Shown: positions 1-64,000 of the stretch, in pieces
How positions within the stretch are numbered: position 1 is the stretch's first letter
How the letters are laid out: the number at the start of each line of letters is the position of its first letter
Assembly (NCBI GenBank): GCA_964635655.1
Contig: CAZWOC010000004.1
Span: 29,521-93,520, forward strand
Length of the DNA stretch: 64,000 nt
Source of the DNA: an uncultured Rikenella sp.
Lineage (GTDB): Bacteria > Bacteroidota > Bacteroidia > Bacteroidales > VadinHA17
Direction: 5' to 3'
Notes under the pieces: generated by a model
What the model saw: the letters and a program-made list of their open reading frames with translations, nothing else
What the model was told of the DNA's origin: nothing
Database searches by the model: none
Position numbers and translations under genes: made by a program

Positions 1-1513
1 TCACAGCTTTCGCCACCTTGTTGGCATTCACCAGGCCATGGGCAATTGCAACCTTCAGCTCTGCTCCCTCAAGGAACCTCCACTCTTCAGTTGTACCCTC
101 AATCTTAACCGTGGCTTCCTTTACCCCTTCCATTCCGCGGACAGGAGTGATATTCAGGTTTTTGAACGGCACCGGATTGCCGGTGACAAGCTCATATGCA
201 GTACGCAGTGCAGCCTCCATCACACCGCCGGTAGCACCGAAGATGACTGCGGCACCTGTTGATGTACCCATTATTGAGTCGTAATGCGACGGCTCAAGTG
301 AGCGGAAATCTATTCCGGCCTGCTTGATCATCACCGCCAGTTCACGTGTGGTGAGAACGAAGTCAATGTCCTTGTATCCGCTTGATCTCATCTCAGGCCT
401 GTCGGCTTCGTATTTCTTGGCTGTACAGGGCATTATTGAGACAGAAACCACTTTTGCAGGGTCCAGGTTGCGCTTCTGGGCATAGAATGTCTTGGCCAGG
501 GCACCGAACATCTGCTGGGGCGACTTGCACGTAGACAGGTTCGGGAGCATGTGCGGGTACTTGTGCTCAATGAATTTGATCCAGCCCGGAGAGCAGGAAG
601 TGAACATCGGCAAAGCCATGCTGTGGTCATTCTCAACCAGATTCTTCTTCAGCCTGGTCAGCAATTCGGTTCCTTCTTCAATAATTGTAAGGTCTGCTGT
701 AAAATCGGTATCCAGTACCGAGTCAAATCCCAGCTGACGCAGGGCAGTGACCATCTTGCCGGTCACCCTTTCACCCGGGTCATAGCCGAGATCCTCTCCA
801 AGGGCTACCCTTACAGCCGGGGCAGTCTGAACAACCACATGTTTGTCCTTGTCATAGATGGCATCCCAGACCTGATCGATATATGTCTTTTCCGTCAAAG
901 CACCCGTCGGGCAACGGTTGACGCATTGTCCGCAGTTGGTACACACTACATGGCTCATCGGTCTGTCATGGAACGATGAAATCTTCATATGAGCTCCCTT
1001 GTTAGCCACTGCTATTGCGGAAACATGCTGCAACTGGGCACATGTGCGCACACAGCGCTGGCACCTGATGCACTTGCTGTCGTCCTTCGTGAAGGAGGGT
1101 GAAGACCTGTCGATTGTATAGTTATGATCTTCAACCAGGTCAAGGAACAGGTGCTCACCGAATGCATACTCATTGGCCAGTGTCTGCAGTTCACACTTCT
1201 GGTTCTTGTAGCACTTTGTGCAATCAGCCCTGTGCTCCGAGAGAAGCAGTTCGACAATATGTTTCCTGGCGTTCCTTACCTTGAGCGAATTTGTATGTAT
1301 ATCCATCCCTTCGGATACCGGCATCGCGCATGCGGCAATCAATGTACGGGCTCCCTTCTGCTCAACCACGCATACACGGCAGTTGCCCGCCACACAAAGG
1401 TCGGGATGATTGCAAAGGGTGGGAATGATTACGCCCAGTTTTTTGGCAGCATCAAGTACTGTCGTCCCCTCTGCTACCTTTACTTCCTGATCATTTATAT
1501 TTAGAGTTACCAT
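1..1513 (-). CDS. hydA: [FeFe]-hydrogenase catalytic subunit (HydA-like); C-terminus cut by the window edge
   Basis: Absent from the supplied ORF track because it runs off the window. Hand translation of the minus strand from the ATG (complement of 1511-1513) gives MVTLNINDQEVKVAEGTTVLDAAKKLGVIIPTLCNHPDLCVAGNCRVCVV (2Fe-2S ferredoxin-like N-terminus). It continues with CIRCQRCVRTC and CTNCGQCVNRCP (4Fe-4S motifs) and the H-cluster motifs FTSCSPGW and MPCTAKKYE. All motifs are in the same frame (checked at 433 and 595). It lies 13 nt downstream of the NuoF-like gene. Confidence 0.85.
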   Translation of the reverse strand, partial: MVTLNINDQEVKVAEGTTVLDAAKKLGVIIPTLCNHPDLCVAGNCRVCVVEQKGARTLIAACAMPVSEGMDIHTNSLKVRNARKHIVELLLSEHRADCTKCYKNQKCELQTLANEYAFGEHLFLDLVEDHNYTIDRSSPSFTKDDSKCIRCQRCVRTCAQLQHVSAIAVANKGAHMKISSFHDRPMSHVVCTNCGQCVNRCPTGALTEKTYIDQVWDAIYDKDKHVVVQTAPAVRVALGEDLGYDPGERVTGKMVTALRQLGFDSVLDTDFTADLTIIEEGTELLTRLKKNLVENDHSMALPMFTSCSPGWIKFIEHKYPHMLPNLSTCKSPQQMFGALAKTFYAQKRNLDPAKVVSVSIMPCTAKKYEADRPEMRSSGYKDIDFVLTTRELAVMIKQAGIDFRSLEPSHYDSIMGTSTGAAVIFGATGGVMEAALRTAYELVTGNPVPFKNLNITPVRGMEGVKEATVKIEGTTEEWRFLEGAELKVAIAHGLVNANKVAKAV

Positions 1514-1526
1514 TTTTTTGCTTGTG

Positions 1527-2687
1527 TTAGTAAATTATCTCTTCCCTGAAATTCTCAACAATCGACCTGAAGGCGTTGCCAACCGACTGTCCGAGGCCGC
1601 ACTTGGAAGCTACCTTCATTGTGTCGGCAAGCTTTACAAGTTCATTCAGATATGTTGATTTTGCTTCGCCCTTCTTTACCTTCTCGACTCCTTTGAGAAG
1701 CTGCTGGCATCCTACGCGGCACGGTGTACACTGTCCGCATGACTCCTCGGAAAAGAAATCAAGGTAGTTATGCAGAACGTTATACATCGAACGTGAACTG
1801 TTGAAGAGTTTCATTGAACCACCTGTAGGCACTCCCTCGAATCCTATTATAGTGTCTTCGAACTTCTTGCGCGGGACGCAGAAGCCTGATGCTCCGCCCA
1901 CCTGTACCGCCTTTGTGTCACCGTCGCCGAACTCATTGACGAATTCCTGTACCGTCATGCCAAGCTCCAGTTCAAAAATCCCGGGTATGGGTGTGTCACC
2001 AGATATGGAGAAGACCTTTGATCCACGCGAATCCTTCGTACCCAGCTTCACATACTCCTGGGGCCCCCTGGCAATTATCATCATCGCGGTCACCAGTGTC
2101 TCCACATTATTTATTGATGTCGGCTTTGAGAACAGCCCGGAAGTTGTCGGGTAGGGCGGCTTGTTTCGCGGTTCACCGCGGAAACCCTCTATCGACTCGA
2201 AGAGAGCGCTCTCCTCACCGCAGATATAGGCACCACTTCCCATACGGTACTCGATGTTAAAGTCATAACCTATTTCGGAAATCATCTTGTGGAACTTGTG
2301 AAGCTCAAGGTAAAGCTGCGGCAACAGGAACCTGTATTCTCCGCGGAGGTAGATAAAACCTTTCTTTGCTCCCATGGCACGGCCGGCAATTGCCATACCG
2401 CCATACACCTTGTATACCACCCGGTCAAGTATCTCACGGTCCTTGAAGGTGCCGGGTTCTCCCTCATCGGCATTGCACACTATATATTTCTCGGGGTCCT
2501 TCTCCGCAGCAGTGAATTTCCACTTCATTCCGGTGGGGAACCCTGCCCCGCCACGGCCTTTGAGGCCCGATTCAAGTACCTGGCTGATGATTTCATCAGG
2601 TCCCATTGAGAAGGCTTTTGTCAGCACCTCTTTCGAATCTATACTCTCGAATATAAGATCAACCTTGGTCAGTCCTTTGCTTTTCAT
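1527..2687 (-). CDS. hydB: NuoF-like NAD(P)H/FMN-binding hydrogenase subunit (HydB-like), compact 386-aa form
   Basis: ORF track. Contains the GRGGAGFPTGMKW FMN/NADH motif and the C-terminal ESCGQCTPCRVG 4Fe-4S motif. Sits between the NuoE-like and HydA-like genes. Confidence 0.85.
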   Translation of the reverse strand: MKSKGLTKVDLIFESIDSKEVLTKAFSMGPDEIISQVLESGLKGRGGAGFPTGMKWKFTAAEKDPEKYIVCNADEGEPGTFKDREILDRVVYKVYGGMAIAGRAMGAKKGFIYLRGEYRFLLPQLYLELHKFHKMISEIGYDFNIEYRMGSGAYICGEESALFESIEGFRGEPRNKPPYPTTSGLFSKPTSINNVETLVTAMMIIARGPQEYVKLGTKDSRGSKVFSISGDTPIPGIFELELGMTVQEFVNEFGDGDTKAVQVGGASGFCVPRKKFEDTIIGFEGVPTGGSMKLFNSSRSMYNVLHNYLDFFSEESCGQCTPCRVGCQQLLKGVEKVKKGEAKSTYLNELVKLADTMKVASKCGLGQSVGNAFRSIVENFREEIIY

Positions 2688-2701
2688 TGCAGTGCCTCCT
2701 C

Positions 2702-3166
2702 TTATTTACGCATGTAACCTTTAATAACATCTATTACAGTCTCAGGTGTCAGATCAGTGTACGGCATGTCATTGACAAGCATCGCAGGAGCCTTGTGACA
2801 CCACCCGATACAGTTCGTCTCCAGCAGGGTGAACATCCTGTCAGGAGTGGTCTGACCTACCTTGATCTTGAGAATCTCCTCAAGAGTACTGATAATGTCA
2901 TTCTTTCCTTTCATTGAACATGTGATAGTCTTGCAAACCCTTATCACATTCTTCCCTCTCTCCTCGGTGTCAAGAAAAGTATAAAACGATGCCGTTCCGT
3001 AGACCTCTGCCGCCGAGATGTCAAGCTCGGTGGCAACCTCTACCATCGCCTCGTCTGTAAGATAATTGTGTTTCTTTACAATGTCCTGAAGGATCGGCAT
3101 GAGGCTCTCTCTCTTTCGCCCGTACTTTTCCGCCAGCTCCTTCACCATGTTACCGGTTTGATACAT
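2702..3166 (-). CDS. hydC: NuoE-like thioredoxin-fold [2Fe-2S] subunit (HydC-like)
   Basis: ORF track, 154 aa. Cysteine pattern CKTITC ... CIGWCHKAP is typical of the NuoE/HydC family. First gene of the operon. Confidence 0.8.
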   Translation of the reverse strand: MYQTGNMVKELAEKYGRKRESLMPILQDIVKKHNYLTDEAMVEVATELDISAAEVYGTASFYTFLDTEERGKNVIRVCKTITCSMKGKNDIISTLEEILKIKVGQTTPDRMFTLLETNCIGWCHKAPAMLVNDMPYTDLTPETVIDVIKGYMRK

Positions 3167-3435
3167 TTCTGTTTAGGTTTTAGTTGTTATTTCTTACTGA
3201 TAATATTACCAGGATTCCAAGTGTGAAAATAATAACAATAAACTTATAAAAAACCTTACATATGTCATGTTTTGTCAAATAAATGTTTTGAAACACCTGC
3301 TTCTCCTGTAGGTTTCACTTGCGCCAAACCCCACACTACACCTTCCGGAATGCCAATTAATCTACCCTTTTTGCCCGATTCGTCCACTATTATTTTGTAT
3401 TTTAAGCCATCTTTGTGTATAACAAAACAATTCAC

Positions 3436-4278
3436 ATGAAAACCAGCATTGAAGTAAGATATTCAGCTCATCCTGATGATGTTAAGCATTGGACCACCGA
3501 CCGGCTGCGGATGGAGCATCTTGTATCACCGGTTTTCCGGGACAATCTTGTAACAATGGTTTATTCGCTCTATGACCGAATGATTGCAGGCGGAGCCAAA
3601 CCAGCCGGCGAAGCCCTTAAGCTTGAACCTGTTGACGAGGTAAAAGCCGCCTTCTTCCTCCACAGACGCGAACTTGGCATTTTCAACGTCGGTGGGCCCG
3701 GAAGGATTACCGCCGGGGGAAAAGCCTGGGATCTGGGATACAAGGAAGCCCTGTATCTTGGCAGCGGCGACAGGGAGGTGATTTTTGAAAGTTCCGATGC
3801 CACAAATCCTGCACTCTTCTATTTCAATTCTGCACCTGCCCACCGCAACTACCCTGACCGCAAGGTGACAAAAAAGGAGTGCATAACCGCCGAGATGGGA
3901 TCGGCTGAAACAGCCAATCACAGGATCATCAACAAAATGCTTGTAAAGGAGGTTCTTGAAACATGCCAGCTTCAGATGGGCATGACCGAGCTGAAGCCCG
4001 GAAGCGTCTGGAACACAATGCCACCCCATACCCACGGTCGCCGCATGGAAGTCTACTTTTATTTTGAAGTACCTGATGACAGTGTTGTATGTCATTTCAT
4101 GGGCCAGCCAGATGAGACCAGGCATATCTGGATGAAAAACAACGAGGCGGTGATTTCACCCCAGTGGTCTATCCACTCAGCCACAGCAACTTCAAGCTAC
4201 ACATTCATCTGGGGTATGGCAGGTGAAAACCTCGATTACGGCGACCAGGATTTCCTGAAGCAGACTGATCTTCGATAG
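3436..4278 (+). CDS. kduI: 5-dehydro-4-deoxy-D-glucuronate isomerase (KduI), copy 1
   Basis: The ORF track starts at a GTG (3415). The ATG at 3436 (MKTSIEVRYSAHP...) aligns with the N-terminus of copy 2 (MKTIVEIRYAAHP...). KduI/IolB cupin family; followed by kduD. Confidence 0.85.
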   Translation: MKTSIEVRYSAHPDDVKHWTTDRLRMEHLVSPVFRDNLVTMVYSLYDRMIAGGAKPAGEALKLEPVDEVKAAFFLHRRELGIFNVGGPGRITAGGKAWDLGYKEALYLGSGDREVIFESSDATNPALFYFNSAPAHRNYPDRKVTKKECITAEMGSAETANHRIINKMLVKEVLETCQLQMGMTELKPGSVWNTMPPHTHGRRMEVYFYFEVPDDSVVCHFMGQPDETRHIWMKNNEAVISPQWSIHSATATSSYTFIWGMAGENLDYGDQDFLKQTDLR

Positions 4279-4306
4279 GAATGCAAAAACGATAAAGTGC
4301 AGTGAG

Positions 4307-5092
4307 ATGAACAGCAATCTTTTCAGACTCGACGGCAGGGTGGCACTGGTCACCGGCGCATCATACGGCATAGGAATGGCAATGGCAAAAGCACTGGCAG
4401 AGGCAGGGGCAACCATCGTGTTCAATGATCGCAATCCCGAAAGGGTGGCTGAAGCCCTCCCGGAATACAGAAAAAGCGGTATTGATGCCAGGGGTTATGT
4501 CTTCGACGTGACCGACGAAAAATCCGTCAGGGAGCATATTGAAAAAATCACCTCTGAGGTTGGCATGATTGACATCCTGGTCAACAATGCGGGCATTATA
4601 AAAAGAATACCTGCCCTGGAAATGGACGCCGCTGAATTCAGGGAGGTGATTGACATAGACCTGACCGGCCCGTTCATCATGTCAAAGGCAGTTGCGCCAG
4701 GGATGATCAGGAAAGGGGGCGGAAAGATCATCAATATTTGCTCAATGATGAGCGAGCTTGGTCGTGAGACTGTCTCTGCCTATGCATCTGCGAAGGGCGG
4801 ACTGAAGATGCTTACCCGCAACCTGGCATGCGAATGGGCCGAACACAACATCCAGGTGAACGGCATAGGGCCCGGATATATCGCAACACCCCAGACAGCG
4901 CCGCTGCGCACGGAAGGCCATCCGTTCAACTCATTCATTATCGGCCGCACCCCTGCGGCACGGTGGGGAACTCCTGAAGACCTTCAGGGACCCGTCGTCT
5001 TTCTGGCCTCCAATGCCTCCGATTTCGTCAACGGTCACATCCTGTACGTCGACGGCGGAATACTTGCATATATCGGCAAACAACCCAGGTAA
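4307..5092 (+). CDS. kduD: 2-dehydro-3-deoxy-D-gluconate 5-dehydrogenase / gluconate 5-dehydrogenase-type SDR (KduD), copy 1
   Basis: 261 aa. SDR motifs TGASYGIG and Y-x3-K (YASAKGG). Directly downstream of kduI. Confidence 0.8.
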   Translation: MNSNLFRLDGRVALVTGASYGIGMAMAKALAEAGATIVFNDRNPERVAEALPEYRKSGIDARGYVFDVTDEKSVREHIEKITSEVGMIDILVNNAGIIKRIPALEMDAAEFREVIDIDLTGPFIMSKAVAPGMIRKGGGKIINICSMMSELGRETVSAYASAKGGLKMLTRNLACEWAEHNIQVNGIGPGYIATPQTAPLRTEGHPFNSFIIGRTPAARWGTPEDLQGPVVFLASNASDFVNGHILYVDGGILAYIGKQPR

Positions 5093-5104
5093 AATAAAGA
5101 AACA

Positions 5105-6232
5105 ATGCAAAAGCTCTCTCTCTTCCTTATATCATTCCTGCTGCTTGCCGGGTGTACCGGTAACAGGGTGAAGGTCACAGTTGAAAATTCCCTTCAGACT
5201 GACAGGATAGCCGAGACGGTTGAGATACAATTCGGTGACATCACTGCCGTACTCGGGGAGATTGATCCTGCCGGCCTGGTAGTTTCTGACAGCAAAGGTG
5301 CCGAGGTACCCTCTCAGATAATCCGCGCCGGCCAGGCTGAACCTCAGTCACTGATATTCCAGGCGGATGTGAAGGCGGGCTCTTCCGCAAGATACTACAT
5401 CGCCCCGGGGACCCCGCAGAGTTATGAACCAAAGGCTTACGGCCGGTTCGTGCCGGAGAGGTATGATGACTATGCATGGGAGAATGACCGTATCGCCTTC
5501 CGCATTTACGGACCGGCTCTCATAGCCAAAGACGGTCCCAGCAACGGCCTCGACGTATGGATCAAACGCACCGGCAAATTGGTTATCGACAGGTGGTACG
5601 CCGACTACCTCGCAGGTAAGAACACGTATCATGATGACAACGGCGAAGGATGCGACTGTTACAAGGTCGGCCGCACACTGGGTGCAGGAGCTATGGCACC
5701 TTATGTTGATGACTCGCTCTGGCTGGCTATCAATTTCGAGACCTGGAAAACCCTCGATAACGGACCGATACGCACATCATTCCGGCTGACATACCCACCT
5801 TTCCCTGTCCGTGGCGTTATGGTGACGGAGACACGGACGATTTCACTTGATGCCGGCAGCCAGCTCACAAAAATCACTGAAGAATACTCAGGTATTGAAA
5901 ACGAATTTACCGTGGCGGCAGGAATAGTAAAAAGACCGGAAGGGTCTCCGCTCCTCTTCCCTCCAGAAAAGAATGCAATAGCATACAGGCTTGATGGCGG
6001 TGAGGGAGGCATAACCTACATCGGAACCGTACTCACAACACCTGCAACAGCGGTCAGGGACACGGCTGATCACACGCTGATCGTAACCAGGCACACTCCG
6101 GGGACACCCCTCACCTACTTTACCGGTGCCGGCTGGAGCAAATGGGGATTTGAGTCTGACGCGGCATGGACTGATTATATCGATGAATTCTCACAGAAAA
6201 TCAGTTCACCCCTGAAAGTCAGGATTGAATAA
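5105..6232 (+). CDS. DUF4861-family lipoprotein of unknown function
   Basis: 375 aa with a lipoprotein signal (LLLAGC). Family assignment is from memory of DUF4861 proteins next to kduI/kduD in Bacteroidota. It shares blocks with the ORF at 33039 (WENDRIAFRIY vs VENEWMGLRLY; CYKVGRTLGAGAM vs YYIVGETVGLGGV). Confidence 0.55.
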   Translation: MQKLSLFLISFLLLAGCTGNRVKVTVENSLQTDRIAETVEIQFGDITAVLGEIDPAGLVVSDSKGAEVPSQIIRAGQAEPQSLIFQADVKAGSSARYYIAPGTPQSYEPKAYGRFVPERYDDYAWENDRIAFRIYGPALIAKDGPSNGLDVWIKRTGKLVIDRWYADYLAGKNTYHDDNGEGCDCYKVGRTLGAGAMAPYVDDSLWLAINFETWKTLDNGPIRTSFRLTYPPFPVRGVMVTETRTISLDAGSQLTKITEEYSGIENEFTVAAGIVKRPEGSPLLFPPEKNAIAYRLDGGEGGITYIGTVLTTPATAVRDTADHTLIVTRHTPGTPLTYFTGAGWSKWGFESDAAWTDYIDEFSQKISSPLKVRIE

Positions 6233-6239
6233 CGGCAAA

Positions 6240-9200
6240 ATGCGAATCACCGCCCGTAATACGGTCCTTTTGCTGCTGATACTTACGGCACCATTCCCCA
6301 CAATTTACGGGCAGTTTAAAAGCGCATTCACCCACTATTCGGTAGAAGACGGCCTCTCAGAGGGAGTCGTCCTCACGATGCACCAGGACCATGAGGGACT
6401 CATGTGGTTCGGCACCTTTGACGGTCTGAACCGGTTCGACGGATACAGCTTCAAGGTTTACAAATCGGGGTTCAATTCTTCATACGGCCTTACAAACAAC
6501 CGTGTTGACCGGATCACTGAGGATGATCTGGGCTATCTCTGGATCATGAACAATGACGGTGAGGTATACCGTATGAACACACGCACCGAAGAGTTCATCA
6601 ATTTCAATGAAGTAAGCTCCGTCGGTCCCGGAAACTACACGCCGGTCAACCAGATCTATTGCTTCAGCGGAGGGGAGACATGGCTCCAGACAGAGGCGGG
6701 AACATGCATCAGGGTTATCTCCACGGCTTCCTCCCCGGAATACCGTATTGACAGGTTCGAATGCGGAAACGGCAATGAAACCAGGGCCAGGGTTAAACTC
6801 ATCAGCAGGGACAGCCGTGGCACAGTATGGATCCTGACCTCCGGAGGGCTCTTCAGCGTCAGAGGAGATGACAAGACGCCCCTGCCGGCACTGGCAGGCA
6901 ACAACCGCCCCGGAGTCAGCAACGGTTTCTTCTGCATCCATGAAGCCGGAGGCAGGTTATGGTTCGGCAGCGGAAACGGATCAATCATTGTGACCGATGA
7001 TGATGCAGCCATTTATGAAGAGATGAATCTCGGTGTCACATCCGACATAATAAGCATCAGGCCCCTCAACCAGCGCGAACTTATCATCCTTACGTCCGGC
7101 GACGGTTTCTTTATATATTCGCCTGTCACCGGCGAAAAGAAACAGTTTGATACCTCACGTTATCCCGTCATGCCAACCAACCGGATGGTTTCGGTATATG
7201 TTGACCGTTATGGTGAGGCATGGATCGAAACGGCCGCCGGCGGTGTGACACACTATGATCCTTTCTCCGGTACGGTCAGTCACTTCAGGATGAATGTCGA
7301 CAAGACCAACCCGAATGTACTGCTCCCCAGCTTCGTCATCTTTGAGGATGTCAATGACATGCTCTGGGTCTATCCGCGTGGAGGAGGATTTTCCCGCTAT
7401 AACCGTGTGGAGAGAAAGCTTGAATACTTCTTCAACGAGCCCGGCACTGCCGGCAGGCGGTTTCCTAACCTGATCCATTCGGCACTCTCTGACAACCAGG
7501 GAAACCTCTGGATGTGCACAATTACCCGAGGCATCGAGAAAGTTTCATTCTTCCCGAACCTGTTCAGGGTGATGAGCCCGAAGCCGGTGACTGCTTCCCA
7601 CTCTGAAAACGAGGTAAGGGCCATCTTCGAAGATAACAACAGGTTCCTCTGGGCGGCAACCCGCGATGGCAGGGTCTACCTCTTCGATCGTGAGAGAAAA
7701 ATGGTGGGATATCTCCGTGACAACGGCACCTTCACTTCCGGTGAACCATTCAAAGCCCTGGTGTATGTGATCACACAGGACAGCAGGGGAAACATCTGGA
7801 TGGGATCAAAGGGCGAAGGCCTCTTCAGGCTGGAACCTCTGGCGACAGGCCCCTCCCGGCGTTACCGTATCACCGGGTACCGGCATGACGATGCTGATCC
7901 CTACAGCCTCAGCCATGACAACGTATACTCAGTCCATGAAGACCCGGGCGGAAGAATATGGGTGGGGACATTCAACGGGGGGCTCAATTATATCTCTGAA
8001 GAAAACGGAAAGATAAGGTTCATCAACTCAAATAACAGGCTTGCCAGCTACCCCTATTCCAACCATAAGAGGGTGAGATACATCACTTCTGACAACCATG
8101 ACCGGATCTGGGTAGGTACAACAAGCGGCCTTGTTATTTTCAGCCGCAATTTCGGTGAGCCTGAAGAGGCAAAGTTCACCACCTGTTTCTTTGACCCGCA
8201 GTCTGAGACGAGCCTGGCAAACAATGATGTTCATTATATCTATTGTTCTCCTGATGATGAGATCTTTGTGGCTACATTCGGCGGAGGGTTGAACAGAGTG
8301 ATCGGCAACGGTGAAAAACCTGAATTCAAGTCCTATACCGTGAGGACGGGCGCCCCTGATGACGTGATCCTGAGCATCGTTGACGATCTGAACGGCAATC
8401 TGTGGCTCAGCAGTGAAAGGGGTATCCTCAAATTCAACAAGCAGGCAGAATCATTTGAGATCTACAGTGAGCAGAGCGGGGTTGAAAAGAGATACTTTTC
8501 CGAGGCAACAGGGCTCAGGACCAGCGACAATGAAATCATGTTCGGGTTTGACAGCGGCATCTACTGCTTCAATCCCGCACAGGTGCGAAAGGTTAACTAT
8601 GTCCCTCCCCTGTACTTCACCCGGCTGTCGGTGTCGGGAACCGATGTTCACACGGCTGGCGCAACACCCTCACCGGCTGGCGGAGAGGGCGATCAGACCA
8701 CCCTCGAACTGAAACCTGACCAGAAAAGCCTGACGATTGAGTATGCAGCCCTCGATTACCGCAACCCTAAAAACATACAATATGCTCACAGGCTCGAGGG
8801 AGTAGACCCAGACTGGATAATCGCCAGCGGTCAGAGAGTCGCTTCCTATACCAACCTTGACCCCGGCGTCTACCTTTTTAGCGTAAGGTCAACCAACTCC
8901 GACGGAATATGGGTCGACAACACCCGGACCATCAGTGTGACAGTCATGCCATCATTCTGGCAGACGCTGCTGGCAAAGATCCTTATTGTGCTCATCAGCG
9001 CCGCACTCATTGCCCTTGCCATCTATGTCATTTTCACGATGTACAAGCTTCGCCACAAGGTTGAGGTGGAGCAGATAATTACAAACCTGAAGCTTAAGTT
9101 TTTTACCGATATATCCCATGAGCTCCGCACCCCGCTTACGCTCATTTCTTCCCCGGTGACCAATATTTTGCAGCACAACAGTCTCGAACCGGAAGTGAGA

Positions 9201-10694
9201 GATCAGCTCACCCTGGTGCAGAACAACACTCAGCGTATGCTGAGGCTGGTTAACCAGATACTCGACTTCAGAAAGGTGCAGAACAAAAAAATGAAACTCA
9301 GGATAGAGGAGTTCCCCCTGGGTCCGTTCATCGCAGGTATCTGCTCCGATTTCCGCAAGGCGGCAGAGGACAAGGGGATCAGGCTTACCCTCGAAGACAG
9401 TTCGGATGGTGAAAAGGTATGGGCTGACCGCGACAAGGTGGAGAAGATAGTGTTCAACCTTATTGCCAACGCCCTCAAGTTCACCCCCCGCGGAAAGAAC
9501 GTGACAGTCACAATAAGGAAAAACACTGACTCGCTTGAGCTCATTGTCGCCGACGAGGGCACAGGGCTCTCAAAGGAGAAGATGAAAAATCTCTTCGCCC
9601 GCTTCAGCAGTGATGACAGGGAGGTAATGACCCTTCAGCCAGGCACAGGAATCGGCCTTTCACTCAGCAGGGAACTTGCTGAACTTCACCGTGCTGAGCT
9701 GACGGCAGAGAGCGAGGAAGGCAAGGGTGCCACCTTCCGTGTTATCTTCAGGCTGGGATTCTCACACTTTGACAATGAGACGGAATTCGTCATTGCAGAC
9801 GGACAGAACCCGCTGAGGTCACGTCAGAAATCAGAAATAATCCAGGAAGGAGACGAAGACCTGGAAACAGGGGATGATGCCGATGACGAACCGGTCCTGC
9901 TGTTTATCGAAGACAATGAGGAGCTGCGCAGTTTTATCAAGATCATTCTTTCCGACGGCTTCCACGTAATTGAGGCAGGCAACGGTCTGGAAGGATTCGA
10001 GATAGCCCGCAGCCAGCTGCCGGACATCATAATCACTGACCTGATGATGCCCGAGATGGACGGTCTTGAACTCGCCCGCAAAATAAAGGAGGAGGTCACC
10101 ACCTCTCACATTCCTGTCGTAGTACTGACAGCCAGAACAGATCTTGACACCCAGGTGGAGGCGCTTAAGAGGGGAGCAGACGACTTCATCGCAAAGCCCT
10201 TCAGCTCAACATACCTCAGGGCCAGGATTGAAAACATACTGCAGCAAAGGAGGAAGCTGCAGGAGTTGTTCCTTTCATCCCTTGCCAATTTCCCAAAGTC
10301 AAAGGCCGGGAAATCAGTTGATATAACTCCCGCAGAACCTGTTATTGAATCATACGATGACAGACTCATGAAGAATCTGATGGAGGTGATGGAGGAGAAT
10401 ATAGACAATTCGAACCTCACTGTTGATGAGCTCGTTTCAAAAATAGGGATCGGCAGATCGGTCTTTTTCAAGAAACTGAAGAGTCTTACAGGACTGGCAC
10501 CTGTGGAATTCATCAGGGAGGTAAGGGTCAAGCGAGCCGCTCAGCTGATAGAGTCAGGCGAGTATACGATCTCTCAGGTAACCTATATGGTAGGCTGCAA
10601 TGACCCTCGCTACTTCTCACGCATTTTCAAGCAGCGCTTCGGGATCACCCCCTCGGAATACCGTGACAGGCATATGAGACAAAAACAGGGCTGA
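6240..10694 (+). CDS. Hybrid two-component system sensor kinase/response regulator with AraC-type HTH (HTCS)
   Basis: The track ORF starts at a TTG (6225); the ATG at 6240 is the likely start. Has a long periplasmic propeller-like region and a TM segment (ILIVLISAALIALAIYVIF). Also has the H-box FTDISHELRTPLT, a G-box GTGIGLSLS, a receiver domain (LLFIEDNEE...ITDLMMPEMDG...KPF) and a C-terminal YFSRIFKQRFGITPSEYR HTH. Confidence 0.9.
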   Translation: MRITARNTVLLLLILTAPFPTIYGQFKSAFTHYSVEDGLSEGVVLTMHQDHEGLMWFGTFDGLNRFDGYSFKVYKSGFNSSYGLTNNRVDRITEDDLGYLWIMNNDGEVYRMNTRTEEFINFNEVSSVGPGNYTPVNQIYCFSGGETWLQTEAGTCIRVISTASSPEYRIDRFECGNGNETRARVKLISRDSRGTVWILTSGGLFSVRGDDKTPLPALAGNNRPGVSNGFFCIHEAGGRLWFGSGNGSIIVTDDDAAIYEEMNLGVTSDIISIRPLNQRELIILTSGDGFFIYSPVTGEKKQFDTSRYPVMPTNRMVSVYVDRYGEAWIETAAGGVTHYDPFSGTVSHFRMNVDKTNPNVLLPSFVIFEDVNDMLWVYPRGGGFSRYNRVERKLEYFFNEPGTAGRRFPNLIHSALSDNQGNLWMCTITRGIEKVSFFPNLFRVMSPKPVTASHSENEVRAIFEDNNRFLWAATRDGRVYLFDRERKMVGYLRDNGTFTSGEPFKALVYVITQDSRGNIWMGSKGEGLFRLEPLATGPSRRYRITGYRHDDADPYSLSHDNVYSVHEDPGGRIWVGTFNGGLNYISEENGKIRFINSNNRLASYPYSNHKRVRYITSDNHDRIWVGTTSGLVIFSRNFGEPEEAKFTTCFFDPQSETSLANNDVHYIYCSPDDEIFVATFGGGLNRVIGNGEKPEFKSYTVRTGAPDDVILSIVDDLNGNLWLSSERGILKFNKQAESFEIYSEQSGVEKRYFSEATGLRTSDNEIMFGFDSGIYCFNPAQVRKVNYVPPLYFTRLSVSGTDVHTAGATPSPAGGEGDQTTLELKPDQKSLTIEYAALDYRNPKNIQYAHRLEGVDPDWIIASGQRVASYTNLDPGVYLFSVRSTNSDGIWVDNTRTISVTVMPSFWQTLLAKILIVLISAALIALAIYVIFTMYKLRHKVEVEQIITNLKLKFFTDISHELRTPLTLISSPVTNILQHNSLEPEVRDQLTLVQNNTQRMLRLVNQILDFRKVQNKKMKLRIEEFPLGPFIAGICSDFRKAAEDKGIRLTLEDSSDGEKVWADRDKVEKIVFNLIANALKFTPRGKNVTVTIRKNTDSLELIVADEGTGLSKEKMKNLFARFSSDDREVMTLQPGTGIGLSLSRELAELHRAELTAESEEGKGATFRVIFRLGFSHFDNETEFVIADGQNPLRSRQKSEIIQEGDEDLETGDDADDEPVLLFIEDNEELRSFIKIILSDGFHVIEAGNGLEGFEIARSQLPDIIITDLMMPEMDGLELARKIKEEVTTSHIPVVVLTARTDLDTQVEALKRGADDFIAKPFSSTYLRARIENILQQRRKLQELFLSSLANFPKSKAGKSVDITPAEPVIESYDDRLMKNLMEVMEENIDNSNLTVDELVSKIGIGRSVFFKKLKSLTGLAPVEFIREVRVKRAAQLIESGEYTISQVTYMVGCNDPRYFSRIFKQRFGITPSEYRDRHMRQKQG

Positions 10695-10715
10695 AACGGA
10701 CAAATAATCAACACA

Positions 10716-11918
10716 ATGATAAAAAGAGCACATGCACTTCTTGCAGGTTTGATTGCATTAACCGTTTTCATCTCCTGCGGGAGCAACAGGAACCGCGGAC
10801 TTGATTCACCCCTCTGGTCGGTCAGGATGGCAGAGTCTGAGATGATCCGTAACCCGTCGCTCTGGATGGTCGATTTCGTCACTGAAAAAAAATGGAATTA
10901 CACCCAGGGTCTGATGGGGCTCGCTTTCCTGAAGCTCAATGAGGCAACCGGTGACGGACGGTACTATGACTATGCAAAAGGATATGCCGATTCGCTGATT
11001 GATGCTGAGGGCAACATCTTGAAATATAACATGGACAACTTCAACATTGACCAGGTCAATCCGGGCAAGATGATGTTCATTCTTTATGATCGCTCGGGTG
11101 ATCCCAGGTATGAAAAGGTGATCAAAACTCTTTACGAACAGCTTCAAAATCAGCCCCGGATAGCCGAAGGCGGATTCTGGCACAAGAAGATCTACCCGGA
11201 ACAGATGTGGCTTGACGGTCTTTACATGGGCGCTCCATTCTATGCCGAGTATGCCCTCAGGTATAATCAGCCTCAGAATTTTTGTGATGTTGTAAACCAG
11301 TTCCTGATTGTGGCTGCCAGAACTTATGATCCTGCCACCGGACTATACAGGCACGCCTTCGATGCCTCCATAAAGATGGCATGGGCCGATAGCATCACAG
11401 GCCAGGCGCCACATGCCTGGGGCCGGGCCATGGGATGGTTCTCCATGGCAATCGTCGATGCCCTGGACTTCCTCCCTGAAGAGCAGACAGGGAGGGATCA
11501 GCTGATTGGAATACTCGGAAATATGGTGAACAGGCTGGCTGAGATCCAGGATCCCGCAACGGGCGGATGGTACCAGGTGCTTGACAGGTCGGGCGATGAG
11601 GGAAATTATATTGAGACATCGTGCACCGCCATGTTTACATATTCAATATTCAAGGGAGTCAGGAAGGGATACCTTGACAGTAAATTCCTGGCTGTGGCTG
11701 ACAAAGCCTACAAGGGTCTCCTTGACAATTTCATAGTCACGAATACTGACGGAACAGTTACAATGAAAAATATCTGCGGTGTGGCCGGTCTGGGCGGTGA
11801 CCCCTACCGCGACGGCTCATATGAATATTATATAGGAGAAGTGATCCGCGATAATGACCCCAAGGGTGTCGGGCCCTTCATCCTCGCCAGCCTTGAATAC
11901 GAGATGATTCAGGAATAG
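10716..11918 (+). CDS. GH105-type unsaturated rhamnogalacturonyl/galacturonyl hydrolase (Glyco_hydro_88 fold), exported lipoprotein
   Basis: 400 aa with a lipoprotein-like signal (VFISCGS). Blocks WNYTQGL, MWLDGLYMG and WGRAMGW are typical of the YteR/GH105 family. Located in a pectin PUL. Confidence 0.75.
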   Translation: MIKRAHALLAGLIALTVFISCGSNRNRGLDSPLWSVRMAESEMIRNPSLWMVDFVTEKKWNYTQGLMGLAFLKLNEATGDGRYYDYAKGYADSLIDAEGNILKYNMDNFNIDQVNPGKMMFILYDRSGDPRYEKVIKTLYEQLQNQPRIAEGGFWHKKIYPEQMWLDGLYMGAPFYAEYALRYNQPQNFCDVVNQFLIVAARTYDPATGLYRHAFDASIKMAWADSITGQAPHAWGRAMGWFSMAIVDALDFLPEEQTGRDQLIGILGNMVNRLAEIQDPATGGWYQVLDRSGDEGNYIETSCTAMFTYSIFKGVRKGYLDSKFLAVADKAYKGLLDNFIVTNTDGTVTMKNICGVAGLGGDPYRDGSYEYYIGEVIRDNDPKGVGPFILASLEYEMIQE

Positions 11919-11929
11919 ACTGAAAGCCC

Positions 11930-11957
11930 CGGTACCACTCGGGTGCCGAGTTTTCGT
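11930..11957 (+). terminator. Weak hairpin plus U-tract after the GH105 gene
   Basis: CGGTACC (11930-11936), loop ACTCG, GGTGCCG (11942-11948; one G-U pair), then AGTTTTCG. Confidence 0.35.
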
Positions 11958-11985
11958 CCCACATCAGACAGAGCGCAGCGACAGC

Positions 11986-12033
11986 CTTCAGATCTCAGAC
12001 TCTCAGACTCTCAGACCCTCAGACTCTCAGACC
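11986..12033 (+). repeat. Tandem 8-bp repeat, CTCAGAC(T/C) x5 plus one degenerate unit
   Basis: Read directly: CTTCAGAT CTCAGACT CTCAGACT CTCAGACC CTCAGACT CTCAGACC. This is the exact reverse complement of the units at 57905-57920. Confidence 0.95.
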
Positions 12034-12103
12034 TCTCCCCCCTCCGGCCAATTTATCCACCCTTTTGCCAAAAAAGTGTACCCCCGGGCACAGGTTGATG
12101 CCA

Positions 12104-12111
12104 TAACTTTG
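12104..12111 (+). promoter_or_regulatory. Bacteroidota-type -7 promoter box (TAnnTTTG) upstream of susC-like gene 1
   Basis: TAACTTTG is a perfect match to TAnnTTTG, 45 nt upstream of the ATG at 12156. No well-spaced -33 TTTG was seen. Confidence 0.4.
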
Positions 12112-12155
12112 ATATTGAACTATTCAACACCCTAATCGACACTAAACTGACAACT

Positions 12156-15100
12156 ATGTTGAAGAACAAACACTTTTTCAGAAAAATGGCGCTCCTTATC
12201 ATCCTGCTCACAGCAGGGATAATGGTCCAGGCACAGACAAGGACCATCCGGGGCACCGTCACAGGGGCTGCAGGTGAAAGACTGAGCGGCGTCACCGTCA
12301 GCGTTCCGGGAACCACATCCGGCACCCTGACAGATGCCGACGGTTTCTATACCCTTTCAGTGCCTGCTGATGCGACAACTATCCAGTTCTCCTTCATCGG
12401 CCTTGCTCCGGTGAAAGAGATTATAGGCAACAGAACGACTATCGATGTCGTGATGCAGGAGAGTACCCTTGCACTTGACGAGATAGTGGTTGTGGGGTAC
12501 GGTACCGTAAAGAAGAGAGACCTTACAGGGTCAGTTTCCTCAGTACGCCCCGACGAGATAGTCAAAACAGCATCGAGCAACGCCCTCCAATCGATTCAGG
12601 GCAAAGTGGCCGGCCTTGACATAACCCGTGAGAGCGGTGAGACCGGTTCCGAAATAAACATGACCCTCCGGGGAGTAAGATCAATCAACGCTTCCAACTC
12701 ACCCCTGTTCCTGGTTGACGGAGTCGAGTACGGTTCCACCCTCGACATCAACCCCTCAGACATTGCATCAATTGAGGTGCTGAAAGATGCATCCTCAACA
12801 GCAATCTACGGTACAAGAGGTGCAAACGGCGTGATTATTATCACGACAAAAAGGGGTGATGCCGCCGCAGGCGGGAAATCAACCGTCTCGCTGAACAGCT
12901 ATATCTCAATAAACTCACCCACCAACCTGCCAAAACTGATGGATGTGGAAAAGGACTACCTGTTCATGGCTGAACGTCTTCGCTATGCGGCTGAAAATGT
13001 GGCCGACACATGGGGGCAGACCAGCCTCTCAAGCTATCCGCCCGCGACAGTCCTCTCTGATGTGCTTTCATCCCCGTGGGAGAAGACAGTGCTCGACCTC
13101 TACAATGAGGGCGGAGTCAACTGGTTTGACCTGGTAATGCAAAACTCAGTGACCCAGAATTACGAGCTGTCAGCTTCGGGAGGGTCGGATAAGACATCTT
13201 ATATAATAAGTCTTGGTTTCATGGATGAGAATGGGCTGCTGAAGAATGATAATCTTAAAAGGTATAACGGCAGGGTCAATGTCACCCAGAAAATTTCAGA
13301 AGCATTTACGGCCGGGGCTAACCTGCAGTTCACCTACCGCGACTGGGACCGCAGGGAGGACAATGTCTATACACAGCTGATCAAGATGCATGCAATGGCT
13401 CAGCCGTACCTGGCTGACGGAACCATCCTTGACCGTCCCTCAGAGCTGGCTGTAAGCCATACTAACCCGCTCCTCAATGAGGTGGAAGGCTTTTATTCAA
13501 ATAATACACTCTCAAGCCGTCTGTTCGGAAATGTCTTCGTCACATATGACATCTTAAGCGGGCTTCAGTTTAAAACCTCACTGGGTATTGACGGGCAGTC
13601 GGGCCGCCAGGGGATCTATGAAGATTACATGTGCACCGCAAACTACCAGTTCGGCCGTGGTTCATACCTGTCAACCGAGAATGACCAGACAATGAAGTGG
13701 GTCCTTGAGAATACCCTTACTTATACTACCGCAGTAGGCGGAAACAGCGAATTGCAGATCCTGGCCGGACAGGCAGCCCAGAGGGAAAAATACGAGTCGC
13801 ACAGGATCTATGGCTTCGGCCTGCAGGACCATTATACAAAGACCTCCTTCTACTTCCTCCAGAACATTCTTTCATCGGGACGGCAACTGGAAGACATCTA
13901 TACTGAAAGCTCCCTCCTCTCCTGGTTCGGCAGAGTCAATTACAAGCTTCTGAACAGGTACCTCTTCACAGCCACACTCCGTGCAGACGGATCATCGGTG
14001 CTTGCAGAAGGCAACAAATGGGCAAGCTTCCCCTCCGTGGCTGCTGCATGGGTAATCTCTGAGGAGCCATTCATGAGCAGTGTGCCGGTAGACCTCCTCA
14101 AGCTCCGTCTGAGCTGGGGAAAAGCCGGCAACTCGGCTGTCGACCCCTATATGACAAAGACACGGTTGGGATCGACACTGGTACCCTATACATTCGGAAG
14201 CACCTTATATAACGGGATGCTTCCGGCAGTGCTCGGCAACCCGGATGTGACCTGGGAGACCACTTCAACCTATGATGCAGGGATTGACCTCTCCCTCTGG
14301 AAGGAAAGACTTTCACTGGTTCTCGATGCATACTATTCAAAGACGTCAGACCTGCTTCTCTACAAGGGTCTGCCTGCCACATCGGTTTACCCGCAGGTAC
14401 TTGCCAACGTAGGTGAGACCGAGAACATCGGTTTCGAGGCTTCGGTAAATGCCCGGGTGATTGAAACTGAAGACTTCCTGTGGTCATCTGACTTTACCTT
14501 CGCAACAAACCGCGACAGGATACTTGCACTGGCCAGCGGCGAAGACCGGGATGTTTCAATACCGGACAATGCACTCGTTGTTGGTGAACCGGTAAGGGCC
14601 TTCTACAACTATGAAGCTGACGGATGCTGGAGCATAGCAGAGGCTGCCACCGCGGCCCTGTACAACCGCGTGCCGGGTGACATAAAGATCGTCGATGCCA
14701 ATAATGACACGCTGATCAGTGACCTTGACAAAAGGCTTTATAATAAAAGCCCGCAGTTCATACTCAGCTGGAACAACTCCGTGTCATACAAGGGCATAAC
14801 CCTTTCAGGACAGCTCTTTGCAAGAGTCGGACAGTGGATACAGTATGCATATAATACAGCATATAAGCCCACCGAGCAGGATGGCTCTCCCGATGTCGAC
14901 TTCTGGACACCTGAAAACCAGGATGCAAAATTCCCAAGGCCGGGAATAGCATCCCAGAACGACATGCCTGCACTGGCGTTTGAAAAAGCATCATTTCTGA
15001 AACTGCGCGAGGTGACTCTTGCCTACAACCTTCCCCGGAAGCTCATTTCAAGGGCAGGCATAAGCAACCTGAGAGTCTATGGTTCACTCCAGAACTTCCT

Positions 15101-15200
15101 TACCTTCAGCAACCTTGACAACTATGACCCTGAACGGGGCGGCAGCATCGCAAACCCGATGGCAAAACATATGGTGTTTGGTATCAACCTGGACTTTTAA
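12156..15200 (+). CDS. susC: SusC/RagA-family TonB-dependent outer-membrane transporter (PUL 1)
   Basis: 1014 aa. Has a signal peptide, a carboxypeptidase-regulatory-like N-domain (IRGTVTGAAGERLSGVTVSV), the VVVGYGTVKKRDLTGSV and IEVLKDASSTAIYGTRGANGVIIITTKRG plug motifs, and a C-terminal aromatic residue. Followed by a SusD-like gene. Confidence 0.95.
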   Translation: MLKNKHFFRKMALLIILLTAGIMVQAQTRTIRGTVTGAAGERLSGVTVSVPGTTSGTLTDADGFYTLSVPADATTIQFSFIGLAPVKEIIGNRTTIDVVMQESTLALDEIVVVGYGTVKKRDLTGSVSSVRPDEIVKTASSNALQSIQGKVAGLDITRESGETGSEINMTLRGVRSINASNSPLFLVDGVEYGSTLDINPSDIASIEVLKDASSTAIYGTRGANGVIIITTKRGDAAAGGKSTVSLNSYISINSPTNLPKLMDVEKDYLFMAERLRYAAENVADTWGQTSLSSYPPATVLSDVLSSPWEKTVLDLYNEGGVNWFDLVMQNSVTQNYELSASGGSDKTSYIISLGFMDENGLLKNDNLKRYNGRVNVTQKISEAFTAGANLQFTYRDWDRREDNVYTQLIKMHAMAQPYLADGTILDRPSELAVSHTNPLLNEVEGFYSNNTLSSRLFGNVFVTYDILSGLQFKTSLGIDGQSGRQGIYEDYMCTANYQFGRGSYLSTENDQTMKWVLENTLTYTTAVGGNSELQILAGQAAQREKYESHRIYGFGLQDHYTKTSFYFLQNILSSGRQLEDIYTESSLLSWFGRVNYKLLNRYLFTATLRADGSSVLAEGNKWASFPSVAAAWVISEEPFMSSVPVDLLKLRLSWGKAGNSAVDPYMTKTRLGSTLVPYTFGSTLYNGMLPAVLGNPDVTWETTSTYDAGIDLSLWKERLSLVLDAYYSKTSDLLLYKGLPATSVYPQVLANVGETENIGFEASVNARVIETEDFLWSSDFTFATNRDRILALASGEDRDVSIPDNALVVGEPVRAFYNYEADGCWSIAEAATAALYNRVPGDIKIVDANNDTLISDLDKRLYNKSPQFILSWNNSVSYKGITLSGQLFARVGQWIQYAYNTAYKPTEQDGSPDVDFWTPENQDAKFPRPGIASQNDMPALAFEKASFLKLREVTLAYNLPRKLISRAGISNLRVYGSLQNFLTFSNLDNYDPERGGSIANPMAKHMVFGINLDF

Positions 15201-15225
15201 CAGACTCCCCGAAAAACAAGAATCA

Positions 15226-17187
15226 ATGAAAACACAGATAAGACAACTGATACTCGTGCTTCTGCTTGTAACAGTGGCAGGCACGTCATGTACGGACTTC
15301 CTCGAGGAGAACAACCGTACAAGCAACACCGAGGATATCCTTTACTCATCAAAGAGCGGTATAGAGGGACTTGTGGCAGCCAGCTACTCATACCTGAGAG
15401 GCTGGTATGGCAAGGAGGCGGCTATCGGGCTCAGCGAGGGAGGCACTGACACCTGGCTGACAGGCTATGACAACAGGCAGAAGGTTCTCATCAATTACTC
15501 CGGCATCACACCGGAAGTCGCCAGCTCAACCCGCGAAACCATGAACGCGTGTTTTGATGAGTACTGGGAGATGCTCTACACTGCCGTGAACGTATGCAAC
15601 ACCGGAATCAAAGCAGTCAACAACGCCGGCGAACAGGTGCTCTCTGAACTTGAAAGAGACCAGTACCTGGGTGAGCTCAAGGCTCTTCGTGCCTTCTATT
15701 ACTGGCACCTTGTGGAAACCTGGGGACCGGTTCAGATCAACAGCGAACCTGTCAGCAACATCTCAAGTGTTGCATACCGTGCTTCTGAAGAAGAGGTGTA
15801 TGAGTTTATGCTCAACGATGTTGACGAAGCCGTGGAGCACCTGCAAGCCCGGTCGGCAAAAACAGGTCGCATGAATCTCTGGGCAGCAAGAGCGCTGAGA
15901 GCAAGATTACTACTCTACAAGGCAAGTAAATTTAATGATGCAGCTTCATATACAGCCGCAGCTACGGAAGCCGAAGCAGTAATTGCAGGAAGCGGTGCAT
16001 CATTCTTCACGAACTATGCTGACTGCTGGCTCGGCGCCAACGAAGACGGCGTCAACAACCAGGAAGTGATATGGCATGTTGATTACTCAACGGAACTGGC
16101 CTTCAACATCATGCCTCCGAGGCTAAAACTCGACGCGAGCAACAAACAGATGACCTGGTCACAGATGATTCTTCGCAACGCTGCCAACGCACTGGGTGGC
16201 AATGCGTCGCATCTTATGTATACAGGTGTCTGGAACAGCGTTCCGGCCACTTCGGCAATACTCAAACGTACAGATACTGAAGCCAACAAGAATATCAACT
16301 TCAGAAGCGTGGTTTATAATGTCGGACTGAGCTACCAGCCCTACTCCAAAGGCTTTACAAGGTATGTCCCCTCTGGCTACCTGCTTGATGTCTTCAACAG
16401 GGAAACGGATCAGCGCTACCAGGCATCATTCCGCGATGTTTATTATGTGGCACCGCAATTTACAGCTGCTTTTACAGGCGGAGTAGCTCCCCCGGCCGGA
16501 TATGCGCTGATGCGCGATACTGCAATCTACCTTTCTCCCGGGACGGTTACACCTGCCCAGGTGGCACAGGCAGCCAACAGGTATGTACTCTTCTCAAGGA
16601 CCGACGTTGGCGACCCCGTGGTATGGCCGCTGTATGAGACCGAAGCAGCAATAATGCCTACAATCGCTACCTCTACCAGCGGGGTGCAGAACAACAAGGG
16701 CAACCGTATGTACATTGCATGCAAGAAGTTTGACGATTATACCGGCCTGGTAATAAGGGACCTGGGATCAAAGGATGCTTTCATCTTCAGGCTTTCGGAG
16801 ATGTATCTCATTGCAGCCGAGGGTTATATGATGGCAGGACAGTCAGGTCCGGCTGTTCAGAAGCTCAATGACCTTCGCACGGCACGTGCCATCACCGGGA
16901 AAGATAACAGTCTCACAGCATCTGAACAGGCACAGGTCTCTGCGAAAGACATTGATGTGATTCTTGACGAGAGAGCACGTGAACTGTGCGGTGAACAGCA
17001 GCGCTGGTTCGACCTCAAGCGTACCGGCACCCTGGTTGAAAGGGTCAGACTGTATAACGGCGCTGCCGCACCGAATATTCAGTCATTCCACCTCCTCAGA
17101 CCAATACCGCAGCCACAGATGGATGCCGTCACCAACAAGACCGCCGGCCCCGATCCTGAAGGCTTCTGGCAGAACACAGGCTACTGA
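15226..17187 (+). CDS. susD: SusD/RagB-family glycan-binding lipoprotein (PUL 1)
   Basis: The track ORF (from 15079) overlaps susC. The ATG at 15226 gives MKTQIRQLILVLLLVTVAGTSC, a lipoprotein signal. The C-terminal RWFDLKRTG block is typical of SusD. Confidence 0.9.
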   Translation: MKTQIRQLILVLLLVTVAGTSCTDFLEENNRTSNTEDILYSSKSGIEGLVAASYSYLRGWYGKEAAIGLSEGGTDTWLTGYDNRQKVLINYSGITPEVASSTRETMNACFDEYWEMLYTAVNVCNTGIKAVNNAGEQVLSELERDQYLGELKALRAFYYWHLVETWGPVQINSEPVSNISSVAYRASEEEVYEFMLNDVDEAVEHLQARSAKTGRMNLWAARALRARLLLYKASKFNDAASYTAAATEAEAVIAGSGASFFTNYADCWLGANEDGVNNQEVIWHVDYSTELAFNIMPPRLKLDASNKQMTWSQMILRNAANALGGNASHLMYTGVWNSVPATSAILKRTDTEANKNINFRSVVYNVGLSYQPYSKGFTRYVPSGYLLDVFNRETDQRYQASFRDVYYVAPQFTAAFTGGVAPPAGYALMRDTAIYLSPGTVTPAQVAQAANRYVLFSRTDVGDPVVWPLYETEAAIMPTIATSTSGVQNNKGNRMYIACKKFDDYTGLVIRDLGSKDAFIFRLSEMYLIAAEGYMMAGQSGPAVQKLNDLRTARAITGKDNSLTASEQAQVSAKDIDVILDERARELCGEQQRWFDLKRTGTLVERVRLYNGAAAPNIQSFHLLRPIPQPQMDAVTNKTAGPDPEGFWQNTGY

Positions 17188-17189
17188 TC

Positions 17190-18584
17190 ATGAGACGTTT
17201 TACCCCATGTCTTCTTATCTTCCTCGTCACCGTCGTGCATGCCTGCACCGACGGTGACAGGTGGAAGATGGCTGCTGAAATTGAACAGTCTCTGCTGAGA
17301 ACTGATTTTCCTGCTGACACTTTCGATATAACCGGATACGGGGCTGTCCGCGATGACTCCTCATTTCTCAACACAGGAGCCATTGAAGCAGCAATTTTGG
17401 CCTGCAACAGCAGCGGCGGCGGAGTCGTCTATTTACCTGCAGGAACATGGCTCACCGGTCCCATAACCCTTCTGAGCAATGTCAACCTCCATGTCTCAGA
17501 GAATGCGACACTGCTCTTTTCAACTGATGGTGAGCTGTACCTGCCTCCCGTCCTGACCCGCTGGGAAGGGATGGACTGCTATAATATCCATCCGCTTATC
17601 TATGCAAACGGAGCCTCTAATATCGCCCTGACCGGGAAGGGCACAATTGACGGCCAGGCCTCCAACGAAGCATGGTGGTGGATGAACGGTAATCCCGATT
17701 ACGGATGGAAAGAAGGTATGAATAACCAGAAACTGTCAGGGAGGGCACAGCTGCTTGGATTCGAACAGAGCCAGGCCCCTGTGGAACAGCGCCGTTTCGG
17801 CCTCGAAGGAGCCCTGAGGCCGCAACTGGTGAACTTCATGAACTGCAACACGGTACTGATAGATAATCTTACACTGCGTAACTCCCCTTTCTGGGTCATC
17901 CATCCGGTTCTGACTGACAATATCATCCTGCGAGGGGTGACAATCGAAAGTGCCGGGCCGAATTCAGACGGATGTGATCCTGAATCATGCAATGGCGTTC
18001 TGATCGAGGACTGCTATTTCGATACCGGGGATGACTGCATTGCAATCAAGTCAGGTCGCAATAATGACGGCCGCAGATGGTCAGTACCGTCGAAAAACAT
18101 AATTGTACGAAAGTGCCGCATGGCTGACGGACACGGAGGGGTAGTGATCGGAAGCGAGATCTCGGGAGGATTTGCCAATCTCTTCGTGGAGGATTGCGAG
18201 ATGGACAGTCCTGAACTGCTGAGGGTTATAAGGATCAAGACTTCGGACTGCCGTGGAGGAGTAATTGAAAATGTGAACGTGCGCAACGTGAATGTAGGCA
18301 AGTGCGAAGAGGCTGTACTGAAGATCAACCTGATGTATGAACCCCAGGAGAACTGCCGGAGGGATTTTCCTCCTTATGTAAGGAATGTGACTCTTGAGAA
18401 TGTAACCTCTGATCAGAGCCGGTACGGTGTCTATATCATCGGGCTCGACAGCGCCGTGAATGTCTCGGATGTGACTGTATTGAACTGCAGCTTCAATGGT
18501 GTTGAAGAGGGAATTTCAGTCACCGGGGCTGAAAGGATCAGGTTCAGGAATTTCTTCATAAACGGAAAAAAAGTCAGGAGCTGA
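17190..18584 (+). CDS. GH28 polygalacturonase / exo-poly-alpha-galacturonosidase
   Basis: 464 aa with a lipoprotein-like signal. Carries the four GH28 signature blocks NSDGCDP, GDDCIAIKSG, GHGGVVIGSE and RIK. Confidence 0.9.
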   Translation: MRRFTPCLLIFLVTVVHACTDGDRWKMAAEIEQSLLRTDFPADTFDITGYGAVRDDSSFLNTGAIEAAILACNSSGGGVVYLPAGTWLTGPITLLSNVNLHVSENATLLFSTDGELYLPPVLTRWEGMDCYNIHPLIYANGASNIALTGKGTIDGQASNEAWWWMNGNPDYGWKEGMNNQKLSGRAQLLGFEQSQAPVEQRRFGLEGALRPQLVNFMNCNTVLIDNLTLRNSPFWVIHPVLTDNIILRGVTIESAGPNSDGCDPESCNGVLIEDCYFDTGDDCIAIKSGRNNDGRRWSVPSKNIIVRKCRMADGHGGVVIGSEISGGFANLFVEDCEMDSPELLRVIRIKTSDCRGGVIENVNVRNVNVGKCEEAVLKINLMYEPQENCRRDFPPYVRNVTLENVTSDQSRYGVYIIGLDSAVNVSDVTVLNCSFNGVEEGISVTGAERIRFRNFFINGKKVRS

Positions 18585-18594
18585 AGTGTTGGCA

Positions 18595-19539
18595 TTATCT
18601 GCCGGGGACCCAGTCGTCATGGCGGGCGAAGACATTTTCAACGGTATACCTTTTTGCCTCCTTGCGGCTGAGCTGACGGCTCCACTGTACACGGGCTCCC
18701 GGGTTTGCTCCGGGGCCTGTGTTCAGGTATTCTGCATAACGGGAACTCAATTCATTGGAAGGATTATCCCAGTTGTGCCACCCTTCGGGCAGAATATGAC
18801 TGCCGAGTTCACACCTCATGAAGAGCGTTGCTGCAAACGGACGCCATGGCCTGCCAAGGTAAACCTTTTCTATTCCATCACCGGCAGTCAGACGGCAACG
18901 GTTGAAGACATATCCGAACTCGCAGTCCTCAACGGTGGATGCGGCTGTAACATATGAATTATTCTTGCTGTGAATATGACATCTCTCAAACCAGGCAGTG
19001 GCAGGACCAAAAATAAAATCAGTGGTCCCCTCTATGTAGCACTCCTCATAGTATTGCCTGCTGTCCTGGTTGGCAGTGAGAAGCGTATCCTGGTTGCCCA
19101 GCAGCCTGCAGCGCCGGAATACAGCCCTGTCACCGTCAGCATGCACTGCCACAGCCTGCCCCACCGGGCCGGCACTGTTTTCAAAGGTGATATCTTCGGC
19201 GGTGAATCCGGAACCCTGTATCCAGATTGTGTAAGTGCGGAATGTTCCCATATTGCGCAGGCCGGCATAATCATCCCAGGTAATGAAAGTCTTGTCAGCA
19301 CCCTCCCCTTTCATGAAGAGATTGGTAACCCACGAGGGAATGACAATCTTCTCCCGGTATACACCGGCATTGATGTGCATGTAGGTTGTGTCAGACATAT
19401 AAGCCCTGATGGAAAAGACCGCCTCCTGAACGGAGGTGAACTCACCGGTTCCGTCCGCGGCTACAGTGATGTGCCGGACCTGGCCAGTCATCAAAATTGA
19501 ATTTAATGACAGGGTTATAATGATTAATGCATATTTCAT
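18595..19539 (-). CDS. Pectin methylesterase (CE8)
   Basis: 314 aa with a signal peptide. CE8 blocks present: GVYREKI, GQAVAVHADGD, GNQDTLL, TDFIFG and YLGRPWRP. Confidence 0.9.
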   Translation of the reverse strand: MKYALIIITLSLNSILMTGQVRHITVAADGTGEFTSVQEAVFSIRAYMSDTTYMHINAGVYREKIVIPSWVTNLFMKGEGADKTFITWDDYAGLRNMGTFRTYTIWIQGSGFTAEDITFENSAGPVGQAVAVHADGDRAVFRRCRLLGNQDTLLTANQDSRQYYEECYIEGTTDFIFGPATAWFERCHIHSKNNSYVTAASTVEDCEFGYVFNRCRLTAGDGIEKVYLGRPWRPFAATLFMRCELGSHILPEGWHNWDNPSNELSSRYAEYLNTGPGANPGARVQWSRQLSRKEAKRYTVENVFARHDDWVPGR

Positions 19540-19619
19540 TATGATAAGATTTCAATTTCCAATGTAAATATATGATAATTCGCATTGTGTGAGGCCCTTT
19601 AGAGGCTTTCATAAGTTGT

Positions 19620-19638
19620 ATTGCATATAAAATGCAAT
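19620..19638. promoter_or_regulatory. Perfect palindrome ATTGCAT-N5-ATGCAAT upstream of the CE8 gene
   Basis: Read directly, about 80-100 bp upstream of the minus-strand start at 19539. Function unknown. Confidence 0.25.
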
Positions 19639-20337
19639 ATGACAATTTTATACGGGAAACTTGAAATCTTGAATTATTTGCAGTTAAATCAACCCATGAG
19701 TCTTGCTCTGCATTGAACCGGTTAAGAATGAGCATAACATTACATTGTTTTGTTCAGTCAAACCAGGAAAACCAAATCAGAGGACTGTAATCATATCTTC
19801 CTATATTAATGATATTTAATAACTTATGATTTTATAGCCGAATGACACGTGATTATTTTCTTATATAATTCCCCCGTTTGAATCTTGTCAATGGAATCAG
19901 CTGTTTTCTGTCACTTTTATTTCCGGATTCCCGCAATACTAAAGGTATTTTGGTATTTCATCAAGTATTTAAATGTGCTATTGCTAATTTAGCATCAGGT
20001 TTGGATAAGATCGGCTAAGAATTGACTATATTGACCCCCTACCTTTGGAGAGGTTCAAATACCAAAAGTGTAAAAAGTCACAAAATTGCTTTTACAATAG
20101 TATCAAAAGTGCAAAGGTATACCCGATGCAATGGATTTGACCTGATTTTTCGCATAATTATGTTACGACCATAATGATATAAACTCTTGCTTCGCTTTGG
20201 ACAGGTATTTGGAAGAAGATTAACACACTTAAAGCTTTCGGATAAAAGATAAAAAATGGATACAAAATGATTGCCGAAAAACCGAAAACCTTAATCAATA
20301 ATACCATATAGTTAATAAACTTAAGCTACCTAGAATT

Positions 20338-23300
20338 ATGAAAAAAAGAGGTAAAGATCTGCCAGAACCCTTACACAGAGCCTTGAGAGAGCGACGGGTA
20401 ATTTTAAGGAAGTTATCCTTAATATTATTTCTTGTTGCATCCATGGGTCTTGTTGCATCGGGTATGCCAGAAATCACGATTCCGGAATCCGGAGATGGTG
20501 ATAATGATGTGCCTGTTCTTCAACTACAAGTTCAGGAAAAAACAGTAAGTGGTATTGTTACGGATACCGACAAACAACCCATGCCTGGTGTTACTATCCA
20601 GGTGAAGGGTACAACAATTGGTACACTGACAGATGTGTCAGGGGCATACCAGCTAACTCATGTGCCACCTAATTCGGTTCTCGTTGTATCATTCATTGGA
20701 ATGGCCACCAGGGAAATACCGGTTGGTGACCAGACAGAAATAAATGTTACTCTGAGTGAATCTACGCTAAATCTTGAGGAAGTAGTCGTTATCGGGTACG
20801 GAACTCAAAGGAGGCAGGAAGTAACCGGAGCAGTTGGTTCTGTTAAGGAGGATAGTTTTAACAAAGGCGTAATATTGTCTCCTGAACAATTGCTGCAAGG
20901 GAAGGTATCAGGTGTTAATATTACATCACGAAGCGGTGAACCCGGGGAAGCACAGACAATAGTCATCAGGGGACCCGGATCAGTAAGATCCGGAAGTGGC
21001 CCTTTGTATGTCATTGACGGGGTACCTATAGACAACACTTCATCAACTCCTTCTGTATCATCTGCAATAGGAACAGCCGGGGATTCAAATCCGCTTAACT
21101 TCCTGAACCCGGCTGACATTGCATCAATTGACGTTCTGAAAGATGCATCCTCGACAGCAATATATGGTTCCAGGGGAGCAAACGGCGTTATAATGATAAC
21201 GACGAAGAAGGGCTCCACGAATGAACAGCTCAATTACAGTACAAGCCTGTCAGTTTCACAGGTTGCCTCAAAACTTAGCGTACTGTCTACCGAGGAGTTC
21301 ATTGACCTTACAACAAAATATGGTAATCCTGCAATCCTGCAAGATTATGATACAGATTGGCTCGACCAGATATACCGCACAGCTTTTTCACAGAATCACA
21401 ATTTATCGTTTGGCGGTGGTTCGGAAAAGTCAAAGTACTATGCCTCAATAAGCTACCTGGATCAGAAAGGTGTTGTTGAGAAATCAGAGATGAAAAGATA
21501 TACGGGGAAAATAAGTGCCGAACAAAAATTTCTCAATGACAATGTAAATATTAAGTTCAATCTTACAGCAAGTCATGTCTGGAATAACTCACCACCTTCA
21601 GGTGATGGCGGTAATGCTAATGGTGAGCTGTTTACAAATGCTCTGAATGCCAATCCAACTTATCCCACCCATAATCCTGACGGAACAATATACCAGTTTC
21701 CCGACGGGCTGAATCCGCTTATGCTGCTCGATTTGTATACGGACTTCAGAACCACTGACCGCGTACTTGGCAATGTAGAAGCCTCTGTGAACCTGTTCAA
21801 AGGCTTGCAATATAAAATAAATGTGGCCCTTGACAATTCACTAAGTGAAAGAATCGGCCAGAGCAAGGCACACAACATCCCTGATCTTGCGAACAATAAT
21901 GGTAGGCTTAGCCAGGGTAACGTCCAGAACGGAAACCAAATTGTTGAAAACTATCTTACCTATGCTCTTCAGAAGGAAAAGCACAAACTTGATCTGTTGC
22001 TGGGTCACTCCTACCAGAGGTTTAAATACCAGTCAAGAGGTTGGAGCATTAACGGTTTCTCAACCACTGAGATAGAGCCTTATTACAATCCTTCAATCGG
22101 AACAACCCTGGATATAGCAAATAACAGGCCGTCAGGAAGTGCTACAATCAATGAATTACAGTCTTTCTTTAGCAGGGCTAATTACAATTTTGACGGCAAA
22201 TATATTTTAACTGCAACAGCCAGGATGGACGGGTCTTCAAAATTTGGAGGCAACAACCGGTATGCATTCTTCCCTTCGTTCGGGGCAGCCTGGCGAATTT
22301 CTGAAGAGGCATTTATGGCTGATGCTGATGCTGTAAACAATCTTACTCTCCGATTCGGATGGGGATTAACCGGAAACCAGGAGATACCCCCAAAAATAAC
22401 CAAGGCACAATTGACGGTCAGTACCGGGAATGCTGTGGGTTATCCTCTTGATGGAGTTACTATTGCCCCGGGATACAGCTTTGTCAGAATACCAAATAAG
22501 GACATCAGGTGGGAAGTCTCCCGGCAGGCTAATGTGGGCCTTGACTTTTCATTATTCAATGACAGGTTGTATGGAACACTGGATGGTTTTGACAAACTGT
22601 CAACAGACATTCTTTGGGAAACAACAACCGCAATAGATCCGATAACTCCGACCGGTTCCAACTGGAACAATTATGACATGAAAATCATCAACAGAGGTCT
22701 TGAACTTGCATTGGGATTCAGGTCAGAATACAGTGAAACTTTCCAGTGGGACTTCGGAGGAAACATCTCGTACATTTATAATACGGTAAAAGACTTACCA
22801 GTGTCAATCCTTCGGACAGGTTCATTAAGTGGCCCCGGACTGACATCAGTTGAAGTTAACGGTTATATGAACGGCCATCCGGTTGGAACTTTCTATATAC
22901 TGGAATACCTTGGCCTTGATGAAGACGGATTTAGTATTTTCAGAGACGCAAAGCCTGACGGAATAATAAATGATGACGACAGGGTTGTTGCAGGTTCTGC
23001 ACTGCCAAAAATCCAATATAACCTCTACGGGAGTGTTACTTACAAGAAAGTAGGCCTGGTATTGAATTTCAACGGTGCCGCAGGAAACAAGATATATAAC
23101 GAAACGGAAAACGCATGGCTTACTTATCCGATATTCCTTGCCGGTAACAACGTATCCAAATACGTGCTTGATAATGCAAACGAAAATCCTCTCAACTCAT
23201 CTATACCCTCAACAAGGTATCTTTATGACGGAGACTTTTTCAGGTTGAACAATGCTACGATATCTTATAGTCTTAGTAATACTATCCTGAATATCAAAAA

Positions 23301-23472
23301 TATTAACGTCTATGTTACCGGACAGAATTTGTTCTTAATAACAAAATACCCCGGTAATGACCCTGAAGTTGATACACCAAAATCTTCAGGTGGATTCAGA
23401 TCTTACGGTATTGACTATACCAGCTATCCCAAGTCAAGGACTTACATCCTCGGTCTGAGTATAACATTCTAA
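20338..23472 (+). CDS. susC: SusC/RagA-family TonB-dependent transporter (PUL 2)
   Basis: 1044 aa. Contains VSGIVTDTDKQPMPGVTIQV, VVIGYGTQRRQEVTGAV, IDVLKDASSTAIYGSRGANGVIMITTKKG and a C-terminal ...LGLSITF. Followed by a SusD-like gene. Confidence 0.95.
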   Translation: MKKRGKDLPEPLHRALRERRVILRKLSLILFLVASMGLVASGMPEITIPESGDGDNDVPVLQLQVQEKTVSGIVTDTDKQPMPGVTIQVKGTTIGTLTDVSGAYQLTHVPPNSVLVVSFIGMATREIPVGDQTEINVTLSESTLNLEEVVVIGYGTQRRQEVTGAVGSVKEDSFNKGVILSPEQLLQGKVSGVNITSRSGEPGEAQTIVIRGPGSVRSGSGPLYVIDGVPIDNTSSTPSVSSAIGTAGDSNPLNFLNPADIASIDVLKDASSTAIYGSRGANGVIMITTKKGSTNEQLNYSTSLSVSQVASKLSVLSTEEFIDLTTKYGNPAILQDYDTDWLDQIYRTAFSQNHNLSFGGGSEKSKYYASISYLDQKGVVEKSEMKRYTGKISAEQKFLNDNVNIKFNLTASHVWNNSPPSGDGGNANGELFTNALNANPTYPTHNPDGTIYQFPDGLNPLMLLDLYTDFRTTDRVLGNVEASVNLFKGLQYKINVALDNSLSERIGQSKAHNIPDLANNNGRLSQGNVQNGNQIVENYLTYALQKEKHKLDLLLGHSYQRFKYQSRGWSINGFSTTEIEPYYNPSIGTTLDIANNRPSGSATINELQSFFSRANYNFDGKYILTATARMDGSSKFGGNNRYAFFPSFGAAWRISEEAFMADADAVNNLTLRFGWGLTGNQEIPPKITKAQLTVSTGNAVGYPLDGVTIAPGYSFVRIPNKDIRWEVSRQANVGLDFSLFNDRLYGTLDGFDKLSTDILWETTTAIDPITPTGSNWNNYDMKIINRGLELALGFRSEYSETFQWDFGGNISYIYNTVKDLPVSILRTGSLSGPGLTSVEVNGYMNGHPVGTFYILEYLGLDEDGFSIFRDAKPDGIINDDDRVVAGSALPKIQYNLYGSVTYKKVGLVLNFNGAAGNKIYNETENAWLTYPIFLAGNNVSKYVLDNANENPLNSSIPSTRYLYDGDFFRLNNATISYSLSNTILNIKNINVYVTGQNLFLITKYPGNDPEVDTPKSSGGFRSYGIDYTSYPKSRTYILGLSITF

Positions 23473-23483
23473 TAATCAAGATC

Positions 23484-25136
23484 ATGAAAAAAACAATAAT
23501 ATCACTTTTAGTTGTCTTTTCCACGCTGGTCGCATGCACTGACCTGAATGAGGAAGTACTGGACACAGCCCTTGGTGATAATCTCCTTGAGGGAGAAGGA
23601 GCTGCTGATGGTGTGATGGCTCCTGTATACGCCAGGATGTTCGAACTGTTTAATAATCAGGAACACTACTTCCTTTGTCAGGAAGTAACAACTGATGAGT
23701 GCATTGTTCCTTACAGAGGCGGAACCGACTGGTATAACGGTGGCAGGTTGATTGAAATGTATCAGCATACCTGGACTGCTAACCATAACAACATTCGTCT
23801 TGTATGGTCTGAGCTGGTTTCCGGGATTGCAAAAGGCCTGATCGTCGGGCAAACCCTTGGAACTGACCACCCTTATTCTTATGAAGCTCTTGGTATGGTT
23901 GCTTTCTATAATTCAGTCCTGCTGGACCTTTTCGGAGTAGCATTTGAGAAAGATCCCAATGACTTTAATACAGGAAACATGTCAAGAGTTTTAAGAGGGC
24001 AGGAAGCTGTTGATTATATTATTGGTATCCTTGATGAGATAGAACCTCATCTCAAGACCAAAACTCAACTCGGGGAAGCCGGATCAACACGTTTCTCCTT
24101 ATCAGCAGCACATGCTTTAAGAGCCAGACTTTTACTGAATAAAGCAGTTTATGTGAACCGGTATGCTGATAGTTTCGAGTTCGCTGATGCAGACATGGAT
24201 GATGTAATAGATTACTGTGACCTGGTAATCAACTCCGGAAATTACTCCCTGGAAACTGAAGACTACTTCTCTATTTTCGACGTAGATAATCATAATCACC
24301 CGGAAATAATCTTTGCTCTCGACCAGAGACTTGAGGCAAACGGAACGAACAGATTTGCATGGTTTACACTCTCAAGAAATACAATCGGCTCAATAACCTT
24401 CCGTTCAACAGGAACTGACGGAGGTTCATGTACAAGCGACTTCTACCATACATGGGATGGAAATCATAATGATCCGAGATTCTATAAGGAGATCATTCCA
24501 CAGGACGGATCAGTAACCTCATGTCCTGCATCTCAGTATGCCCTGAACAGAGGATTTCTTCAGGGTCAGCAGTATGGCATTGTCCTGAATGAAGCCGGCA
24601 CAGATGTCAAGAAAAACCAAGATGGTACTCTGGCAATTGAAATGCTGTATAACAAAGCTCGAACAGGCGAACCAATAAATTATACGATTGATGTGGACCT
24701 GGAAGTTCATAAAGGACATTCAGATGGCGTCAGAGTGTTAAAATATGAGTTTGACCCTGAATCATCAAAGAATACAATGGGCAGGGTTGACATTCCTCTG
24801 TTCAGGCTTGCTGACATTTACCTCATGAGAGCAGAAGCAAACCTGCGTAAAGGATTCCCCGGCCTGGCATTGGATGACGTAAATGCAGTAAGGCTGGCAA
24901 GAGGAGTCTCTCAGCTTTCTTCAATCACTCTCGATGATCTCTTCAGGGAGAGAGGATTCGAACTGTACTGGGAACAGGTGAGAAGAACTGACATGATCAG
25001 GTTCGGGAAATTTGAAAATTCATGGACCTCAAAAACCAATGCTGACAAAAACAGGAGAATCTTCCCGATCCCGCAGACTGTCATTGATGCTACCAGTTCA
25101 ATGCCTGACTACATCGTTCAGAATCCCGGGTATTGA
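23484..25136 (+). CDS. susD: SusD/RagB-family lipoprotein (PUL 2)
   Basis: 550 aa with a lipoprotein signal (STLVAC). SusD-like C-terminus (ERGFELYWEQVRRTDMIRF). Confidence 0.9.
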   Translation: MKKTIISLLVVFSTLVACTDLNEEVLDTALGDNLLEGEGAADGVMAPVYARMFELFNNQEHYFLCQEVTTDECIVPYRGGTDWYNGGRLIEMYQHTWTANHNNIRLVWSELVSGIAKGLIVGQTLGTDHPYSYEALGMVAFYNSVLLDLFGVAFEKDPNDFNTGNMSRVLRGQEAVDYIIGILDEIEPHLKTKTQLGEAGSTRFSLSAAHALRARLLLNKAVYVNRYADSFEFADADMDDVIDYCDLVINSGNYSLETEDYFSIFDVDNHNHPEIIFALDQRLEANGTNRFAWFTLSRNTIGSITFRSTGTDGGSCTSDFYHTWDGNHNDPRFYKEIIPQDGSVTSCPASQYALNRGFLQGQQYGIVLNEAGTDVKKNQDGTLAIEMLYNKARTGEPINYTIDVDLEVHKGHSDGVRVLKYEFDPESSKNTMGRVDIPLFRLADIYLMRAEANLRKGFPGLALDDVNAVRLARGVSQLSSITLDDLFRERGFELYWEQVRRTDMIRFGKFENSWTSKTNADKNRRIFPIPQTVIDATSSMPDYIVQNPGY

Positions 25137-25178
25137 TACGTATGATAAAAAGTATTCAAAATTCCTAATTTTCAAGTC

Positions 25179-26972
25179 ATGGCAAAAATGAGTCGAAAGA
25201 CTTTCATAAAACAAACTTCTCTGGCAGGCATTTTGGCAATGAGCCCGATGGGTATCGGAGTCCTGAACGGGCAAAAGAAGTCATCCTCAAAAAAGGATAT
25301 TGACGAGAACCTCCTTAAGCGTCTTGCTGAAGGTAATGATAAGCAGGCAGATTCAATACTGAAGATGTACAGCGAAAATCCGGAAAGTTCTTATGGCTAC
25401 AGAAACTATACCGCAAATTTCGCTGTATTATCCGCAGCTTATTGCTGTCAGTTGTCAAAGTATTACCAGAACAAGACTCTGATAGTTACAATGGAGTCTA
25501 TTGTTGATGATCTTCTGAAAAACCAGAATCCGGACGGAACAATGGATGCCGGTAATCTGCAATCTCCTCCTGACACTGCATTTATGATGGAGAACCTTAT
25601 AAAGGGGACACATATACTGCTTCAGGATAAATCCAAAGAGCTGAACAGTGTCAAGGAAAAATCAAAACTGTTTCTTACCAAAGCAGCAAATACAATTGCA
25701 GAGGGAGGTATACATACACCAAACCACAGGTGGGCAGTCAGCTCCGTTCTGGCAAATGTCAATGCTCTTTATCCTGATCAGAAATATGTTGACAGAGCCA
25801 ATGACTGGCTGGGAGAGAAACCTTTCATCGATAATGACGGTGAATATTGCGAACGCAGCAAGAATTACGCCAGGGTGAACAATTCTGCCTTCATTGAGAT
25901 CGGCAGACTGCTTGACAAACCGGAACTATTTGACCTCGTCCGTAAAAATCTTGATCTGACATACTATCAGATGGAGCCAAACGGAGAAGTTATTACAAAT
26001 AATTCCCGTAGACAGGATCAGTTCTCTATTCAGAGTATTATGGAGTCATACCTGTTCTACAGATATCTTGCTATCCATGACAATGATGGAAAGTTAGCAT
26101 CAGTCGCAAAGACAATCGAGGCGCTTGACGGATTTGAAGAAGCAATAATTGACAGGTCATTACCCAGTTTTATGCATGAACCGCTTCTGCAGAAATATCT
26201 GCCAGAACCTGTTCTCATTCCGGTTGACTATGAGAAGGTTTACACTGATTCATCTCTGGTCAGAATAAGAAGAGGTAACACCACTACTACCCTTTTCGGC
26301 GGTAATGACTGGCCTCTGATTATTGCTTCCGGCAGATCCCATATTCCAAATTTCTTTGCTTACAGGAAAGGAGAGGCTATCCTCAGGTATATGAGATACT
26401 CAACCAGATTCTTCAGCACCGGCTATTTCCGTAGCCAGGGCCTCCGCCAGGAGGGTGACAGGTACGTTTTATTCCAGAGACTGGAAGTACCTTATTATCA
26501 TCCACTCCCGGCTGAATACAGGAATCCGAATGGAGATTATAAGCACTCTCCTAGTATCGATGACAGATTCTGGAGTAAGATGGATTTCGAACACCGTCCA
26601 ACTACAATGAAAATCCTGGAAACAACGATATCACTGGAAGAGGAGAAAGGCAGGAGCGAGCTTACTTTCCTGACCACAGGATCGGATAAGGTCCCGGTTA
26701 CAATGGAACTTTGTTTCGATGCAAAAGGTAAACTGACAGGTGTGACCAAAGCCAGCAACGGTACTGACAACTATTTCCTCGAAGAAGGATACGGTAAGTA
26801 TCAGGCAGGAAATGATGTTATCGAGTTCGGACCTGGAATCGTTTCACACAGGAGCATTCAGGGCCTTGAAGGTGAAAAATACAGCACACACTCAGGGAAC
26901 CTGAGGACACCGGGCCTGCACGTTTACCTAACGGGAATTACTCCATTTGAACATAAAATTGTCTTCTTCTGA
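25179..26972 (+). CDS. Exported protein of unknown function; possibly an alpha-toroid plus beta-sandwich polysaccharide-lyase-like fold
   Basis: 597 aa. Twin-arginine-like n-region (SRKTFIK) plus a hydrophobic stretch. The N-terminal half looks helix-rich and contains HTPNHRW, reminiscent of the N-H-x-x-W catalytic motif of toroid lyases. The C-terminal half looks beta-rich. I could not recognise a family with confidence. Confidence 0.3.
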   Translation: MAKMSRKTFIKQTSLAGILAMSPMGIGVLNGQKKSSSKKDIDENLLKRLAEGNDKQADSILKMYSENPESSYGYRNYTANFAVLSAAYCCQLSKYYQNKTLIVTMESIVDDLLKNQNPDGTMDAGNLQSPPDTAFMMENLIKGTHILLQDKSKELNSVKEKSKLFLTKAANTIAEGGIHTPNHRWAVSSVLANVNALYPDQKYVDRANDWLGEKPFIDNDGEYCERSKNYARVNNSAFIEIGRLLDKPELFDLVRKNLDLTYYQMEPNGEVITNNSRRQDQFSIQSIMESYLFYRYLAIHDNDGKLASVAKTIEALDGFEEAIIDRSLPSFMHEPLLQKYLPEPVLIPVDYEKVYTDSSLVRIRRGNTTTTLFGGNDWPLIIASGRSHIPNFFAYRKGEAILRYMRYSTRFFSTGYFRSQGLRQEGDRYVLFQRLEVPYYHPLPAEYRNPNGDYKHSPSIDDRFWSKMDFEHRPTTMKILETTISLEEEKGRSELTFLTTGSDKVPVTMELCFDAKGKLTGVTKASNGTDNYFLEEGYGKYQAGNDVIEFGPGIVSHRSIQGLEGEKYSTHSGNLRTPGLHVYLTGITPFEHKIVFF

Positions 26973-27068
26973 CAGATTATTGAGGTTAGTCATTAATTAT
27001 GCAAATAAATGACGAATTGATGGGGGATATTATTTACTGATGTGGATCATATTTGTCAGAAGAATCCC

Positions 27069-27105
27069 TGAATGAGTGAGATCTGTGATCTCACTCATTC
27101 TTTTT
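27069..27105 (+). terminator. Rho-independent terminator after the 597-aa gene
   Basis: Perfect 14-bp stem GAATGAGTGAGATC / GATCTCACTCATTC with a 3-nt loop, followed by TTTTTT. Confidence 0.85.
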
Positions 27106-27120
27106 TATATCGCTTAAATA

Positions 27121-28008
27121 CTACCCGGTGACCACATGGTTACCATTTTTATATGCCGATACATATTCGGTGGGCGTTACTTTCATTATTCTCTTGAACT
27201 GGTAATTAAAATGTGAAAGGTTATTGTAACCGCTCTCATATGAAGCATTCGAGATTGCAACATTCTCTTCTATCATCAGCTTGCATGCGTGACCTATCCT
27301 GATTTCGTTCAGGAAAGCGAACAGGGTCTTGCTGGTGTGCTTTTTGAAATACCTGCATAACGCTGTAGGGCTCATGTTTACAATTTTGCTGATATCTTCC
27401 AGACTGATCGGCTGTGTGAAATTTGTGACAAGAAATTCATGTATCTTGTTAAAACGGTAAAAATCATACGAGTTTAGCAGCTTTGAATATCCCAGACTTG
27501 ACTGATAGCTGTATTCGGCTGAACCGGCCATTATATCCAGCAGCAAAATTAACTCTGTTATGCGGTGTATACCTTTTACCCTGAAGATCTTTAACATCTG
27601 CTTCCCCAGAACCTCCCTGGACTTTCCATTAAACCTGATCCCCCGCTTTGATTTCTCCAGTAAATCCTTTATCGGGCCCATCTCGGGAGTATTTATAAAA
27701 TCTGCACCGAATATATCCCTGTTAAACTGAATTATAAGAGCTTTTATACCTTCCTTTATTGTACCATTCATATATTTGACATGGCTTTTCCACCAATGCG
27801 GAACATTCTCACCTATAATCGTAATATCACCGGCATTAAAACTGTTAATGCAATCGCCGATGTAACTGGTGCCCGAACTCTTTACCACATAAAGAATCTC
27901 AATTTCAGGATGAAAATGCCAGGGTACTGTAAAATGTGGTTTTTCTTCATCAAATATTATAACAGACTGTGATGGTGGCGTTACCAGCTTCTGATAAAAA
28001 GGTTTCAT
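27121..28008 (-). CDS. AraC-family transcriptional regulator with an N-terminal cupin sensor domain
   Basis: 295 aa. N-terminal cupin-like block (WHFHPEIEILYV) and a C-terminal AraC HTH (GYNNLSHFNYQFKRIMKVTPTEY). Divergent from kdgK. Confidence 0.85.
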   Translation of the reverse strand: MKPFYQKLVTPPSQSVIIFDEEKPHFTVPWHFHPEIEILYVVKSSGTSYIGDCINSFNAGDITIIGENVPHWWKSHVKYMNGTIKEGIKALIIQFNRDIFGADFINTPEMGPIKDLLEKSKRGIRFNGKSREVLGKQMLKIFRVKGIHRITELILLLDIMAGSAEYSYQSSLGYSKLLNSYDFYRFNKIHEFLVTNFTQPISLEDISKIVNMSPTALCRYFKKHTSKTLFAFLNEIRIGHACKLMIEENVAISNASYESGYNNLSHFNYQFKRIMKVTPTEYVSAYKNGNHVVTG

Positions 28009-28136
28009 ATTTATTGATTATTTGCATGAATTTTCTGTTGCCTGACAGAAAGGCTAATATAACATTATATGTAGATAAAAAAGAGATAATCTTGTAAAAA
28101 AACATTAACTATTTTTATTTTGAATGATATTTAATG

Positions 28137-28164
28137 AGCTGTCACATGTAATGCACTGACAGCT
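28137..28164. promoter_or_regulatory. Inverted repeat AGCTGTCA-N12-TGACAGCT in the araC/kdgK divergent region
   Basis: Read directly. Related decamers TGCCTGACAG (28039-28048) and TGCCTGTCAG (28182-28191) flank it. Candidate operator. Confidence 0.3.
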
Positions 28165-28194
28165 AAAGATGTAGAACGAAATGCCTGTCAGAAG

Positions 28195-29232
28195 ATGCAA
28201 GCAAGAGTTTTGACCTTTGGAGAAATTATGCTCAGATTGTCAACTGAGCGTTATGAACGTTTCAGTCAGGCCGGTAGTTACAAGGCCACATTCGGGGGAG
28301 GTGAAGCCAATGTGGCAGTCTCCCTGGCAAATTTCGGGCTGAATACTGACTTCATTACACGCCTTCCCGACAATGACATCGGCCAGGCTTGCCTGATGGA
28401 TTTGCGCCGTTACAATGTGGGAACATCACGGATCATCATCGGAGGTGACAGGCTGGGGATCTACTTCATTGAAACAGGTGCAGTCGCTCGTGGAAGCAAA
28501 GTCATTTATGATCGCGCCCATTCTTCAATCTCGGAAATAAATCCAGGAATGCTGAATTGGGATGATATCATGGAAGGTGCCACCTGGTTCCATTGGACAG
28601 GTATTACCCCTGCAATTTCCGAAGGTGCAGCAGAAGTCTGCAAGGAGGCGATAGCAACAGCCAACCGCAAAGGAATAACTGTATCAGTAGATCTGAATTA
28701 CAGGAAGAATTTGTGGAAATGGGGGAAAAAAGCCTCTGAAGTAATGCCTGAACTGGTAGCCGGTTGCGATATAATCCTGGGAAATGAAGAAGACGCTGAA
28801 ATGGTCTTTGGAATTCGTCCTGATGGTGTTGATGTTTTAAGTGGAAATATTAAAGCCTCTGCATATGAATCGGTATGCCGTCAATTGATGGCGAGGTTCC
28901 CCAGGGCCAAAAAAGTGATTATTACACTGAGAGGTTCCATCAACGCAAATCATAATACCTGGGGCGGAGTTCTCTTCGATGGCAACAAATTACTTGAATC
29001 CAGGAATTATGATATTTCTCACATAGTTGACAGAGTTGGGGGTGGCGACAGTTTTATGGCCGGGTTAATTTATGGCCTGATCAGTTTCCCGGGCGACGAT
29101 CAGTTCGCTCTGGATTTTGCAGTTGCCGCTTCCTGCCTCAAGCATACAATACATGGAGATTTTAATCTGGTTTCTGTTAAGGAAGTGGAAAATCTCATGA
29201 AAGGGAATGCATCAGGGCGCGTATCAAGATAA
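28195..29232 (+). CDS. kdgK: 2-dehydro-3-deoxygluconokinase (PfkB family)
   Basis: 345 aa. N-terminus VLTFGEIMLRLS and the PfkB signature DRVGGGDSFMAGLIYG. Confidence 0.75.
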   Translation: MQARVLTFGEIMLRLSTERYERFSQAGSYKATFGGGEANVAVSLANFGLNTDFITRLPDNDIGQACLMDLRRYNVGTSRIIIGGDRLGIYFIETGAVARGSKVIYDRAHSSISEINPGMLNWDDIMEGATWFHWTGITPAISEGAAEVCKEAIATANRKGITVSVDLNYRKNLWKWGKKASEVMPELVAGCDIILGNEEDAEMVFGIRPDGVDVLSGNIKASAYESVCRQLMARFPRAKKVIITLRGSINANHNTWGGVLFDGNKLLESRNYDISHIVDRVGGGDSFMAGLIYGLISFPGDDQFALDFAVAASCLKHTIHGDFNLVSVKEVENLMKGNASGRVSR

Positions 29233-29381
29233 GTAGAGGATAAACCGGGAATTCCCTGACGGACCGGAGACCCTCTGCAACCAGAAAAGTTGCATTCGCC
29301 CCCGGATGGCAAAATCATTCAGGGGTATCATTATGACTGATAGAATATTGAAGTATAAATATCTAATCGACAACCCTGCTG

Positions 29382-30716
29382 ATGAATATAAAAAGATCAG
29401 GATCTGCTCATAAAGCACCTGTTAATAAGAAAATTACCGACGCCAACACCAGTCTTCACCTGATACAGCCTGACTATGGTTTTCCTTATGAAAGCCCGTC
29501 ACCTGAAAGTATTGAAGAAAGGCTTGATCGAATGCTCCTGTTTCTTGACAGAGAGACTCCTGCTGGTCTTGTCAATCAGGCCGGAGGAGATCCGGTCAAA
29601 GATTTTTCAGACATAACCAGGGACTCTCAGTTTACACCAGGCGCGTTCAGGGTTGTGAGTTATGAAATAGGAATTCTGTACTCAGCAATGCTTAAGGCCT
29701 CTGAAGCCCTGAACAACGAAAAATTCGCAGATTTTGCTTTCAGAAGATTAGACCTTATTGCAGAAACGTCTCCATGGTTTAAAAGACTCGAAGAAGAAAA
29801 ACCAGAATACTCCTCCCCTGTTCATTCAGTTCTGCATCCCGGATCATTGGATGATGCCGGCACAATGGCAGCGGCACTGATCAGGGCAGACAAGATGAGG
29901 AAAAACAGTGCTTACTCTCCTCTTATTGATAATTATACTGATTTTGTTTGCAACAACCAATTTCGCCTTAGTGACGGCACTTTTGCAAGGAACCGCCCTT
30001 ATGCCAAAACTCTCTGGATAGATGATCTTTATATGAGTGTTTCCCTGTTGTCACAGTCAGGATTGACTACAGGTGATAATACCTATTTTGATGAAGCAGT
30101 TAAACAGGTTATTTTATTCTCAGATAAGATGTTTAACCGTGATCTGGGGTTGTTTGCACACGGATGGGGCCAAAACGCACCTTACCGCCCGAAATTTTAC
30201 TGGGGGCGAGCTAATGGCTGGGCACTTATGGCAATGACAGAATTATTGGATACACTCCCTGAGTCGTACAAAGACAGGGATACTATTCTGGACTTGTTTA
30301 TTTCTCATTTAAAAGGTATAACAGCAGTACAATCCGGATCCGGCCTGTGGCACCAGTTGCTGGACAAGAACGATTCCTATACGGAATCATCAGTCTCGGC
30401 TATTACTATCTACTGTATGGCAAAGGCAATAAACAGGGGATTTATTTCTGCAAAGGATTTTGGACCTGCTGCTGTACTTGCATGGAATGCTTTAGCTGAA
30501 CGTATTAATAAAGAAGGACATATTGAAGGAATATGTGTTGGCACAGGGATGGGGTTTGAACCGATGTTTTATTATAACCGTCCGGTAAACGTTTATGCGG
30601 CTCACGGGTACGGACCAACCATAATGGCCGGAACAGAAATCTTAAAGCTTATAAAAAATCATAACATCGTAAACTACGATGGAGCCCTGGTATTTGATTA
30701 TGTTAAATTTGATTAA
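29382..30716 (+). CDS. GH105/GH88-fold unsaturated uronyl hydrolase without a signal peptide (predicted cytoplasmic)
   Basis: 444 aa. Shares blocks with the 10716 gene: LWIDDLYMS vs MWLDGLYMG, WGRANGWALMAMTELLDTLPE vs WGRAMGWFSMAIVDALDFLPE, and GLWHQLLDK vs GGWYQVLDR. The hydrophilic N-terminus has no signal sequence. Confidence 0.7.
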   Translation: MNIKRSGSAHKAPVNKKITDANTSLHLIQPDYGFPYESPSPESIEERLDRMLLFLDRETPAGLVNQAGGDPVKDFSDITRDSQFTPGAFRVVSYEIGILYSAMLKASEALNNEKFADFAFRRLDLIAETSPWFKRLEEEKPEYSSPVHSVLHPGSLDDAGTMAAALIRADKMRKNSAYSPLIDNYTDFVCNNQFRLSDGTFARNRPYAKTLWIDDLYMSVSLLSQSGLTTGDNTYFDEAVKQVILFSDKMFNRDLGLFAHGWGQNAPYRPKFYWGRANGWALMAMTELLDTLPESYKDRDTILDLFISHLKGITAVQSGSGLWHQLLDKNDSYTESSVSAITIYCMAKAINRGFISAKDFGPAAVLAWNALAERINKEGHIEGICVGTGMGFEPMFYYNRPVNVYAAHGYGPTIMAGTEILKLIKNHNIVNYDGALVFDYVKFD

Positions 30717-30777
30717 TACCCGCCTTATTTACTAAAGACACCGAACAATTAAAACTAAATAGAGAGGATCTTTAACC

Positions 30778-32970
30778 ATGTACGGATTAAACTTGATTGA
30801 TATTATAATAATTGTTTTATACTTCATTGCTATTATTGCCATAGGAGTCTGGGCAAGCCTTCGTATAAAAAATCAGGAAGATTATCTGCTGGGAGGCAGG
30901 AAATTTGGAAGACTGGTCCAGACTTTTGCCAGTTTTGGTCAGGCCACATCTGCTGATGGTCCGGTAGGTACCGTAACGACAACTTTCAAGAATGGAGCGG
31001 CCGGAATCTGGAGCTCTCTGTTAATGGTCTTTGCAACACCTATGTACTGGATCACATCGCCCTGGTTAAGAAGAATGCGGGTTCTGACATTAGGCGACTT
31101 CTATGAAGAGCGTTTCGGATCAAAGAAAATGGCTGGTGCATATGCCATTATAGGTGCCATTGGTATGATGGGGCTTATCTCTGTTGGCTATGTGGCGATG
31201 AACAAAACCATCCTGGCAATTACTCCCAAAACGGTTCAGGAATATACTCCTGTTGAAAAGCAGGAGTATGATCGCGCAATGGTACTGAATTCACTTGAGG
31301 AACGTGACTATGTCAGTCTGACTGAGCAGGAACAGGCACAGCTTAAAGAATTGAGGATTGAACAGCCCAGGTCAGTCTTCTCATATTTCAATGAGTCAGT
31401 AGTTGTCTGGATTGTCTGCCTTGTAATCATCATTTATGCAGTATTTGGCGGATTGGAGGCTGCCTTTTATACTGACATGCTTCAGGGGATCTTCATAATT
31501 ATTCTCTCATTTCTCCTGATCCCCTTCTCCTGGATAAGGATTAAGAATGTATATGGCGCCGGTTCCGGTGACTCGGCATTGAACATTCTGCATGATAAAT
31601 TACCTCAGGCATTTTTTGAAATCTTCGGCTCCCCTACCCTGATTGATTTTACCTGGTATTTTATTATTACAGCATCCCTGGTAGCGGCAGTTACAGTAGT
31701 TACCCAACCAAACCAACTGGTTACAAATGCAGCCGCCAAAGACGAATACTCTGCCCGCTTCGGCATGGTTACAGGTGGTTTTATTAAACGCTTTTGTACA
31801 ATAATGTGGGGTCTGGTCGGGCTTTCTGCTATTTTACTTTATACCGGAAAAGTACATAATCCCGACCTGGTGTGGGGTTATGCAATCCATGATCTGCTGG
31901 GGCCTGCAAAACTTGGTCTTGTCGGTTTTATGATATCTTCAATGATGGCGGCATTAATGTCCACTGCTTCTGCCCTCATGCTTACTGTTTCAGGATTGAT
32001 GCTTCACAATGTATATAAACCTCTGGTACAAGGTAAGTCGGAAAAACACTATGTCTGGGTTGGAAGGATATTCGGCGCCGCCTTCCTTGTAGGCGGAGCC
32101 CTTATCGCTACGCAGTTCGACAGTATACTTGAGATCCTGAAATTCATATGGGAGTTCTTTGTGATATTTGCAGCAGCATTCTGGCTTGGCCTGAAATGGA
32201 GACGTGCTAACAGGCAGGGAGCCTGGACTTCAATCCTGGTTACTCTTTTCGTTTTCTATATTTTGCCGGTAATTATCCCGATGTTGATTCCTTCCATAAA
32301 GCAAAATCCCGAATTGTTGCTTCAAACCGAACCTGCTCCTATCATGCGTACCTACACTGCCCGTGATACTGATGTTACAGACCGCATGAAGGAGATTACT
32401 CACTGGAACCTGATGAACGAGGCGGGAACTGCTATAGGGGAATGTCCTGCAGAACTGAAAGCAGGTGATACATTCTCAAAAACATATGAGCTCCCGACCA
32501 AAGCTATCTTCTGGTCAAAACAGCCCTCAATAAAGGATGACGGCTCTCTTGAAGCCCGCGGTTATCTCTTCCCTGAATTGTTGCTTCTACACAAAATGGG
32601 GGTGCCTTTGAATCACAAACCATATGCTTTGAATGAAACAGTCAGGATGCTCATCAGACTTATCTTCCCGTTCATCCTCATGATCATTGTGGCATTACTT
32701 ACAAAACCACAAAATGATGAAAAAACAATGCGCTTTTTCCTTAAAATGAGGACACGCGTTCGTGGCCTTGGGGCAGAGGTTGACAAAAATGACCTGAAAG
32801 AAGCATATGCTAATCCTGAAAAGACAAAATCAATCCTGGCTTTTCCGAATACCTCCCTTGAAATCTATAAATGGGACAAACAGGATCTTATCGGGTTCCT
32901 GGTTTCAATTGTAGTTGTGTTGGTGGTTATCGGAACTCTGTTTTTCTTCGTTAATCTTGGAGGAAACTAA
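30778..32970 (+). CDS. Sodium:solute symporter (SSS) family transporter, unusually long (730 aa)
   Basis: Multi-TM protein whose N-terminus (EDYLLGGRKFG) is typical of the SSS family. Two hydrophilic insertions lie at about aa 150-205 and aa 506-622. Confidence 0.7.
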   Translation: MYGLNLIDIIIIVLYFIAIIAIGVWASLRIKNQEDYLLGGRKFGRLVQTFASFGQATSADGPVGTVTTTFKNGAAGIWSSLLMVFATPMYWITSPWLRRMRVLTLGDFYEERFGSKKMAGAYAIIGAIGMMGLISVGYVAMNKTILAITPKTVQEYTPVEKQEYDRAMVLNSLEERDYVSLTEQEQAQLKELRIEQPRSVFSYFNESVVVWIVCLVIIIYAVFGGLEAAFYTDMLQGIFIIILSFLLIPFSWIRIKNVYGAGSGDSALNILHDKLPQAFFEIFGSPTLIDFTWYFIITASLVAAVTVVTQPNQLVTNAAAKDEYSARFGMVTGGFIKRFCTIMWGLVGLSAILLYTGKVHNPDLVWGYAIHDLLGPAKLGLVGFMISSMMAALMSTASALMLTVSGLMLHNVYKPLVQGKSEKHYVWVGRIFGAAFLVGGALIATQFDSILEILKFIWEFFVIFAAAFWLGLKWRRANRQGAWTSILVTLFVFYILPVIIPMLIPSIKQNPELLLQTEPAPIMRTYTARDTDVTDRMKEITHWNLMNEAGTAIGECPAELKAGDTFSKTYELPTKAIFWSKQPSIKDDGSLEARGYLFPELLLLHKMGVPLNHKPYALNETVRMLIRLIFPFILMIIVALLTKPQNDEKTMRFFLKMRTRVRGLGAEVDKNDLKEAYANPEKTKSILAFPNTSLEIYKWDKQDLIGFLVSIVVVLVVIGTLFFFVNLGGN

Positions 32971-32985
32971 ATTCCTGCCTGTTGC

Positions 32986-33025
32986 CGGGCAGGCAGCTTA
33001 ATCCTGCCCGACTTCTTGTTTATTG
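32986..33025 (+). terminator. Hairpin with a T-rich tail after the symporter gene (possible terminator or attenuator)
   Basis: CGGGCAGG (32986-32993), 9-nt loop, CCTGCCCG (33003-33010), then ACTTCTTGTTTATTG. Confidence 0.4.
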
Positions 33026-33038
33026 ATTTGTAAAGGCA

Positions 33039-33848
33039 ATGATAAAAGACAATAAAACCGACGTAAGTCTCTTTTTACGCTCTGACCACAAAAAGTATTT
33101 GAGTACGGTCAGTTCAGCATCAGGTGACCTGTTTGAAGCTCTCGGGCATCACGGACCAGCTGTTGAAAATGAATGGATGGGATTAAGGCTCTATTTTAAT
33201 TATAAAACATCCGTTGACCTTTATTCAAAATCAAGGCCAGGCCTTGTACTGCGGGAAACCCGCTGGTATCCTACGCCGGAACAACAAAATAACGGCTGGG
33301 GCGCAGACTATTATATAGTGGGCGAAACAGTCGGCCTTGGAGGTGTACGCTTATGGAATGGTCTGAATGTTCAATTACTGGATCCGGTATCAAACCGTAC
33401 AGCTGTTGTCAACAGGGGTCTCTCCAGTTCATACATGGAAATGATATCTGAAGGGATTCCTTATAATGGAGAAAAAACAGATGTAATGGTAAGGATTACT
33501 GTATTCTCAGGAGAGAGGAATGCTATGGTTGAGGCATTCGCGTTAACAAAATCACCGGTTCAATTTGTAACCGGTCTGAATTATCATGATGGTGTTGAAG
33601 TTGTACAGAAGGATGGCCTGATAGCTACATGGGGAATTCATCCGCCTGATATTGCCGCTGAACCAAACCCCATAGGAGCTGCCGTCATTTACTGTCCGGA
33701 TGACTTCCTGATGAGACAGGATGACGGTAAACAGATACTGCTTATATCCAAACCGACCAGGTACATGAAAACCTATATTTCATCTGCTAACGCAAGAGAA
33801 CCAGAAATCAATACACTTGAAAAATTATTAAGACTCTTCGACAATTAA
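33039..33848 (+). CDS. DUF4861-like protein, short form with no signal peptide
   Basis: 269 aa. Alignable by eye with the C-terminal two thirds of the 5105 lipoprotein. Has no signal sequence and lacks the first ~100 aa. Confidence 0.5.
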   Translation: MIKDNKTDVSLFLRSDHKKYLSTVSSASGDLFEALGHHGPAVENEWMGLRLYFNYKTSVDLYSKSRPGLVLRETRWYPTPEQQNNGWGADYYIVGETVGLGGVRLWNGLNVQLLDPVSNRTAVVNRGLSSSYMEMISEGIPYNGEKTDVMVRITVFSGERNAMVEAFALTKSPVQFVTGLNYHDGVEVVQKDGLIATWGIHPPDIAAEPNPIGAAVIYCPDDFLMRQDDGKQILLISKPTRYMKTYISSANAREPEINTLEKLLRLFDN

Positions 33849-34302
33849 GATCATCCTCTTCGGACTTTCAATAAGATACCAGGTCATCCAATATCTTATC
33901 TTCCCTGTTGGTCAGACATTTTCTTATTATCGGTAATGATGAAGATTTCGGCTAAATGAACCGGAACTATACTCAGGCTAATACTCTGCCAGACCGGATT
34001 ATTTCATTTGGATTAGCTATAAAAAGAAGTATCGGTTTAAAAGAAGCTAATATTACATCATATGTTGATAATAATTCCAAAAGAATATACAGTATGTCTC
34101 CTTACTTTTATTCCTGAGTTATTTAATGAAAGTACCAGTGAATCCACGGTGATTCAAGGAACGAGGTTATTGGGCAGAAATATTGAAATTAAATTACATA
34201 TCATTGAAACAGAGGATTTTAATTTTCTAAGCCGTGTCTGAAGCACTGCCGGAAAAGATAGAAGATTGAGATATTACGTTTAATGCTATTGACCATGTTA
34301 TT

Positions 34303-35217
34303 ATGACAGTTGAAAAAACTAATGCAGCCAAAGTAGATAGCAAATGCAAGGTGCTTTTGAAGGCTTCCGGAGAAGATATATATCAGGACATGCCTTCTGA
34401 GAGAGCAGGGTGGAACCTATTGAATTTCAATGCAAGAGTTATTAAACCAGGGCAAGAATGGAACGGCAGCACCGGTAATAATGAGTATCTATTCGTGCTG
34501 ATGGGTGGCAATTTCGAAGCCATTACCTCCGCCGGAACCTGGAAAACAAAAAATGGTAGAAGAAATCCGTTCAGCGGATTGCCTCATGCTCTTTATCTTC
34601 CGCCACAAACTGAATTTGAAATCAATCCGGTTGGCGGTCCCCTTGATATAGCCTGTGGATGGACTCCTTCAGACAAAATATTTCCTGCCCATTTTATAAC
34701 CCCTGCAGATGTAGAAAACATGGGGATTGAGTTTCGCGGGGGAGACAATGCAAGCCGGCAGATAAACAGCATTTTACCTCCCGGTTCGCAATGCCACCGG
34801 CTGGTATGTGTTGAAGTATATACACCTTCAGGTAACTGGAGCTCCTTCCCTGCCCATAAACATGACAGGAGAAAAACAGATCCCCTGACAGGCAAGCTGA
34901 CGGAAGCTGATCTTGAAGAGATTTATTTTTATAAGACTGAGAAGCCACAGGCCTTTGCATACCAGAAAGTATATAATGATGACCGGAGTCTCAACGAACT
35001 GGCAGAGGCTCACAACAATGATATTGTAATGGTTCCTGAAGGTTACCACCCAGTGGTGGCATGTCACGGATACAACATCTACTACCTTAATTTTCTGGCC
35101 GGAAGTGATCAGAGCCTTGCAAGTACAGATGATCCTGATCATAAGTGGATTTACGGGACATGGAAGGGGATGGATCCAAGGTTACCAATGGTGACTTCTG
35201 ACATGAATGATGCCTGA
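34303..35217 (+). CDS. iolB: 5-deoxy-glucuronate isomerase (IolB; KduI/IolB cupin family)
   Basis: 304 aa. Cupin core with SFPAHKHD ... EEIYFYK ... GYHPV. Adjacent to iolD/iolA/iolE/iolG homologues. Confidence 0.7.
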   Translation: MTVEKTNAAKVDSKCKVLLKASGEDIYQDMPSERAGWNLLNFNARVIKPGQEWNGSTGNNEYLFVLMGGNFEAITSAGTWKTKNGRRNPFSGLPHALYLPPQTEFEINPVGGPLDIACGWTPSDKIFPAHFITPADVENMGIEFRGGDNASRQINSILPPGSQCHRLVCVEVYTPSGNWSSFPAHKHDRRKTDPLTGKLTEADLEEIYFYKTEKPQAFAYQKVYNDDRSLNELAEAHNNDIVMVPEGYHPVVACHGYNIYYLNFLAGSDQSLASTDDPDHKWIYGTWKGMDPRLPMVTSDMNDA

Positions 35218-35338
35218 TGTTATGCAACGGATGGATGAGTGACTCTGGTCCTTGCCATACTTTCGAAGCCCTGCCGCAAGGCACAGCCATATTGTATCAC
35301 AGATGGAATAAAGAATAATTAAACAAATAATCAGAGAC

Positions 35339-36430
35339 ATGATTGAAGAGAAAACACATGAAATCAAGGATTTAAAAAGCGTCCTTCATGAGATGACAAT
35401 GACAACAAAAACTGTTCTTTGGAATGATTCCTGCTCAATAGAAGAGCTGACATGGTCCATTGGCCATGGTGCTATTGGAGCAACCTGCAATCCTGTTATT
35501 GTTGGTTCAGTACTCAAAAAGGAATGGGACCAATGGAAAGACAGGATTCCGGAAATTATCGATCAGTTCCCTACTGCCACTGAGGACGAAATCGCATGGA
35601 AGCTGATTGAAGAGATGTCAATTAAGGCAGCTGCCCTGCTGAAACCTGCATTTGACAGGGAGAAAGGGAAAAACGGCAGGTTGTCAATACAAACAGACCC
35701 GAGGTTATACAGAGATCCTGCCAGGATTCTTGCCCAGACAGAACATTTTAACAGCCTGGCGCCAAACATGATCATAAAAATACCTGTGACAAAAGCAGGA
35801 CTGGAAGCAATTGAGGAAGCTACTTTCAGGGGAATTAGCATCAATGCAACAGTCAGCTTTACACTGCCTCAGGCCTTAGCAGTAGCAGAAGCAGTAGAAA
35901 GAGGTTTGTTCAGACGTGAAAAGAAGGGCCTGGATATAAGTACCATGGGACCCGTTTGTACCATTATGGTCGGAAGGCTTGATGACTGGTTGAGAAATGT
36001 GGCAGACAAGGAAAATCTGACAACCAATCCCGGAGTACTGGAATGGGCCGGTGTTGCAGTAATGAAAAAAGCCTATCGGATTTACCGGGAAAGAGGTTAC
36101 AGAACAAGACTTCTCAGCGCAGCTTTCAGAAATCATCTTCATTGGTCTGAATTTATTGGCGGAGATATGGTGGTTTCACCTCCGGCAAAATGGCAGAAGA
36201 GGTTCATTAATTCCGGGATATCCGTAGAAAACAGGATTGAGAAGCCTGTGGCTCCGGAAATCATTGCCGAGCTTGAAGCAAAATTTCCGGACTTCAGAAA
36301 AGCTTATTATGAGGATGGCATGAAACCTGAAGAATTCGATGAATTCGGAGCAACAGTTAAAACACTCAGGCAATTCTGCCAGGCAACCACAGACCTTATC
36401 GTGGTTGTACGTGACATGATGCTTAAGTAA
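35339..36430 (+). CDS. Transaldolase-family class I aldolase
   Basis: 363 aa. Contains GATCNPVIV and the Schiff-base lysine block MIIKIPVTKAGLEAIEEA, then INATVSFTL. The true start may be an internal Met (MTMTTKTVLWNDS). Confidence 0.75.
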   Translation: MIEEKTHEIKDLKSVLHEMTMTTKTVLWNDSCSIEELTWSIGHGAIGATCNPVIVGSVLKKEWDQWKDRIPEIIDQFPTATEDEIAWKLIEEMSIKAAALLKPAFDREKGKNGRLSIQTDPRLYRDPARILAQTEHFNSLAPNMIIKIPVTKAGLEAIEEATFRGISINATVSFTLPQALAVAEAVERGLFRREKKGLDISTMGPVCTIMVGRLDDWLRNVADKENLTTNPGVLEWAGVAVMKKAYRIYRERGYRTRLLSAAFRNHLHWSEFIGGDMVVSPPAKWQKRFINSGISVENRIEKPVAPEIIAELEAKFPDFRKAYYEDGMKPEEFDEFGATVKTLRQFCQATTDLIVVVRDMMLK

Positions 36431-36461
36431 ACCTATTTGAAATCTGTAAGAAGCTTATAAA

Positions 36462-38321
36462 ATGAAAATAACTGTAGGACAAGCTGTAATAAGATTCCTG
36501 AAATGTCAGTATGTGGAATTTGACGGAGAGGAAAAGCCGTTTTTCGCAGGTTGTCTTGGAATATTCGGTCATGGAAATGTTGCCGGAATAGGTGAAGGTC
36601 TGCTTGAGAATCCTGATTTCAGATATTACATCACCAGGAATGAACAGGCGTCAGTGCACATAGCAACAGCTTATGCTAAAATGAAAAACCGGCTGGGAAC
36701 CTTTGCCTGCACTTCATCTATAGGCCCCGGGGCCACCAATATGGTAACAGGGGCTGCCTGTGCCACTATTAACCGGATGCCTGTGCTGTTACTTCCGGGT
36801 GACATATTTGCGAGACGCAATGTTGCTCCCGTATTACAGCAGCTGGAATCACCGTCCTCACAGGATACATCAGTGAATGATTGTCTGAAACCGGTTTCCA
36901 GGTACTGGGACAGGATTGAGAGACCGGAGCAGCTTATTACTGCTTTACCGGAGGTCATGAGAGTCCTGACTTCACCTGCTGATACCGGGGCCGTCACACT
37001 CTCCCTGCCACAGGATGTCCAGGCTGAAGCCTTTGACTTCCCCGAAGAACTCTTTAGAAAAAGGGTATGGAGAATCCCCCGGCCAAGACCTGACACTGCC
37101 TTGCTGAACCGGGCTGCTTCCATGATAAGAGCCTCTGAAAAACCAGTTATTATTGCAGGCGGAGGTGTGCTGTACAGTGATGCCGTCAATATCCTGAAAA
37201 AATTTGTAGGGATGACAGGGATTCCTGTAGCAGAGACATTTGCAGGGAAAGGATCATTACCTTATGATCATTTATGCAACCTTGGTGCAGTTGGCGCAAC
37301 AGGCACTCCGGGAGCCAACGAAATAACACAGCAGGCTGACCTTGTAATAGGCATAGGCACCCGTTACAGTGATTTTACAACAGCTTCCAAAACTGCCTTC
37401 CAGAATCCGGATGTCAGGTTTATAAACATAAATGTCGCAGAGTTTGATTCCTACAAACATGGGGCTCTTCCCCTTACATCAGACGCAAGGGTATGTCTGG
37501 AAGAGTTATCAGAAATGCTGGAAGATTACAGGGTTCCGGAAAATTATCGTTCAAGGATAAAAGAACTGAACCAGGCATGGGACAAAACAGTAAGTGATCT
37601 CTGTAAGGTCACCGGCAATCTGCCGGTCTCTCAGGCAGAGGTAGTGGGTGTCGTGAACGAGTTTTCAGGGCCCCGTGACGTTGTACTTTGTGCCGCAGGA
37701 AGTCTCCCGGGAGACCTTCATAAACTATGGCGTACAGTTGATCCCAAAGGATTCCACCTTGAATATGGTTATTCAACAATGGGATATGAATGTGCAGCCG
37801 GAATAGGTGCAAGAATGGCAAGTCCTGACCGTGAAATCTATGTTATGGTTGGTGACGGGAACTACCTGATGATGAATAATGAGATTGTAACTGCAATTCA
37901 GGAAGGAATTAAAATTACAATAATACTGCTTAACAATAACGGATTTGGAAGCATAGGAAACCTGTCCCAGTCATTGGGAACTCAGCGCTTCGGCACCAGA
38001 TACCGGTACCGTAATGAAAAAACCGGGCAACTTGATGGTGCCATATTGCCGGTTGACTTTGCACAGAATGCACGCAGCCTTGGGGCATTCGTAATAGAAG
38101 CATCAGATATAGATTCACTTAGAAGTGCGCTGAAGGTGGCCCGGGCTCAGGACCGAACCACTGTAATCACCATTGAAACTGATTTGTATAAAAGCATCCC
38201 CGGTTACGGATGGTGGGAAGTTGCCGTCTCTGAAGTCTCAGAAATTGAGTCGGTCAGACTGGCTTACGATAATTACCTGGTAAATAAGAAAAAACAAAAA
38301 TACTTTCTTGGAAACGATTAA
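36462..38321 (+). CDS. iolD: 3D-(3,5/4)-trihydroxycyclohexane-1,2-dione acylhydrolase (IolD), ThDP-dependent
   Basis: 619 aa with the ThDP-binding motif GDGNYLMMNNEI. Length and context match IolD. Confidence 0.8.
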   Translation: MKITVGQAVIRFLKCQYVEFDGEEKPFFAGCLGIFGHGNVAGIGEGLLENPDFRYYITRNEQASVHIATAYAKMKNRLGTFACTSSIGPGATNMVTGAACATINRMPVLLLPGDIFARRNVAPVLQQLESPSSQDTSVNDCLKPVSRYWDRIERPEQLITALPEVMRVLTSPADTGAVTLSLPQDVQAEAFDFPEELFRKRVWRIPRPRPDTALLNRAASMIRASEKPVIIAGGGVLYSDAVNILKKFVGMTGIPVAETFAGKGSLPYDHLCNLGAVGATGTPGANEITQQADLVIGIGTRYSDFTTASKTAFQNPDVRFININVAEFDSYKHGALPLTSDARVCLEELSEMLEDYRVPENYRSRIKELNQAWDKTVSDLCKVTGNLPVSQAEVVGVVNEFSGPRDVVLCAAGSLPGDLHKLWRTVDPKGFHLEYGYSTMGYECAAGIGARMASPDREIYVMVGDGNYLMMNNEIVTAIQEGIKITIILLNNNGFGSIGNLSQSLGTQRFGTRYRYRNEKTGQLDGAILPVDFAQNARSLGAFVIEASDIDSLRSALKVARAQDRTTVITIETDLYKSIPGYGWWEVAVSEVSEIESVRLAYDNYLVNKKKQKYFLGND

Positions 38322-38332
38322 CAATTTCTATT

Positions 38333-39805
38333 ATGGCTTCAAAAATAAAGAATTACATAAACGGTCAGTGGATCGAATCAAAGGGGACACAGTACTTTGA
38401 TGTAATCAACCCTGCAACCTCGGAATGCCTTGCGAAGGTACCGGCAGGCTCTCATGAAGATGTAGATTATGCGTCAGAATCAGCTCACAATGCATGGAGT
38501 GGCTGGAAGAATACTCCTGCCGTAAAAAGAGTCCAGTACCTGTTCCGGATGAAACAGATACTCGAAGACAACGTTGATGAGATCGCTGCAATCTGTACAA
38601 AAGAAAGCGGAAAGACCTTCTCCGAATCAAAAGCTGAGATGGTCAGGGCTGTTGAAAATATTGAGGTAGCCTGTAATGTTCCAAAACTCATTCAAAGTGA
38701 CTTTTCGGAGAATATAGCAACAGGCATCGATGAATTCTATATCAGGCAACCTCTCGGAGTCGGGGCGTGCATTGCTCCCTTCAATTTTCCTATAATGATT
38801 CCTTTCTGGTTCATGCCATACGCTATTGCCTGCGGCAATACTTATATTGTAAAACCCTCTGAGAAGGTTCCTCTTACCATGACCCGTATCTTCGAATTGT
38901 TCGAAGCAGTAAACCTGCCTGCGGGAGTATTGAATATGGTCCACGGAGGAAGGGAGACGGTGGATTCAATCCTGGAGAACAAACTTATACCTGCCATCAG
39001 TTTTGTAGGTTCAACTATAGTTGCAAAACACATTTACCAGACCGGCGTGAGCCATGGCAAACGGATTCAGGCCCAGGGCGGAGCAAAAAACCCTGTGGTT
39101 GTAATGCCTGATGCTGATGAGGATACTGCAGTGCGAATCATTGCTGACAGTGCCTTCGGTTGTGCAGGCCAAAGATGCCTTGCCGCTTCGGTTGTGATAA
39201 CGGTAGGCAATACCGGAAAAGAATTTGCTGATAAGATCGTTAAAGCAGCAAAGGCCAAAAAGGTAGGAAACGGTCTTGATGAGGGAGTCGAGATGGGACC
39301 TGTCATTACTGCTGAAAGTAAACAGCGAATCGAAAAACTTATTATAAAAGGACTGGACGACGGCGGGAAAATACTCCTTGACGGAAGAAACATCAAAGTA
39401 TCCGGATATGAAACAGGTAATTTCATCGGACCGACGGTAATTGAACTGGCCAACACCAATAATGAAATCTATAACACAGAAGTATTCGGACCGGTCCTCT
39501 GTCTCGTTCATGCCGACAGCCTTGACAAAGCCATTGAACTTGTAAATGCCAGCCGTTATGGCAATTCTGCCTGCATATTTACCAACAGTGGTAATGCTGC
39601 AAGGAAATTCAGGCATGAAGTATTAGCCGGGAATGTAGGTATAAATATAGGTATAGCTGCTCCGATGGCCTTTTTCCCCTTCAGCGGGTGGAAAGAGAGC
39701 TTCTTCGGTGATTTGCACGGGCAGTCTATGCATGCAATTGAATTTTATACCCAGACGAAAGTCGTTATTGAACGCTGGCATGATGAATGGGCAAGAAAAT
39801 TCTAA
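38333..39805 (+). CDS. iolA: CoA-acylating methylmalonate/malonate-semialdehyde dehydrogenase (IolA/MmsA)
   Basis: 490 aa aldehyde dehydrogenase with the catalytic Cys block FGCAGQRCLA. The C-terminus (ESFFGDLHGQSMHAIEFYTQTK) is typical of MmsA. Confidence 0.8.
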   Translation: MASKIKNYINGQWIESKGTQYFDVINPATSECLAKVPAGSHEDVDYASESAHNAWSGWKNTPAVKRVQYLFRMKQILEDNVDEIAAICTKESGKTFSESKAEMVRAVENIEVACNVPKLIQSDFSENIATGIDEFYIRQPLGVGACIAPFNFPIMIPFWFMPYAIACGNTYIVKPSEKVPLTMTRIFELFEAVNLPAGVLNMVHGGRETVDSILENKLIPAISFVGSTIVAKHIYQTGVSHGKRIQAQGGAKNPVVVMPDADEDTAVRIIADSAFGCAGQRCLAASVVITVGNTGKEFADKIVKAAKAKKVGNGLDEGVEMGPVITAESKQRIEKLIIKGLDDGGKILLDGRNIKVSGYETGNFIGPTVIELANTNNEIYNTEVFGPVLCLVHADSLDKAIELVNASRYGNSACIFTNSGNAARKFRHEVLAGNVGINIGIAAPMAFFPFSGWKESFFGDLHGQSMHAIEFYTQTKVVIERWHDEWARKF

Positions 39806-39853
39806 AACCAGCTTTAAATATTTTCTTTAAACTATGCCAAATACCTGATTAAG

Positions 39854-40753
39854 ATGATTAAAGTAGCCAATGCACCCTGCTCATGGGGTGTCCTTGAATT
39901 CGAGCTTGAGCAAGAATCAGCCGGATATGAACAAGTCCTTGATGAGATCAAATCAACCGGTTATTCCGGTACTGAACTCGGAGATTGGGGATTTATGCCT
40001 ACCGATCCACCCGCTTTAAGACAAGAGCTGGATAAAAGAACCCTGACTCTTGTCGGTGCCTTTGTACCGGTCTTCCTGAAAAACAAATCTGCCCATCCTG
40101 AGGGTATTGCAACCGCTGTAAAAATTGCAGGATTAATGGCCGACGCCGGTTTCCCTGAGGCATTTATTGTCCTTGCCGACAATAATGGCACGGTTAAAGA
40201 ACGCACCCTCAACGCCGGAAGAGTTACTGACTCAATGGGATTGTCTTCCGGGGAATGGAAGATTTTTGCTCGAGGGGCAGAGGAAGTTGCAAGGCAGGTT
40301 AAAAACGAAACAGGTCTCCGTACCGTTTTCCATCATCACTGTGCAGGCTATGTTGAAACACCCAGAGAAATTGAAACACTTCTCAGTCTCACGGACCCTT
40401 CTCTTCTCGGCCTGGTTCTTGATATGGGCCATTATGCCTTCGGAGGAGGAGATCCGCTTGAAGCCCTGAAGAAATACAGGGAACGTATCTGGCATATACA
40501 TTATAAGGATTGTGAACCCACGATTGCTGACAGGTCCAGGAATCAGAGGTGGAACTATTTCAAATCGATTGGAAATGGGGTATTCTGCGAACTTGGCAAA
40601 GGTTCTGTTGATTTTAAGTCTATTACTGCCGAACTAAAAGCCAGAAAATACTCCGGATGGATTGTCGTTGAACAGGATGTCCTCCCTGGAATGGGAAATC
40701 CCAAACAGTGTGCTCTCCGTAACAGGCAATATCTCAACTCAATCGGTCTGTAA
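39854..40753 (+). CDS. iolE: Xylose-isomerase-like TIM-barrel protein, inosose dehydratase (IolE)-like
   Basis: 299 aa. Pattern APCSWG ... FHHHCAGYVE ... DMGH ... HIHYKD parallels the IolE pattern APIGW ... YHHHMG ... DTGH ... HVHFKD. Confidence 0.6.
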   Translation: MIKVANAPCSWGVLEFELEQESAGYEQVLDEIKSTGYSGTELGDWGFMPTDPPALRQELDKRTLTLVGAFVPVFLKNKSAHPEGIATAVKIAGLMADAGFPEAFIVLADNNGTVKERTLNAGRVTDSMGLSSGEWKIFARGAEEVARQVKNETGLRTVFHHHCAGYVETPREIETLLSLTDPSLLGLVLDMGHYAFGGGDPLEALKKYRERIWHIHYKDCEPTIADRSRNQRWNYFKSIGNGVFCELGKGSVDFKSITAELKARKYSGWIVVEQDVLPGMGNPKQCALRNRQYLNSIGL

Positions 40754-40783
40754 AAGACCTGTAACTTTCTTAAAATTAAACCT

Positions 40784-41803
40784 ATGGCAAAATTAAAAAT
40801 TGGTGTTATCGGTACAGGACGGATCGGGAAAGTCCATATCGCAACATTGGTGCAGAGTGTCCCGCAGGCTGAAGTAGCAGCCGTAGCTGACATTGATCTT
40901 AATTCAGCAAAACAGGTAGCTGAAAAATTTGGCGTCATGTCTGTTACTGATCATCCCGATGAAATAATAGCAAATAAGGAAATTGATGCCGTCGCCATCT
41001 GCTCCTCAACAGATACACATGCACGCTACATCATAGAAGCAGCCAAGGCGGGCAAGCATATCTTCTGCGAGAAACCTGTGGATCTGTCTATCAGGGTGAT
41101 ACAAGACTCAATAGAAGCAACTTCAAGGGCAGGCGTCAAACTCATGCCTGGATTCAACCGTCGCTTTGATCCGAATTTCATGAAATTGAGACAGCTGGTT
41201 TCAGAGGGCGAAGTTGGTGAGCCGCACATTCTGAAGATTACATCCCGTGATCCGGCACCTCCCCCGGCAAAATACAGTGCAGTCTCAGGCGGAATGTTTA
41301 TGGATATGACTATTCATGACTTTGATATGGCCAGATTCATGATTGCCAGTGAGGTTGTGGAAGTTTTTGCAAAAGCTGCCGTACTGGTAGACCCGGAATT
41401 GGGAAAAGCAGGAGATGTAGACACTGCCGTCATAACCCTGACATTTGCCAACGGTGCAATTGGGGTGATTGATAACAGCCGGAAGGCTGTCTATGGATAT
41501 GATCAGCGGGTAGAGGTTTTTGGATCAAAGGGAATGTGTTGTGCAGACAATAATTATCCTGATAATCACCAATTATACAATAAAGCAGGTGTCCATGGCT
41601 CCCTGCCGTTGAATTTCTTCATGGACAGATACACAGAAGCATACGCAAATGAAATGAAGGCGTTCTGCAATGCAGTTCTGAATGACCTGCCTCTGCAGGT
41701 ATCCGGCCATGACAGCCTGATGTCTGCTGCAATTGCATTTGCAGCCAGGAAATCTGTCCTGGAGAATAGGATTGTTAAACTGACTGAGATAATTAAGTGC
41801 TAG
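40784..41803 (+). CDS. iolG: Inositol 2-dehydrogenase (Gfo/Idh/MocA family)
   Basis: 339 aa with the Rossmann motif GVIGTGRIGKVH and the FCEKP motif. Located in the iol cluster. Confidence 0.75.
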   Translation: MAKLKIGVIGTGRIGKVHIATLVQSVPQAEVAAVADIDLNSAKQVAEKFGVMSVTDHPDEIIANKEIDAVAICSSTDTHARYIIEAAKAGKHIFCEKPVDLSIRVIQDSIEATSRAGVKLMPGFNRRFDPNFMKLRQLVSEGEVGEPHILKITSRDPAPPPAKYSAVSGGMFMDMTIHDFDMARFMIASEVVEVFAKAAVLVDPELGKAGDVDTAVITLTFANGAIGVIDNSRKAVYGYDQRVEVFGSKGMCCADNNYPDNHQLYNKAGVHGSLPLNFFMDRYTEAYANEMKAFCNAVLNDLPLQVSGHDSLMSAAIAFAARKSVLENRIVKLTEIIKC

Positions 41804-42013
41804 GCTTCCAGGGAGAGAAATTGACCTGGCGGAAGTAAATACAGTTCTGTATCCGGAAACAATCCGGGTTGGTTGCAGACCTGCAGACCAGTCACGGAAA
41901 GCAGGTTTCTGATCCGTCATTTCTGAATGAGGATTAACAAGATCAGACGTTTGCCTGTTTCCGAATACAGGAAATAATTGACTTTTTTTATAATAAATTT
42001 TTAAAACCTTATC

Positions 42014-42856
42014 ATGAAAACCATAGTAGAAATCCGATATGCCGCACATCCGGGTGATGTAAAACATTGGGATAGTGAGCGCATCCGAAAGGAACACCTG
42101 ATACAGGACCTCTTTGAAAAAAATACAGTTAAAATGGTATACTCACTGTATGACCGGATGATCGCCGGAGGAGCCATGCCTGCAGGAGAATCACTCAAAC
42201 TCGAAGCTATTGATGAGATAAAGGCTCCATACTTCCTTCACCGACGTGAACTTGGTATTTATAATGTCGGAGGAAAGGGAACCGTGAAGGTTGACGATTC
42301 CCTGTATCCCCTTGATTTCAAGGAAGCTCTCTATGTTGGAAGCGGTGACCGCGAAGTGATCTTTGAAAGCGATGACAAGTCTAATCCTGCGCTTTTCTAT
42401 TTCTGTTCAACTCCGGCTCACCGGAGTTACCCTGATAAAAAAATAACCAAAAATGATGCTATTTCAGTTGAGCTTGGCTCAGCCGAGGCGTCAAACCACA
42501 GGGTGATAAACAAGATGGTCGTGAACCAGGTACTGGAAACATGCCAGCTTCAGATGGGCATGACCGAGCTGAAGCCGGGAAGTGTCTGGAATACAATGCC
42601 TCCGCATACACACAGCAGACGCATGGAGGTATATTTTTACTTTGAAGTACCTGAAGGTGATACTGTATGCCATTTCATGGGCGAGCCTACCGAAACAAGG
42701 GTAATATGGATGAAAAACAACGAAGCAGTCCTGTCACCTCAATGGTCAATTCATGCTGCTGCTGCCACATCGTGCTATACTTTTATATGGGGTATGGGTG
42801 GAGAGAACCTGGATTACGGCGATCAGGACTTCCTGAAACCAGGCGATCTCAGATAG
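42014..42856 (+). CDS. kduI: 5-dehydro-4-deoxy-D-glucuronate isomerase (KduI), copy 2
   Basis: 280 aa, collinear with copy 1 over its full length. Shares a 41-bp identical DNA run (42536-42576 = 3958-3998). Confidence 0.85.
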   Translation: MKTIVEIRYAAHPGDVKHWDSERIRKEHLIQDLFEKNTVKMVYSLYDRMIAGGAMPAGESLKLEAIDEIKAPYFLHRRELGIYNVGGKGTVKVDDSLYPLDFKEALYVGSGDREVIFESDDKSNPALFYFCSTPAHRSYPDKKITKNDAISVELGSAEASNHRVINKMVVNQVLETCQLQMGMTELKPGSVWNTMPPHTHSRRMEVYFYFEVPEGDTVCHFMGEPTETRVIWMKNNEAVLSPQWSIHAAAATSCYTFIWGMGGENLDYGDQDFLKPGDLR

Positions 42857-42926
42857 CAGAACATGCTACAACCGGTTGCGGTATACTTTGAATTACTATT
42901 AACAATATTATTATTAAAACTAAAGC

Positions 42927-43712
42927 ATGAGTAAAGACTTATTTAATCTGAAAGGACAAATTGCACTTGTTACAGGCGCTTCCTATGGAATCGGCATGGC
43001 TCTTGCCAAAGCTTTTGCACATGCAGGAGCCACAATAGTTTTCAATGATCTTTTCCCAGAAAAGGTGAAATCAGCTCTTGATATCTATAAAAGTGAAGGT
43101 ATCAATGCACATGGTTATGTTTTCGATGTGACGAATGAAGAAGAGGCAAAATCCTATGTTGAAAAGATAACCCATGAAGTTGGCCCTGTAACTATCCTTT
43201 GCAATAATGCAGGCATTATAAAAAGGATTCCTGCTCTTGAAATGAGTGCATCGGAATTCCGGGAAGTTATTGAAGTTGACCTCACAGGTCCATTCATTAT
43301 GTCAAAAGCGGTTGCCCCCGGAATGATAAAAAACGGAGGTGGTAAGATTATCAACATCTGTTCCATGATGAGTGAGTTGGGACGTGAGACCGTGTCAGCA
43401 TACGCAGCTGCAAAGGGAGGCCTGAAAATGCTTACCAAAAACCTGGCCTGTGAGTGGGCTGAATTCAATATACAGGTAAACGGCATAGGCCCCGGTTATA
43501 TTGCCACACCCCAGACACAGCCTCTGCGCACAGAAGGACATCCGTTTAATTCGTTTATTATCGGTCGCACCCCTGCTGCCAGGTGGGGAACACCTGAAGA
43601 CCTGTGCGGACCGGCTCTTTTCCTCGCCTCTGCTGCCTCAGACTTTGTAAACGGCCATATCCTTTATGTTGACGGTGGAATACTTGCATATATCGGCAAG
43701 CAGCCTAAATGA
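42927..43712 (+). CDS. kduD: KduD-type SDR, copy 2
   Basis: 261 aa, collinear with copy 1, with the same TGASYGIG and YAAAKGG motifs. Confidence 0.8.
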   Translation: MSKDLFNLKGQIALVTGASYGIGMALAKAFAHAGATIVFNDLFPEKVKSALDIYKSEGINAHGYVFDVTNEEEAKSYVEKITHEVGPVTILCNNAGIIKRIPALEMSASEFREVIEVDLTGPFIMSKAVAPGMIKNGGGKIINICSMMSELGRETVSAYAAAKGGLKMLTKNLACEWAEFNIQVNGIGPGYIATPQTQPLRTEGHPFNSFIIGRTPAARWGTPEDLCGPALFLASAASDFVNGHILYVDGGILAYIGKQPK

Positions 43713-43749
43713 TTCCGGTTACATGCAATGAAAATTGTGACTTAAGCAC

Positions 43750-43796
43750 TGTTCCCGGCATATAGATGATATATCCCGGGAACAATCTTTTTATTT
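43750..43796 (+). terminator. Rho-independent terminator after kduD copy 2
   Basis: TGTTCCCGG (43750-43758) pairs with CCGGGAACA (43776-43784), followed by ATCTTTTTATTT. Confidence 0.75.
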
Positions 43797-44207
43797 AAAT
43801 GCCCTGTATAATTGCGGTTGAATTTTTACCCGTAGCACGGTGATATCAACCAGATAAATACAGACAGTAAAAGGCAGCCTTAGGCTTTCTCTGACAATAC
43901 GTTCAGCCAATAGTGTCCGGACTACCCCCATTATCAGATATGAGCAGAAGTGCTTGCTTTAAGCATGGCTTTTATCTGGCTGGTGGCGTAGAATAAAGCT
44001 TCACGACGATTCATCAACAGCTTCCTGAAGACCTTGTGGTTAAGATGTATTTTATATGCATTACGGTAAGCCCGAGAGCGACTCCCGGTCCTCCGGCAGC
44101 ACGGAAACCATGACATCTTAGCACCGGTAACACCAATAAAGCCACATTAATAATCAGAAATTCCAATGTGAGTCATAATTTTTTCGCTAATTTTCGCCAT
44201 TTCCTGA

Positions 44208-45479
44208 ATGTTTTATAAATCAATGAGAGAAATAGATAAATACTCCTTTGGGATAGGTGACAGGTTCTCACATCAGGGCAGGGCTCAGCTTGAAGCTCTG
44301 ATAATGGCAGCAACTGAATTAGGCATAAACATTACTCCGGTCTGGAACAAGTCTAACAGGGAACATAACATAGTCCATTCGGTACCTGCAGATACCCGGG
44401 CTGAGGCTGATGATGCAGTAAAGGCCCTTAATTTTACCGGGCCCTATTTCGTTGATGCTGACCATATCAATCTCAACACCGTTATTCGCTATATCGGACA
44501 CTGTGATTTCTTTACACTCGATGTAGCCGACTATATCGGAACTGCAGCGACTGATGCCGATATTGACAGCTTCATGGATTCACACCGCTCCTACTGTGGT
44601 GACCTGCAGATACCAGGTATTACAGAAGCAGTTACCATTACAGAAAAATATCTGAGGGATTTTGCAGGTAAATTCCTCCTCGCATTGAAAAAAGCAGCTG
44701 AATTATACAATTATATAGCTTCAAAAGAAGGAGAAGGGAATTTCGTTACAGAGGTATCCATGGATGAGGTAGACGAACCGCAGAAACCGATAGACCTGCT
44801 CTTCATCCTTAAAGTCCTTGCAGAGATGAAAGTACCTCTTCAGACAGTGGCTCCAAAGTTTACCGGAAGGTTTAACAAGGGAGTCGATTATCAAGGTGAC
44901 CCCATTCGCTTTGCGCAGGAATTTGAGGAAGATATCCTTGTTGTCAAATACGCTGTCAGTCATTTCGGGCTACCAAAAAGTCTCAAGCTGAGCGTTCACT
45001 CAGGAAGTGACAAGTTCTCAATCTACAGGGCAATGGGTGATCTTATCCGGAAGCACGACTGCGGTCTTCATCTCAAAACTGCAGGCACCACTTGGTTGGA
45101 AGAGGTTATCGGTCTCGCACTGGCCGGAGGCAACGGACTTGATATGGCAAAGAAAATCTACCGTACTGCCTATTTCCGGCGTGAAGAATTGTGCGTCCCC
45201 TATACCACCGTCATAGACATCAGACCGGAGATGCTGCCTCATCCTGATACGGTTGACAATTGGGATACATTAAAATTTTCAGGCACCCTGCGTCATATAC
45301 CCGGAGATCCTGACTACAACCCCAGCTTCCGGCAGCTGATACACGTCGGATACAAGATTGCAGCTGAACTGGGGAAAGACTATACCGACGCACTCAGGGA
45401 AAATGAACGGATAATCTCTACCTGTGTCTGGGAAAACATCTACAGGCGTCATATAATACGTCTATTTACAACAGAATAA
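44208..45479 (+). CDS. uxaE: Tagaturonate/fructuronate epimerase (UxaE)-like protein, short form
   Basis: 423 aa. The blocks SFGIGDRF and FVDADHI recall the FGTGDRLG and GADADHV blocks of Thermotoga UxaE (from memory). Immediately upstream of uxaC. Confidence 0.55.
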   Translation: MFYKSMREIDKYSFGIGDRFSHQGRAQLEALIMAATELGINITPVWNKSNREHNIVHSVPADTRAEADDAVKALNFTGPYFVDADHINLNTVIRYIGHCDFFTLDVADYIGTAATDADIDSFMDSHRSYCGDLQIPGITEAVTITEKYLRDFAGKFLLALKKAAELYNYIASKEGEGNFVTEVSMDEVDEPQKPIDLLFILKVLAEMKVPLQTVAPKFTGRFNKGVDYQGDPIRFAQEFEEDILVVKYAVSHFGLPKSLKLSVHSGSDKFSIYRAMGDLIRKHDCGLHLKTAGTTWLEEVIGLALAGGNGLDMAKKIYRTAYFRREELCVPYTTVIDIRPEMLPHPDTVDNWDTLKFSGTLRHIPGDPDYNPSFRQLIHVGYKIAAELGKDYTDALRENERIISTCVWENIYRRHIIRLFTTE

Positions 45480-45490
45480 AATTTCATCCC

Positions 45491-46897
45491 ATGAAAGAGT
45501 ATATAAATGACGACTTCCTGCTCCAGGGAGAGGCAGCCCGAAGACTCTATCACGAACATTCGGAAGGATTCCCGATCATTGATTATCATTGCCACCTCAG
45601 TCCCGAGGCAATAGCCACTGACAGACGTTTTGAAGACCTGGGCCAGCTATGGCTTGAGGGAGACCATTACAAGTGGCGGGCAATGCGGGCCAATGGTATA
45701 AGTGAGAAATACATTACGGGAAAGGATACCACATTCCGGGAAAAATATGACCGGTGGGCAGAGACAGTGCCTATGACAATGCGTAACCCGCTTTACGCCT
45801 GGACCCACCTCGAACTGAAAAGGGTATTCGGGGTTGGCAGACTCCTGAACCCTGACAGTGCATCCTCCATATGGGAAGAGTGCACCGCTCTTCTGCAGCA
45901 ACCGGAGTATTCGGCACGCGAACTGATGAAGAAATTTAATGTCGAGGTGGTTTGTACCACCGATGATCCCGTTGACAGCCTCGAACATCATAAGACTATA
46001 AGGAACCAGGGCTTTGAGATCAAAGTCCTGCCTGCATGGCGGCCAGACAAAGCCATGTCACCTGAAGATCCGTCAAGGTTCATCGATTATGTCAGAAAGC
46101 TTGAGGAGGCTTCAGCAACGGAGATCAAGGGATTTTCATCACTGATTGAAGCACTGCGTATCAGACACGCCTTCTTTGCTGAAGCAGGATGCGTTCTGAG
46201 TGACCATGGTATAGAACAATTCTATGCTGATGATTACACCGAAAAAGAGGCAGGGTCTATCCTCCAGAAGGTACTCTCCGGATCACACCTGGAAAGCAGC
46301 GAGATATCAAAGTTCAAATCAGCCATGCTGTATGAACTGGCGTTGATGGACAACGAAAGCGGCTGGGTTCAGCAGTTCCACTTCGGTGCCATCCGCAACA
46401 ACAACAGCCGAATGCTGGCACAGCTCGGACCTGACACAGGGTATGACTCGATAGGCGACTTCACAATTGCCAGAACACTCTCAAAATTCCTTGACAGACT
46501 CGATTCCGGCGGTCACCTTGCCAAGACTATTCTCTATAACCTTAATCCTCGTGACAATGAACTGATAGCCGCAATGACCGGCAACTTCCAGGACGACTCA
46601 AACCCAGGAAAGATCCAGTTCGGGGCCGGATGGTGGTTCCTCGACCAGGAAACAGGAATGATCAATCAGCTCAATACCCTGTCACTGATGGGTCTCCTCA
46701 GCAGGTTCGTAGGGATGCTCACTGACTCACGCAGCTTCGTCTCATATCCCAGGCATGAATACTTCCGCAGGATTCTCTGTAACATGCTGGGAGAAGATGT
46801 CGAAAAAGGCAAACTTCCTTATTCTGAACTCGATACATTAGGTAAAATGGTCGAGATGATCTCCTACTACAACGCTAAACACTATTTCAAATTTTAA
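45491..46897 (+). CDS. uxaC: Glucuronate/galacturonate isomerase
   Basis: 468 aa. N-terminus FLLQGEAARRLYHE...PIIDYHCHL is characteristic of UxaC. Confidence 0.9.
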   Translation: MKEYINDDFLLQGEAARRLYHEHSEGFPIIDYHCHLSPEAIATDRRFEDLGQLWLEGDHYKWRAMRANGISEKYITGKDTTFREKYDRWAETVPMTMRNPLYAWTHLELKRVFGVGRLLNPDSASSIWEECTALLQQPEYSARELMKKFNVEVVCTTDDPVDSLEHHKTIRNQGFEIKVLPAWRPDKAMSPEDPSRFIDYVRKLEEASATEIKGFSSLIEALRIRHAFFAEAGCVLSDHGIEQFYADDYTEKEAGSILQKVLSGSHLESSEISKFKSAMLYELALMDNESGWVQQFHFGAIRNNNSRMLAQLGPDTGYDSIGDFTIARTLSKFLDRLDSGGHLAKTILYNLNPRDNELIAAMTGNFQDDSNPGKIQFGAGWWFLDQETGMINQLNTLSLMGLLSRFVGMLTDSRSFVSYPRHEYFRRILCNMLGEDVEKGKLPYSELDTLGKMVEMISYYNAKHYFKF

Positions 46898-46913
46898 AAA
46901 TATTTATTAAATT

Positions 46914-47594
46914 ATGTCATCATTCAGAAAAATCAATGCAATACTGGCAATGGAAGAGACCGGCCTCGTGCCTCTCTTCTTCAATTCTGACCCGGAGATA
47001 TGTAAAAAAGTAATTGCCTCATGCCATGCCGGAGGCGCAAAGGTATTTGAGTTTACCAACAGGGGCTACTTCGCCCATGAGGTCTTTGCTGATGTCAGGA
47101 AATGGGCACTCCGGGAGTTACCGGACCTGATGATAGGTGCCGGATCAGTTCCTGACGCCCCCACGGCAGCTATTTTTATGCAGATGGGTGCTGACTTTAT
47201 CGTCGCCCCCTCTCTGAATCCCGAGGTAGCCAGGATCTGCAACAGGAGAAAAGTACTCTGGATACCAGGATGCGGGACGGTGACCGAGATTTCACAGGCT
47301 GAGGAACTGGGTGCTGACATAGTGAAAATCTTTCCGGGCTCTGCCGTCGGCGGACCATCATTTGTCAAAGCCATCAAAGGCCCCTGCCCCTGGACAAGCA
47401 TAATGCCCACAGGCGGAGTGGAACCAACGGAAGAAAATCTTGGCAAATGGTTCGGGGCCGGCGTGACATGCGTGGGTATGGGTTCAGCCCTGGTGACAGA
47501 TAAAATAGTTAATGCAGGCGACTGGAAAACCCTGGAGAATATGGTGCGAAACACACTCGACCTGATCAGTAAGCTGAGGACAACCCGTAACTGA
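46914..47594 (+). CDS. eda: KDPG / 4-hydroxy-2-oxoglutarate aldolase
   Basis: 226 aa. Has VKIFPG and PTGGV blocks, and the context is hexuronate catabolism. Confidence 0.8.
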   Translation: MSSFRKINAILAMEETGLVPLFFNSDPEICKKVIASCHAGGAKVFEFTNRGYFAHEVFADVRKWALRELPDLMIGAGSVPDAPTAAIFMQMGADFIVAPSLNPEVARICNRRKVLWIPGCGTVTEISQAEELGADIVKIFPGSAVGGPSFVKAIKGPCPWTSIMPTGGVEPTEENLGKWFGAGVTCVGMGSALVTDKIVNAGDWKTLENMVRNTLDLISKLRTTRN

Positions 47595-47659
47595 CCTGGC
47601 AAGGCAGGAAGATCTGATCGCGAAAACTAACACTGGTATTTACCCTTTAGATAATAATT

Positions 47660-49189
47660 ATGCCTTTAAAAACCTCAGAAACCGGGATGACCAACTACAG
47701 GTGGGCCATCACCTCACTGTTGTTCTTTTCAGTTGCAATCAACTACATGGACCGGCAGGTACTGTCACTTACATGGAAGGATTTCATTGCACCGGAATTT
47801 CACTGGACCAACAATGACTACGGAACCATCACCGGTCTTTTCTCGATCTTTTATGCCGTCTGCCTGCTTTTTGCCGGCCGGTTTGTCGACTGGATTGACA
47901 CCAAAAAGGGGTTCCTGTGGGCAATAGGCATCTGGTCAGCAGGTGCCATACTGCACGCCTTCTGCGGGATAGCAACCTCAGGCATCACTGCCGGGAAATG
48001 GTTCGTCGGTTTTGAGGAGGCACGCAAAATAATCGGTACTGTGGATGACATCGGGCTGGTGACATCAGTCAGTGTCACTCTCTTCATATTTGCCCGGTTC
48101 GTGCTGGCCCTAGGAGAGGCGGGCAATTTTCCGGCTGCCATAAAGACAACTGCTGAGTTCTTTCCGAAGAAGGACCGCGCCTTCTCTACCAGCATCTTCA
48201 ACTCCGGAGCACAGATAGGAGCGCTCATCGCTCCGATATCCGTTCCGGTAATAGCAGCAAAATACGGCTGGGAGATGGCATTCATCGTCATTGGTGCACT
48301 AGGATTCATCTGGATGGGATTCTGGATCTTCATGTACAAAAAGCCTCATGAACACCCGCTGGTAAATAAGGCGGAGCTCGATTACATCAACCAGGATACT
48401 GTTGCGGAGACAAAGGCAAACAACAACGTGGCCGGGCCGGAAAGGAAGATACCCTTCTTCCGGACATTCGGATACCGCCAGACATGGGCTTTCGCATTCG
48501 GCAAGTTCATGACTGACGGGGTATGGTGGTTCTACCTGTTCTGGACACCAGCTTATCTCAGTGATGTCTATGGCCTGACATCTGATACCACAATGGCAAA
48601 GACACTGATCTTCGTCCTCTACGCTATAGTGATGCTGTCAATCATCGGAGGCTGGCTTCCCAAGTACTTTGTTGACAAGCTGGGGATGGATCCCTATGCC
48701 GGCCGTATGCGCGCCATGCTGATCTTCGCCTTCTTCCCTCTGCTGGCGCTTCTGGCCCAGCCGCTGGGCCACACATCCTACTGGTTCCCGGTAATAATTA
48801 TCGGGATAGCCGGAGCTGCACACCAGGCATGGTCAGCAAATCTCTTTTCCACCATCGGTGACATGTTCCCGAAATCGGCAATTGCCACAATTACAGGGAT
48901 AGGCGGAATGGCCGGAGGTATCGGTGCCTTTATAATTAACAAAGGTTCAGGCGCCCTGTTTGATTTCGCTTCCGGAACCACAATGATTGACGGGAAGGCT
49001 TCAGTCATGACAAAAGAACTTCTTGCTGCCGGAGCCCAGTATCTGGACGGACCACTGAAGTTCTTCGGTTTCGAGGGAATAAGGGCGGGCTACTTCATTG
49101 TATTCTGCATCTGCGCCGTTGCATACCTTATAGGATGGGTTGTGATGAAAATGCTTGTTCCGAAATACAAACCAATAGTAATCGAATAG
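47660..49189 (+). CDS. exuT: MFS hexuronate transporter (ExuT-like)
   Basis: 509 aa. AINYMDRQVLS near the N-terminus and multiple TM segments. Has an extra ~45-aa hydrophilic loop near the C-terminus. An alternative start is possible at 47687. Confidence 0.75.
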   Translation: MPLKTSETGMTNYRWAITSLLFFSVAINYMDRQVLSLTWKDFIAPEFHWTNNDYGTITGLFSIFYAVCLLFAGRFVDWIDTKKGFLWAIGIWSAGAILHAFCGIATSGITAGKWFVGFEEARKIIGTVDDIGLVTSVSVTLFIFARFVLALGEAGNFPAAIKTTAEFFPKKDRAFSTSIFNSGAQIGALIAPISVPVIAAKYGWEMAFIVIGALGFIWMGFWIFMYKKPHEHPLVNKAELDYINQDTVAETKANNNVAGPERKIPFFRTFGYRQTWAFAFGKFMTDGVWWFYLFWTPAYLSDVYGLTSDTTMAKTLIFVLYAIVMLSIIGGWLPKYFVDKLGMDPYAGRMRAMLIFAFFPLLALLAQPLGHTSYWFPVIIIGIAGAAHQAWSANLFSTIGDMFPKSAIATITGIGGMAGGIGAFIINKGSGALFDFASGTTMIDGKASVMTKELLAAGAQYLDGPLKFFGFEGIRAGYFIVFCICAVAYLIGWVVMKMLVPKYKPIVIE

Positions 49190-49200
49190 AAAAATTACTC

Positions 49201-50046
49201 ATGAAAGATTTCAGTGATCTGAAAGGAAAAGTTGCCGCCATAACCGGTGGCAGCGGGATAATCGGAAAAACGCTAGCCAGGGGCCTCTGCAGCGCAGGGG
49301 TGAATGTGATAATACTGGACTACAAGGTCGAAAGGGGAGCAATGACAGCCAAAGAGATCACCGCCGGACAGGAAGCCGGTCTGGCAACGAGTATCGATGC
49401 GAATGTACTCGACCGTGATTCACTGCTAAAAGCACGTGACCATATAAGGGGAAAATTCGGTACTCTTGACATCCTCATTAACTGCGCCGGAGGGAACAAA
49501 GCCAATGCCACGACAGCAAAAGAGTTCATCGCAGGAGGCGAAAAAGACTTGCATGGCACCTTTTTCGACCTTGATATCGAAGGATTTGACGGAGTCTTCG
49601 ACCTTAACTTCAAGGGGACAGTGCTTCCTACGATGATCCTGGCGGAGGATATGGTCAGCAGAGGCAGTGGAGTGATATTGAATATATCCTCGATGAATGG
49701 TTACAGACCTCTCACCAAGATCCCGGCTTATTCAGCAGCCAAGGCTGCAATCAACAACCTCACCCAGTGGCTGGCGGTCCATTTCGCGCCTGCCGGAGTG
49801 AGGGTCAATGCAATCGCCCCGGGATTCCTGCTGACAAACCAGAACCGGTTCCTCCTTACTGACGAAAAAACAGGCGGGATGACCCCGCGGGGTAAGAAAA
49901 TAATCTCCGCCACACCAATGGGACGCTATGCCGAACCAGAAGAACTTGTCGGGACTATGCTCTACCTGTTGTCTGAGACTTCATCATTCGTCACTGGAGT
50001 GGTGATACCTGTCGACGGAGGTTTTGGTGCGTTCAGCGGGGTATAG
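49201..50046 (+). CDS. uxuB: SDR oxidoreductase, probable fructuronate reductase / D-mannonate oxidoreductase (SDR-type UxuB)
   Basis: The track ORF (49135) overlaps exuT. The ATG at 49201 gives MKDFSDLKGKVAAITGGSGIIG. A Y-x3-K motif (YSAAKAA) is present. Context is hexuronate catabolism. Confidence 0.55.
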   Translation: MKDFSDLKGKVAAITGGSGIIGKTLARGLCSAGVNVIILDYKVERGAMTAKEITAGQEAGLATSIDANVLDRDSLLKARDHIRGKFGTLDILINCAGGNKANATTAKEFIAGGEKDLHGTFFDLDIEGFDGVFDLNFKGTVLPTMILAEDMVSRGSGVILNISSMNGYRPLTKIPAYSAAKAAINNLTQWLAVHFAPAGVRVNAIAPGFLLTNQNRFLLTDEKTGGMTPRGKKIISATPMGRYAEPEELVGTMLYLLSETSSFVTGVVIPVDGGFGAFSGV

Positions 50047-50109
50047 ACATTCACGGGAGTCAATACCTTTATTAACCAAAAAGTCTTTTATTATGTTGTA
50101 GTCAACAGT

Positions 50110-51372
50110 ATGATACATCATTCTGAAACCGGCCCTGACAGCGGAATTAAAAGGGATAAGGTCAGGGCAGCCCTTGAATCTATACTCAGCAGCTTCAGCG
50201 AAAGGAAGCGTGTGCTGATATTGCCTCCCGACATCACCCGGGCACACTCAGGGGCGGGGATGATTACCGAACTTCTGTGGGAGAAACTGGGCGGACAGGT
50301 CACTGATATTCTCCCCGCACTGGGCACACATATGCCGATGACACCGGAGGAGATATCCAAAATGTACGGTCAAACACCTCCCGGACTTTTCAGGGAACAC
50401 CGCTGGCGGACTGATATAGAAGAACTCGGCAGGGTACCCTCGTCATTTGTTTCGCAGGTGACGGGCGGACGCCTCAGCTTTGACTACCCGGTTCAGGTAA
50501 ACAGGCTGCTATCATCCGGCGGGCATGACCTGATCATTTCTGTCGGCCAGGTGGTGCCTCATGAGGTCACAGGCATGGCCAACTACAACAAGAATGTCTT
50601 CGTGGGCTGCGGCGGCAGCGAGGCTATCAACAAGAGCCACTTCATAGGAGCGGTGCACGGAATAGAAAACATTCTCGGAACCACCGACAACCCGGTGAGG
50701 GCGGTGCTGAACAAGGCCTCCGAGATTGCCGCACCGCGTCTGCCGTTGATTTACATCCTGACAGTGGTGGCTCCTGACAGTAAAGGCTGCCTGAAGATAA
50801 GGGGCCTCTATGCCGGTGATGACATCGAATGCTTCAGACAGGCCGCAGCGCTCTCGCGCGAAGTCAACTTCACCACGATGCCACACAGGCTGAAAAAGGT
50901 GGTGGTGTGGCTTGACCCGGAGGAGTTCAAGAGCACATGGCTGGGAAACAAGAGCATCTACCGCACCCGCATGATGATTGCCGATGACGGCGAACTTGTG
51001 GTACTTGCCCCCGGAGTAAGGACTTTTGGCGAAGACCCTGCAATCGACAGGCTGATAAGGAAATACGGTTACAGAACCACCCCGGAGATCCTTGCTTTCA
51101 CTGAAGCAAACCAGGATCTGCAGGATAACCTCAGTGCTGCTGCCCATCTTATCCACGGCTCACCGGAGAACAGGTTCAGGGTTACATATGCTGCGGGCCG
51201 GCTTACCCGCGCAGAAGTTGAGTCTGTCGGCTACAACTTCGGGGAGATCGAGCCGCTCATGAAGCTTTATGACCCGGAGAACCTGCAGACAGGATTTCAT
51301 GTTACCGCTGACGGGGAGGAATTTTATTTTATATCCAATCCTGCCACGGGACTATGGAGAGCAGATGAATAG
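50110..51372 (+). CDS. LarA-like (lactate racemase N-terminal domain / DUF2088) putative nickel-pincer 2-hydroxyacid epimerase
   Basis: 420 aa. Contains ALGTHMPMTPEE (His74) and VVPHEVTGMANYNKNVFVGCGGSEAINKSH. His151, Lys161 and His177 are spaced +10 and +16, as His174, Lys184 and His200 are in L. plantarum LarA. Confidence 0.65.
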   Translation: MIHHSETGPDSGIKRDKVRAALESILSSFSERKRVLILPPDITRAHSGAGMITELLWEKLGGQVTDILPALGTHMPMTPEEISKMYGQTPPGLFREHRWRTDIEELGRVPSSFVSQVTGGRLSFDYPVQVNRLLSSGGHDLIISVGQVVPHEVTGMANYNKNVFVGCGGSEAINKSHFIGAVHGIENILGTTDNPVRAVLNKASEIAAPRLPLIYILTVVAPDSKGCLKIRGLYAGDDIECFRQAAALSREVNFTTMPHRLKKVVVWLDPEEFKSTWLGNKSIYRTRMMIADDGELVVLAPGVRTFGEDPAIDRLIRKYGYRTTPEILAFTEANQDLQDNLSAAAHLIHGSPENRFRVTYAAGRLTRAEVESVGYNFGEIEPLMKLYDPENLQTGFHVTADGEEFYFISNPATGLWRADE

Positions 51373-51376
51373 AACC

Positions 51377-52555
51377 ATGAAGATAATTATTGACGAAAAC
51401 ATACCCTTCATCAGGGGCGCCTTCGAAAGGTGGGCTGATGTTGTCTACGCACCGGGACGCGCCATCAATTCGAAGATGGTTGCAGACGCCGATGCGCTGA
51501 TAGTGCGGACGCGTACAAAATGCAACGCTGATCTCCTGAGCGGAAGCAGCGTCAGGATCGTTGCCACGGCTACAATCGGTTTTGATCACATAGATACTGT
51601 GTGGCTGGAACAAAATGGCATAAAATGGGCCAATGCGCCGGGATGCAACTCCGGGTCGGTGATGCAATACGTCACCTCCCTCCTGCTTTTCCTGGCTAAA
51701 AAGCACTCCTTTGACCCCGGCTCAATGACCCTCGGCGTGGTGGGAGTGGGAAACGTCGGCTCCAGGGTGGCAAGGGCTGCAAACGCATTAGGCATGCGTG
51801 TCCTGCTGAATGACCCGCCCCGGCAGAGACGTGAAGAGGGCAGAGACATGAATACGGGAGGCTCGGATCTTCATAAAGAAGGCCGCCGGAGTGATGCTCA
51901 GTTCCACCCCCTGGGCAAACTGCTTCACGAATCGGACATACTTACACTGCATGTCCCCCTGACAATGGAAGGCATCGATAAAACATTCCACCTGATTGAC
52001 AGGGAGGTTCTTTCACTGCCGGTCAGACAAAAAATCTTAATCAACACTTCACGCGGGGAGGTTGTTGACAATCCCGCACTGCGTGAAGCGCTGAAGTCAG
52101 GCCGCATGCGCGGCGCCGCCCTTGACGTTTGGGAGGGAGAACCGGCTGCCGACCCTCAGCTGATTGACCTGGCTGACATTGCAACACCCCACATTGCAGG
52201 ATACTCGGTGGACGGCAAAGCAAACGCCACTGTCAGTTCCGTAAGAGTGGTGGCATCAGAACTCGGTCTGCCTATGCAAGACTGGACTCCGGCCACGCTG
52301 CCGCAACCTGACCAGCAACTTATCAACCTTACCGGCAGAGGCAGCGCCTCACCCATCGAACTGGTTGCAATTGCAGTGAATCATACTTACCCCATCGAAG
52401 CAGATGACCGGCTTTTCAGAAAAAACAGGGAAAATTTCGAGTACCTTCGCGACAACTACAGGATCAGACGGGAGTTCTCTTCATACATGGTAAGAACCAA
52501 TGACCCAAAGACGGAACATATTCTGACAGAACTTGGATTTAAGATAATTAAATGA
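51377..52555 (+). CDS. pdxB: Erythronate-4-phosphate dehydrogenase
   Basis: MKIIIDENIPFIRGAFE... aligns with E. coli PdxB MKILVDENMPYARDLF... along the whole length, including VGVGNVGSRV and the C-terminal dimerisation region. The upstream in-frame starts (51269, 51365) are unlikely. Confidence 0.85.
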   Translation: MKIIIDENIPFIRGAFERWADVVYAPGRAINSKMVADADALIVRTRTKCNADLLSGSSVRIVATATIGFDHIDTVWLEQNGIKWANAPGCNSGSVMQYVTSLLLFLAKKHSFDPGSMTLGVVGVGNVGSRVARAANALGMRVLLNDPPRQRREEGRDMNTGGSDLHKEGRRSDAQFHPLGKLLHESDILTLHVPLTMEGIDKTFHLIDREVLSLPVRQKILINTSRGEVVDNPALREALKSGRMRGAALDVWEGEPAADPQLIDLADIATPHIAGYSVDGKANATVSSVRVVASELGLPMQDWTPATLPQPDQQLINLTGRGSASPIELVAIAVNHTYPIEADDRLFRKNRENFEYLRDNYRIRREFSSYMVRTNDPKTEHILTELGFKIIK

Positions 52556-52574
52556 CTTATTTAAAAGTGTTGAA

Positions 52575-54023
52575 ATGAAAGCAGATATCGGATTGATTGG
52601 ACTGGCAGTGATGGGCGAAAACCTTGTACTCAATATCGAGAGCAGGGGATTCACAGTTGCAGTCTACAACCGTACCACTGAAAAAGTGTCATCATTTATG
52701 AACGGACGGGGCAAGGGAAAGAAGCTTATCGCCTCTTACTCGCTTGAGGAGTTCGTCTCAAGTCTCAGCCGGCCGAGGAAAGTAATGCTTATGGTCAAAG
52801 CGGGCAAACCCGTTGATGACTTCATCGAACTGCTGATTCCGCTTCTCGACAAAGGTGACATAATTATCGAGGGAGGCAACTCGCATTTCCCTGACACAAT
52901 AAGGCGAACCGCCTATGTTGAAAGCAAGGGGCTGCTCTATATCGGCACTGGCGTTTCCGGCGGTGAGGAAGGTGCGCTTCTCGGACCCTCGATGATGCCC
53001 GGCGGCTCCAGGGAGGCATGGCTGCATGTGAAGGATATCTTCCATGCAATTGCTGCGCGGGCCTCCGACGGCGCTCCCTGCGTGTCATGGATAGGAGACA
53101 ACGGCGCCGGCCACTTCGTCAAGATGGCACACAACGGCATAGAATACGGTGACATGCAGCTCATCTGTGAGGCATACCACCTGATGCTGAGCTCCGGCGC
53201 ATTCACATATGACGGGATGGCTGATATCTTCGACGAGTGGAACACGGGTGAGCTTGACTCTTACCTGATCCAGATAACCGGCGAGATACTCAGATACAAA
53301 GACACTGATGGTCAGCCACTTGTCGCCCGGATACTGGACTCAGCCGGCCAGAAGGGAACAGGCAAATGGACAGTGGTCAGCGCTCTCGATCACGGGGTGC
53401 CTCTCAGCCTCATAGGCGAATCAGTCTTCGCACGGTTCATCTCGTCAATGAAGAAGGAGAGGGTGAAAGCCTCTCCCCTCTTCGACAGCCCCGGAAAGAT
53501 AATTCTTAAGGATAAAAAAGAGTTTGTCGACGATATCCGCAAGACACTTTATGCATCGAAGATAGTCTCCTACGCCCAGGGATTCAACCTTCTCAGGAAT
53601 GCAGCTGCAGAGTATAAATGGGATCTTAATTATGGGGAAATCGCAATGATATGGAGGGGTGGCTGCATCATCCGGTCTGCCTTCCTCAACAAAATATACG
53701 AGGCGTTCAAACGCGAACCCGGCCTGCCCAACCTGATAACCGACAGGTATTTTACAGGCATCCTGAGGGAGAACAGTGAGAGCTGGCGCCGTGTGGTTGC
53801 CCGGGCCGTATCTGCAGGCATCCCCGTGCCGGCGATGAGCGCCGCCCTCGCCTGGTTCGACAGCTATCGTTCCGAGTGGCTGCCGGCCAGCCTTCTCCAG
53901 GCTCAACGCGACTATTTCGGAGCACACACCTACCAGCGTACCGACAAACCTGAAGGAGAGTTCTTCCACACAAACTGGACGGGCCGCGGAGGAGATACAG
54001 CTTCATCAACGTATAACGCCTGA
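52575..54023 (+). CDS. gnd: 6-phosphogluconate dehydrogenase (decarboxylating)
   Basis: 482 aa. Contains IGLIGLAVMGENLVLN, GGNSHF, and FVKMAHNGIEYGDMQLI. Confidence 0.92.
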   Translation: MKADIGLIGLAVMGENLVLNIESRGFTVAVYNRTTEKVSSFMNGRGKGKKLIASYSLEEFVSSLSRPRKVMLMVKAGKPVDDFIELLIPLLDKGDIIIEGGNSHFPDTIRRTAYVESKGLLYIGTGVSGGEEGALLGPSMMPGGSREAWLHVKDIFHAIAARASDGAPCVSWIGDNGAGHFVKMAHNGIEYGDMQLICEAYHLMLSSGAFTYDGMADIFDEWNTGELDSYLIQITGEILRYKDTDGQPLVARILDSAGQKGTGKWTVVSALDHGVPLSLIGESVFARFISSMKKERVKASPLFDSPGKIILKDKKEFVDDIRKTLYASKIVSYAQGFNLLRNAAAEYKWDLNYGEIAMIWRGGCIIRSAFLNKIYEAFKREPGLPNLITDRYFTGILRENSESWRRVVARAVSAGIPVPAMSAALAWFDSYRSEWLPASLLQAQRDYFGAHTYQRTDKPEGEFFHTNWTGRGGDTASSTYNA

Positions 54024-54084
54024 ACCGGGCACCGGTTTGACTTTTTTCTATATTTTTACCCTGAACTTAAAGGCCTGAATCATT

Positions 54085-56118
54085 ATGACCAAGAACCTAA
54101 ACGAACGCGCAGCTGACAATATCCGTATTCTCTCAATGGCAATGGTTGAGAAGGCAAACTCCGGACATCCGGGTGGAGCAATGGGCGGAGCTGATTTCAT
54201 CCACATCCTTTTCTCTGAATTCCTCAGGTTTGATCCGGCAGACCCTGAATGGATCAACCGTGACCGCTTTTTCCTTGACCCGGGACATATGTCGCCTATG
54301 CTCTACTCAGTGCTGACACTTACCGGGCACTTTACGACTGATGACATAAAACAGTTCCGTCAGTGGGGAAGCATCACTCCCGGTCACCCCGAGCGTGATG
54401 TGAAACATGGTGTGGAGAACACCTCCGGACCACTGGGTCAGGGCCACACGATGGCCGTCGGAGCCGCCATTGCAGAACGGTTTCTCGCAACACGGTTCGG
54501 CAGGCTCTTCGAACACAGAATCTATACATATATCTCTGACGGCGGCATCCAGGAGGAGATTTCACAGGGCGCCGGCAGACTGGCCGGCCATCTTGGCCTG
54601 AGCAACCTGGTAATGTTCTATGACTCGAACGATATTCAGCTCTCAACCGAAACATCGGCAGTGACCTCGGAAGACACAGCCGCCAAATACAGGGCATGGG
54701 GCTGGCGCGTCATGGAGATCGACGGTCATAACCACGACCAGATACGGGGAGCCCTTCGTCTTGCGGAAGACGAAAACGAAAAACCGGTCCTTATTATCGG
54801 AAAAACCGTAATGGGAAAAGGACTTGTCGACGACGCCGGTAACAGCTTCGAAGGAAAAACCTCGACACACGGTCAGCCGGTAACACATGCAGGCGGCTCA
54901 TTTAAGAAATCAGTTGCAAATCTCGGCGGTGACCCGGAAGATCCGTTTGCCATCTTCAGCGACGTCAGAAAACTCTACGAGGATGCAATGGCTTCAAAAA
55001 AAGCAGCAGCAGCAGACTGGAAAGAGAAAAGACAAGCCTGGGCAGCGGCCAATCCGGAGGCAGCACAACTGCTTGACAGTTTCTATTCAGGAGCCGTACC
55101 GGAAATCAACTTCGCCGGGGTGGTACAGAAGGAAAATGACGCCACACGCAATGCCTCCGCGGTTCTGCTCTCACTGTTTGCAGGGAAAATACCCAACATG
55201 ATTGTCGCCTCTGCCGACCTGGCTAACTCTGACAAAACCGACGGATTCCTCAAGAAAAGCAAGCCGCTGGTCAGGGGTGATTTCTCAGGTGCATTCCTTC
55301 ATGCCGGTGTCACCGAGCTGACAATGGCAGCATTGATGAACGGCATGGCCCTCCACGGAGGCGTCATTCCAGTATGCGGCACCTTCTTCGTCTTTTCCGA
55401 CTACATGAAGCCTGCGGTAAGGCTCGCGGCGCTAATGGGTCTGCCTGTCAAGTATGTATGGACTCATGACGCCTTCCGCGTGGGTGAGGATGGCCCCACC
55501 CACCAGCCGGTGGAACAGGAGGCCCAGATAAGGCTCATGGAACACCTGAAGAACCACCATGGTGAAAACAGCATGCTGGTGCTTCGCCCTGCTGATGCAC
55601 TAGAAACGAACATCGCATGGCAGCTGGCGCTGGAAAACAAAACGACACCGACGGGACTGATACTTTCACGCCAGAATATAAAGACACTGCCGGCTGCAGG
55701 AAAGACACGCGCCGAAGCTGCAGCAATGGCCGCCAGAGGCGCCTATACAGTGACAGAGAGCGACGGCAGGCCCGACGTGATCCTCGTCGCCAGCGGTTCC
55801 GAAGTGGCAACCCTCGTGGAGGCTGCAGCCCTCCTCTCGGCTGACGGAGTAAAGTCAAGAATTGTATCAGCTCCCTCGGAAGGCCTTTTCAGACTGCAGG
55901 ATGAAAAATACCGGCACAGCATTATCACCCCGGGCATTCCGGTGTTCTGCCTGACTGCAGGACTGCCTGTGACAATGCTCGGCTTAGCCGGATCTGAAGG
56001 AAAGATATGGGGGCTGGAGAGCTTCGGTTTCTCGGCAGCCTACGGAATACTCGATCAGAAACTGGGCTTCACCGGTGAAAACATCGCAAAGGAGGTGAAG
56101 AAGTTTCTCGGGAAATAA
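54085..56118 (+). CDS. tkt: Transketolase
   Basis: 677 aa. Contains SGHPGGAMG and THDAFRVGEDGPTHQPVE. Confidence 0.92.
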   Translation: MTKNLNERAADNIRILSMAMVEKANSGHPGGAMGGADFIHILFSEFLRFDPADPEWINRDRFFLDPGHMSPMLYSVLTLTGHFTTDDIKQFRQWGSITPGHPERDVKHGVENTSGPLGQGHTMAVGAAIAERFLATRFGRLFEHRIYTYISDGGIQEEISQGAGRLAGHLGLSNLVMFYDSNDIQLSTETSAVTSEDTAAKYRAWGWRVMEIDGHNHDQIRGALRLAEDENEKPVLIIGKTVMGKGLVDDAGNSFEGKTSTHGQPVTHAGGSFKKSVANLGGDPEDPFAIFSDVRKLYEDAMASKKAAAADWKEKRQAWAAANPEAAQLLDSFYSGAVPEINFAGVVQKENDATRNASAVLLSLFAGKIPNMIVASADLANSDKTDGFLKKSKPLVRGDFSGAFLHAGVTELTMAALMNGMALHGGVIPVCGTFFVFSDYMKPAVRLAALMGLPVKYVWTHDAFRVGEDGPTHQPVEQEAQIRLMEHLKNHHGENSMLVLRPADALETNIAWQLALENKTTPTGLILSRQNIKTLPAAGKTRAEAAAMAARGAYTVTESDGRPDVILVASGSEVATLVEAAALLSADGVKSRIVSAPSEGLFRLQDEKYRHSIITPGIPVFCLTAGLPVTMLGLAGSEGKIWGLESFGFSAAYGILDQKLGFTGENIAKEVKKFLGK

Positions 56119-56134
56119 GGCCTTCATGCCTGTG

Positions 56135-56166
56135 GTGCGGTCTCATACGTGACCGCACTTTTTTTT
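56135..56166 (+). terminator. Rho-independent terminator after tkt
   Basis: GTGCGGTC (56135-56142), 8-nt loop, GACCGCAC (56151-56158), then T8. Confidence 0.8.
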
Positions 56167-56189
56167 GAGACAGTATCACCCTTTTAGTG

Positions 56190-56197
56190 TAATTTTG
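56190..56197 (+). promoter_or_regulatory. Bacteroidota -7 box TAATTTTG with an upstream TTTG
   Basis: Perfect TAnnTTTG, with a TTTG at 56164-56167 (22-nt spacing). Lies 29 nt upstream of the ATG at 56226. Confidence 0.5.
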
Positions 56198-56225
56198 AAC
56201 CGAAGGATCATTAAAACATACTGAC

Positions 56226-57236
56226 ATGAAAGTACTGAAATGGATCTTTATCGTCATCCTCGCCCTGCTTGCATTGATCACAGCTGTGGGCTTTGCAATG
56301 CCTAAGGACACAAAGGTGACAGTCACCGAAGAGATTAATCTTCCTCCCGCCAAGGTATTTCACTTCGTTGCCGGTTTCGTTGACCGCACCGTTTGGGATC
56401 CATGGATCAAGGCAGATACAGCTGTGAAATGCACGTTTGACATCGTCCCCGGTTACGTCGGATCAAAATACAACTGGGATGGGCCGGTTGTAGGAAAGGG
56501 TTCGATGCTTGTAGACTCTGTAGTCTTCGGGTCATACATCCTTAACCGGGTCTCACTGATGCCAGGGAAATTCATTCCCGAAGAATGGGTGTTCACCCCT
56601 TCGGGGAACGGGACCTTGGCTACATGGACAATTACGATGAGCTCCGGATCCCCCTTCGGCCGTCTGGCCAATAAGGCATTCTCCGGAATTATTCTGAAAA
56701 CGATGAAAAGCGGCAAGGCTGAACTGAAGACCTGGCTCGAGGCCAATGGTGTACAGCTGAGCAAACTAACCGAGATCGGAATTGAAGAGTACCCTGCCAT
56801 TGAGGCGCTGACACTCACCGCCGAAATGACGATGGATGAGATGAAGGCCTGGTATGGGCAGGGCCTCGCCAGGGTAATGGCTGAACAGCAGGCACAGAAT
56901 ATTCAGCCGCAGGGTATGCCTTTCGCACGCTATGGAGGTTATGATGAGGTAACCGGAAAATTTACGATGACAGCAGGTATGCCGGTGTCATCCGGAGGCA
57001 AATCGGCAGGTGACATCAGACTGGTGAAATACGGATCATTCGTGGCACTGAAAGGAATGCATGCCGGCCCGTATGACGAATTGACCGCAAGCTACCAGGC
57101 GCTTGAAAAATATGCTAAGGACAATGGCATCATACTCGAAGGGGTGGCTTGGGAGTATTATCTCTCCGACCCTGCCGAAGCCACAGATCCCGGCCAGCTC
57201 CTTACACTAATTGCAATGCCGCTCAAAACCAAATAG
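56226..57236 (+). CDS. Membrane-anchored SRPBCC-like plus GyrI-like (small-molecule-binding) fusion protein
   Basis: 336 aa with an N-terminal TM helix (WIFIVILALLALITAVGF). The C-terminal half resembles GyrI/AraC effector-binding domains (...VALKGMHAGPYDELTASYQALEKYAKDNG...WEYYLSDP). Confidence 0.5.
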   Translation: MKVLKWIFIVILALLALITAVGFAMPKDTKVTVTEEINLPPAKVFHFVAGFVDRTVWDPWIKADTAVKCTFDIVPGYVGSKYNWDGPVVGKGSMLVDSVVFGSYILNRVSLMPGKFIPEEWVFTPSGNGTLATWTITMSSGSPFGRLANKAFSGIILKTMKSGKAELKTWLEANGVQLSKLTEIGIEEYPAIEALTLTAEMTMDEMKAWYGQGLARVMAEQQAQNIQPQGMPFARYGGYDEVTGKFTMTAGMPVSSGGKSAGDIRLVKYGSFVALKGMHAGPYDELTASYQALEKYAKDNGIILEGVAWEYYLSDPAEATDPGQLLTLIAMPLKTK

Positions 57237-57304
57237 TTTAATTCTTTGTGCTGACTGCCTGCTGGCACTGCCGACTTCTTAATACTGACATATAAACAAT
57301 CACT

Positions 57305-57919
57305 GTGTACGACATCTCCCCGGGAGTCAAAGGACTCATATTCGATCTTGACGGAACCCTTGCCGATACAATGCCATGGCATTACCAGGCCTGGCAGAAG
57401 GCATGTGAAAGATTTGGAATAATAATGGATACTGAATTCCTGCAGGCGCAGACAGGGGCTCCGGGATGGAAAATTGCCGAGGAGGTGATTGCAATAAACG
57501 GGAAAACGGGTATCGTCTCGCCCGATGACATAATGCAGGTTAAGCTCGAAGAGTTCTATAAAATTCAGCATAATGTAACACCCATCGAACCGGTAACTGC
57601 CCTGGCACAGAAGTATTACGGGGTCCTGCCAATGGCTGTAGGTACCGGAGGACACAGAGAGGCGGTGGAAAAGACCCTGGAGATAACCGGCATCAGGAAA
57701 TACTTTGATATAATAGTGACGGCAAATGACGTGACTAACCATAAGCCGCATCCGGAGACCTTCCTCAGGTGTGCTGAACTGATGGGTGTTGCTCCTGCTG
57801 ACTGCGAGGTGTTTGAAGACGGTGACCTGGGAATAGAGGCAGCCAGACGCGCAGGGATGATTGCCACTGATGTAAGGACATGGTATGACTCTTCGTGGAC
57901 GGAAAGTCTGAGGGTCTGA
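57305..57919 (+). CDS. HAD-superfamily hydrolase (beta-phosphoglucomutase-like subfamily)
   Basis: 204 aa from a GTG start. Has HAD motif I FDLDGTLADT and a later EDGDLGIEAA block. The stop codon TGA (57917-57919) lies inside the 8-bp repeat array. Confidence 0.75.
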   Translation: MYDISPGVKGLIFDLDGTLADTMPWHYQAWQKACERFGIIMDTEFLQAQTGAPGWKIAEEVIAINGKTGIVSPDDIMQVKLEEFYKIQHNVTPIEPVTALAQKYYGVLPMAVGTGGHREAVEKTLEITGIRKYFDIIVTANDVTNHKPHPETFLRCAELMGVAPADCEVFEDGDLGIEAARRAGMIATDVRTWYDSSWTESLRV

Positions 57920-58032
57920 GGGTCTGAAGGTCTGAAGGTCTGAAGGTCTGAAAGTCTGAAAGTCTGAAGGTCTTGCGGTCTTGCAGCCTTGCGGTCAGGC
58001 AGTCTTGCGGGCAGGCGGTCGGGCGGTCTTAC
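57905..58032 (+). repeat. Tandem 8-bp repeat array, 16 units
   Basis: Units are AGTCTGAG, GGTCTGAG, GGTCTGAA x4, AGTCTGAA x2, GGTCTTGC x2, AGCCTTGC, GGTCAGGC, AGTCTTGC, GGGCAGGC, GGTCGGGC and GGTCTTAC. All were read directly with exact phasing. Confidence 0.95.
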
Positions 58033-58067
58033 ATGCAATGACCTGATTATAAACTATATAACACTAT

Positions 58068-58123
58068 TGCCTACTGCCTATTGCCTCTTGCCTAATGCCT
58101 AATGCCTAATGCCGACTGCTGAC
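58068..58123 (+). repeat. Tandem 7-bp repeat array, 8 units (TGCCTAA-type)
   Basis: Units are TGCCTAC, TGCCTAT, TGCCTCT, TGCCTAA x3, TGCCGAC and TGCTGAC. The array ends 9 nt before the ATG of mnmD. Confidence 0.95.
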
Positions 58124-58132
58124 TCTTAAAAT

Positions 58133-58792
58133 ATGGATACAAAACTTATCATAACCCAGGACGGCTCCCACACACTCTACGTGCCGGGGATGGATGAACA
58201 TTACCATTCCCGTTTCGGGGCAATTACTGAGTCAAGACACATATTCATCAACGCCGGCCTTGCAAGCATTCCCAGCTGCGACGTATCAGTCCTCGAGGTT
58301 GGCTTCGGCACCGGACTCAATGCGCTTCTTACGGCACTTTATGCCGGCCGCATGAAAATCCGGGTCAGCTTCGTCTCCCTCGAGAAATACCCCCTTGACC
58401 AGTCACTGACAGAGATGCTTAATTACGGCGCCCTGGCAGGGGAAGGAGGTGAAGAACTTTTCAGGGCAATCCACAATGCTCCCTGGGATACTCCGTCAGC
58501 GATAACTGAATGGTTCACTCTTGAAAAGAGGCTGACAGACCTGACTGATGAAAGTCCCGCAGGCAACTATGACCTCGTTTACTTCGACGCCTTCGGCCCC
58601 GACAAACAGCCGGAAATGTGGACGGAGAAGGTGTTGCGCCGCATAGCGGATGTGACCCGCCAGGGGTCAGTGTTCGTAACCTACTCAGCAAAAGGTGATC
58701 TGAAAAGAATGCTCAGGTCTCTCGGTTTTGAAGTAACACACCTTCCCGGCCCGCCGGGAAAAAGAGTCTTCACGCGGGCAGTGAAGAGATGA
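58133..58792 (+). CDS. mnmD: tRNA 5-methylaminomethyl-2-thiouridine methyltransferase (MnmD / MnmC C-terminal-domain-like, DUF752)
   Basis: 219 aa. Contains QDGSHTLYVPGMDEHYHS, VLEVGFGTGLN, DLVYFDAFGPDKQPEMW and TYSAKG. Confidence 0.75.
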   Translation: MDTKLIITQDGSHTLYVPGMDEHYHSRFGAITESRHIFINAGLASIPSCDVSVLEVGFGTGLNALLTALYAGRMKIRVSFVSLEKYPLDQSLTEMLNYGALAGEGGEELFRAIHNAPWDTPSAITEWFTLEKRLTDLTDESPAGNYDLVYFDAFGPDKQPEMWTEKVLRRIADVTRQGSVFVTYSAKGDLKRMLRSLGFEVTHLPGPPGKRVFTRAVKR

Positions 58793-58799
58793 AATTCGG

Positions 58800-58807
58800 T
58801 ATATTTG
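58800..58807 (+). promoter_or_regulatory. Bacteroidota -7 box TATATTTG
   Basis: Perfect TAnnTTTG, 60 nt upstream of the ATG at 58868. This argues against the TTG start at 58805. Confidence 0.45.
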
Positions 58808-58867
58808 CGCCACTTAATCAGTAAATATCGAAAAATCAGATACAGTCAGCAAACTAAAAATCAGATC

Positions 58868-59557
58868 ATGAAAATCAACAGGATTGTCCTCCTTATTGCC
58901 ATCACTGCAATTTCAGTCATGCCGGCAATCGGTCAGAAATCAAAACTTGTCACCTCTGATGACTCCCTCTCCTACGCCCTTGGCGTTGCCAACTACATGT
59001 ATTACAAGGGAGACAGTATCAATATCAGTACGAAAATGTTCACAAAAGGGATGACTGATGCATCAAAAGATAAACCGCTGATGAATGATACCGCTGCCAG
59101 CATCTTCATTACCAGCTACATGCAGAAACGTGAGAGAATCCGGCTTATGGCCCGGTACGGGAATGAGATAGAAGCTGCCAAAACATGGCTGTCTGACAAC
59201 GCCAGGAAGGAAGGAGTTGTCACAACAGCCAGCGGCCTGCAGTATAAAGTGCTTCAGGAAGGGACAGGAGTTGCTCCGGGACCCGAAGATATTGTCAAAG
59301 TTCATTACACTGGAAATACTATCGAAGGAAACAAGTTTGATTCATCCTATGATCGTGGTGAGCCGGCCCAGTTCAGGGTAAGCAATGTCATCCGCGGATG
59401 GGTGGAAGGTCTCCAGCTTATGAAGGAGGGCTCCAAAATGATGCTTTACATTCCGTATGACCTCGCCTATGGCGAAAGGGGGGCCGGAAATGTAATCAAA
59501 CCTTTTGAAACACTCATATTTGAAGTGGAACTGCTCGAGGTAATAAAAGAACAGTAA
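58868..59557 (+). CDS. FKBP-type peptidyl-prolyl isomerase (FkpA/Mip-like), secreted
   Basis: The ATG at 58868 gives MKINRIVLLIAITAISVMPAIGQ, a signal peptide. FKBP core: VKVHYTGNTIEGNKFDSSYDRGEP ... LIFEVELLEV. Confidence 0.85.
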   Translation: MKINRIVLLIAITAISVMPAIGQKSKLVTSDDSLSYALGVANYMYYKGDSINISTKMFTKGMTDASKDKPLMNDTAASIFITSYMQKRERIRLMARYGNEIEAAKTWLSDNARKEGVVTTASGLQYKVLQEGTGVAPGPEDIVKVHYTGNTIEGNKFDSSYDRGEPAQFRVSNVIRGWVEGLQLMKEGSKMMLYIPYDLAYGERGAGNVIKPFETLIFEVELLEVIKEQ

Positions 59558-59583
59558 TATCCCTGACTTGAACTTCAAAATAT

Positions 59584-59591
59584 TATCTTTG
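59584..59591 (+). promoter_or_regulatory. Bacteroidota -7 box TATCTTTG
   Basis: Perfect TAnnTTTG, 26 nt upstream of the ATG at 59618. Confidence 0.45.
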
Positions 59592-59617
59592 CCAGAAATC
59601 AAATTAAAACATACACG

Positions 59618-60313
59618 ATGAAAATCAAAGGTTTAGTTATTCTTGCTGTTGCAACAGCTATGATTGTATCTTCTTGCAATACAAAATCAAGCGTAACCGG
59701 CACAAAGGTCAAGAGTCCTGAAGACTCACTCGCTTACGCACTTGGCATTGCCAACTATTTCTACTATATGACTGACAGTATTGATATTGATCCCGTTTTG
59801 CTTGCAAAGGGCATGCTCGATGCAAAGGAAGGCAAGAACGGTCTTGACAATCAGGCTGCACAGGGTTACGTAATGACATATATGCAGAAGAGGCAGATTG
59901 AGCAGATGAAGAAGATGTATGGCAAGAACATTGACGAAGGTGAAAAATTCCTTTCTGAAAATAAAAAGCGTGAAGGTGTACAGGAAACAACCAGCGGACT
60001 TCAGTATGAGGTAATCACAATGGGTGCAGGCGAAAAACCGGCTGCCACCGATGCTGTTAAGGTCCACTACACCGGCACAATGGTTGACGGCACAAAATTC
60101 GAATCTTCACTTGACAGCGGCGAACCTGCACAGTTCATCGTAAACCAGGTCATTCCGGGATGGCAGGAAGCCATTCAGCTGATGCCTGTAGGATCAAAAT
60201 TCAAGTTCTACATTCCTTACGAACTGGCTTACGGCGAACAGGGACAGGGCCCGATTCCTCCCTTTTCAACACTTGTATTCGAAGTTGAGCTCCTCGAAAT
60301 TGTAAAACAATGA
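59618..60313 (+). CDS. FKBP-type peptidyl-prolyl isomerase, lipoprotein
   Basis: 231 aa with a lipoprotein signal (MIVSSC). FKBP core: [24 protein letters not shown] ... [10 protein letters not shown]. Confidence 0.85.
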
Positions 60314-60771
60314 TATCAGCCGAGATACATACCCCGAAAGGGGTTATGAAAGCTGTTCTTTACGATGACGATGCCCCCGGCACCGTAACAAACTTCGTGA
60401 AGCTTGCCAGGCAGGGATTTTATGACGGCCTTGCATTCCACAGGGTCATTCCCGATTTCGTCATCCAGGGAGGCTGCCCCTTCTCGAAGGACATGAGTGA
60501 TCCTCGCGTGGGCACAGGCGGTCCGGGTTATAAAATCAAGTGTGAGCTTACCGGCCAGAAACAGTTCCATGACCGTGGCGTAATGTCAATGGCGCACGCT
60601 GGCAGAGACACCGGCGGTTCGCAGTTCTTCATCTGCCACAGCAGGACCAACACAAAACACCTCGACAGAAATCATACATGCTTCGGAAAGGTTGTTGAGG
60701 GTGTTGATGTGATTGACCAGATCAGGGCAGGTGACACGATCGAAAAGATAGTAATAACAGAATCGGAATAA
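60310..60771 (+). CDS. Cyclophilin-type peptidyl-prolyl isomerase
   Basis: 153 aa. Contains [28 protein letters not shown] and an HTCFGKV block. Its start overlaps the upstream stop (ATGA). Confidence 0.85.
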
Positions 60772-61154
60772 TGGAATACCAGATCACCGGCAGGGTCGCT
60801 GAAGTTTATCCGGTCAACAGGATCAATGAACGGTTCCGCAAGCGCGAATTCGTCATTGAACATAAGGAGAGCGGAAGCGGACAGGCTTATGTCGACTTCA
60901 TCAAGTTTCAGCTCACGCAGGAAAAGTGCGAGATAATTGATGAGTCATGGCTGAGGCAGGAGGTGACAGTCACATTCAACATCAGGGGTAACCGGTGGGA
61001 AAAGAACGGTGTGGCGAATTACATCACCAACCTCAATGCACTGGCGATAACAAGGGGAATAGCAGTTACAGAGAATGGCCAGCAGGCCATTGTCAACCCG
61101 CATCTCGAGGATGCCCCATCCCCCAGCCCGGAGATGGACGACCTGCCATTCTGA
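60771..61154 (+). CDS. DUF3127-family small protein (OB-fold-like)
   Basis: 127 aa. N-terminus MEYQITGRV...FRKREFVIE...FIKFQLTQEKC matches my memory of Bacteroidota DUF3127 proteins. Start overlaps the upstream stop (TAATG). Confidence 0.55.
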   Translation: MEYQITGRVAEVYPVNRINERFRKREFVIEHKESGSGQAYVDFIKFQLTQEKCEIIDESWLRQEVTVTFNIRGNRWEKNGVANYITNLNALAITRGIAVTENGQQAIVNPHLEDAPSPSPEMDDLPF

Positions 61155-61177
61155 TCTGTATCCTGACAAAACAACAG

Positions 61178-61207
61178 TGCCACATCCTTACGGGTGTGGC
61201 ATTTTTG
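61178..61207 (+). terminator. Rho-independent terminator after the PPIase/DUF3127 operon
   Basis: TGCCACATCC / GGGTGTGGCA stem (one G-U pair), TTAC loop, then TTTTT. Confidence 0.75.
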
Positions 61208-61394
61208 TTATATCAGGCAAGAGCCGATAGAGGGCCGGGCGTTTAAAATGACGCGGTGGGTCATTTTAGCGTATAATAATTAAATTGCACGGCTAATCTA
61301 AAGGAAGGAGCCGGCTTGGAAGGAAGGCAACCGGCAATAGTGCCGGCAATAAATTCTAACCCGGACATTCCAATTCCCAGATCGTAAATCCTGT

Positions 61395-61402
61395 TATATT
61401 TG
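61395..61402 (+). promoter_or_regulatory. Bacteroidota -7 box TATATTTG
   Basis: Perfect TAnnTTTG, 21 nt upstream of the ATG at 61424. Confidence 0.45.
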
Positions 61403-61423
61403 CCAAAATCACATCCCTGACCC

Positions 61424-63469
61424 ATGAATTCAGACAATCCCCTGCTTAAAGACTGGACGACACCCTTCGGCATTCCCCCTTTTAACCTCATCAGGCCCGG
61501 ACATTTTAAACCGGCTGTGGTAGAGGCAATTAACGAAGCCAGAAAAGAGATCGATGCAATAGTTGCAAATCCTGATGAACCGGATTTTGGCAATACAATT
61601 GAAGCGCTCGAGCGGGCCGGATCATTGCTCAACCGCATCACACCTGTCCTGTTCAACCTGAACAGCTCAGACACAACCCCTGAACTGCAGGAAGCGGCCC
61701 GTGACGTATCTCCGCTGCTTGCAAATTTTTCAAATGATATTTCACTCAATTCTGATTTGTACAAGAAGGTGAAGTATGTTTTTGACAGAAGGGAAAACAT
61801 GGTTACCGACCCTGAACAGCTGATACTTCTTGAACGGAAGTACAGGAACTTTATCCGTGGCGGTGCAGGTCTGGCAGATGAGGCTAAGGAAAGGTTCAGG
61901 GCCATAACAGTGGAGCTCTCCTCCCTTTCACTGAAATTCGAGGAGAATGTCCTTGCTGAGACAAATGACTTCACTCTCCATCTCACCTCTGAGGAAGAGC
62001 TGGCAGGGCTTCCTGACGGAGTACGCGAAGCTGCATCGGCACTTGCTGATGAGAAAGGCATGAAAGGATGGCTCTTCACCCTGCATGCACCAAGTTATGT
62101 ACCATTCATGCAGTACGCTGACCGGCGTGACCTGAGGGAGACACTCTTCAGGGCCTATTCCCGGCGCGGTTTCCGAGGCAATGAATTTGACAACAGGGAA
62201 CTGGTTCTCAGGATAACTGAACTGAGGCTTGAAATGGCTAAGCTGCTCGGATACCCAAACTATGCCGCATATGCACTTGAGGAACGGATGGCCTCCACCC
62301 CCGGTGAGGTTAACGCCTTCCTGCGGAAACTGCTCGAGGCTTCAGCCCCTGCCGGCAAAAGAGATCTCAGGGATGTCGAAGATTATGCCCGAAGCCACGG
62401 ACATGAAGGAAAACTCGAAAGGTGGGACTGGGCATACTGGTCTGAGAAACTGCGATTGGAAAGGTTCAGCATCGATGATGAGGCACTGAGACCCTACATG
62501 CCTCTTGAAAAGGTCAGGGAGGCGGTACTGGAGCTTGCAACAAGGCTTTACGGACTCACCTTCATTGAAAACAGAAAAATCCCGGTATACAATGAAGAGG
62601 CGACCGCCATCGAGGTACATGACGGAGATAATGGGATTATTGCTATACTGATGCTCGATTTCCATCCACGGAAAGGGAAAAGCGGCGGGGCATGGATGAC
62701 CGGTTTCCGCGAGCAGTGGAAAGAAAACGGCCAAAGAATCATTCCGGTTGTATCACTTGTAATGAACTTCACCCGCCCGACACCCGCGAGACCATCACTC
62801 CTCTCTCACAGTGAGATGAATACATTTCTCCATGAATTTGGTCATGCCCTCCACGGGATGCTGTCAGACTGCACCTACGAGAGTCTCTCAGGGACCAATG
62901 TGAAACGTGATTTCGTGGAACTTCCCTCACAGATTATGGAGAACTGGTCATGGGAAAAAGAATGGCTTGACACCTGGGCCGCAGATTACCGGACTGGTGA
63001 AAAGATACCTGAAGAAATCCTTCTGAAGCTCAAGGAATCAGTTACTTACAATGAGGGATATGCCTGCATGCGACAGCTTGGATTCGGACTGCTCGACATG
63101 GCATGGCATTCTCTTGAAGAACCATTCAGGGGTGATATAGTTGTCTTTGAGCGTACATCCATGGCGCCGGCAGAACTTCTTCCCCCGGCAGACGGAGCAT
63201 GTATGAGCGTTTCGTTTGCCCACCTGTTCGCCGGCGGCTATGCCGCAGGCTATTACGGATACAAATGGGCTGAAGTCCTGGATGCCGACGCATTCAGCCT
63301 TTTCAGGGAGAAAGGGATATTCAACCAGGAGACGGCCGGTTCATTCCGCCGGAATATACTTGAAAAAGGAGGCAGCCGTGAACCTGACGAACTCTTCAGA
63401 ACTTTTCGCGGACGGGAACCTTCACAGGAACCTCTCATTGAGAGAAGCGGATTCAAAATTCACGGGTAA
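61424..63469 (+). CDS. dcp: Peptidyl-dipeptidase Dcp / oligopeptidase A-like M3 metallopeptidase
   Basis: 681 aa with the zinc motif HEFGHALH and typical M3 length. Confidence 0.88.
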   Translation: MNSDNPLLKDWTTPFGIPPFNLIRPGHFKPAVVEAINEARKEIDAIVANPDEPDFGNTIEALERAGSLLNRITPVLFNLNSSDTTPELQEAARDVSPLLANFSNDISLNSDLYKKVKYVFDRRENMVTDPEQLILLERKYRNFIRGGAGLADEAKERFRAITVELSSLSLKFEENVLAETNDFTLHLTSEEELAGLPDGVREAASALADEKGMKGWLFTLHAPSYVPFMQYADRRDLRETLFRAYSRRGFRGNEFDNRELVLRITELRLEMAKLLGYPNYAAYALEERMASTPGEVNAFLRKLLEASAPAGKRDLRDVEDYARSHGHEGKLERWDWAYWSEKLRLERFSIDDEALRPYMPLEKVREAVLELATRLYGLTFIENRKIPVYNEEATAIEVHDGDNGIIAILMLDFHPRKGKSGGAWMTGFREQWKENGQRIIPVVSLVMNFTRPTPARPSLLSHSEMNTFLHEFGHALHGMLSDCTYESLSGTNVKRDFVELPSQIMENWSWEKEWLDTWAADYRTGEKIPEEILLKLKESVTYNEGYACMRQLGFGLLDMAWHSLEEPFRGDIVVFERTSMAPAELLPPADGACMSVSFAHLFAGGYAAGYYGYKWAEVLDADAFSLFREKGIFNQETAGSFRRNILEKGGSREPDELFRTFRGREPSQEPLIERSGFKIHG

Positions 63470-63514
63470 AAAACGAGGCTGCCCCTCTTTGTATCAGGAC
63501 AGCCTCGAAAAAAA
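63467..63514 (-). terminator. Hairpin between convergent genes; canonical (U-tract) only for the minus-strand gene
   Basis: CGAGGCTG (63474-63481) pairs with CAGCCTCG (63500-63507). A-runs flank it on the plus strand, which become T-runs on the minus strand. Confidence 0.6.
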
Positions 63515-63536
63515 CTAAGATATTCTGTAGTATCTC

Positions 63537-64000
63537 TTACAGGGCAGTAAACAATCTGACTGCACACGCAGGAGAGGCATCTCTCATACCGCTTAATGTA
63601 TGGTGTACAAATCGGCCCAGGGTGCCTGTCCAATAATCGGAGTACGCCACATACTTTCCTGAACTGTTTTTGATCTGCAGATCACCAACGACGTTCCCGT
63701 TATCATCAACCACCTTGATTTTGTAATCAATCCTTCGATCATTGACTAAAAGACTTGATTTCAGAAGAAGGACCGGCTCCCAGCCGGTTGACTCTCCGAA
63801 AGCTACCGGTGATCCGATATTCACCGGCTGGCTCGTACGGTGACTGACATACTGGTATTGCAGCTTCAGTGTGGTAGGCACACCGGCAGTTTCGTAAAGG
63901 AAGTTATAGAATCTTACCCAGGTTATTGAATCAGTCGTCACGGTCTGCCTTCTGACATAAGGATACAAATTGTCGAATACAACCGGCGGCGTATTAAAAT
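63537..64000 (-). CDS. Hypothetical protein, C-terminal part only (N-terminus beyond the window)
   Basis: The track ORF begins at a TTG (63968), but the frame stays open to the window end (...FNTPPVVFDNLYPYVRRQ...). I did not recognise any motif. Confidence 0.5.
   Translation of the reverse strand, partial: FNTPPVVFDNLYPYVRRQTVTTDSITWVRFYNFLYETAGVPTTLKLQYQYVSHRTSQPVNIGSPVAFGESTGWEPVLLLKSSLLVNDRRIDYKIKVVDDNGNVVGDLQIKNSSGKYVAYSDYWTGTLGRFVHHTLSGMRDASPACAVRLFTAL

Follow-up and report, generated by a model that had tools for sequence, protein, structure and literature searches.

A candidate locus for uronosyl-inositol glycan utilization in a Bacteroidales bacterium, encoding an exported protein of predicted polysaccharide-lyase fold

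The block at positions 20338–43797 of the 64-kb stretch of Bacteroidales DNA analysed here (the window) is best explained as one horizontally acquired, AraC-controlled PUL, a reading that we consider moderately probable. Its substrate would be a soluble glycan in which a uronic acid is glycosidically linked to myo-inositol. The main sphingolipids of plants carry such a uronic acid–inositol linkage in their head groups, and the leading candidate is the Hex(N/NAc)-alpha1,4-GlcA-alpha1,2-Ins head group once released from plant GIPC sphingolipids. Two elements of this reading are inferred: which inositol glycoconjugate is used, that of plant GIPC or a different one, and that the exported 597-residue protein, U597, acts as a lyase. 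The original prediction had set such a single system against a juxtaposition of two loci; computational evidence supports it, since every computational test run favours the single system.

Layout, composition and regulation of the locus

All 16 ORFs predicted for 20338–43712 are present, in the predicted order, on the strands and at the positions listed here with the neighbouring features.

19808–19820, + strand: 13-mer AATGATATTTAAT, first copy of a candidate shared operator, lying 530 bp 5′ of susC-2
20338–23472, + strand: susC-2, TonB-dependent outer-membrane transporter (TIGR04056, 765 bits; GC3 0.41)
23484–25136, + strand: susD-2, surface glycan-binding partner (Pfam PF07980)
25179–26972, + strand: U597, exported protein of 597 residues, proposed lyase at uronate O4 (from fold, invariant residues and N-terminus)
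27070–27100, no strand: hairpin with a 14-bp stem, putative bidirectional terminator between convergent U597 and araC
27121–28008, − strand: AraC-family regulator with cupin sensor domain (PF12833, PF00165, Cupin_2)
28123–28135, + strand: second copy of the 13-mer, araC–kdgK intergenic
28195–29232, + strand: kdgK, 2-dehydro-3-deoxygluconokinase-type PfkB kinase (505 bits to the kinase half of NF041633)
29382–30716, + strand: GH105-2, predicted cytoplasmic unsaturated uronyl hydrolase (PF07470, GH88/105, 266 bits)
30778–32970, + strand: long-form, 730-residue SSS (sodium:solute symporter; PF00474)
33039–33848, + strand: DUF4861-2, short signal-less form (PF16153, partial match, profile positions 116–351 of 380)
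34193–34205, − strand: third copy of the 13-mer (one mismatch), in the DUF4861–iolB gap
34303–35217, + strand: iolB, 5-deoxy-glucuronate isomerase (TIGR04378, 286 bits, cutoff 205)
35339–36430, + strand: divergent TAL/FSA-family enzyme in the IolC/IolJ slot (PF00923; under all NCBIfam equivalog cutoffs)
36462–38321, + strand: iolD (TIGR04377, 904 bits, cutoff 715)
38333–39805, + strand: iolA, CoA-acylating (methyl)malonate-semialdehyde dehydrogenase (TIGR01722, 588 bits, cutoff 448)
39854–40753, + strand: iolE-like inosose dehydratase (TIGR04379, 207 bits, under the cutoff of 290)
40784–41803, + strand: iolG, inositol 2-dehydrogenase (TIGR04380, 455 bits, cutoff 355)
42014–42856, + strand: kduI-2 (NF002091, 413 bits, cutoff 250)
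42927–43712, + strand: kduD-2, SDR (458 bits, over the gluconate-5-dehydrogenase model PRK07097; under the KduD equivalog cutoffs)
about 43751–43797, + strand: intrinsic terminator ending the kduI-2/kduD-2 transcript (TGTTCCCGG, a 16-nt loop, CCGGGAACA, then ATCTTTTTATTT), read by eye
44208–45479, + strand: uxaE (PF16257; GC3 0.455)

Profile matches bear out the families assigned to SusC, SusD, AraC, kdgK, IolB, IolD, IolG, IolA and KduI, and the cautious label iolE-like suits its match below cutoff. The kduD label is upheld by adjacency to kduI, which points to a KduD role for this SDR, but not by the equivalog scores. kdgK reaches only 103 bits against the IolC model (cutoff 300).

The block, some 23 kb long, is a single compositional island that holds the uronate and inositol branches together, with GC3 values of 0.37–0.46 inside and 0.52–0.63 in the flanks; both halves, divided by the 454-bp gap between DUF4861-2 and iolB, are covered. 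uxaE belongs to the island by composition and is probably not essential to it; it is missing from a relative at 87% identity (L139) and present in another (L138). Besides the resident kduI-1 and kduD-1, the island carries its own paralogues of both (73 and 81% identical, respectively). Both stand 3′ of the iol genes, and the cyclitol genes are thereby bracketed by uronate genes.

A different reading, which we regard as very unlikely, is that a small PUL for unsaturated pectic/RG-I or GAG oligosaccharides (SusCD-2, U597, KdgK, GH105-2, SSS, DUF4861-2 and KduI/D) sits beside an independent operon for free inositol (iolB–TAL–iolD–A–E–G). The island is surrounded by a resident pectin/hexuronate region, unsaturated rhamnogalacturonan is the classical substrate of GH105 enzymes, and the gap upstream of iolB would suit a border between two loci. 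The shared GC3 island and the bracketing of the cyclitol genes argue against such a border.

The AraC regulator occupies the same position in Bacteroidales-type relatives (L011, L012, L092 and L139). With up to one mismatch allowed, the 13-mer occurs only three times in the window, each time in one of the three candidate promoter regions, against 0.16 expected and with three reached in 0 of 100 shuffles; since two of the sites served to define the motif, the third alone is independent. In the 93% relative (L011) this third copy is kept at the same offset with two mismatches; no conservation is seen there for the site at kdgK. A common operator for the three promoters, which would speak for one system, is thus suggestive only. 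The terminator predicted after kduD was found by eye; the scan had missed it because its loop is 16 nt long.

The exported protein, transport and the uronate branch

U597 had been described as an exported protein of no known family, and indeed it has no sequence match in Pfam, NCBIfam or the PDB, nor does sequence tie it to a PL family; its N-terminus is Tat-like (SRKTFIK). Its AF2 model (pLDDT 82, pTM 0.82) gives a more definite picture. The top 21 Foldseek matches are all uronate lyases (PL17, PL15, PL12, PL33, PL35 and PL8), a likeness of fold alone with a TM of about 0.5; GH127 is also among the matches, but much poorer (TM about 0.3). The residues invariant in the family are Asn182-His183, Arg226, Tyr230 and Tyr439-Tyr440, and the Asn-His pair with Arg/Tyr resembles the catalytic sets of PL5, PL15 and PL17. 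The family comprises more than 3200 clusters, and at least 593 stretches of species genomes encode a relative. On the predicted structure, U597 is the founding member of an unannotated family of polysaccharide-lyase fold, and we propose that it cuts at O4 of a uronate. The earlier statement that the block has no recognisable secreted GH, PL or CE stands as far as sequence goes, and is revised because of this predicted fold.

The system may also serve an inositol glycan without U597 being an O4 lyase, which we judge unlikely. U597 would then be a hydrolase or other enzyme on a lyase-like scaffold, with the GlcA–inositol bond or one adjacent to it as a possible target, or else a binding or processing protein of the periplasm; GH105 and Kdu enzymes would serve unsaturated uronides from lyases encoded elsewhere. 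The modest TM, the GH127 match, the missing sequence similarity to PL families and a Tat-like signal, unusual for lyases, fit this reading. Many MIOX-type loci also combine U597 with NagX, GH89, GH28 and GH92 and have no GH105 or DUF4861 within 10 kb, and therefore U597 might do something other than make an unsaturated uronide; alternatively, these carriers may encode their GH105 at another locus. Against it stand the best fold matches and the invariant residues. Moreover, DUF4861, a marker of unsaturated-uronate metabolism, lies directly 3′ of U597 in 19 loci, and the window has no other candidate to make the substrate of the signal-less GH105-2.

By sequence comparison, SusCD-2 is orthologous to the U597-linked SusCD pairs. 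SusC-2 is 34–46% identical to U597-adjacent SusC proteins of other lineages, compared with 30% to SusC-1 of the window. SusD-2 is 46% identical to the SusD of an iol-type Lacihabitans locus (L054), and the median scores against U597-linked SusDs are 151 bits for SusD-2 and 57 bits for SusD-1.

As predicted, neither GH105-2 nor DUF4861-2 has a hydrophobic N-terminus. GH105-2 matches PDB entry 3k11 (E 1e-134) and is about 57% identical to a structural-genomics protein, itself uncharacterised. Where wild-type YteR reads WLD and the 2gh4 chain, which we take to be the D143N catalytic mutant of YteR, reads WLN, GH105-2 has Asp (WIDDLYM). Its subfamily is that of the GH105 adjoining U597 or iol genes in ten other loci, although those proteins carry a signal peptide. 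The short form of DUF4861 is conserved directly 3′ of U597 in 13 Flavobacterium loci and directly 3′ of GH88 in Prolixibacteraceae. The AF2 model of DUF4861-2 (pLDDT 70) has a putative aldose 1-epimerase as its top fold match, and we propose a mutarotase-like helper in unsaturated-uronate processing. DUF4861 generally partners GH88, including in pairs without inositol genes, as the juxtaposition of two loci would allow. B. thetaiotaomicron requires the DUF4861 protein BT3233 to grow on three GAGs (PMC8121099).

The long SSS was used as an anchor independent of U597. A signal-less GH28 precedes it in 27 of 42 metagenome loci. Of the 25 loci that span 10 kb or more, 13 have iol or MIOX genes flanking it, a linkage that again speaks against juxtaposition. 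In a MAG of another phylum (L072) the long SSS is found together with U597 and a signal-less GH105, and in one locus (L113) the iol operon contains a short SSS of its own, separate from the long one. Because signal-less uronidases and inositol genes recur beside it, the long SSS is proposed to import (unsaturated) uronosyl-inositol.

A variant inositol operon

Canonical IolC and IolJ are absent from 20338–43712, which the original prediction overlooked, and the transaldolase-family gene probably fills the missing step in a variant iol operon. The protein retains the Schiff-base Lys motif, and a conserved Glu is replaced by Gln. Its gene is a fixed member of SSS–TAL–IolB–IolD–IolA–IolE–IolG operons without IolC/IolJ, and the position of the iolE-like gene is conserved across all TAL-type operons. 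We propose that the enzyme cleaves or transfers a C3 unit of 5-dehydro-2-deoxygluconate. In two loci (L091 and L093) the TAL–iol operon is free-standing and self-sufficient with its own SSS, a point in favour of two juxtaposed loci.

Linkage in relatives and the proposed pathway

Among 64 species-genome U597 loci with adequate flanks, genes being counted within 10 kb, MIOX is found in 29 and iol in 7, so that either occurs in 36 of 64, across many genera; 28 have no inositol gene. Any inositol-phosphate signature is found in 42 and SusCD in 50. MIOX and iol are two non-homologous catabolic routes, linked to U597 in several architectures, which juxtaposition does not readily explain. The same GH105 subfamily and DUF4861 accompany all seven iol-type loci. 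In four genera (L018, L024, L027 and L054), a gapless, co-directional cluster fuses SusC–SusD–(Metallophos)–U597–DUF4861–GH105 to IolJ–IolB–IolC–IolD–IolA–IolE; its iol genes are complete and canonical, and the identities of IolC and of the class II aldolase were verified. Unlinked blocks in relatives would have spoken for two loci, but they stay linked at 93, 87 and 77% identity, and in the last of these (L138) the linkage survives a rearrangement.

Related loci also encode phosphoesterases, PI-PLC, GDPD, Metallophos, a NagX/HGSNAT-like acetyltransferase with GH89, GH92, GH51, GH43, GH27, fucosidases (GH29 and GH95) and a PIG-L-family de-N-acetylase. Most of these accessory genes (PI-PLC, GDPD, Metallophos, HGSNAT-like with GH89, GH92, GH51, GH27 and fucosidases) fit GIPC head groups. 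The GH92 alpha-mannosidases, PI-PLC, NagX with GH89 and PIG-L would also suit GPI-, PIM- or GlcN-Ins-type structures. The same architecture could thus act on fungal GIPCs, GPI-anchor glycans (GlcN-alpha1,6-Ins), actinobacterial phosphatidylinositol mannosides or mycothiol, or bacterial inositol sphingolipids, which we find quite improbable. The conserved core (lyase fold, GH105 or GH28, DUF4861 and KduI/D) is specific for uronates, whereas to our knowledge none of these glycoconjugates contains a uronic acid. GH51, GH43 and GH27 suit the Ara/Gal decorations of plant GIPC, and the island lies in a plant-pectin context. It has no phosphatase or phospholipase, and therefore only dephosphorylated or pre-processed head groups would be usable, or unlinked genes would be needed.

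In the proposed single system, SusC-2/SusD-2 would import the oligosaccharide, and periplasmic U597 would remove the sugar carried on the uronate O4 by beta-elimination to give delta-4,5-uronosyl-inositol, a disaccharide that the long SSS would move into the cytoplasm. There GH105-2, possibly assisted by DUF4861-2, would hydrate the double bond, yielding 5-dehydro-4-deoxy-glucuronate and myo-inositol. The uronate would proceed to pyruvate and GAP via KduI-2, KduD-2, KdgK and a flanking Eda. Inositol would be converted to 5-dehydro-2-deoxygluconate via IolG, IolE, IolD and IolB; the TAL/FSA-family enzyme, in place of IolC and IolJ, would split off or transfer a C3 ketol unit to leave malonate semialdehyde, and IolA would convert this to acetyl-CoA. 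In the literature searched we found nothing like such a system and no bacterial pathway described. If the proposal is true, a Bacteroidales bacterium imports and degrades uronosyl-inositol sugar chains by means of a previously unrecognised lyase-fold family.

Composition, linkage and regulation of the island

The locus under study lies between a resident pectin PUL, whose gene copies are marked '-1', and a set of hexuronate genes. The positions of its main features in the window are as follows.

3.4–19.5 kb, upstream of the island: resident pectin PUL with kduI-1, kduD-1, full-length DUF4861, HTCS regulator, GH105-1, SusCD-1, GH28 and CE8
20338–43797: island, from susC-2 to kduD-2 and its terminator
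25179..26972, plus strand: U597, the 597-residue protein proposed as an exported lyase
35339–36430: TAL, a transaldolase (TAL/FSA)-family gene between iolB and iolD
Downstream of the island: hexuronate genes uxaE, uxaC and eda, and an MFS transporter

The coordinates of the 16 ORFs in the original prediction are right, and the families assigned to them match our profile searches. The SusC-2/SusD-2 pair (TIGR04056, 765 bits; PF07980) is separated by 11 bp, and a minus-strand gene encodes an AraC/cupin regulator. The kdgK product is a PfkB kinase of the KDG-kinase type, with a score of 505 bits for the kinase portion of NF041633 compared with 103 bits for IolC (cutoff 300). KduI-2 scores 413 bits to NF002091 (cutoff 250); the kduD-2 SDR exceeds the gluconate-5-dehydrogenase model without reaching the KduD equivalog cutoffs, and adjoins kduI in both copies. 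With adjacent SusC and SusD, an AraC regulator, a GH105 and the lyase-fold U597, the block qualifies as a PUL. The terminator said to close it is visible by eye as a hairpin and T-run at approximately 43751–43797, although an inverted-repeat scan of the block 3' end gave no match.

The uronate and cyclitol genes had been read, speculatively, as a single uronosyl-inositol system with an exported lyase, SSS import and a cytoplasmic GH105, and the alternative is that two independent loci are simply juxtaposed. GC3 is 0.37–0.46 in every gene from susC-2 to kduD-2 plus uxaE, and 0.52–0.63 in all flanking genes; because of this uniformly low GC3 relative to the flanks, both branches form one compositional island. 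The island's own kduI and kduD copies are just 73 and 81% identical to the resident pair, and no tRNA or mobile-element relics were found at its borders. Unlinked blocks in relatives had been named as evidence for two loci; linkage is instead kept at 93, 87 and 77% identity. Gene order is unchanged on metagenome contigs with exact U597 copies, is kept to the contig end at the TAL gene in the 93% relative (L011) and is kept through kduD in the 87% relative (L139). In the 77% relative (L138) it is rearranged to SSS-DUF4861-KduI-KduD-GH43-DUF5916-IolB-TAL-IolD-IolA-IolE-IolG-UxaE-UxaC-Eda, still as one co-directional cluster. The TAL–iol operon is also found alone with its own 602-aa SSS in two comparison loci (L091 and L093), and after AraC-SusC-SusD in two others (L092 and L012), where NagX-like, GDPD, Metallophos and GH88 genes lie nearby. 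The single-system model has the support of composition, of structure prediction and of two comparative-genomic anchors that are independent of each other; a juxtaposition of two independent loci is improbable.

A strong hairpin separates the convergent U597 and araC genes, and the 454 bp preceding iolB contain no predicted plus-strand terminator. The 13-mer AATGATATTTAAT (at most one mismatch) has just three sites in the 64 kb, one 5' of susC-2, one 5' of kdgK and one within the gap before iolB, against an expectation of 0.16 sites, and 0 of 100 shuffles reached three. The third site alone is independent (p ~0.01 by our estimate), because the motif came from a k-mer common to the other two regions. 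The sites are partially conserved in L011, and their distribution is suggestive of a common operator. A sigma-70 promoter scan was uninformative, with 40 promoters found versus 35 expected, and such a scan does not cover Bacteroidota promoters.

Several features at the edges of the island and in its relatives were also observed. In L138, DUF5916 and GH43 genes are inserted between kduD and iolB (6061–8385) and could be extra components of the same system. At the 3' edge, uxaE (window 44208–45479) has an island-like GC3 of 0.455, and uxaC and eda are flank-like; uxaE is present in L138 and absent from L139, which has only short ORFs there. The 495-bp spacer between kduD-2 and uxaE contains a 60-aa basic ORF (window 43934–44116, minus strand). 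The longest SusD-1 ORF (15079–17187) overlaps the end of susC-1 (12156–15200) by ~120 bp; SusD-1 probably starts further downstream, near 15226. Lastly, a LarA-N-domain protein and a D-2-hydroxyacid dehydrogenase/PdxB-like ORF overlap by ~100 bp (window 50110–52555), downstream of the hexuronate genes and an SDR.

U597 and its cytoplasmic partners

U597 belongs to a family of 3207 clusters (E ≤ 0.001) whose members are annotated as hypothetical proteins; among the pattern matches listed in GTDB species genomes, at least 593 of at least 599 encode its relatives. The single sequence has no Pfam or NCBIfam match, the family gives nothing in Pfam even at E ≤ 10 across 31 members, and a profile search of the PDB gave no sequence relative; by these Pfam, NCBIfam and PDB searches, U597 lies outside the existing PL families. 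An AlphaFold2 model calculated from a 31-sequence alignment (pLDDT 82.4, pTM 0.82) has a two-domain lyase-type fold, composed of a helical domain (residues ~43–340) and a β-sandwich (~350–597). When the model was compared with the PDB using Foldseek, the best 21 matches were all uronate-specific lyases (E 1e-9 to 1e-6, TM ~0.5), including PL17 alginate lyases, PL35 GAGases, PL15 exo-heparinase, PL33 enzymes such as BT4410, PL12 heparinase III and PL8 chondroitin/hyaluronate lyases; GH127 matches were clearly worse (TM ~0.3). The (α/α)-toroid plus β-sandwich fold common to U597 and these lyases (Alg17c, 4ok2; exoHep, 6ljl; heparinase III, 4fnv; BT4410, 8r70) is matched with a Foldseek probability of 1.00, whereas identity to the solved structures is ~8–13% and HMM-level similarity is absent. 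All of these lyases β-eliminate at uronates, and the heparinase types cut GlcN(Ac)-α1,4-uronate, the linkage type of the glycosyl-inositol-phosphoceramide (GIPC) core. In its genomic surroundings, U597 is associated with inositol catabolism and not with alginate or GAG genes. Adjacent N182-H183, R226, Y230 and adjacent Y439-Y440 are invariant in the U597 alignment, and we take them to resemble, by residue type rather than by superposed position, the Asn-His/Arg/Tyr catalytic sets of PL5/15/17. From its fold, U597 is a candidate β-eliminative lyase. Its N-terminus reads SRKTFIK, which is similar to the canonical Tat motif S/T-R-R-x-F-L-K, and lacks a lipoprotein Cys. The motif R-x-x-F-[LIVM]-[KRQ] is found at the N-terminus of 62 of the 80 family members, with Arg rarely the second residue; because a true twin arginine is seldom present, U597 is described as putatively exported.

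GH105-2 and DUF4861-2 have no hydrophobic N-termini and are signal-less, as originally claimed. GH105-2 scores 266 bits to PF07470, with E-values of 1e-134 to 3k11 and 5e-24 to YteR. It has an Asp in 'WIDDLYM' where the wild-type YteR chain reads 'WLDGLYM' and the 2gh4 chain 'WLNGLYM'; this is the position of the catalytic Asp D143 of YteR, and 2gh4 is the D143N catalytic mutant. DUF4861 is a general GH88 partner in Prolixibacteraceae, and the model of DUF4861-2, of moderate quality, has a mutarotase-like β-supersandwich fold. In Bacteroides thetaiotaomicron, the DUF4861 protein BT3233 is needed for growth on three GAGs (PMC8121099). Because of the GH88 partnership, the GAG requirement and this fold, DUF4861 is a marker of unsaturated-uronate metabolism, and its position directly after U597 speaks for U597 being a lyase. 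In the cultured Draconibacterium and Maribellus (L136, 8795–10855; L137, 8806–10858), a short DUF4861 is always directly 3' of GH88 and inositol genes are absent; DUF4861 appears to be a general partner of unsaturated-uronyl hydrolases. A truncated pseudogene was considered for DUF4861-2 and rejected, since the 270–290-aa form is conserved in Flavobacterium and Prolixibacteraceae.

The sodium:solute symporter (SSS) has a short form (~530–550 aa) in genomes with signal-bearing GH105 and DUF4861, and a 730-aa form in the window, where both enzymes lack signals. A MAG from another phylum (L072; KSB1/Deferribacteres) encodes a Tat-like U597, signal-less GH105, signal-less GH28 and a 715-aa SSS. 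A metagenome scan anchored on the long SSS gave 42 loci, 25 of them at least 10 kb. A signal-less GH28-family gene, confirmed by Pfam, is immediately 5' of the long SSS in 27 of the 42, and this pair is flanked by a canonical iol operon, or by MIOX, GH89 and NagX, in 13 of the 25. Some of these loci also carry a PIG-L-family de-N-acetylase. The long SSS is not simply an inositol carrier, because L113 has both a short SSS within its iol operon and a long SSS beside GH28. On the simplest reading, the long SSS would import a uronosyl-inositol and a cytoplasmic uronidase would then split it, GH28 acting on the saturated form and GH105 on the lyase product; the window would have the lytic route. 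U597 and GH105 are absent from ten loci (L096, L106, L110–L113, L115, L118, L119 and L131) with a signal-less GH28 and a 715–730-aa SSS beside iol or MIOX/GH89/NagX genes, and this pair appears to be an alternative that opens the same uronosyl-inositol core by hydrolysis.

Inositol genes beside U597 and the candidate substrate

A census of U597 gave 80 species-genome loci, and features within 10 kb of U597 were counted on the 64 loci of at least 15 kb. For a gene at 0–1 copy in a genome of ~5 Mb, we estimate the chance of falling within this distance at <1%.

Features within 10 kb of U597 in loci of at least 15 kb
MIOX: 29/64 loci
Strict iol genes: 7/64 loci
MIOX or iol: 36/64 loci (56%)
Any inositol-phosphate signature (MIOX, iol, Metallophos, PI-PLC, NagX): 42/64 loci
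SusCD: 50/64 loci
DUF4861: 19/64 loci
GH105 subfamily: 10/64 loci

Several architectures show the linkage of U597 to inositol genes, which runs through two catabolic routes that are not homologous. Four distant genera have the order SusC-SusD-(Metallophos)-U597-DUF4861 near MIOX, LacI, PI-PLC, GH88, SSS, GH92, GH89 and GH95. In L018, L024, L027 and L054, the packed, co-directional order is SusC-SusD-(Metallophos)-U597-DUF4861-GH105-class II aldolase-IolB-IolC-IolD-IolA-IolE, where IolC is over its cutoff and the aldolase is of the ketose-bisphosphate family. All seven iol-type loci carry DUF4861 and the GH105 subfamily of the window, with the common motif NTPLHLLQPDYP. SusC-2 and SusD-2 are each 46% identical to their L054 counterparts and ~30% identical to SusCD-1; as judged from sequence, SusCD-2 and the SusCD pairs found next to U597 in other loci are orthologues. 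The loci include those of the cultured carriers Echinicola soli CP041253, Pontibacter pamirensis, Flavobacterium glycines Gm-149, F. fluvii DSM 19978, Belliella alkalica DSM 111903, Lacibacter cauensis and Spirosoma endophyticum.

In two Acidobacteriota loci (L074, 7526–9907; L090, 3932–5224), U597 homologues adjoin Tat-signal GFO/IDH/MocA oxidoreductases and a Tat-signal xylose-isomerase-like TIM-barrel protein, an arrangement that may be a periplasmic oxidative variant. BLAST labels these ORFs 'IolG/IolE', and they were left out of the strict iol count; with their Tat-type N-termini, they are probably periplasmic GFO/TIM-barrel enzymes and not iol.

Further clues to the glycan come from the recurrent partners of U597. 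A NagX-like transmembrane glucosamine N-acetyltransferase (family F9), homologous to human HGSNAT (E 2e-15), is encoded in 18 U597 loci (e.g. L009, 11771–12994; L012, 6125–7243), 8 of which also have a GH89 NAGLU. The lysosomal HGSNAT and NAGLU pair removes α1,4-linked GlcN from uronate during heparan-sulfate trimming, and the U597 loci contain the same enzyme pair; unlike the lysosomal pair, theirs is bacterial and PUL-embedded, and it is missing from the island of the window, for which it is a substrate clue only. A 407-aa partner (X407) was ruled out as a divergent DUF4861 and is a NagX/HGSNAT-like acetyltransferase. Genes for Metallophos phosphoesterases, GDPD, GH92, GH28, GH43, GH51, GH27, GH29 and GH95 also recur, as does PI-PLC, in one case as a fusion with a phosphoesterase domain. 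GIPCs are the dominant sphingolipids of plants and account for a large fraction of the lipid in their plasma membranes. They have the structure Hex(N/NAc)-α1,4-GlcA-α1,2-Ins-1-P-ceramide, with a further series decorated by Man, Ara and Gal. The predicted enzyme inventory of the U597 loci matches these head groups, and we infer plant GIPC as the natural source, with inositol as the aglycone. To our knowledge, no catabolism has been described downstream of the glycans released by GIPC phospholipase C, and no microbial pathway consuming GIPC head groups was found in the literature searched.

Phospholipases of fungi and plants free soluble Man-GlcA-Ino-P, GlcA-Ino-P, GlcA-Ino and larger series from plant membranes, and pectin oligosaccharides are released along with them (PMC11496612); this co-release would explain the location of the island in a pectin region. 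The upstream step, which releases soluble Hex-GlcA-Ins-P glycans, is supplied in Botrytis by the B. cinerea GIPC phospholipase C BCIN07g04350, a eukaryotic sphingomyelinase-type enzyme (PMC11496612), and the PI-PLC and GDPD genes of related U597 loci may perform the same step. No phospholipase or phosphatase genes are present in the island; therefore, it may use dephosphorylated head groups or rely on other genes or organisms.

The cyclitol branch and the meaning of the system

IolG, IolD, IolB and the MMSDH IolA are all over their NCBIfam equivalog or subfamily cutoffs. The iolE-like gene has a position that is conserved in all related operons and a score of 207 bits, below the cutoff of 290. 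These four genes and the iolE-like gene are co-directional and have counterparts in the iol pathway of Bacillus subtilis and Salmonella; however, unlike that pathway, the window has the TAL gene in the slot of the IolC kinase and the IolJ aldolase. The original prediction was silent on this gap: the sole PfkB kinase of the block is of the KDG type and a class II aldolase is absent, whereas the L018-type loci have both IolC and a class II aldolase. The TAL protein shows >72% identity over hundreds of clusters and is a constant member of the SSS-TAL-IolB-IolD-IolA-IolE-IolG operons of uncultured Bacteroidales (L091, 10001–11089; L093, 10001–11074; L092, 10001–11089), none of which has IolC or IolJ. 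It retains the Schiff-base Lys motif ('MIIKIPVT', aligned to 'VMIKIPAT' of 3r5e), and Gln replaces the conserved Glu of solved transaldolases ('SIQTDP' versus 'SIEVDP'/'SLEVSP'). It scores under every NCBIfam cutoff and so differs from classical transaldolases in both Glu and score. Fructose-6-phosphate aldolase also has Gln at this position.

IolG, IolE-like, IolD and IolB would give 5-dehydro-2-deoxygluconate, and the TAL enzyme would cleave or transfer a dihydroxyacetone unit of this unphosphorylated compound, leaving malonate semialdehyde for IolA. The role is proposed by analogy with sulfoglycolysis, in which the 6-deoxy-6-sulfofructose transaldolase (BmSF-TAL, PDB 8bc3) replaces a kinase and an aldolase; its substrate is an acidic ketohexose analogue, whose C3 ketol unit it moves. 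The similarity between the two proteins is distant (E 4e-5), and the proposed substrate bears a carboxylate where that of SF-TAL bears a sulfonate. The TAL protein is a candidate kinase-independent shortcut of the inositol pathway; no transaldolase variant of inositol catabolism was found in the literature searched.

The pathway proposed for the island follows the logic of the Bacteroides lyase PULs for pectin/RG-I and GAGs: SusCD import, a lyase leaving a Δ4,5-unsaturated end, hydration by GH88/GH105, and KduI/KduD/KdgK/Eda, with DUF4861 as a common accessory. Unlike in those PULs, the lyase candidate lies outside the families recognizable in CAZy or Pfam, the signal peptides of GH105 and DUF4861 have been lost, a dedicated long SSS is the proposed importer, and the predicted aglycone is inositol, with a full cyclitol operon embedded between the uronate genes. 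We read the island as a lyase-based PUL in which the enzyme family is new and the class of substrate has not been described before; no prior description of a GIPC or inositol PUL, or of DUF4861 function, was found in the literature searched. More tentatively, U597 may represent a new PL family for the Hex(N/NAc)-α1,4-GlcA linkage of GIPC, and its loci, in hundreds of Bacteroidota species, some Acidobacteriota and KSB1, the first known bacterial GIPC catabolism. MIOX in aerobes and iol in anaerobes would be its end-games, the core would be opened by lyase plus GH105 or by cytoplasmic GH28, and the Bacteroidales version would use the kinase-independent TAL shortcut.

This hypothesis is directly testable in the cultured carriers. 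If it is true, a large family of hypothetical proteins without a Pfam domain would gain a function and be a candidate new PL family, roles would follow for DUF4861, the long SSS subfamily and the cytoplasmic GH28/GH105 variants, and the MIOX and iol genes inside PULs would be explained. Replacement of IolC/IolJ by TAL would add a new branch to a pathway known from textbooks. iol clusters are reported in 3% of Bacteroidetes species and in 0 Bacteroidaceae or Prevotellaceae (PMC9430895), and surveys requiring iolC, such as this one, would then undercount inositol users among Bacteroidales. In soil, plant litter, herbivore guts and digesters, GIPCs represent a large store of carbon, phosphorus and inositol.

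Follow-up and report, generated by a model that had tools for sequence, protein, structure and literature searches.

Which enzyme ends inositol catabolism in a gene cluster that has neither the kinase nor the aldolase of the canonical pathway and carries a transaldolase-family gene among its iol genes? Among the carbon sources that plants supply, myo-inositol, from phytate and phosphoinositides, is a major one, and its bacterial catabolism is taught as a single seven-enzyme route. In the canonical last steps IolC phosphorylates 5-dehydro-2-deoxy-D-gluconate (DKG) with ATP, and the class II aldolase IolJ splits DKG-6-phosphate; inositol users in genome surveys are defined by the iolBCDE core. 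The question is raised by a 64,000-nucleotide stretch of DNA from a wastewater Bacteroidales bacterium (the window, meaning the whole stretch that was analysed), in which six genes occupy positions 34303-41803 on the + strand:

34303..35217, + strand: iolB, 5-deoxy-glucuronate isomerase, 304 aa (TIGR04378, 286 bits, cut-off 205; PF04962)
35339..36430, + strand: Tal-like gene, Gln-type long transaldolase family, 363 aa, P0001 (PF00923, 132 bits)
36462..38321, + strand: iolD, trihydroxycyclohexane-1,2-dione acylhydrolase, 619 aa (TIGR04377, 904 bits, cut-off 715)
38333..39805, + strand: iolA/mmsA, CoA-acylating malonate/methylmalonate-semialdehyde dehydrogenase, 490 aa (TIGR01722, 588 bits, cut-off 448.5)
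39854..40753, + strand: iolE-like inosose dehydratase, 299 aa (TIGR04379, 207 bits, below the cut-off of 290; PF01261 AP_endonuc_2)
40784..41803, + strand: iolG, inositol 2-dehydrogenase, 339 aa (TIGR04380, 455 bits, cut-off 355)

The genes follow one another in the order iolB, Tal-like, iolD, iolA, iolE-like and iolG, with intergenic gaps of 121, 31, 11, 48 and 30 bp. The canonical set of IolG, IolE, IolD, IolB and IolA is present in full, four of its members passing their NCBIfam cut-offs; the IolE-like protein stays under its own, yet its orthologues, which are 69-76% identical, are found at the equivalent place in the clusters of other Bacteroidales. The profile matches and the gaps of 11-121 bp bear out the close packing of iolG/E/D/B/A homologues proposed in a first-pass annotation, which had also placed a 363-aa transaldolase-family gene with the motif IKIPVTK between iolB and iolD, and indeed the product of 35339-36430 contains MIIKIPVTKAG. 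As a tight same-strand block, in which IolG, IolD, IolB and IolA exceed equivalog cut-offs and an IolE-like protein is encoded, the locus resembles the iol pathway of B. subtilis and Salmonella, from which it differs in having no IolC, no IolJ and a transaldolase-family gene between iolB and iolD. We consider, with a probability of roughly 0.62, that the six genes, the Tal-like one included, make up an operon for myo-inositol catabolism, in which a single Schiff-base enzyme from the transaldolase/FSA superfamily, the Tal-like protein, takes the place of both IolC and IolJ, its substrate, products and acceptor being inferred. The earlier suggestion that it stands in for both by acting on the unphosphorylated IolB product is thereby supported by comparative genomics alone, and no biochemical or genetic data lie behind the proposed DKG reaction.

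The absence of IolC and IolJ rests on tblastn searches with the B. subtilis proteins, validated as probes on NCBIfam models (IolC, 405 bits against a cut-off of 300; IolJ, 429 against 343). Neither IolJ nor any other class II aldolase has been detected in the 64-kb window, and the sole match to IolC there is a kdgK-like gene at 28195 with 24% identity, so that the absence first reported for the block alone extends to the whole window. Within 2.3 Mb of DNA from related loci (86 loci of 1.6 Mb, the window included, and 88 further loci of 0.73 Mb), no class II aldolase has been matched by tblastn, and the only IolC-type kinases have been the window KdgK and three of its orthologues. This absence is established for the window and for the flanking DNA of relatives, not for whole genomes. 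Two genes outside the block, which had been named as possible substitutes, are both where they were expected:

28195-29232, same strand as the iol block, 6 kb upstream: kdgK-like kinase (NF041633, 505 bits; IolC model, 103 bits, cut-off 300)
46914-47594: eda, in the flanking hexuronate set

Both are members of a surrounding hexuronate locus with GH88, KduI, KduD, UxaC and UxaE, and the window has no PfkB gene besides the kdgK-like one, whose best matches are KDG-kinase models. About 170 other loci show neither a PfkB kinase within 10 kb of the Tal-like gene nor an Eda beside it. Because the two genes sit in the flanking hexuronate set and have no counterparts beside the Tal-like gene in these other loci, the original fallback, in which the kdgK-like kinase and Eda take the places of IolC and IolJ, is disfavoured. 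The same findings bear on an explanation that we hold to be unlikely, namely that the Tal-like protein works as a class I aldolase on DKG-6-phosphate, yields DHAP and malonate semialdehyde and replaces IolJ only, with the phosphorylation left to the kdgK-like kinase or to an unlinked PfkB protein. Nor is any characterised Tal/FSA-family enzyme known to us to act on a ketose that bears its phosphate on the dihydroxyacetone end. The position and strand of the kinase and its 103 bits on the IolC model are compatible with this role, and a replacement of IolJ alone does have a precedent in the IolC-DUF2090 fusion, an alternative DKGP aldolase (Price et al., 2022; PMC9007349). The fusion is likewise a non-IolJ answer to the final cleavage of the inositol route that was found via gene context, but DUF2090 is LacD-like, fused to a kinase and dependent on a phosphorylated substrate, whereas the window cluster offers no kinase and a transaldolase fold. 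Against a DKG-6-phosphate aldolase count further the KDG type of the kinase and its hexuronate neighbours, the lack of PfkB genes near Tal-like genes in the other loci, and the fact that iolC, a core gene of canonical iol clusters (PMC9430895), is missing beside the Tal-like genes of those loci.

The Tal-like protein has relatives in at least 565 species genomes, and among clusters formed at 50% identity 360 score E ≤ 1e-30; the association of their genes with iol genes is far beyond chance. Of 79 scored loci at the species level, 43 have IolB, IolD or IolE within 10 kb, and a further set of 88 loci includes 33 with IolD in the neighbourhood. Iol core genes are present in 30 of the 49 loci that have 8 kb or more of flanking DNA on each side, and in 7 of 8 for Bacteroidota. 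Iol clusters that carry the Tal-like gene and no iolC or iolJ have been observed in Bacteroidota, Acidobacteriota and Spirochaetota MAGs and on unassigned metagenome contigs, and their gene orders vary. The Bacteroidales order SSF-Tal-IolB-IolD-IolA-IolE-IolG is kept within unrelated flanks; the Acidobacteriota show IolE-IolG-Tal...IolD-IolB, IolB-IolD-IolG-Tal and a divergent IolGEADB/Tal arrangement; a clade of 43-50% identity maintains IolD-IolE-Tal; and a 43%-identical member is the last gene of a PBP-ABC-IolG-IolB-IolD-IolE-Tal operon in which the genes overlap. Two proteins join the functions physically: P0128 consists of a bona fide IolE (TIGR04379, 341 bits against 290) fused to a Tal-like part, and P0157 (566 aa) combines a Tal-like part with an IolB-type part. 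These joins provide Rosetta-stone evidence for a functional link. The recurring swap points to an undescribed kinase-free ending of the inositol pathway, and our literature search has found no paper on a transaldolase-like replacement of IolC and IolJ.

The linkage also speaks to an explanation that we judge slightly less probable still than the DKG-6-phosphate aldolase, in which the Tal-like protein acts on a ketose other than DKG, formed by a Zn-ADH, SDR or Gfo/Idh/MocA enzyme from another cyclitol or polyol, and the iol association is indirect. Polyol and sugar dehydrogenases and ABC sugar importers are abundant in the non-iol contexts, extra IolG paralogues, Zn-ADH and a DegT aminotransferase surround the gene in Acidobacteriota, and iolB is missing from some clusters, while in some Bacteroidales clusters (L005, L007) it is not adjacent to the Tal-like gene. 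In Bacteroidota, however, iol core genes are found in seven of eight loci, the eighth (L010) lying on a 9-kb contig, and these Bacteroidales clusters encode nothing besides a transporter, the five iol enzymes and the Tal-like protein; therefore, DKG is the sole ketose in them without a consumer. The window protein itself falls within this iol-linked Bacteroidota clade.

By its PF00923 match (132 bits against a gathering score of 27), the Tal-like protein belongs to the transaldolase/FSA superfamily of class I aldolase TIM barrels, and it fails every curated transaldolase model (NF002881, 119 against 367; TIGR00876, 85 against 234; NF003026, 78 against 344; TIGR00874, 59 against 396) as well as the FSA model TIGR00875 (41 against 246). 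Its AF2 model (pLDDT 95.9) is matched by Foldseek to 3clm, 7oey and 3r5e with TM 0.80-0.83, and the long transaldolases of C. glutamicum (3r5e) and N. gonorrhoeae (3clm) are its best sequence and fold matches (E = 4e-19), at an identity of 21-23%. The Schiff-base lysine K147 aligns with TalB K132 and is kept in 112 of 114 relatives; D30, N51 and T171 align with TalB D17, N35 and T156; and the anion-binding R213 and R264, conserved in 106 and 107 of the 114, correspond to the phosphate-binding R181 and R228 of TalB. All of these are shared with 3r5e and 3clm, in contrast to Q118, which stands at the site of TalB E96, the catalytic Glu, a placement that is also given by HMMER alignments with the C. 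glutamicum and N. gonorrhoeae enzymes; Gln is found there in 112 of the 114 family members. Further differences are M210 at the position of TalB F178 and FSA Y131, and the residues K243, H268 and Y323, which are conserved specifically in the Tal-like clade; TalB S226 is replaced by Ala. Judged by score or by the aligned catalytic residues, the protein is not an ordinary transaldolase. E. coli FsaA likewise has Gln where transaldolases have Glu (its Q59, which corresponds to Q118), and therefore a true aldolase reaction that releases dihydroxyacetone remains possible; unlike FsaA, the window protein has Met in place of the catalytic Tyr131, and 363 rather than about 220 residues. With Gln at the Glu site, no FSA Tyr and the acid/base catalyst unidentified, enzyme activity is itself an assumption.

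That the protein might be a pentose-phosphate transaldolase of an under-studied long subfamily, whose place beside iol genes has a regulatory or historical cause while iolC and iolJ lie elsewhere, is the least credible explanation: the TAL_FSA match, the fold, the retained Lys, Asp, Asn, Thr and both Arg, a 51%-identical member that adjoins rpiB and rpe in a pentose-phosphate-like context, gnd and tkt 16-18 kb downstream in the window, and the lack of any other Tal/FSA gene there are in its favour, but the scores lie far under the transaldolase cut-offs, the catalytic Glu is missing, the canonical inositol route needs no transaldolase, some MAGs hold two or three Tal-like copies of which one is inside an iol locus (L018/L022, L076), and the linkage is retained in several phyla and arrangements, with start codons overlapping stop codons and Tal-like parts fused to IolE or IolB.

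For the preferred reading, a replacement of both IolC and IolJ, we propose that IolG, IolE, IolD and IolB would convert inositol to DKG, which, read from its keto end, presents the same CH2OH-CO-(3S)-CHOH-(4R)-CHOH head as fructose-6-phosphate, with the carboxylate roughly at the position of the phosphate. R213 and R264 fit a carboxylate donor and/or a phosphorylated acceptor. Imine formation between K147 and the C5 keto group would be followed by cleavage of the C3-C4 bond, and the malonate semialdehyde freed would be turned into acetyl-CoA and CO2 by IolA. The enzyme-bound dihydroxyacetone unit may then be passed to glyceraldehyde-3-phosphate, yielding fructose-6-phosphate, or, in an FSA-like ending, be hydrolysed to free dihydroxyacetone. 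We lean modestly towards the transfer, since no kinase family has been seen among the annotated conserved neighbour clusters, which comprise iol genes, LacI, dehydrogenases and transporters.

By analogy, the logic of such a transfer would be that of the sulfofructose (SF) transaldolase in the sulfo-TAL pathway, whose donor is an unphosphorylated anionic ketose and whose acceptor for the C3 unit is glyceraldehyde-3-phosphate (PMC7491151). The proposed likeness to this SftT/SqvA system comprises an isomerase that supplies the ketose, transfer of a C3 glycerone unit to glyceraldehyde-3-phosphate to give fructose-6-phosphate, a dedicated dehydrogenase for the freed C3 aldehyde, and the lack of a sugar kinase. 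The likeness does not extend to close kinship, as BmSF-TAL (8bc3) matches the Tal-like protein only at the superfamily level (E = 4e-5, 27 bits), SF transaldolases are short (218-226-residue PDB chains) compared with the 363-aa long-type window enzyme, and their donor bears a sulfonate, whereas a carboxylate is inferred here.

If the proposal is true, one enzyme replaces IolC and IolJ in inositol catabolism without a kinase, and sulfo-TAL would be joined by a second natural case of transaldolases that act on non-phosphorylated anionic ketoses. GapMind-style tools would score Tal-type inositol users as gapped, and such predictions would be corrected for many bacteria of soil, peat and wastewater, among them Acidobacteriota, Bacteroidales and Spirochaetota. 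The proposal would likewise leave enzymologists with the puzzle of a Tal/FSA-fold enzyme whose acid/base machinery is still unidentified, and provide a biocatalyst for making or breaking C-C bonds with dihydroxyacetone donors.

A broader generalisation, which falls somewhat short of even odds and is offered tentatively, is that the family represents a large unnamed clade of long Gln-type transaldolases, which would take unphosphorylated keto-sugars or keto-acids as dihydroxyacetone donors in kinase-free routes for inositol and for other polyols or sugar acids, by a mechanistically new catalytic arrangement with neither the Tal Glu nor the FSA Tyr. The Tal-like family is in any case wider than inositol catabolism, and about 40% of the full-flank loci are without iol genes and show Zn-ADH, SDR, PQQ-dehydrogenase or ABC-transporter contexts.

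Six ORFs on one strand, separated by gaps of 121, 31, 11, 48 and 30 bp, make up the iol block of the window, and a 363-aa transaldolase-like protein (Tal-like, P0001) is encoded in the slot between iolB and iolD.

Features of the iol block (window 34303-41803, plus strand, in gene order; bits against NCBIfam cut-offs unless stated)
IolB: 286 bits, cut-off 205
35339-36430, plus strand, Tal-like P0001, 363 aa: PF00923, 132 bits (Pfam); carries MIIKIPVTKAG
IolD: 904 bits, cut-off 715
IolA/MMSDH: 588 bits, cut-off 448
IolE-like protein, AP_endonuc_2: 207 bits on the IolE model, under the cut-off of 290
IolG: 455 bits, cut-off 355

The compact set of IolG, IolE, IolD, IolB and IolA homologues described in the first-pass annotation is borne out by these NCBIfam and Pfam matches and by the gaps of 11-121 bp, as is the transaldolase-family gene with its IKIPVTK motif. 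Its further claim that iolC and iolJ are missing from the block also holds, and tblastn has found neither in the entire window. The probes employed, B. subtilis IolC and IolJ, were validated with NCBIfam (405 vs 300 bits, TIGR04382; 429 vs 343 bits, TIGR01859). No class II aldolase was detected in the whole window with the IolJ probe, and the sole match of the IolC probe there was a kdgK-like gene at 28195 (24% identity). When the search covered the window and 174 related loci (1.61 + 0.73 Mb), the IolJ probe gave zero matches and the IolC probe nothing besides the window KdgK and three orthologues; since KdgK was matched, the IolC probe is able to detect PfkB kinases at 24% identity. In none of the 174 loci did a Tal-family gene stand beside iolC or IolC-DUF2090, a result that leaves more distant relatives aside. 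These absences apply to the window and the flanking DNA of the loci, and genome-wide absence has not been shown. In canonical clusters iolC has been described as a core gene, the fourth gene being located elsewhere in 810 cases and the remaining cases being ascribed to assembly problems (PMC9430895). Known deviations of the pathway include an IolC-DUF2090 fusion (PMC9007349) and, in Dysosmobacter, a substitute suspected to be of FBA type (PMC13311982), and our full-text search has found no literature tying a transaldolase-family enzyme to 5-dehydro-2-deoxy-D-gluconate (DKG) or the iol pathway.

Scans of 33000-44300 remained near expectation for both sigma-70 promoters (23 vs 20.4 in shuffled sequence), Bacteroidota promoters being outside the scan's coverage, and terminators (15 vs 10.3), and do not inform the operon boundaries. 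Low-depth contigs from compost and wastewater metatranscriptomes span the Tal-like gene together with its neighbours, which shows presence in such RNA-labelled libraries, not induction or co-transcription. A 730-aa SSF transporter (30778-32970, between GH88 and DUF4861) differs from the 602-aa SSF that other Bacteroidales iol clusters carry directly 5' of the Tal-like gene (blastp, no match at 1e-10), so that a dedicated inositol transporter is not obvious for the block.

The association of the Tal-like gene with iol genes has been found to reach far beyond the window. An exhaustive HMMER search returned 360 cluster representatives (50% identity) at E ≤ 1e-30, and scanning a single genome for each species located a relative in at least 565 genomes, the best 80 of which (64-77% identity) fall into Bacteroidales/Rikenellaceae, Acidobacteriota, Spirochaetota, Chloroflexota, Planctomycetota, Verrucomicrobiota and Anaeromyxobacter. 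ORFs were called in all loci and clustered, and the frequent clusters were annotated; among the 80 loci, the most frequent neighbours are an IolG-type oxidoreductase (43 loci), IolB (39), IolD (38), IolE (34), a LacI regulator (34), a Zn-ADH (28) and IolA (27). At least one of IolB, IolD and IolE is present in 43 of the 79 scored loci in 30 of the 49 whose flanks both reach 8 kb or more, and in 7 of 8 from Bacteroidota; in 34/79, no more than 300 bp separate the Tal-like gene from an iol gene. The order IolB-Tal-IolD-IolA-IolE-IolG of the window stands beside SSF-Tal-IolB-IolD-IolA-IolE-IolG, which occurs in Bacteroidales with three unrelated flanks, and three further layouts in Acidobacteriota; the linkage is maintained across lineages despite the changed gene order. 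A second scan, started from a 43%-identical member, and look-ups added 88 loci, of which 33 contain IolD and among which the order IolD-IolE-Tal recurs. One member (L092) lies in an operon PBP-ABC-IolG-IolB-IolD-IolE-Tal with Tal last and overlapping start and stop codons. Two fused relatives have been recovered: P0128 (L088, 686-2653), a single 655-aa ORF combining a bona fide IolE (TIGR04379, 341 vs 290 bits) with a Tal domain that carries Gln at the transaldolase Glu position (Gln-type), and P0157 (566 aa), which unites a Tal-like and an IolB-type part. The former is known from a single 5.5-kb Logan contig only, and an assembly artefact is not excluded. On the tree, the window protein sits in a Bacteroidota clade with 8 of 10 members iol-linked, and the labels for context cluster strongly (9 changes vs 26.6 in shuffles). 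Some Bacteroidales loci (L005, 10001-16796, and L007) show Tal-IolD-IolA-IolE-IolG without iolB inside 10 kb; either IolB sits elsewhere or a KduI paralogue serves.

The AF2 model of P0001 (pLDDT 95.9) predicts a transaldolase fold, and its best Foldseek matches are long transaldolases from N. gonorrhoeae and C. glutamicum (TM 0.80-0.83, 21-23% identity). The closest PDB sequence match is 3r5e (E = 4e-19), BmSF-TAL is matched only weakly (E = 4e-5), and all NCBIfam transaldolase and FSA cut-offs are missed by far (best 119 vs 367); judged by sequence, P0001 is distant from all characterised members. Residues were mapped by HMMER alignments with the enzymes from C. glutamicum and N. gonorrhoeae and by MAFFT with E. 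coli TalB and FsaA, the last two sequences being used without HMM validation.

Residues of P0001 and their TalB counterparts
D30: TalB D17
N51: TalB N35
Q118: TalB E96, the catalytic Glu in TalB
K147: TalB K132, Schiff base
N169: TalB N154
T171: TalB T156
M210: TalB F178, position of the FSA catalytic Y131
R213: TalB R181, anion binding
R264: TalB R228, anion binding

Gln is found at the Q118 position in 112/114 relatives (down to ~30% identity) and Met at the M210 position in 99/114, and K243, H268 and Y323 are conserved polar residues specific to the family. The transaldolase acid/base is reportedly Glu and the FSA solution reportedly Gln plus Tyr (Schoerken 2001, Lehwess-Litzmann 2011 and Sautner 2015). 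That the wild type there is Glu is confirmed by PDB entries of the engineered variants E96Q/F178Y (TalB) and E93Q (N. gonorrhoeae enzyme). A family with Gln and without Tyr fits neither pattern.

With IolG, IolE, IolD, IolB and IolA present, the IolB product DKG would be the sole intermediate without a consumer. Read from its keto end, DKG matches fructose in configuration (D-threo, 3S,4R), is deoxy at C5 and bears its carboxylate at C6, and therefore closely mimics F6P with a free C1 hydroxyl. A free C1 hydroxyl is a requirement of Tal/FSA enzymes. K147 may form an imine with DKG, and cleavage would free the IolA substrate malonate semialdehyde, leaving a bound C3 unit that could either pass to GAP, yielding F6P, or be hydrolysed to DHA. 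We favour transfer over hydrolysis for this inferred reaction, since kinase families are absent from the annotated conserved neighbour clusters, both Arg that bind the F6P/GAP phosphate are retained, and a 51%-identical Gln-type member adjoins rpiB and rpe, a context suggesting that the clade is capable of transaldolase chemistry. The aldolase option remains open given the Gln at the Glu position. The SF transaldolase also transfers a C3 unit to GAP to give F6P, as in the proposed transfer (PMC7491151).

That the substrate is a different ketose is possible for the non-iol paralogues and unlikely for the minimal Bacteroidales clusters. About 40% of the full-flank loci lack iol genes, the partners being Zn-ADH, SDR, PQQ-dehydrogenase, Gfo/Idh/MocA and aldo-keto reductase proteins and ABC sugar importers, which fits a broader role of the family on dehydrogenase-made ketoses. 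The context of L089 (6813-11672) is non-iol and sugar-acid-like: a Zn-ADH gene, a tandem pair of Tal-family genes (456 and 359 aa) and a LarA-like gene stand one after another, and genes for a 2-hydroxyacid dehydrogenase and a DHDPS-family aldolase come next. A DegT/DnrJ-type aminotransferase lies directly 3' of the Tal-like gene in 14 loci, with a second IolG paralogue and a Zn-ADH (including L020, L039, L048, L054, L063, L078 and L085, Acidobacteriota), a hint that aminocyclitols (inosamine) or other cyclitols feed in. Spirochaetota MAGs (L018, L022, L076) carry 2-3 Gln-type copies per genome or locus, one adjoining IolA/IolB and the others ABC sugar importers.

A DKG-6-P aldolase served by an unlinked kinase is disfavoured, as linked kinases are completely lacking in the loci searched and no Tal/FSA enzyme is known to accept a 1-phosphorylated ketose. 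Likewise disfavoured is a housekeeping transaldolase, against which stand the IolE and IolB fusions, the conserved linkage with iol genes, the scores under the family cut-offs and the genomes with several copies. The 51%-identical Gln-type member follows rpiB, an amidohydrolase and rpe (L093, 952-4684), a pentose-phosphate-like context suggesting that, the Gln notwithstanding, ordinary transaldolases may be among the family members.

The iol block is embedded in a pectin/hexuronate utilisation region of the window.

Features of the pectin/hexuronate region
Two SusC/SusD pairs, pectinesterase, GH28, GH88
DUF4861, KduI, KduD, UxaE-like, UxaC, Eda, MFS transporter, mannonate oxidoreductase

The suggestion of the first-pass annotation that the kdgK-like kinase (28195) and Eda stand in for IolC and IolJ is rejected: the PfkB kinase reaches 505 bits with the kinase part of NF041633 against 103 with the IolC model (cut-off 300) and is best explained, on these scores, as a KDG kinase, Eda passes its own equivalog model as a KDPG/KHG aldolase (341 vs 275), and both belong to the hexuronate set and do not accompany the Tal-like gene elsewhere. 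The entire arrangement is kept around a 93%-identical relative (L002-L004), and no second transaldolase besides P0001 was found in the window. G+C amounts to 42-46% in 18000-46000 vs 50-54% in the flanks (1-18 kb, 48-56 kb), and the second PUL, the iol block and some hexuronate genes may have been acquired jointly. LarA-like, PdxB-like 2-hydroxyacid dehydrogenase, gnd and tkt genes follow the hexuronate genes (50110-56118). Directly 3' of the second SusC/SusD pair, a 597-aa ORF (25179-26972) is without Pfam or NCBIfam match and is kept beside the AraC regulator in L002-L004. The longest ORFs of the MFS transporter (47660-49189) and the mannonate oxidoreductase (49135-50046) share 55 bp, and the true start of the latter is probably more downstream, since its NF006132 match starts at residue 23.

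Follow-up and report, generated by a model that had tools for sequence, protein, structure and literature searches.

The gene at 50110..51372 on the forward strand of a 64,000-nucleotide stretch of DNA from an uncultured Rikenella sp. (hereafter the window) encodes a LarA-like protein and lies between hexuronate catabolism genes and a pdxB-gnd-tkt group, which raises the question of what such an enzyme does at this position. The ORF was confirmed, with an ATG start and a length of 420 aa. Its product, named LarAH18 as a member of LarA homologue group 18, probably has D-mannonate and D-gluconate as its substrate pair and would thereby feed the pentose-phosphate pathway; the substrate, the cofactor loading and the direction of flux are those that we infer from the evidence below.

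Family, fold and active-site residues

The Pfam Lar_N domain (PF09861) was found on residues 25-179 with 55.3 bits (cut-off 23.3, E 6.5e-15), and the NCBIfam model NF052594 matched residues 11-417 over positions 3-410 of its 411, with 615.8 bits (cut-off 500, E 2.9e-185). NF052594 (NPN_18_hexonate) is an equivalog model equivalent to LarA-homologue group 18; its name, "nickel-dependent putative hexonate epimerase", goes no further than a putative hexonate epimerase. The second-best NCBIfam model, malate racemase, reached 71 bits. A LarAH18 profile matched the Thermotoga maritima structure 4NAR with an E-value of 6.5e-66, and by these three E-values the resemblance of the sequence to LarA is far beyond chance.

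When LarAH18 was aligned with HMMER to the LarA structures 5HUQ, 6C1W and 8EZF, its H74, H151, K161 and H177 fell on H108, H174, K184 and H200 of LarA, and its D41 and R44 on D72 and R75. H74 lies in G72-T73-H74, the codons of H151, K161 and H177 start at nt 50560, 50590 and 50638, and the H-x9-K-x15-H spacing is that of LarA H174/K184/H200. K281 corresponds to LarA K298, by direct alignment only to the Thermoanaerobacterium thermosaccharolyticum LarA 2YJG and with the K298 numbering taken from the group-18 signature in Dataset S2 of Desguin et al. As judged from these alignments, all LarA catalytic and cofactor residues (D41, R44, H74, H151, K161, H177, K281) are kept in register. Among 40 relatives, a set reaching down to 31% identity, D41, R44, H74, H151, E152, V153, K161, H177, W277, K281 and A345-H346 are at least 90% conserved.

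An AF2 model of LarAH18 (pLDDT 95.4, pTM 0.92) was compared with the PDB using Foldseek. All 19 of the 19 matches with E < 1e-3 are LarA-family structures, the top one being T. maritima TM0442/GntE2 (4NAR; E 2.7e-32, TM 0.82), a proven D-gluconate 2-epimerase. The model thus predicts the two-domain LarA fold. The original prediction had described a LarA-like enzyme with the H-x9-K-x15-H residues; its residue numbers, nucleotide positions and spacing were right, and both the profile search and the structural model bear out the superfamily assignment, the former narrowing it to group 18.

The identity of LarAH18 to published group-18 proteins, such as those of M. roseus, T. forsythia and A. capsulatum, is 51-58%. 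Its motifs GQVVPHEV, STWLGNK and LSAAAHLIHGS are identical in a published group-18 member, and PPDITR, GTH, NKN, SH and LTVV also agree with the members listed in Dataset S2. Since the motifs that hold most of the 20 signature positions are identical to those of a published member, the signature appears to be the group-18 consensus D R H H E V K H V W L N K S A A L I H S; the I220-equivalent (the V in LTVV) was placed by motif, and the other positions were read against Dataset S2. In the D-gluconate 2-epimerases (GntE; LarAH groups 19 and 20 and the 2024 GntE branch), specificity is marked by Glu-Val/Ser following the second of the catalytic His residues, by a helix 11 Trp and by Ala/His on helix 14. 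LarAH18 has the corresponding residues in its H151-E152-V153 loop, W277 and A345-H346 (in AAAHLIH), all of them conserved.

The hexuronate cluster in the window

The genes around larAH18 are tightly packed on the forward strand in the order UxaE-UxaC-Eda-MFS-UxuB-LarAH18-PdxB-Gnd-Tkt. The first encodes a UxaE-family tagaturonate/fructuronate epimerase homologue (44208..45479; Pfam PF16257 UxaE, E 1.3e-46) and is followed by the glucuronate (uronate) isomerase gene uxaC (45491..46897; Pfam UxaC 669.6 bits, NCBIfam PRK02925 647.8 bits) and by a KDPG/KHG aldolase gene, eda, of the KDG branch (46914..47594; PRK07114 341 bits, cut-off 275). An MFS transporter of the anionic sugar or sugar-acid type (47687..49189; Pfam MFS_1) resembles the D-galactonate-transporter subfamily TIGR00893 weakly, with 164 bits, far under the cut-off of 395. 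Directly upstream of larAH18 is the gene for a 281-aa SDR fructuronate reductase/D-mannonate oxidoreductase of the UxuB type (49201..50046; PRK08277 373.8 bits, cut-off 281), which presumably makes the substrate of LarAH18; its start and that of the MFS gene follow the genes called on contigs of identical sequence.

Downstream, the first 8 nt of pdxB (51365..52555), whose start is supported by gene calls, overlap the end of larAH18; an alternative ATG is at 51377. Its product belongs to the PdxB family of 4-phosphoerythronate dehydrogenases (Pfam 2-Hacid_dh, 2-Hacid_dh_C and DUF3410), with a PRK00257 score of 424 bits, slightly below the cut-off of 434. The next gene, gnd (52575..54023; TIGR00873 741 bits, cut-off 426.7), encodes a decarboxylating 6-phosphogluconate dehydrogenase of the NADP type, presumably the sink of the pathway, and tkt (54085..56118; Pfam Transketolase_N, Transket_pyr and Transketolase_C_1) encodes a transketolase. 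Directly after tkt, also on the forward strand, a terminator-like hairpin with a 9-bp stem including 6 G-C pairs, followed by TTTTTTT (56134..56159; a consensus match only), is the likely end of the transcription unit. No terminator-like site was found from uxuB through larAH18 and pdxB to the end of gnd. An Rfam scan of the window detected no RNA family, and so no riboswitch on the larAH18 operon; a sigma-70 promoter scan, whose consensus is ill-suited to Bacteroidota, gave nothing above the shuffled background. One same-strand block (44208-54023) thus holds all five genes, those for UxaE, UxaC, the fructuronate reductase, the epimerase and Gnd.

In the proposed pathway, galacturonate or glucuronate would be isomerised by UxaC, tagaturonate converted to fructuronate by UxaE and fructuronate reduced to D-mannonate by the UxuB-type SDR. 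LarAH18 would then turn D-mannonate into D-gluconate, with His74 and His151 as the predicted acid/base pair: the C2 hydroxyl would transiently be oxidised to a 2-keto acid as its hydride passes to the cofactor, and the hydride would return from the other face. D-Gluconate would be phosphorylated by a kinase encoded outside the window, and Gnd would decarboxylate 6-phosphogluconate to ribulose-5-phosphate, to be carried on by Tkt. Unsaturated uronates would be handled in parallel by KduI, KduD, KdgK and Eda.

Among the non-overlapping window ORFs of at least 150 aa (antisense ORFs nested in longer genes being left out), Pfam and NCBIfam searches found no larB, larC, larE, uxuA or gluconokinase gene, and tblastn of the window with UxuA and GntK queries gave no match. 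Likewise, larB, larC and larE were found neither in some 10 kb of sequence past either end of the window nor among the recurrent gene clusters flanking the loci of the best 80 listed relatives, and a motif search of the 1,127 ORFs in these 80 loci, which is a weak test, detected no lar gene. Since none was seen in the window, in the extensions or in the related flanks, the supply of nickel-pincer nucleotide (NPN) to LarAH18 is assumed.

No GntK/IdnK, FGGY or LarAH18-linked PfkB/PFK kinase was found in the window, which therefore lacks the kinase of a Thermotoga-type pathway; a gluconokinase may be encoded elsewhere in the genome. The sole sugar-acid kinase in the window is a PfkB-family protein of the KdgK type (28195..29232, forward strand; Pfam PfkB), 21 kb upstream of larAH18. 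It matches best to the kinase portion of a KDPG-aldolase/kinase fusion model, with 505 bits (full-length cut-off 700). It was considered as the missing gluconate kinase and rejected: it groups with the distal KdgK type, outside the two LarAH18-linked subgroups, and is 25-33% identical to the PfkB kinases adjacent to LarAH18 in relatives.

The original prediction had placed the gene directly after a probable fructuronate reductase and one gene ahead of gnd and tkt, in a window with no larB, larC, larE or uxuA, and all of this was recovered by the searches above. It had also proposed that the epimerase explains the missing uxuA. The absence itself stands, but the explanation is weakened: uxuA adjoins the larAH18 homologue in 7 of the 80 best listed related loci. 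Given these seven, the LarAH18 route is better described as a branch, not necessarily as a replacement of the uxuA route.

Gene context in relatives and competing substrates

The loci of the best 80 listed relatives, mostly from Bacteroidales MAGs, were surveyed together with the window (81 loci). An SDR cluster including the UxuB-type reductase, in which KduD-type SDRs are also counted, is present in 67 of the 81, mostly 1-4 genes upstream. Gnd occurs in 60 (48 at position +2 and 8 at +1), UxaC in 57, UxaE in 48 and PdxB at +1 in 42, and Tkt lies downstream of Gnd in 23. Natural fusions of a GntK/IdnK-type gluconokinase with LarAH18 form four 50%-identity representative clusters, with scores of 123.9 bits for TIGR01313 (cut-off 113.75) and 575.8 bits for NF052594. 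One such fusion was seen in two assemblies independent of each other, where it immediately follows UxaC and an SDR. Taken together, family, fold, specificity residues, the conserved UxuB and Gnd linkage and the gluconokinase fusions support well the idea, put forward in the original prediction, of a D-mannonate/D-gluconate epimerase linking hexuronates to the pentose-phosphate pathway.

The activity data behind this assignment all come from relatives, namely GntE1, GntE2 and the Phytophthora nicotianae GntE. GntE1 and GntE2 have been proven to be D-gluconate 2-epimerases (PMC7583248). The Km of characterised GntEs for D-mannonate is high (9-120 mM), and for this reason, by analogy, a related compound could be the physiological substrate of LarAH18.

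One such compound is 6-phospho-D-mannonate. If a kinase acted first, LarAH18 would be a 6-phosphomannonate/6-phosphogluconate 2-epimerase feeding Gnd directly, which we consider unlikely. Phosphorylation before epimerisation has been shown in extracts of Lactobacillus suebicus, without an assigned epimerase gene, and the gluconokinase homologues of that organism seem to prefer mannonate (Valk et al.). The high Km of GntEs for free mannonate would fit such a route, as would the order SDR - kinase - LarAH18 - (PdxB) - Gnd in many relatives, which is colinear with its reactions; the kinase immediately upstream of LarAH18 in relatives is either a PFK-family protein or a member of one of two PfkB subfamilies other than KdgK. 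Gene order is, however, weak evidence, and free D-mannonate is the substrate of every relative characterised so far, among them probably an orthologue from group 18. Moreover, the kinase domain of the natural fusions scores above the GntK/IdnK gluconokinase cut-off, and nothing points to a phosphate pocket in group 18, as its signature positions hold no extra basic residue and the Arg of groups 19 and 20 is Ser in this group.

An extended form of the same proposal, that LarAH18 is the 6-phosphomannonate 2-epimerase of the L. suebicus redox-neutral galacturonate route and that the previously undescribed kinases adjacent to it in relatives are mannonate kinases, appears slightly less probable still. 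The candidate mannonate kinases in relatives are the members of the two PfkB subfamilies and a PFK-family protein. The latter is paired with an unclassified HAD-like protein, for which searches of Pfam, NCBIfam and PDB sequences gave no match. 4-Phosphoerythronate inhibits 6-phosphogluconate dehydrogenase. PdxB, whose place between LarAH18 and Gnd is strongly conserved, could have a role in the pathway, for example in removing 4-phosphoerythronate, and not be a bystander vitamin-B6 gene.

It is rather improbable that LarAH18 epimerises C2 of another sugar acid, converting D-fructuronate to its 2-epimer 5-keto-D-gluconate or acting on D-altronate/D-allonate or L-idonate/L-gulonate. The authors of the family name it just "hexonate epimerase", group 19 may prefer a mannonate isomer (PMC7583248), and of the 20 signature positions 6-7 are not the same in group 18 as in groups 19 and 20. 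Two window SDRs that match "gluconate 5-dehydrogenase" (PRK07097, 458-470 bits) could reduce 5-keto-gluconate, but both adjoin KduI genes, as expected for KduD. The SDR beside LarAH18 belongs to the mannonate-oxidoreductase family. For the formation or use of altronate, no gene of the UxaB or UxaA type was found in the window, and the gluconokinase fusions and the Gnd linkage suggest gluconate as the product.

That LarAH18 is a lactate racemase, as the JGI label "nickel-dependent lactate racemase" on many close homologues would have it, or an inactive remnant unable to bind the cofactor, as the lack of NPN biosynthesis genes nearby might suggest, is highly improbable, because the NCBIfam lactate-racemase model scores just 44.7 bits against a cut-off of 460, Glu-Val replaces the two Phe after the catalytic His in a different pocket, the gene context is unrelated to lactate, and the conservation of cofactor and catalytic residues in the 40 relatives would be unexpected for a decaying gene.

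Comparison with known systems

If LarAH18 is indeed a D-mannonate/D-gluconate 2-epimerase, saturated pectin-derived uronates would in this uncultured anaerobic Bacteroidales pass through mannonate and gluconate to 6-phosphogluconate and in this way enter the pentose-phosphate pathway. Gnd would regain the NAD(P)H that fructuronate reductase consumes, making the route redox-neutral, a property of value in pectin bioconversion (Valk et al. 2020). LarAH18 relatives are carried by at least 525 GTDB species genomes, whereas in the COG set only 9 of 192 Bacteroidota have any LarA homologue, which shows the nickel-dependent step to be far commoner in metagenome genomes of Bacteroidales and Ignavibacteria than reference counts indicate. 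Genes annotated "lactate racemase" or "DUF2088" in such clusters are better read as coding for probable mannonate/gluconate 2-epimerases, and would imply a requirement for nickel and NPN during growth on pectin.

The idea is not new, since Desguin et al. 2020 (PMC7583248) made the same hexonate-epimerase prediction for group 18 from the same gene context and the family already has an NCBI name; LarAH18 is a clear member of a catalogued group. The epimerase assignment agrees with that prediction, with the Thermotoga pathway and probably with the 2024 assay of a Phytophthora orthologue. No group-defining feature of group 18 (G2E3 in the 2020 study) differs in LarAH18. The published context (SDR, 6-phosphogluconate dehydrogenase, MFS permease, UxaC and KduI) is common to the window, and in both cases there are no lar genes nearby; the window copy differs in coming from an uncultured Bacteroidales lineage.

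The P. nicotianae enzyme, published as LarAH15, is a eukaryotic, narrow-spectrum D-gluconate 2-epimerase with a Km of 9.4 mM, a kcat of 111 s-1 and a kcat/Km of 1.2e4 M-1 s-1 for D-mannonate (Urdiain-Arraiza et al. 2024, PMC11770544). The primer used to clone it codes for an N-terminal M-A-TLLFAEG that agrees with the LarA part of P. infestans PITG_09435, a listed group-18 protein, and on this match it is probably an orthologue of a group-18 member and so of the same group as LarAH18.

Lactiplantibacillus plantarum LarA (5HUQ) shares the fold of LarAH18 (TM 0.72, ~16% identity), the Ni ligand, the Lys tether, the two catalytic His and the phosphate-binding residues. LarAH18 differs from it by the Glu-Val for Phe-Phe in the pocket and by having no lar operon around it.

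The closest structural counterpart is T. maritima GntE2/LarAH20 (TM0442), which has the same catalytic and NPN residues, H-E-x loop and helix 11 Trp, at 24% identity in the structural alignment; the differing specificity positions (LarAH18/GntE2) are V/S, L/T, N/G, H/N and S/R. The same hexuronate pathway was proposed for T. maritima, where the epimerase step was verified later. That organism has an FGGY gluconokinase gene beside the epimerase gene, unlike the window, but of the steps in its route (UxaC, UxaE, UxuB, GntE, GntK, Gnd), UxaC, UxaE, the SDR reductase and Gnd are likewise clustered around larAH18.

The pectin and uronate region around larAH18

The window, from an uncultured anaerobic member of the Bacteroidales, is a region for the use of pectin and uronates. 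Besides a hybrid two-component regulator it encodes two SusC/SusD pairs, GH28, CE8 and GH88/GH105-like enzymes and two KduI-KduD pairs, and it also holds a myo-inositol cluster and the gene of a KdgK-type kinase. The gene arrangement of the original prediction, a LarA-like gene with a probable fructuronate reductase gene upstream and pdxB, gnd and tkt downstream, was recovered in full. The ORF at 50110-51372 lies on the forward strand, starts with ATG and encodes a protein of 420 amino acids, here named LarAH18, whose closest named relatives are from Bacteroidales and Rikenellaceae MAGs (72-90% identical). It belongs to a same-strand block encoding, in this order, a UxaE-like protein (starting at 44208), UxaC (45491), Eda (46914), an MFS transporter (47687), an SDR D-mannonate oxidoreductase of the UxuB type (49201), LarAH18, PdxB (51365-52555), Gnd (52575) and Tkt (54085). 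Depending on which start is used, pdxB begins 8 nt ahead of the larAH18 stop codon or 4 nt past it. No terminator-like hairpin was found between uxuB, larAH18 and pdxB; a weaker one follows gnd, and the only strong one (56134-56159) lies directly after tkt.

As had also been predicted, neither uxuA nor the nickel-pincer nucleotide (NPN) biosynthesis genes larB, larC and larE were detected in the 64-kb window by Pfam and NCBIfam scans of its non-overlapping ORFs of at least 150 aa, nor were uxaA, uxaB or a gluconokinase gene; UxuA and GntK queries were searched by tblastn as well. The same genes were not found in approximately 10 kb past each window end, read from other contigs with identical edge proteins. 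These extensions encode a helicase, a GH2 enzyme and a further SusC/D pair as well as a trimeric [FeFe]-hydrogenase. The NuoF-like and NuoE-like genes at 1527-3166 (reverse strand) run on past the left end (L092/L093) into the hydrogenase large subunit; the trimeric enzyme is probably electron-bifurcating and points to a fermenting anaerobe.

A block of ~24.7 kb (19491-44238) is missing from the nearest species representatives (loci L024, L006 and L007), in which the CE8 pectinesterase gene lies ~150 nt from uxaE. Its G+C content is 42-45%, versus 48-54% on both flanks, and the block has the appearance of an island gained by transfer. Encoded in it are a SusC/SusD pair, an AraC regulator, the KdgK-type kinase, a GH88 enzyme, an SSF symporter, a DUF4861 protein, myo-inositol genes and the second KduI-KduD pair. 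The myo-inositol catabolism cluster (34303-41803) encodes IolB, IolD, IolE, IolG and an IolA-like CoA-acylating methylmalonate-semialdehyde dehydrogenase, with a 363-aa transaldolase-family gene (35339-36430) between iolB and iolD; the IolC and IolJ models had no match in this cluster. Neither Pfam nor NCBIfam gave a match for a 597-aa ORF (25179-26972) directly downstream of a susD gene. The first SusC/SusD pair (12156-17187; region 11922-17175) is missing from L024 and L006, where GH28 directly follows the GH88/105-like gene. The two KduI-KduD pairs and two DUF4861 genes are found at 3415-6232 and at 33039-33848 / 42014-43712, DUF4861 being directly adjacent only to the first pair (3415-6232). 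Both KduI-adjoining SDRs pass the NCBIfam 'gluconate 5-dehydrogenase' model PRK07097 (458 and 470 bits), but their position beside KduI suggests that they are KduD.

Assignment of LarAH18 to LarA homologue group 18

The predicted catalytic residues and their spacing were confirmed. LarAH18 contains G72-T73-H74, H151 (nt 50560), K161 (nt 50590) and H177 (nt 50638), with the same H-x9-K-x15-H spacing as H174, K184 and H200 of LarA. HMMER alignments to solved lactate racemase structures, using the protein itself and a 40-sequence profile as queries, placed H74, H151, K161 and H177 on H108, H174, K184 and H200, with D41 and R44 falling on D72 and R75, which bind phosphate. K281 corresponds to the carboxylate-binding K298, as judged from the published signature table together with the alignment to 2YJG. 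In relatives with identities as low as 31%, each of these seven residues is at least 90% conserved. That the tether lysine, the nickel-ligand histidine and the phosphate binders are strictly conserved points indirectly to use of the NPN cofactor. The match to LarA is not due to chance, as the Pfam Lar_N model gave an E-value of 6.5e-15 and the 40-sequence profile matched 4NAR with 6.5e-66.

Desguin et al. 2020 (PMC7583248) divided 354 LarA homologues into 25 groups, and D-mannonate to D-gluconate epimerisation was proven for groups 19 (Corynebacterium GntE1) and 20 (Thermotoga GntE2). LarAH18 is a full-length equivalog match to NCBIfam NF052594, 'nickel-dependent putative hexonate epimerase' (615.8 bits, cut-off 500), the name of which points to group 18; next in rank were the models for malate racemase (71 and 49 bits) and for lactate racemase (44.7 bits, cut-off 460). 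Six of the proteins listed for group 18, ranging from Melioribacter roseus to a diatom, are 58, 54, 55, 54, 51 and 49% identical to LarAH18. Because LarAH18 shares the signature motifs of these members, it appears to carry the consensus signature of group 18, D R H H E V K H V W L N K S A A L I H S; for group 19 the consensus is ...W T A K G L A S T H R, and for group 20 it is ...E S K H A W T G K N A A V I N R.

An AlphaFold2 model built from 40 sequences was confident (pLDDT 95.4, pTM 0.92), and all 19 significant Foldseek matches in the PDB were LarA-family structures. The modelled fold appears nearer to the Thermotoga maritima TM0442/GntE2 apoprotein 4NAR, the top match (E 2.7e-32, TM 0.82), than to the LarA holoenzyme 5HUQ (TM 0.72). 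LarAH18 is a group-18 protein by all sequence, structure and context features of that group, and it also has the specificity pattern of GntE enzymes.

Related loci, linked kinases and fusion proteins

One genome per GTDB species was scanned, and at least 525 species carry a relative. The best 80 loci were taken with 10-kb flanks and, together with the window (81 loci), their ORFs were called, clustered and counted by position relative to the larAH18 gene. An SDR cluster including the UxuB type was present in 67 loci, mostly 1-4 genes upstream, Gnd in 60 (48 at +2, 8 at +1), UxaC in 57, a UxaE-like protein in 48, an MFS transporter in 31, Eda and KduI in 26 each, Tkt in 23, and UxuA in 7, adjacent or up to 4 genes upstream. 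These neighbours agree in kind (SDR, Gnd, kinase, MFS, UxaC, KduI) with the published group-18 context table, which lists SDR (36%), 6-phosphogluconate dehydrogenase (32%), ribokinase-family kinase (16%), MFS, UxaC and KduI, and no lar genes (PMC7583248).

PdxB was found in 46 loci (42 at +1), and its gene lies between larAH18 and gnd in Bacteroidales, MAGs labelled Chitinophaga and Ignavibacteria. A GFO/IDH/MocA oxidoreductase, present in 18 loci, holds the +1 place in 16 others. The PdxB substrate 4-phosphoerythronate inhibits 6-phosphogluconate dehydrogenase.

In many related loci a dedicated kinase of one of two forms adjoins larAH18 (e.g. L014:7772-9052, L043:8868-9950 and L054:8903-9982). 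The first is a PfkB-family kinase with two subgroups (8 and 12 loci), 25-33% identical to the KdgK-type kinase and co-existing with it in the same locus. The second, in 17 loci, belongs to the PFK family (PPi-PFK-like PRK14072 subfamily, 363 bits), and its gene usually lies before a HAD-like gene. Both are candidate gluconate or mannonate kinases of an undescribed type. The 294-aa HAD-like protein (motif DSDGCVFD) had no Pfam, NCBIfam or PDB sequence match; its gene occupies position -1 in 32 loci and lies between the SDR gene and larAH18 in the closest relatives (L006-L027, ~9060-10000). The window lineage lacks it and has only a 63-nt spacer (50047-50109).

A homologue search across 1.8 billion cluster representatives yielded 2,444 relatives. 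In four of them (P0125, P0126, P0143 and P0150; ~590-610 aa) an N-terminal domain of the shikimate-kinase fold (SKI) is fused to LarAH18. P0125, on which the NCBIfam scan of these fusions was run, passes the GntK/IdnK gluconokinase model (123.9 bits, cut-off 113.75) with its kinase domain and NF052594 (575.8 bits) with its LarAH18 domain. P0126 is encoded directly downstream of UxaC and an SDR in two independent assemblies, giving a module of three genes that leads from glucuronate to 6-phosphogluconate. This fusion is the strongest new evidence that the product passed to the kinase is gluconate or a close analogue. Another representative, P0138 (823 aa), joins LarAH18 (NF052594, 531 bits) to a C-terminal AGE-family domain like cellobiose 2-epimerase or mannose isomerase, uniting two C2-epimerase types in one protein.

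Predicted reaction and comparison with known routes

D-mannonate/D-gluconate is the most likely substrate pair. From the homology to LarA, NPN would be tethered to K161, with H177 binding the nickel. The hydroxyl proton would be accepted and donated in turn by H74 and H151, while a hydride would leave C2 for the cofactor and return on the opposite face. UxuB would supply D-mannonate, LarAH18 would convert it to D-gluconate, and a kinase and Gnd would consume the latter.

There is a small chance that the kinase acts first and LarAH18 epimerises 6-phosphomannonate, an activity seen in L. suebicus extracts with no epimerase gene assigned (Valk et al. 2020). The order SDR-kinase-LarAH18-Gnd in many loci is colinear with such a reaction order and Km values for free mannonate are high, but every assayed relative uses the free acid and the group-18 signature positions include no extra basic residue. 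Somewhat less probable still is a preference for another hexonate or a keto-uronate, D-fructuronate and 5-keto-D-gluconate being themselves 2-epimers. A lactate racemase or a dead enzyme is hardly credible in view of the conservation, the pocket residues and the model scores, lactate racemase falling far below its cut-off.

The predicted D-mannonate/D-gluconate 2-epimerase is supported by the group-18 match, the GntE specificity pattern, the conserved context and the gluconokinase fusions; it reproduces a published prediction for a family already named by NCBI. Remaining points of interest are the group-18 enzymes of bacteria, the HAD-like protein and the kinases of undescribed type encoded beside them, and the conserved PdxB between epimerase and Gnd. 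The proposed steps are those put forward for Thermotoga by Rodionova et al. 2012, of which the epimerase step was verified in 2020 (PMC7583248), but the window encodes no gluconate kinase alongside. An orthologue from group 18 has probably been assayed before, since the cloning primer of 'LarAH15' from Phytophthora nicotianae encodes M-A-TLLFAEG (PMC11770544), a match to the beginning of the LarA portion of P. infestans PITG_09435, which the 2020 dataset places in group 18 (PMC7583248). LarAH15 is a narrow-spectrum GntE with a Km of 9.4 mM, a kcat of 111 s-1 and a kcat/Km of 1.2e4 M-1 s-1 (PMC11770544).
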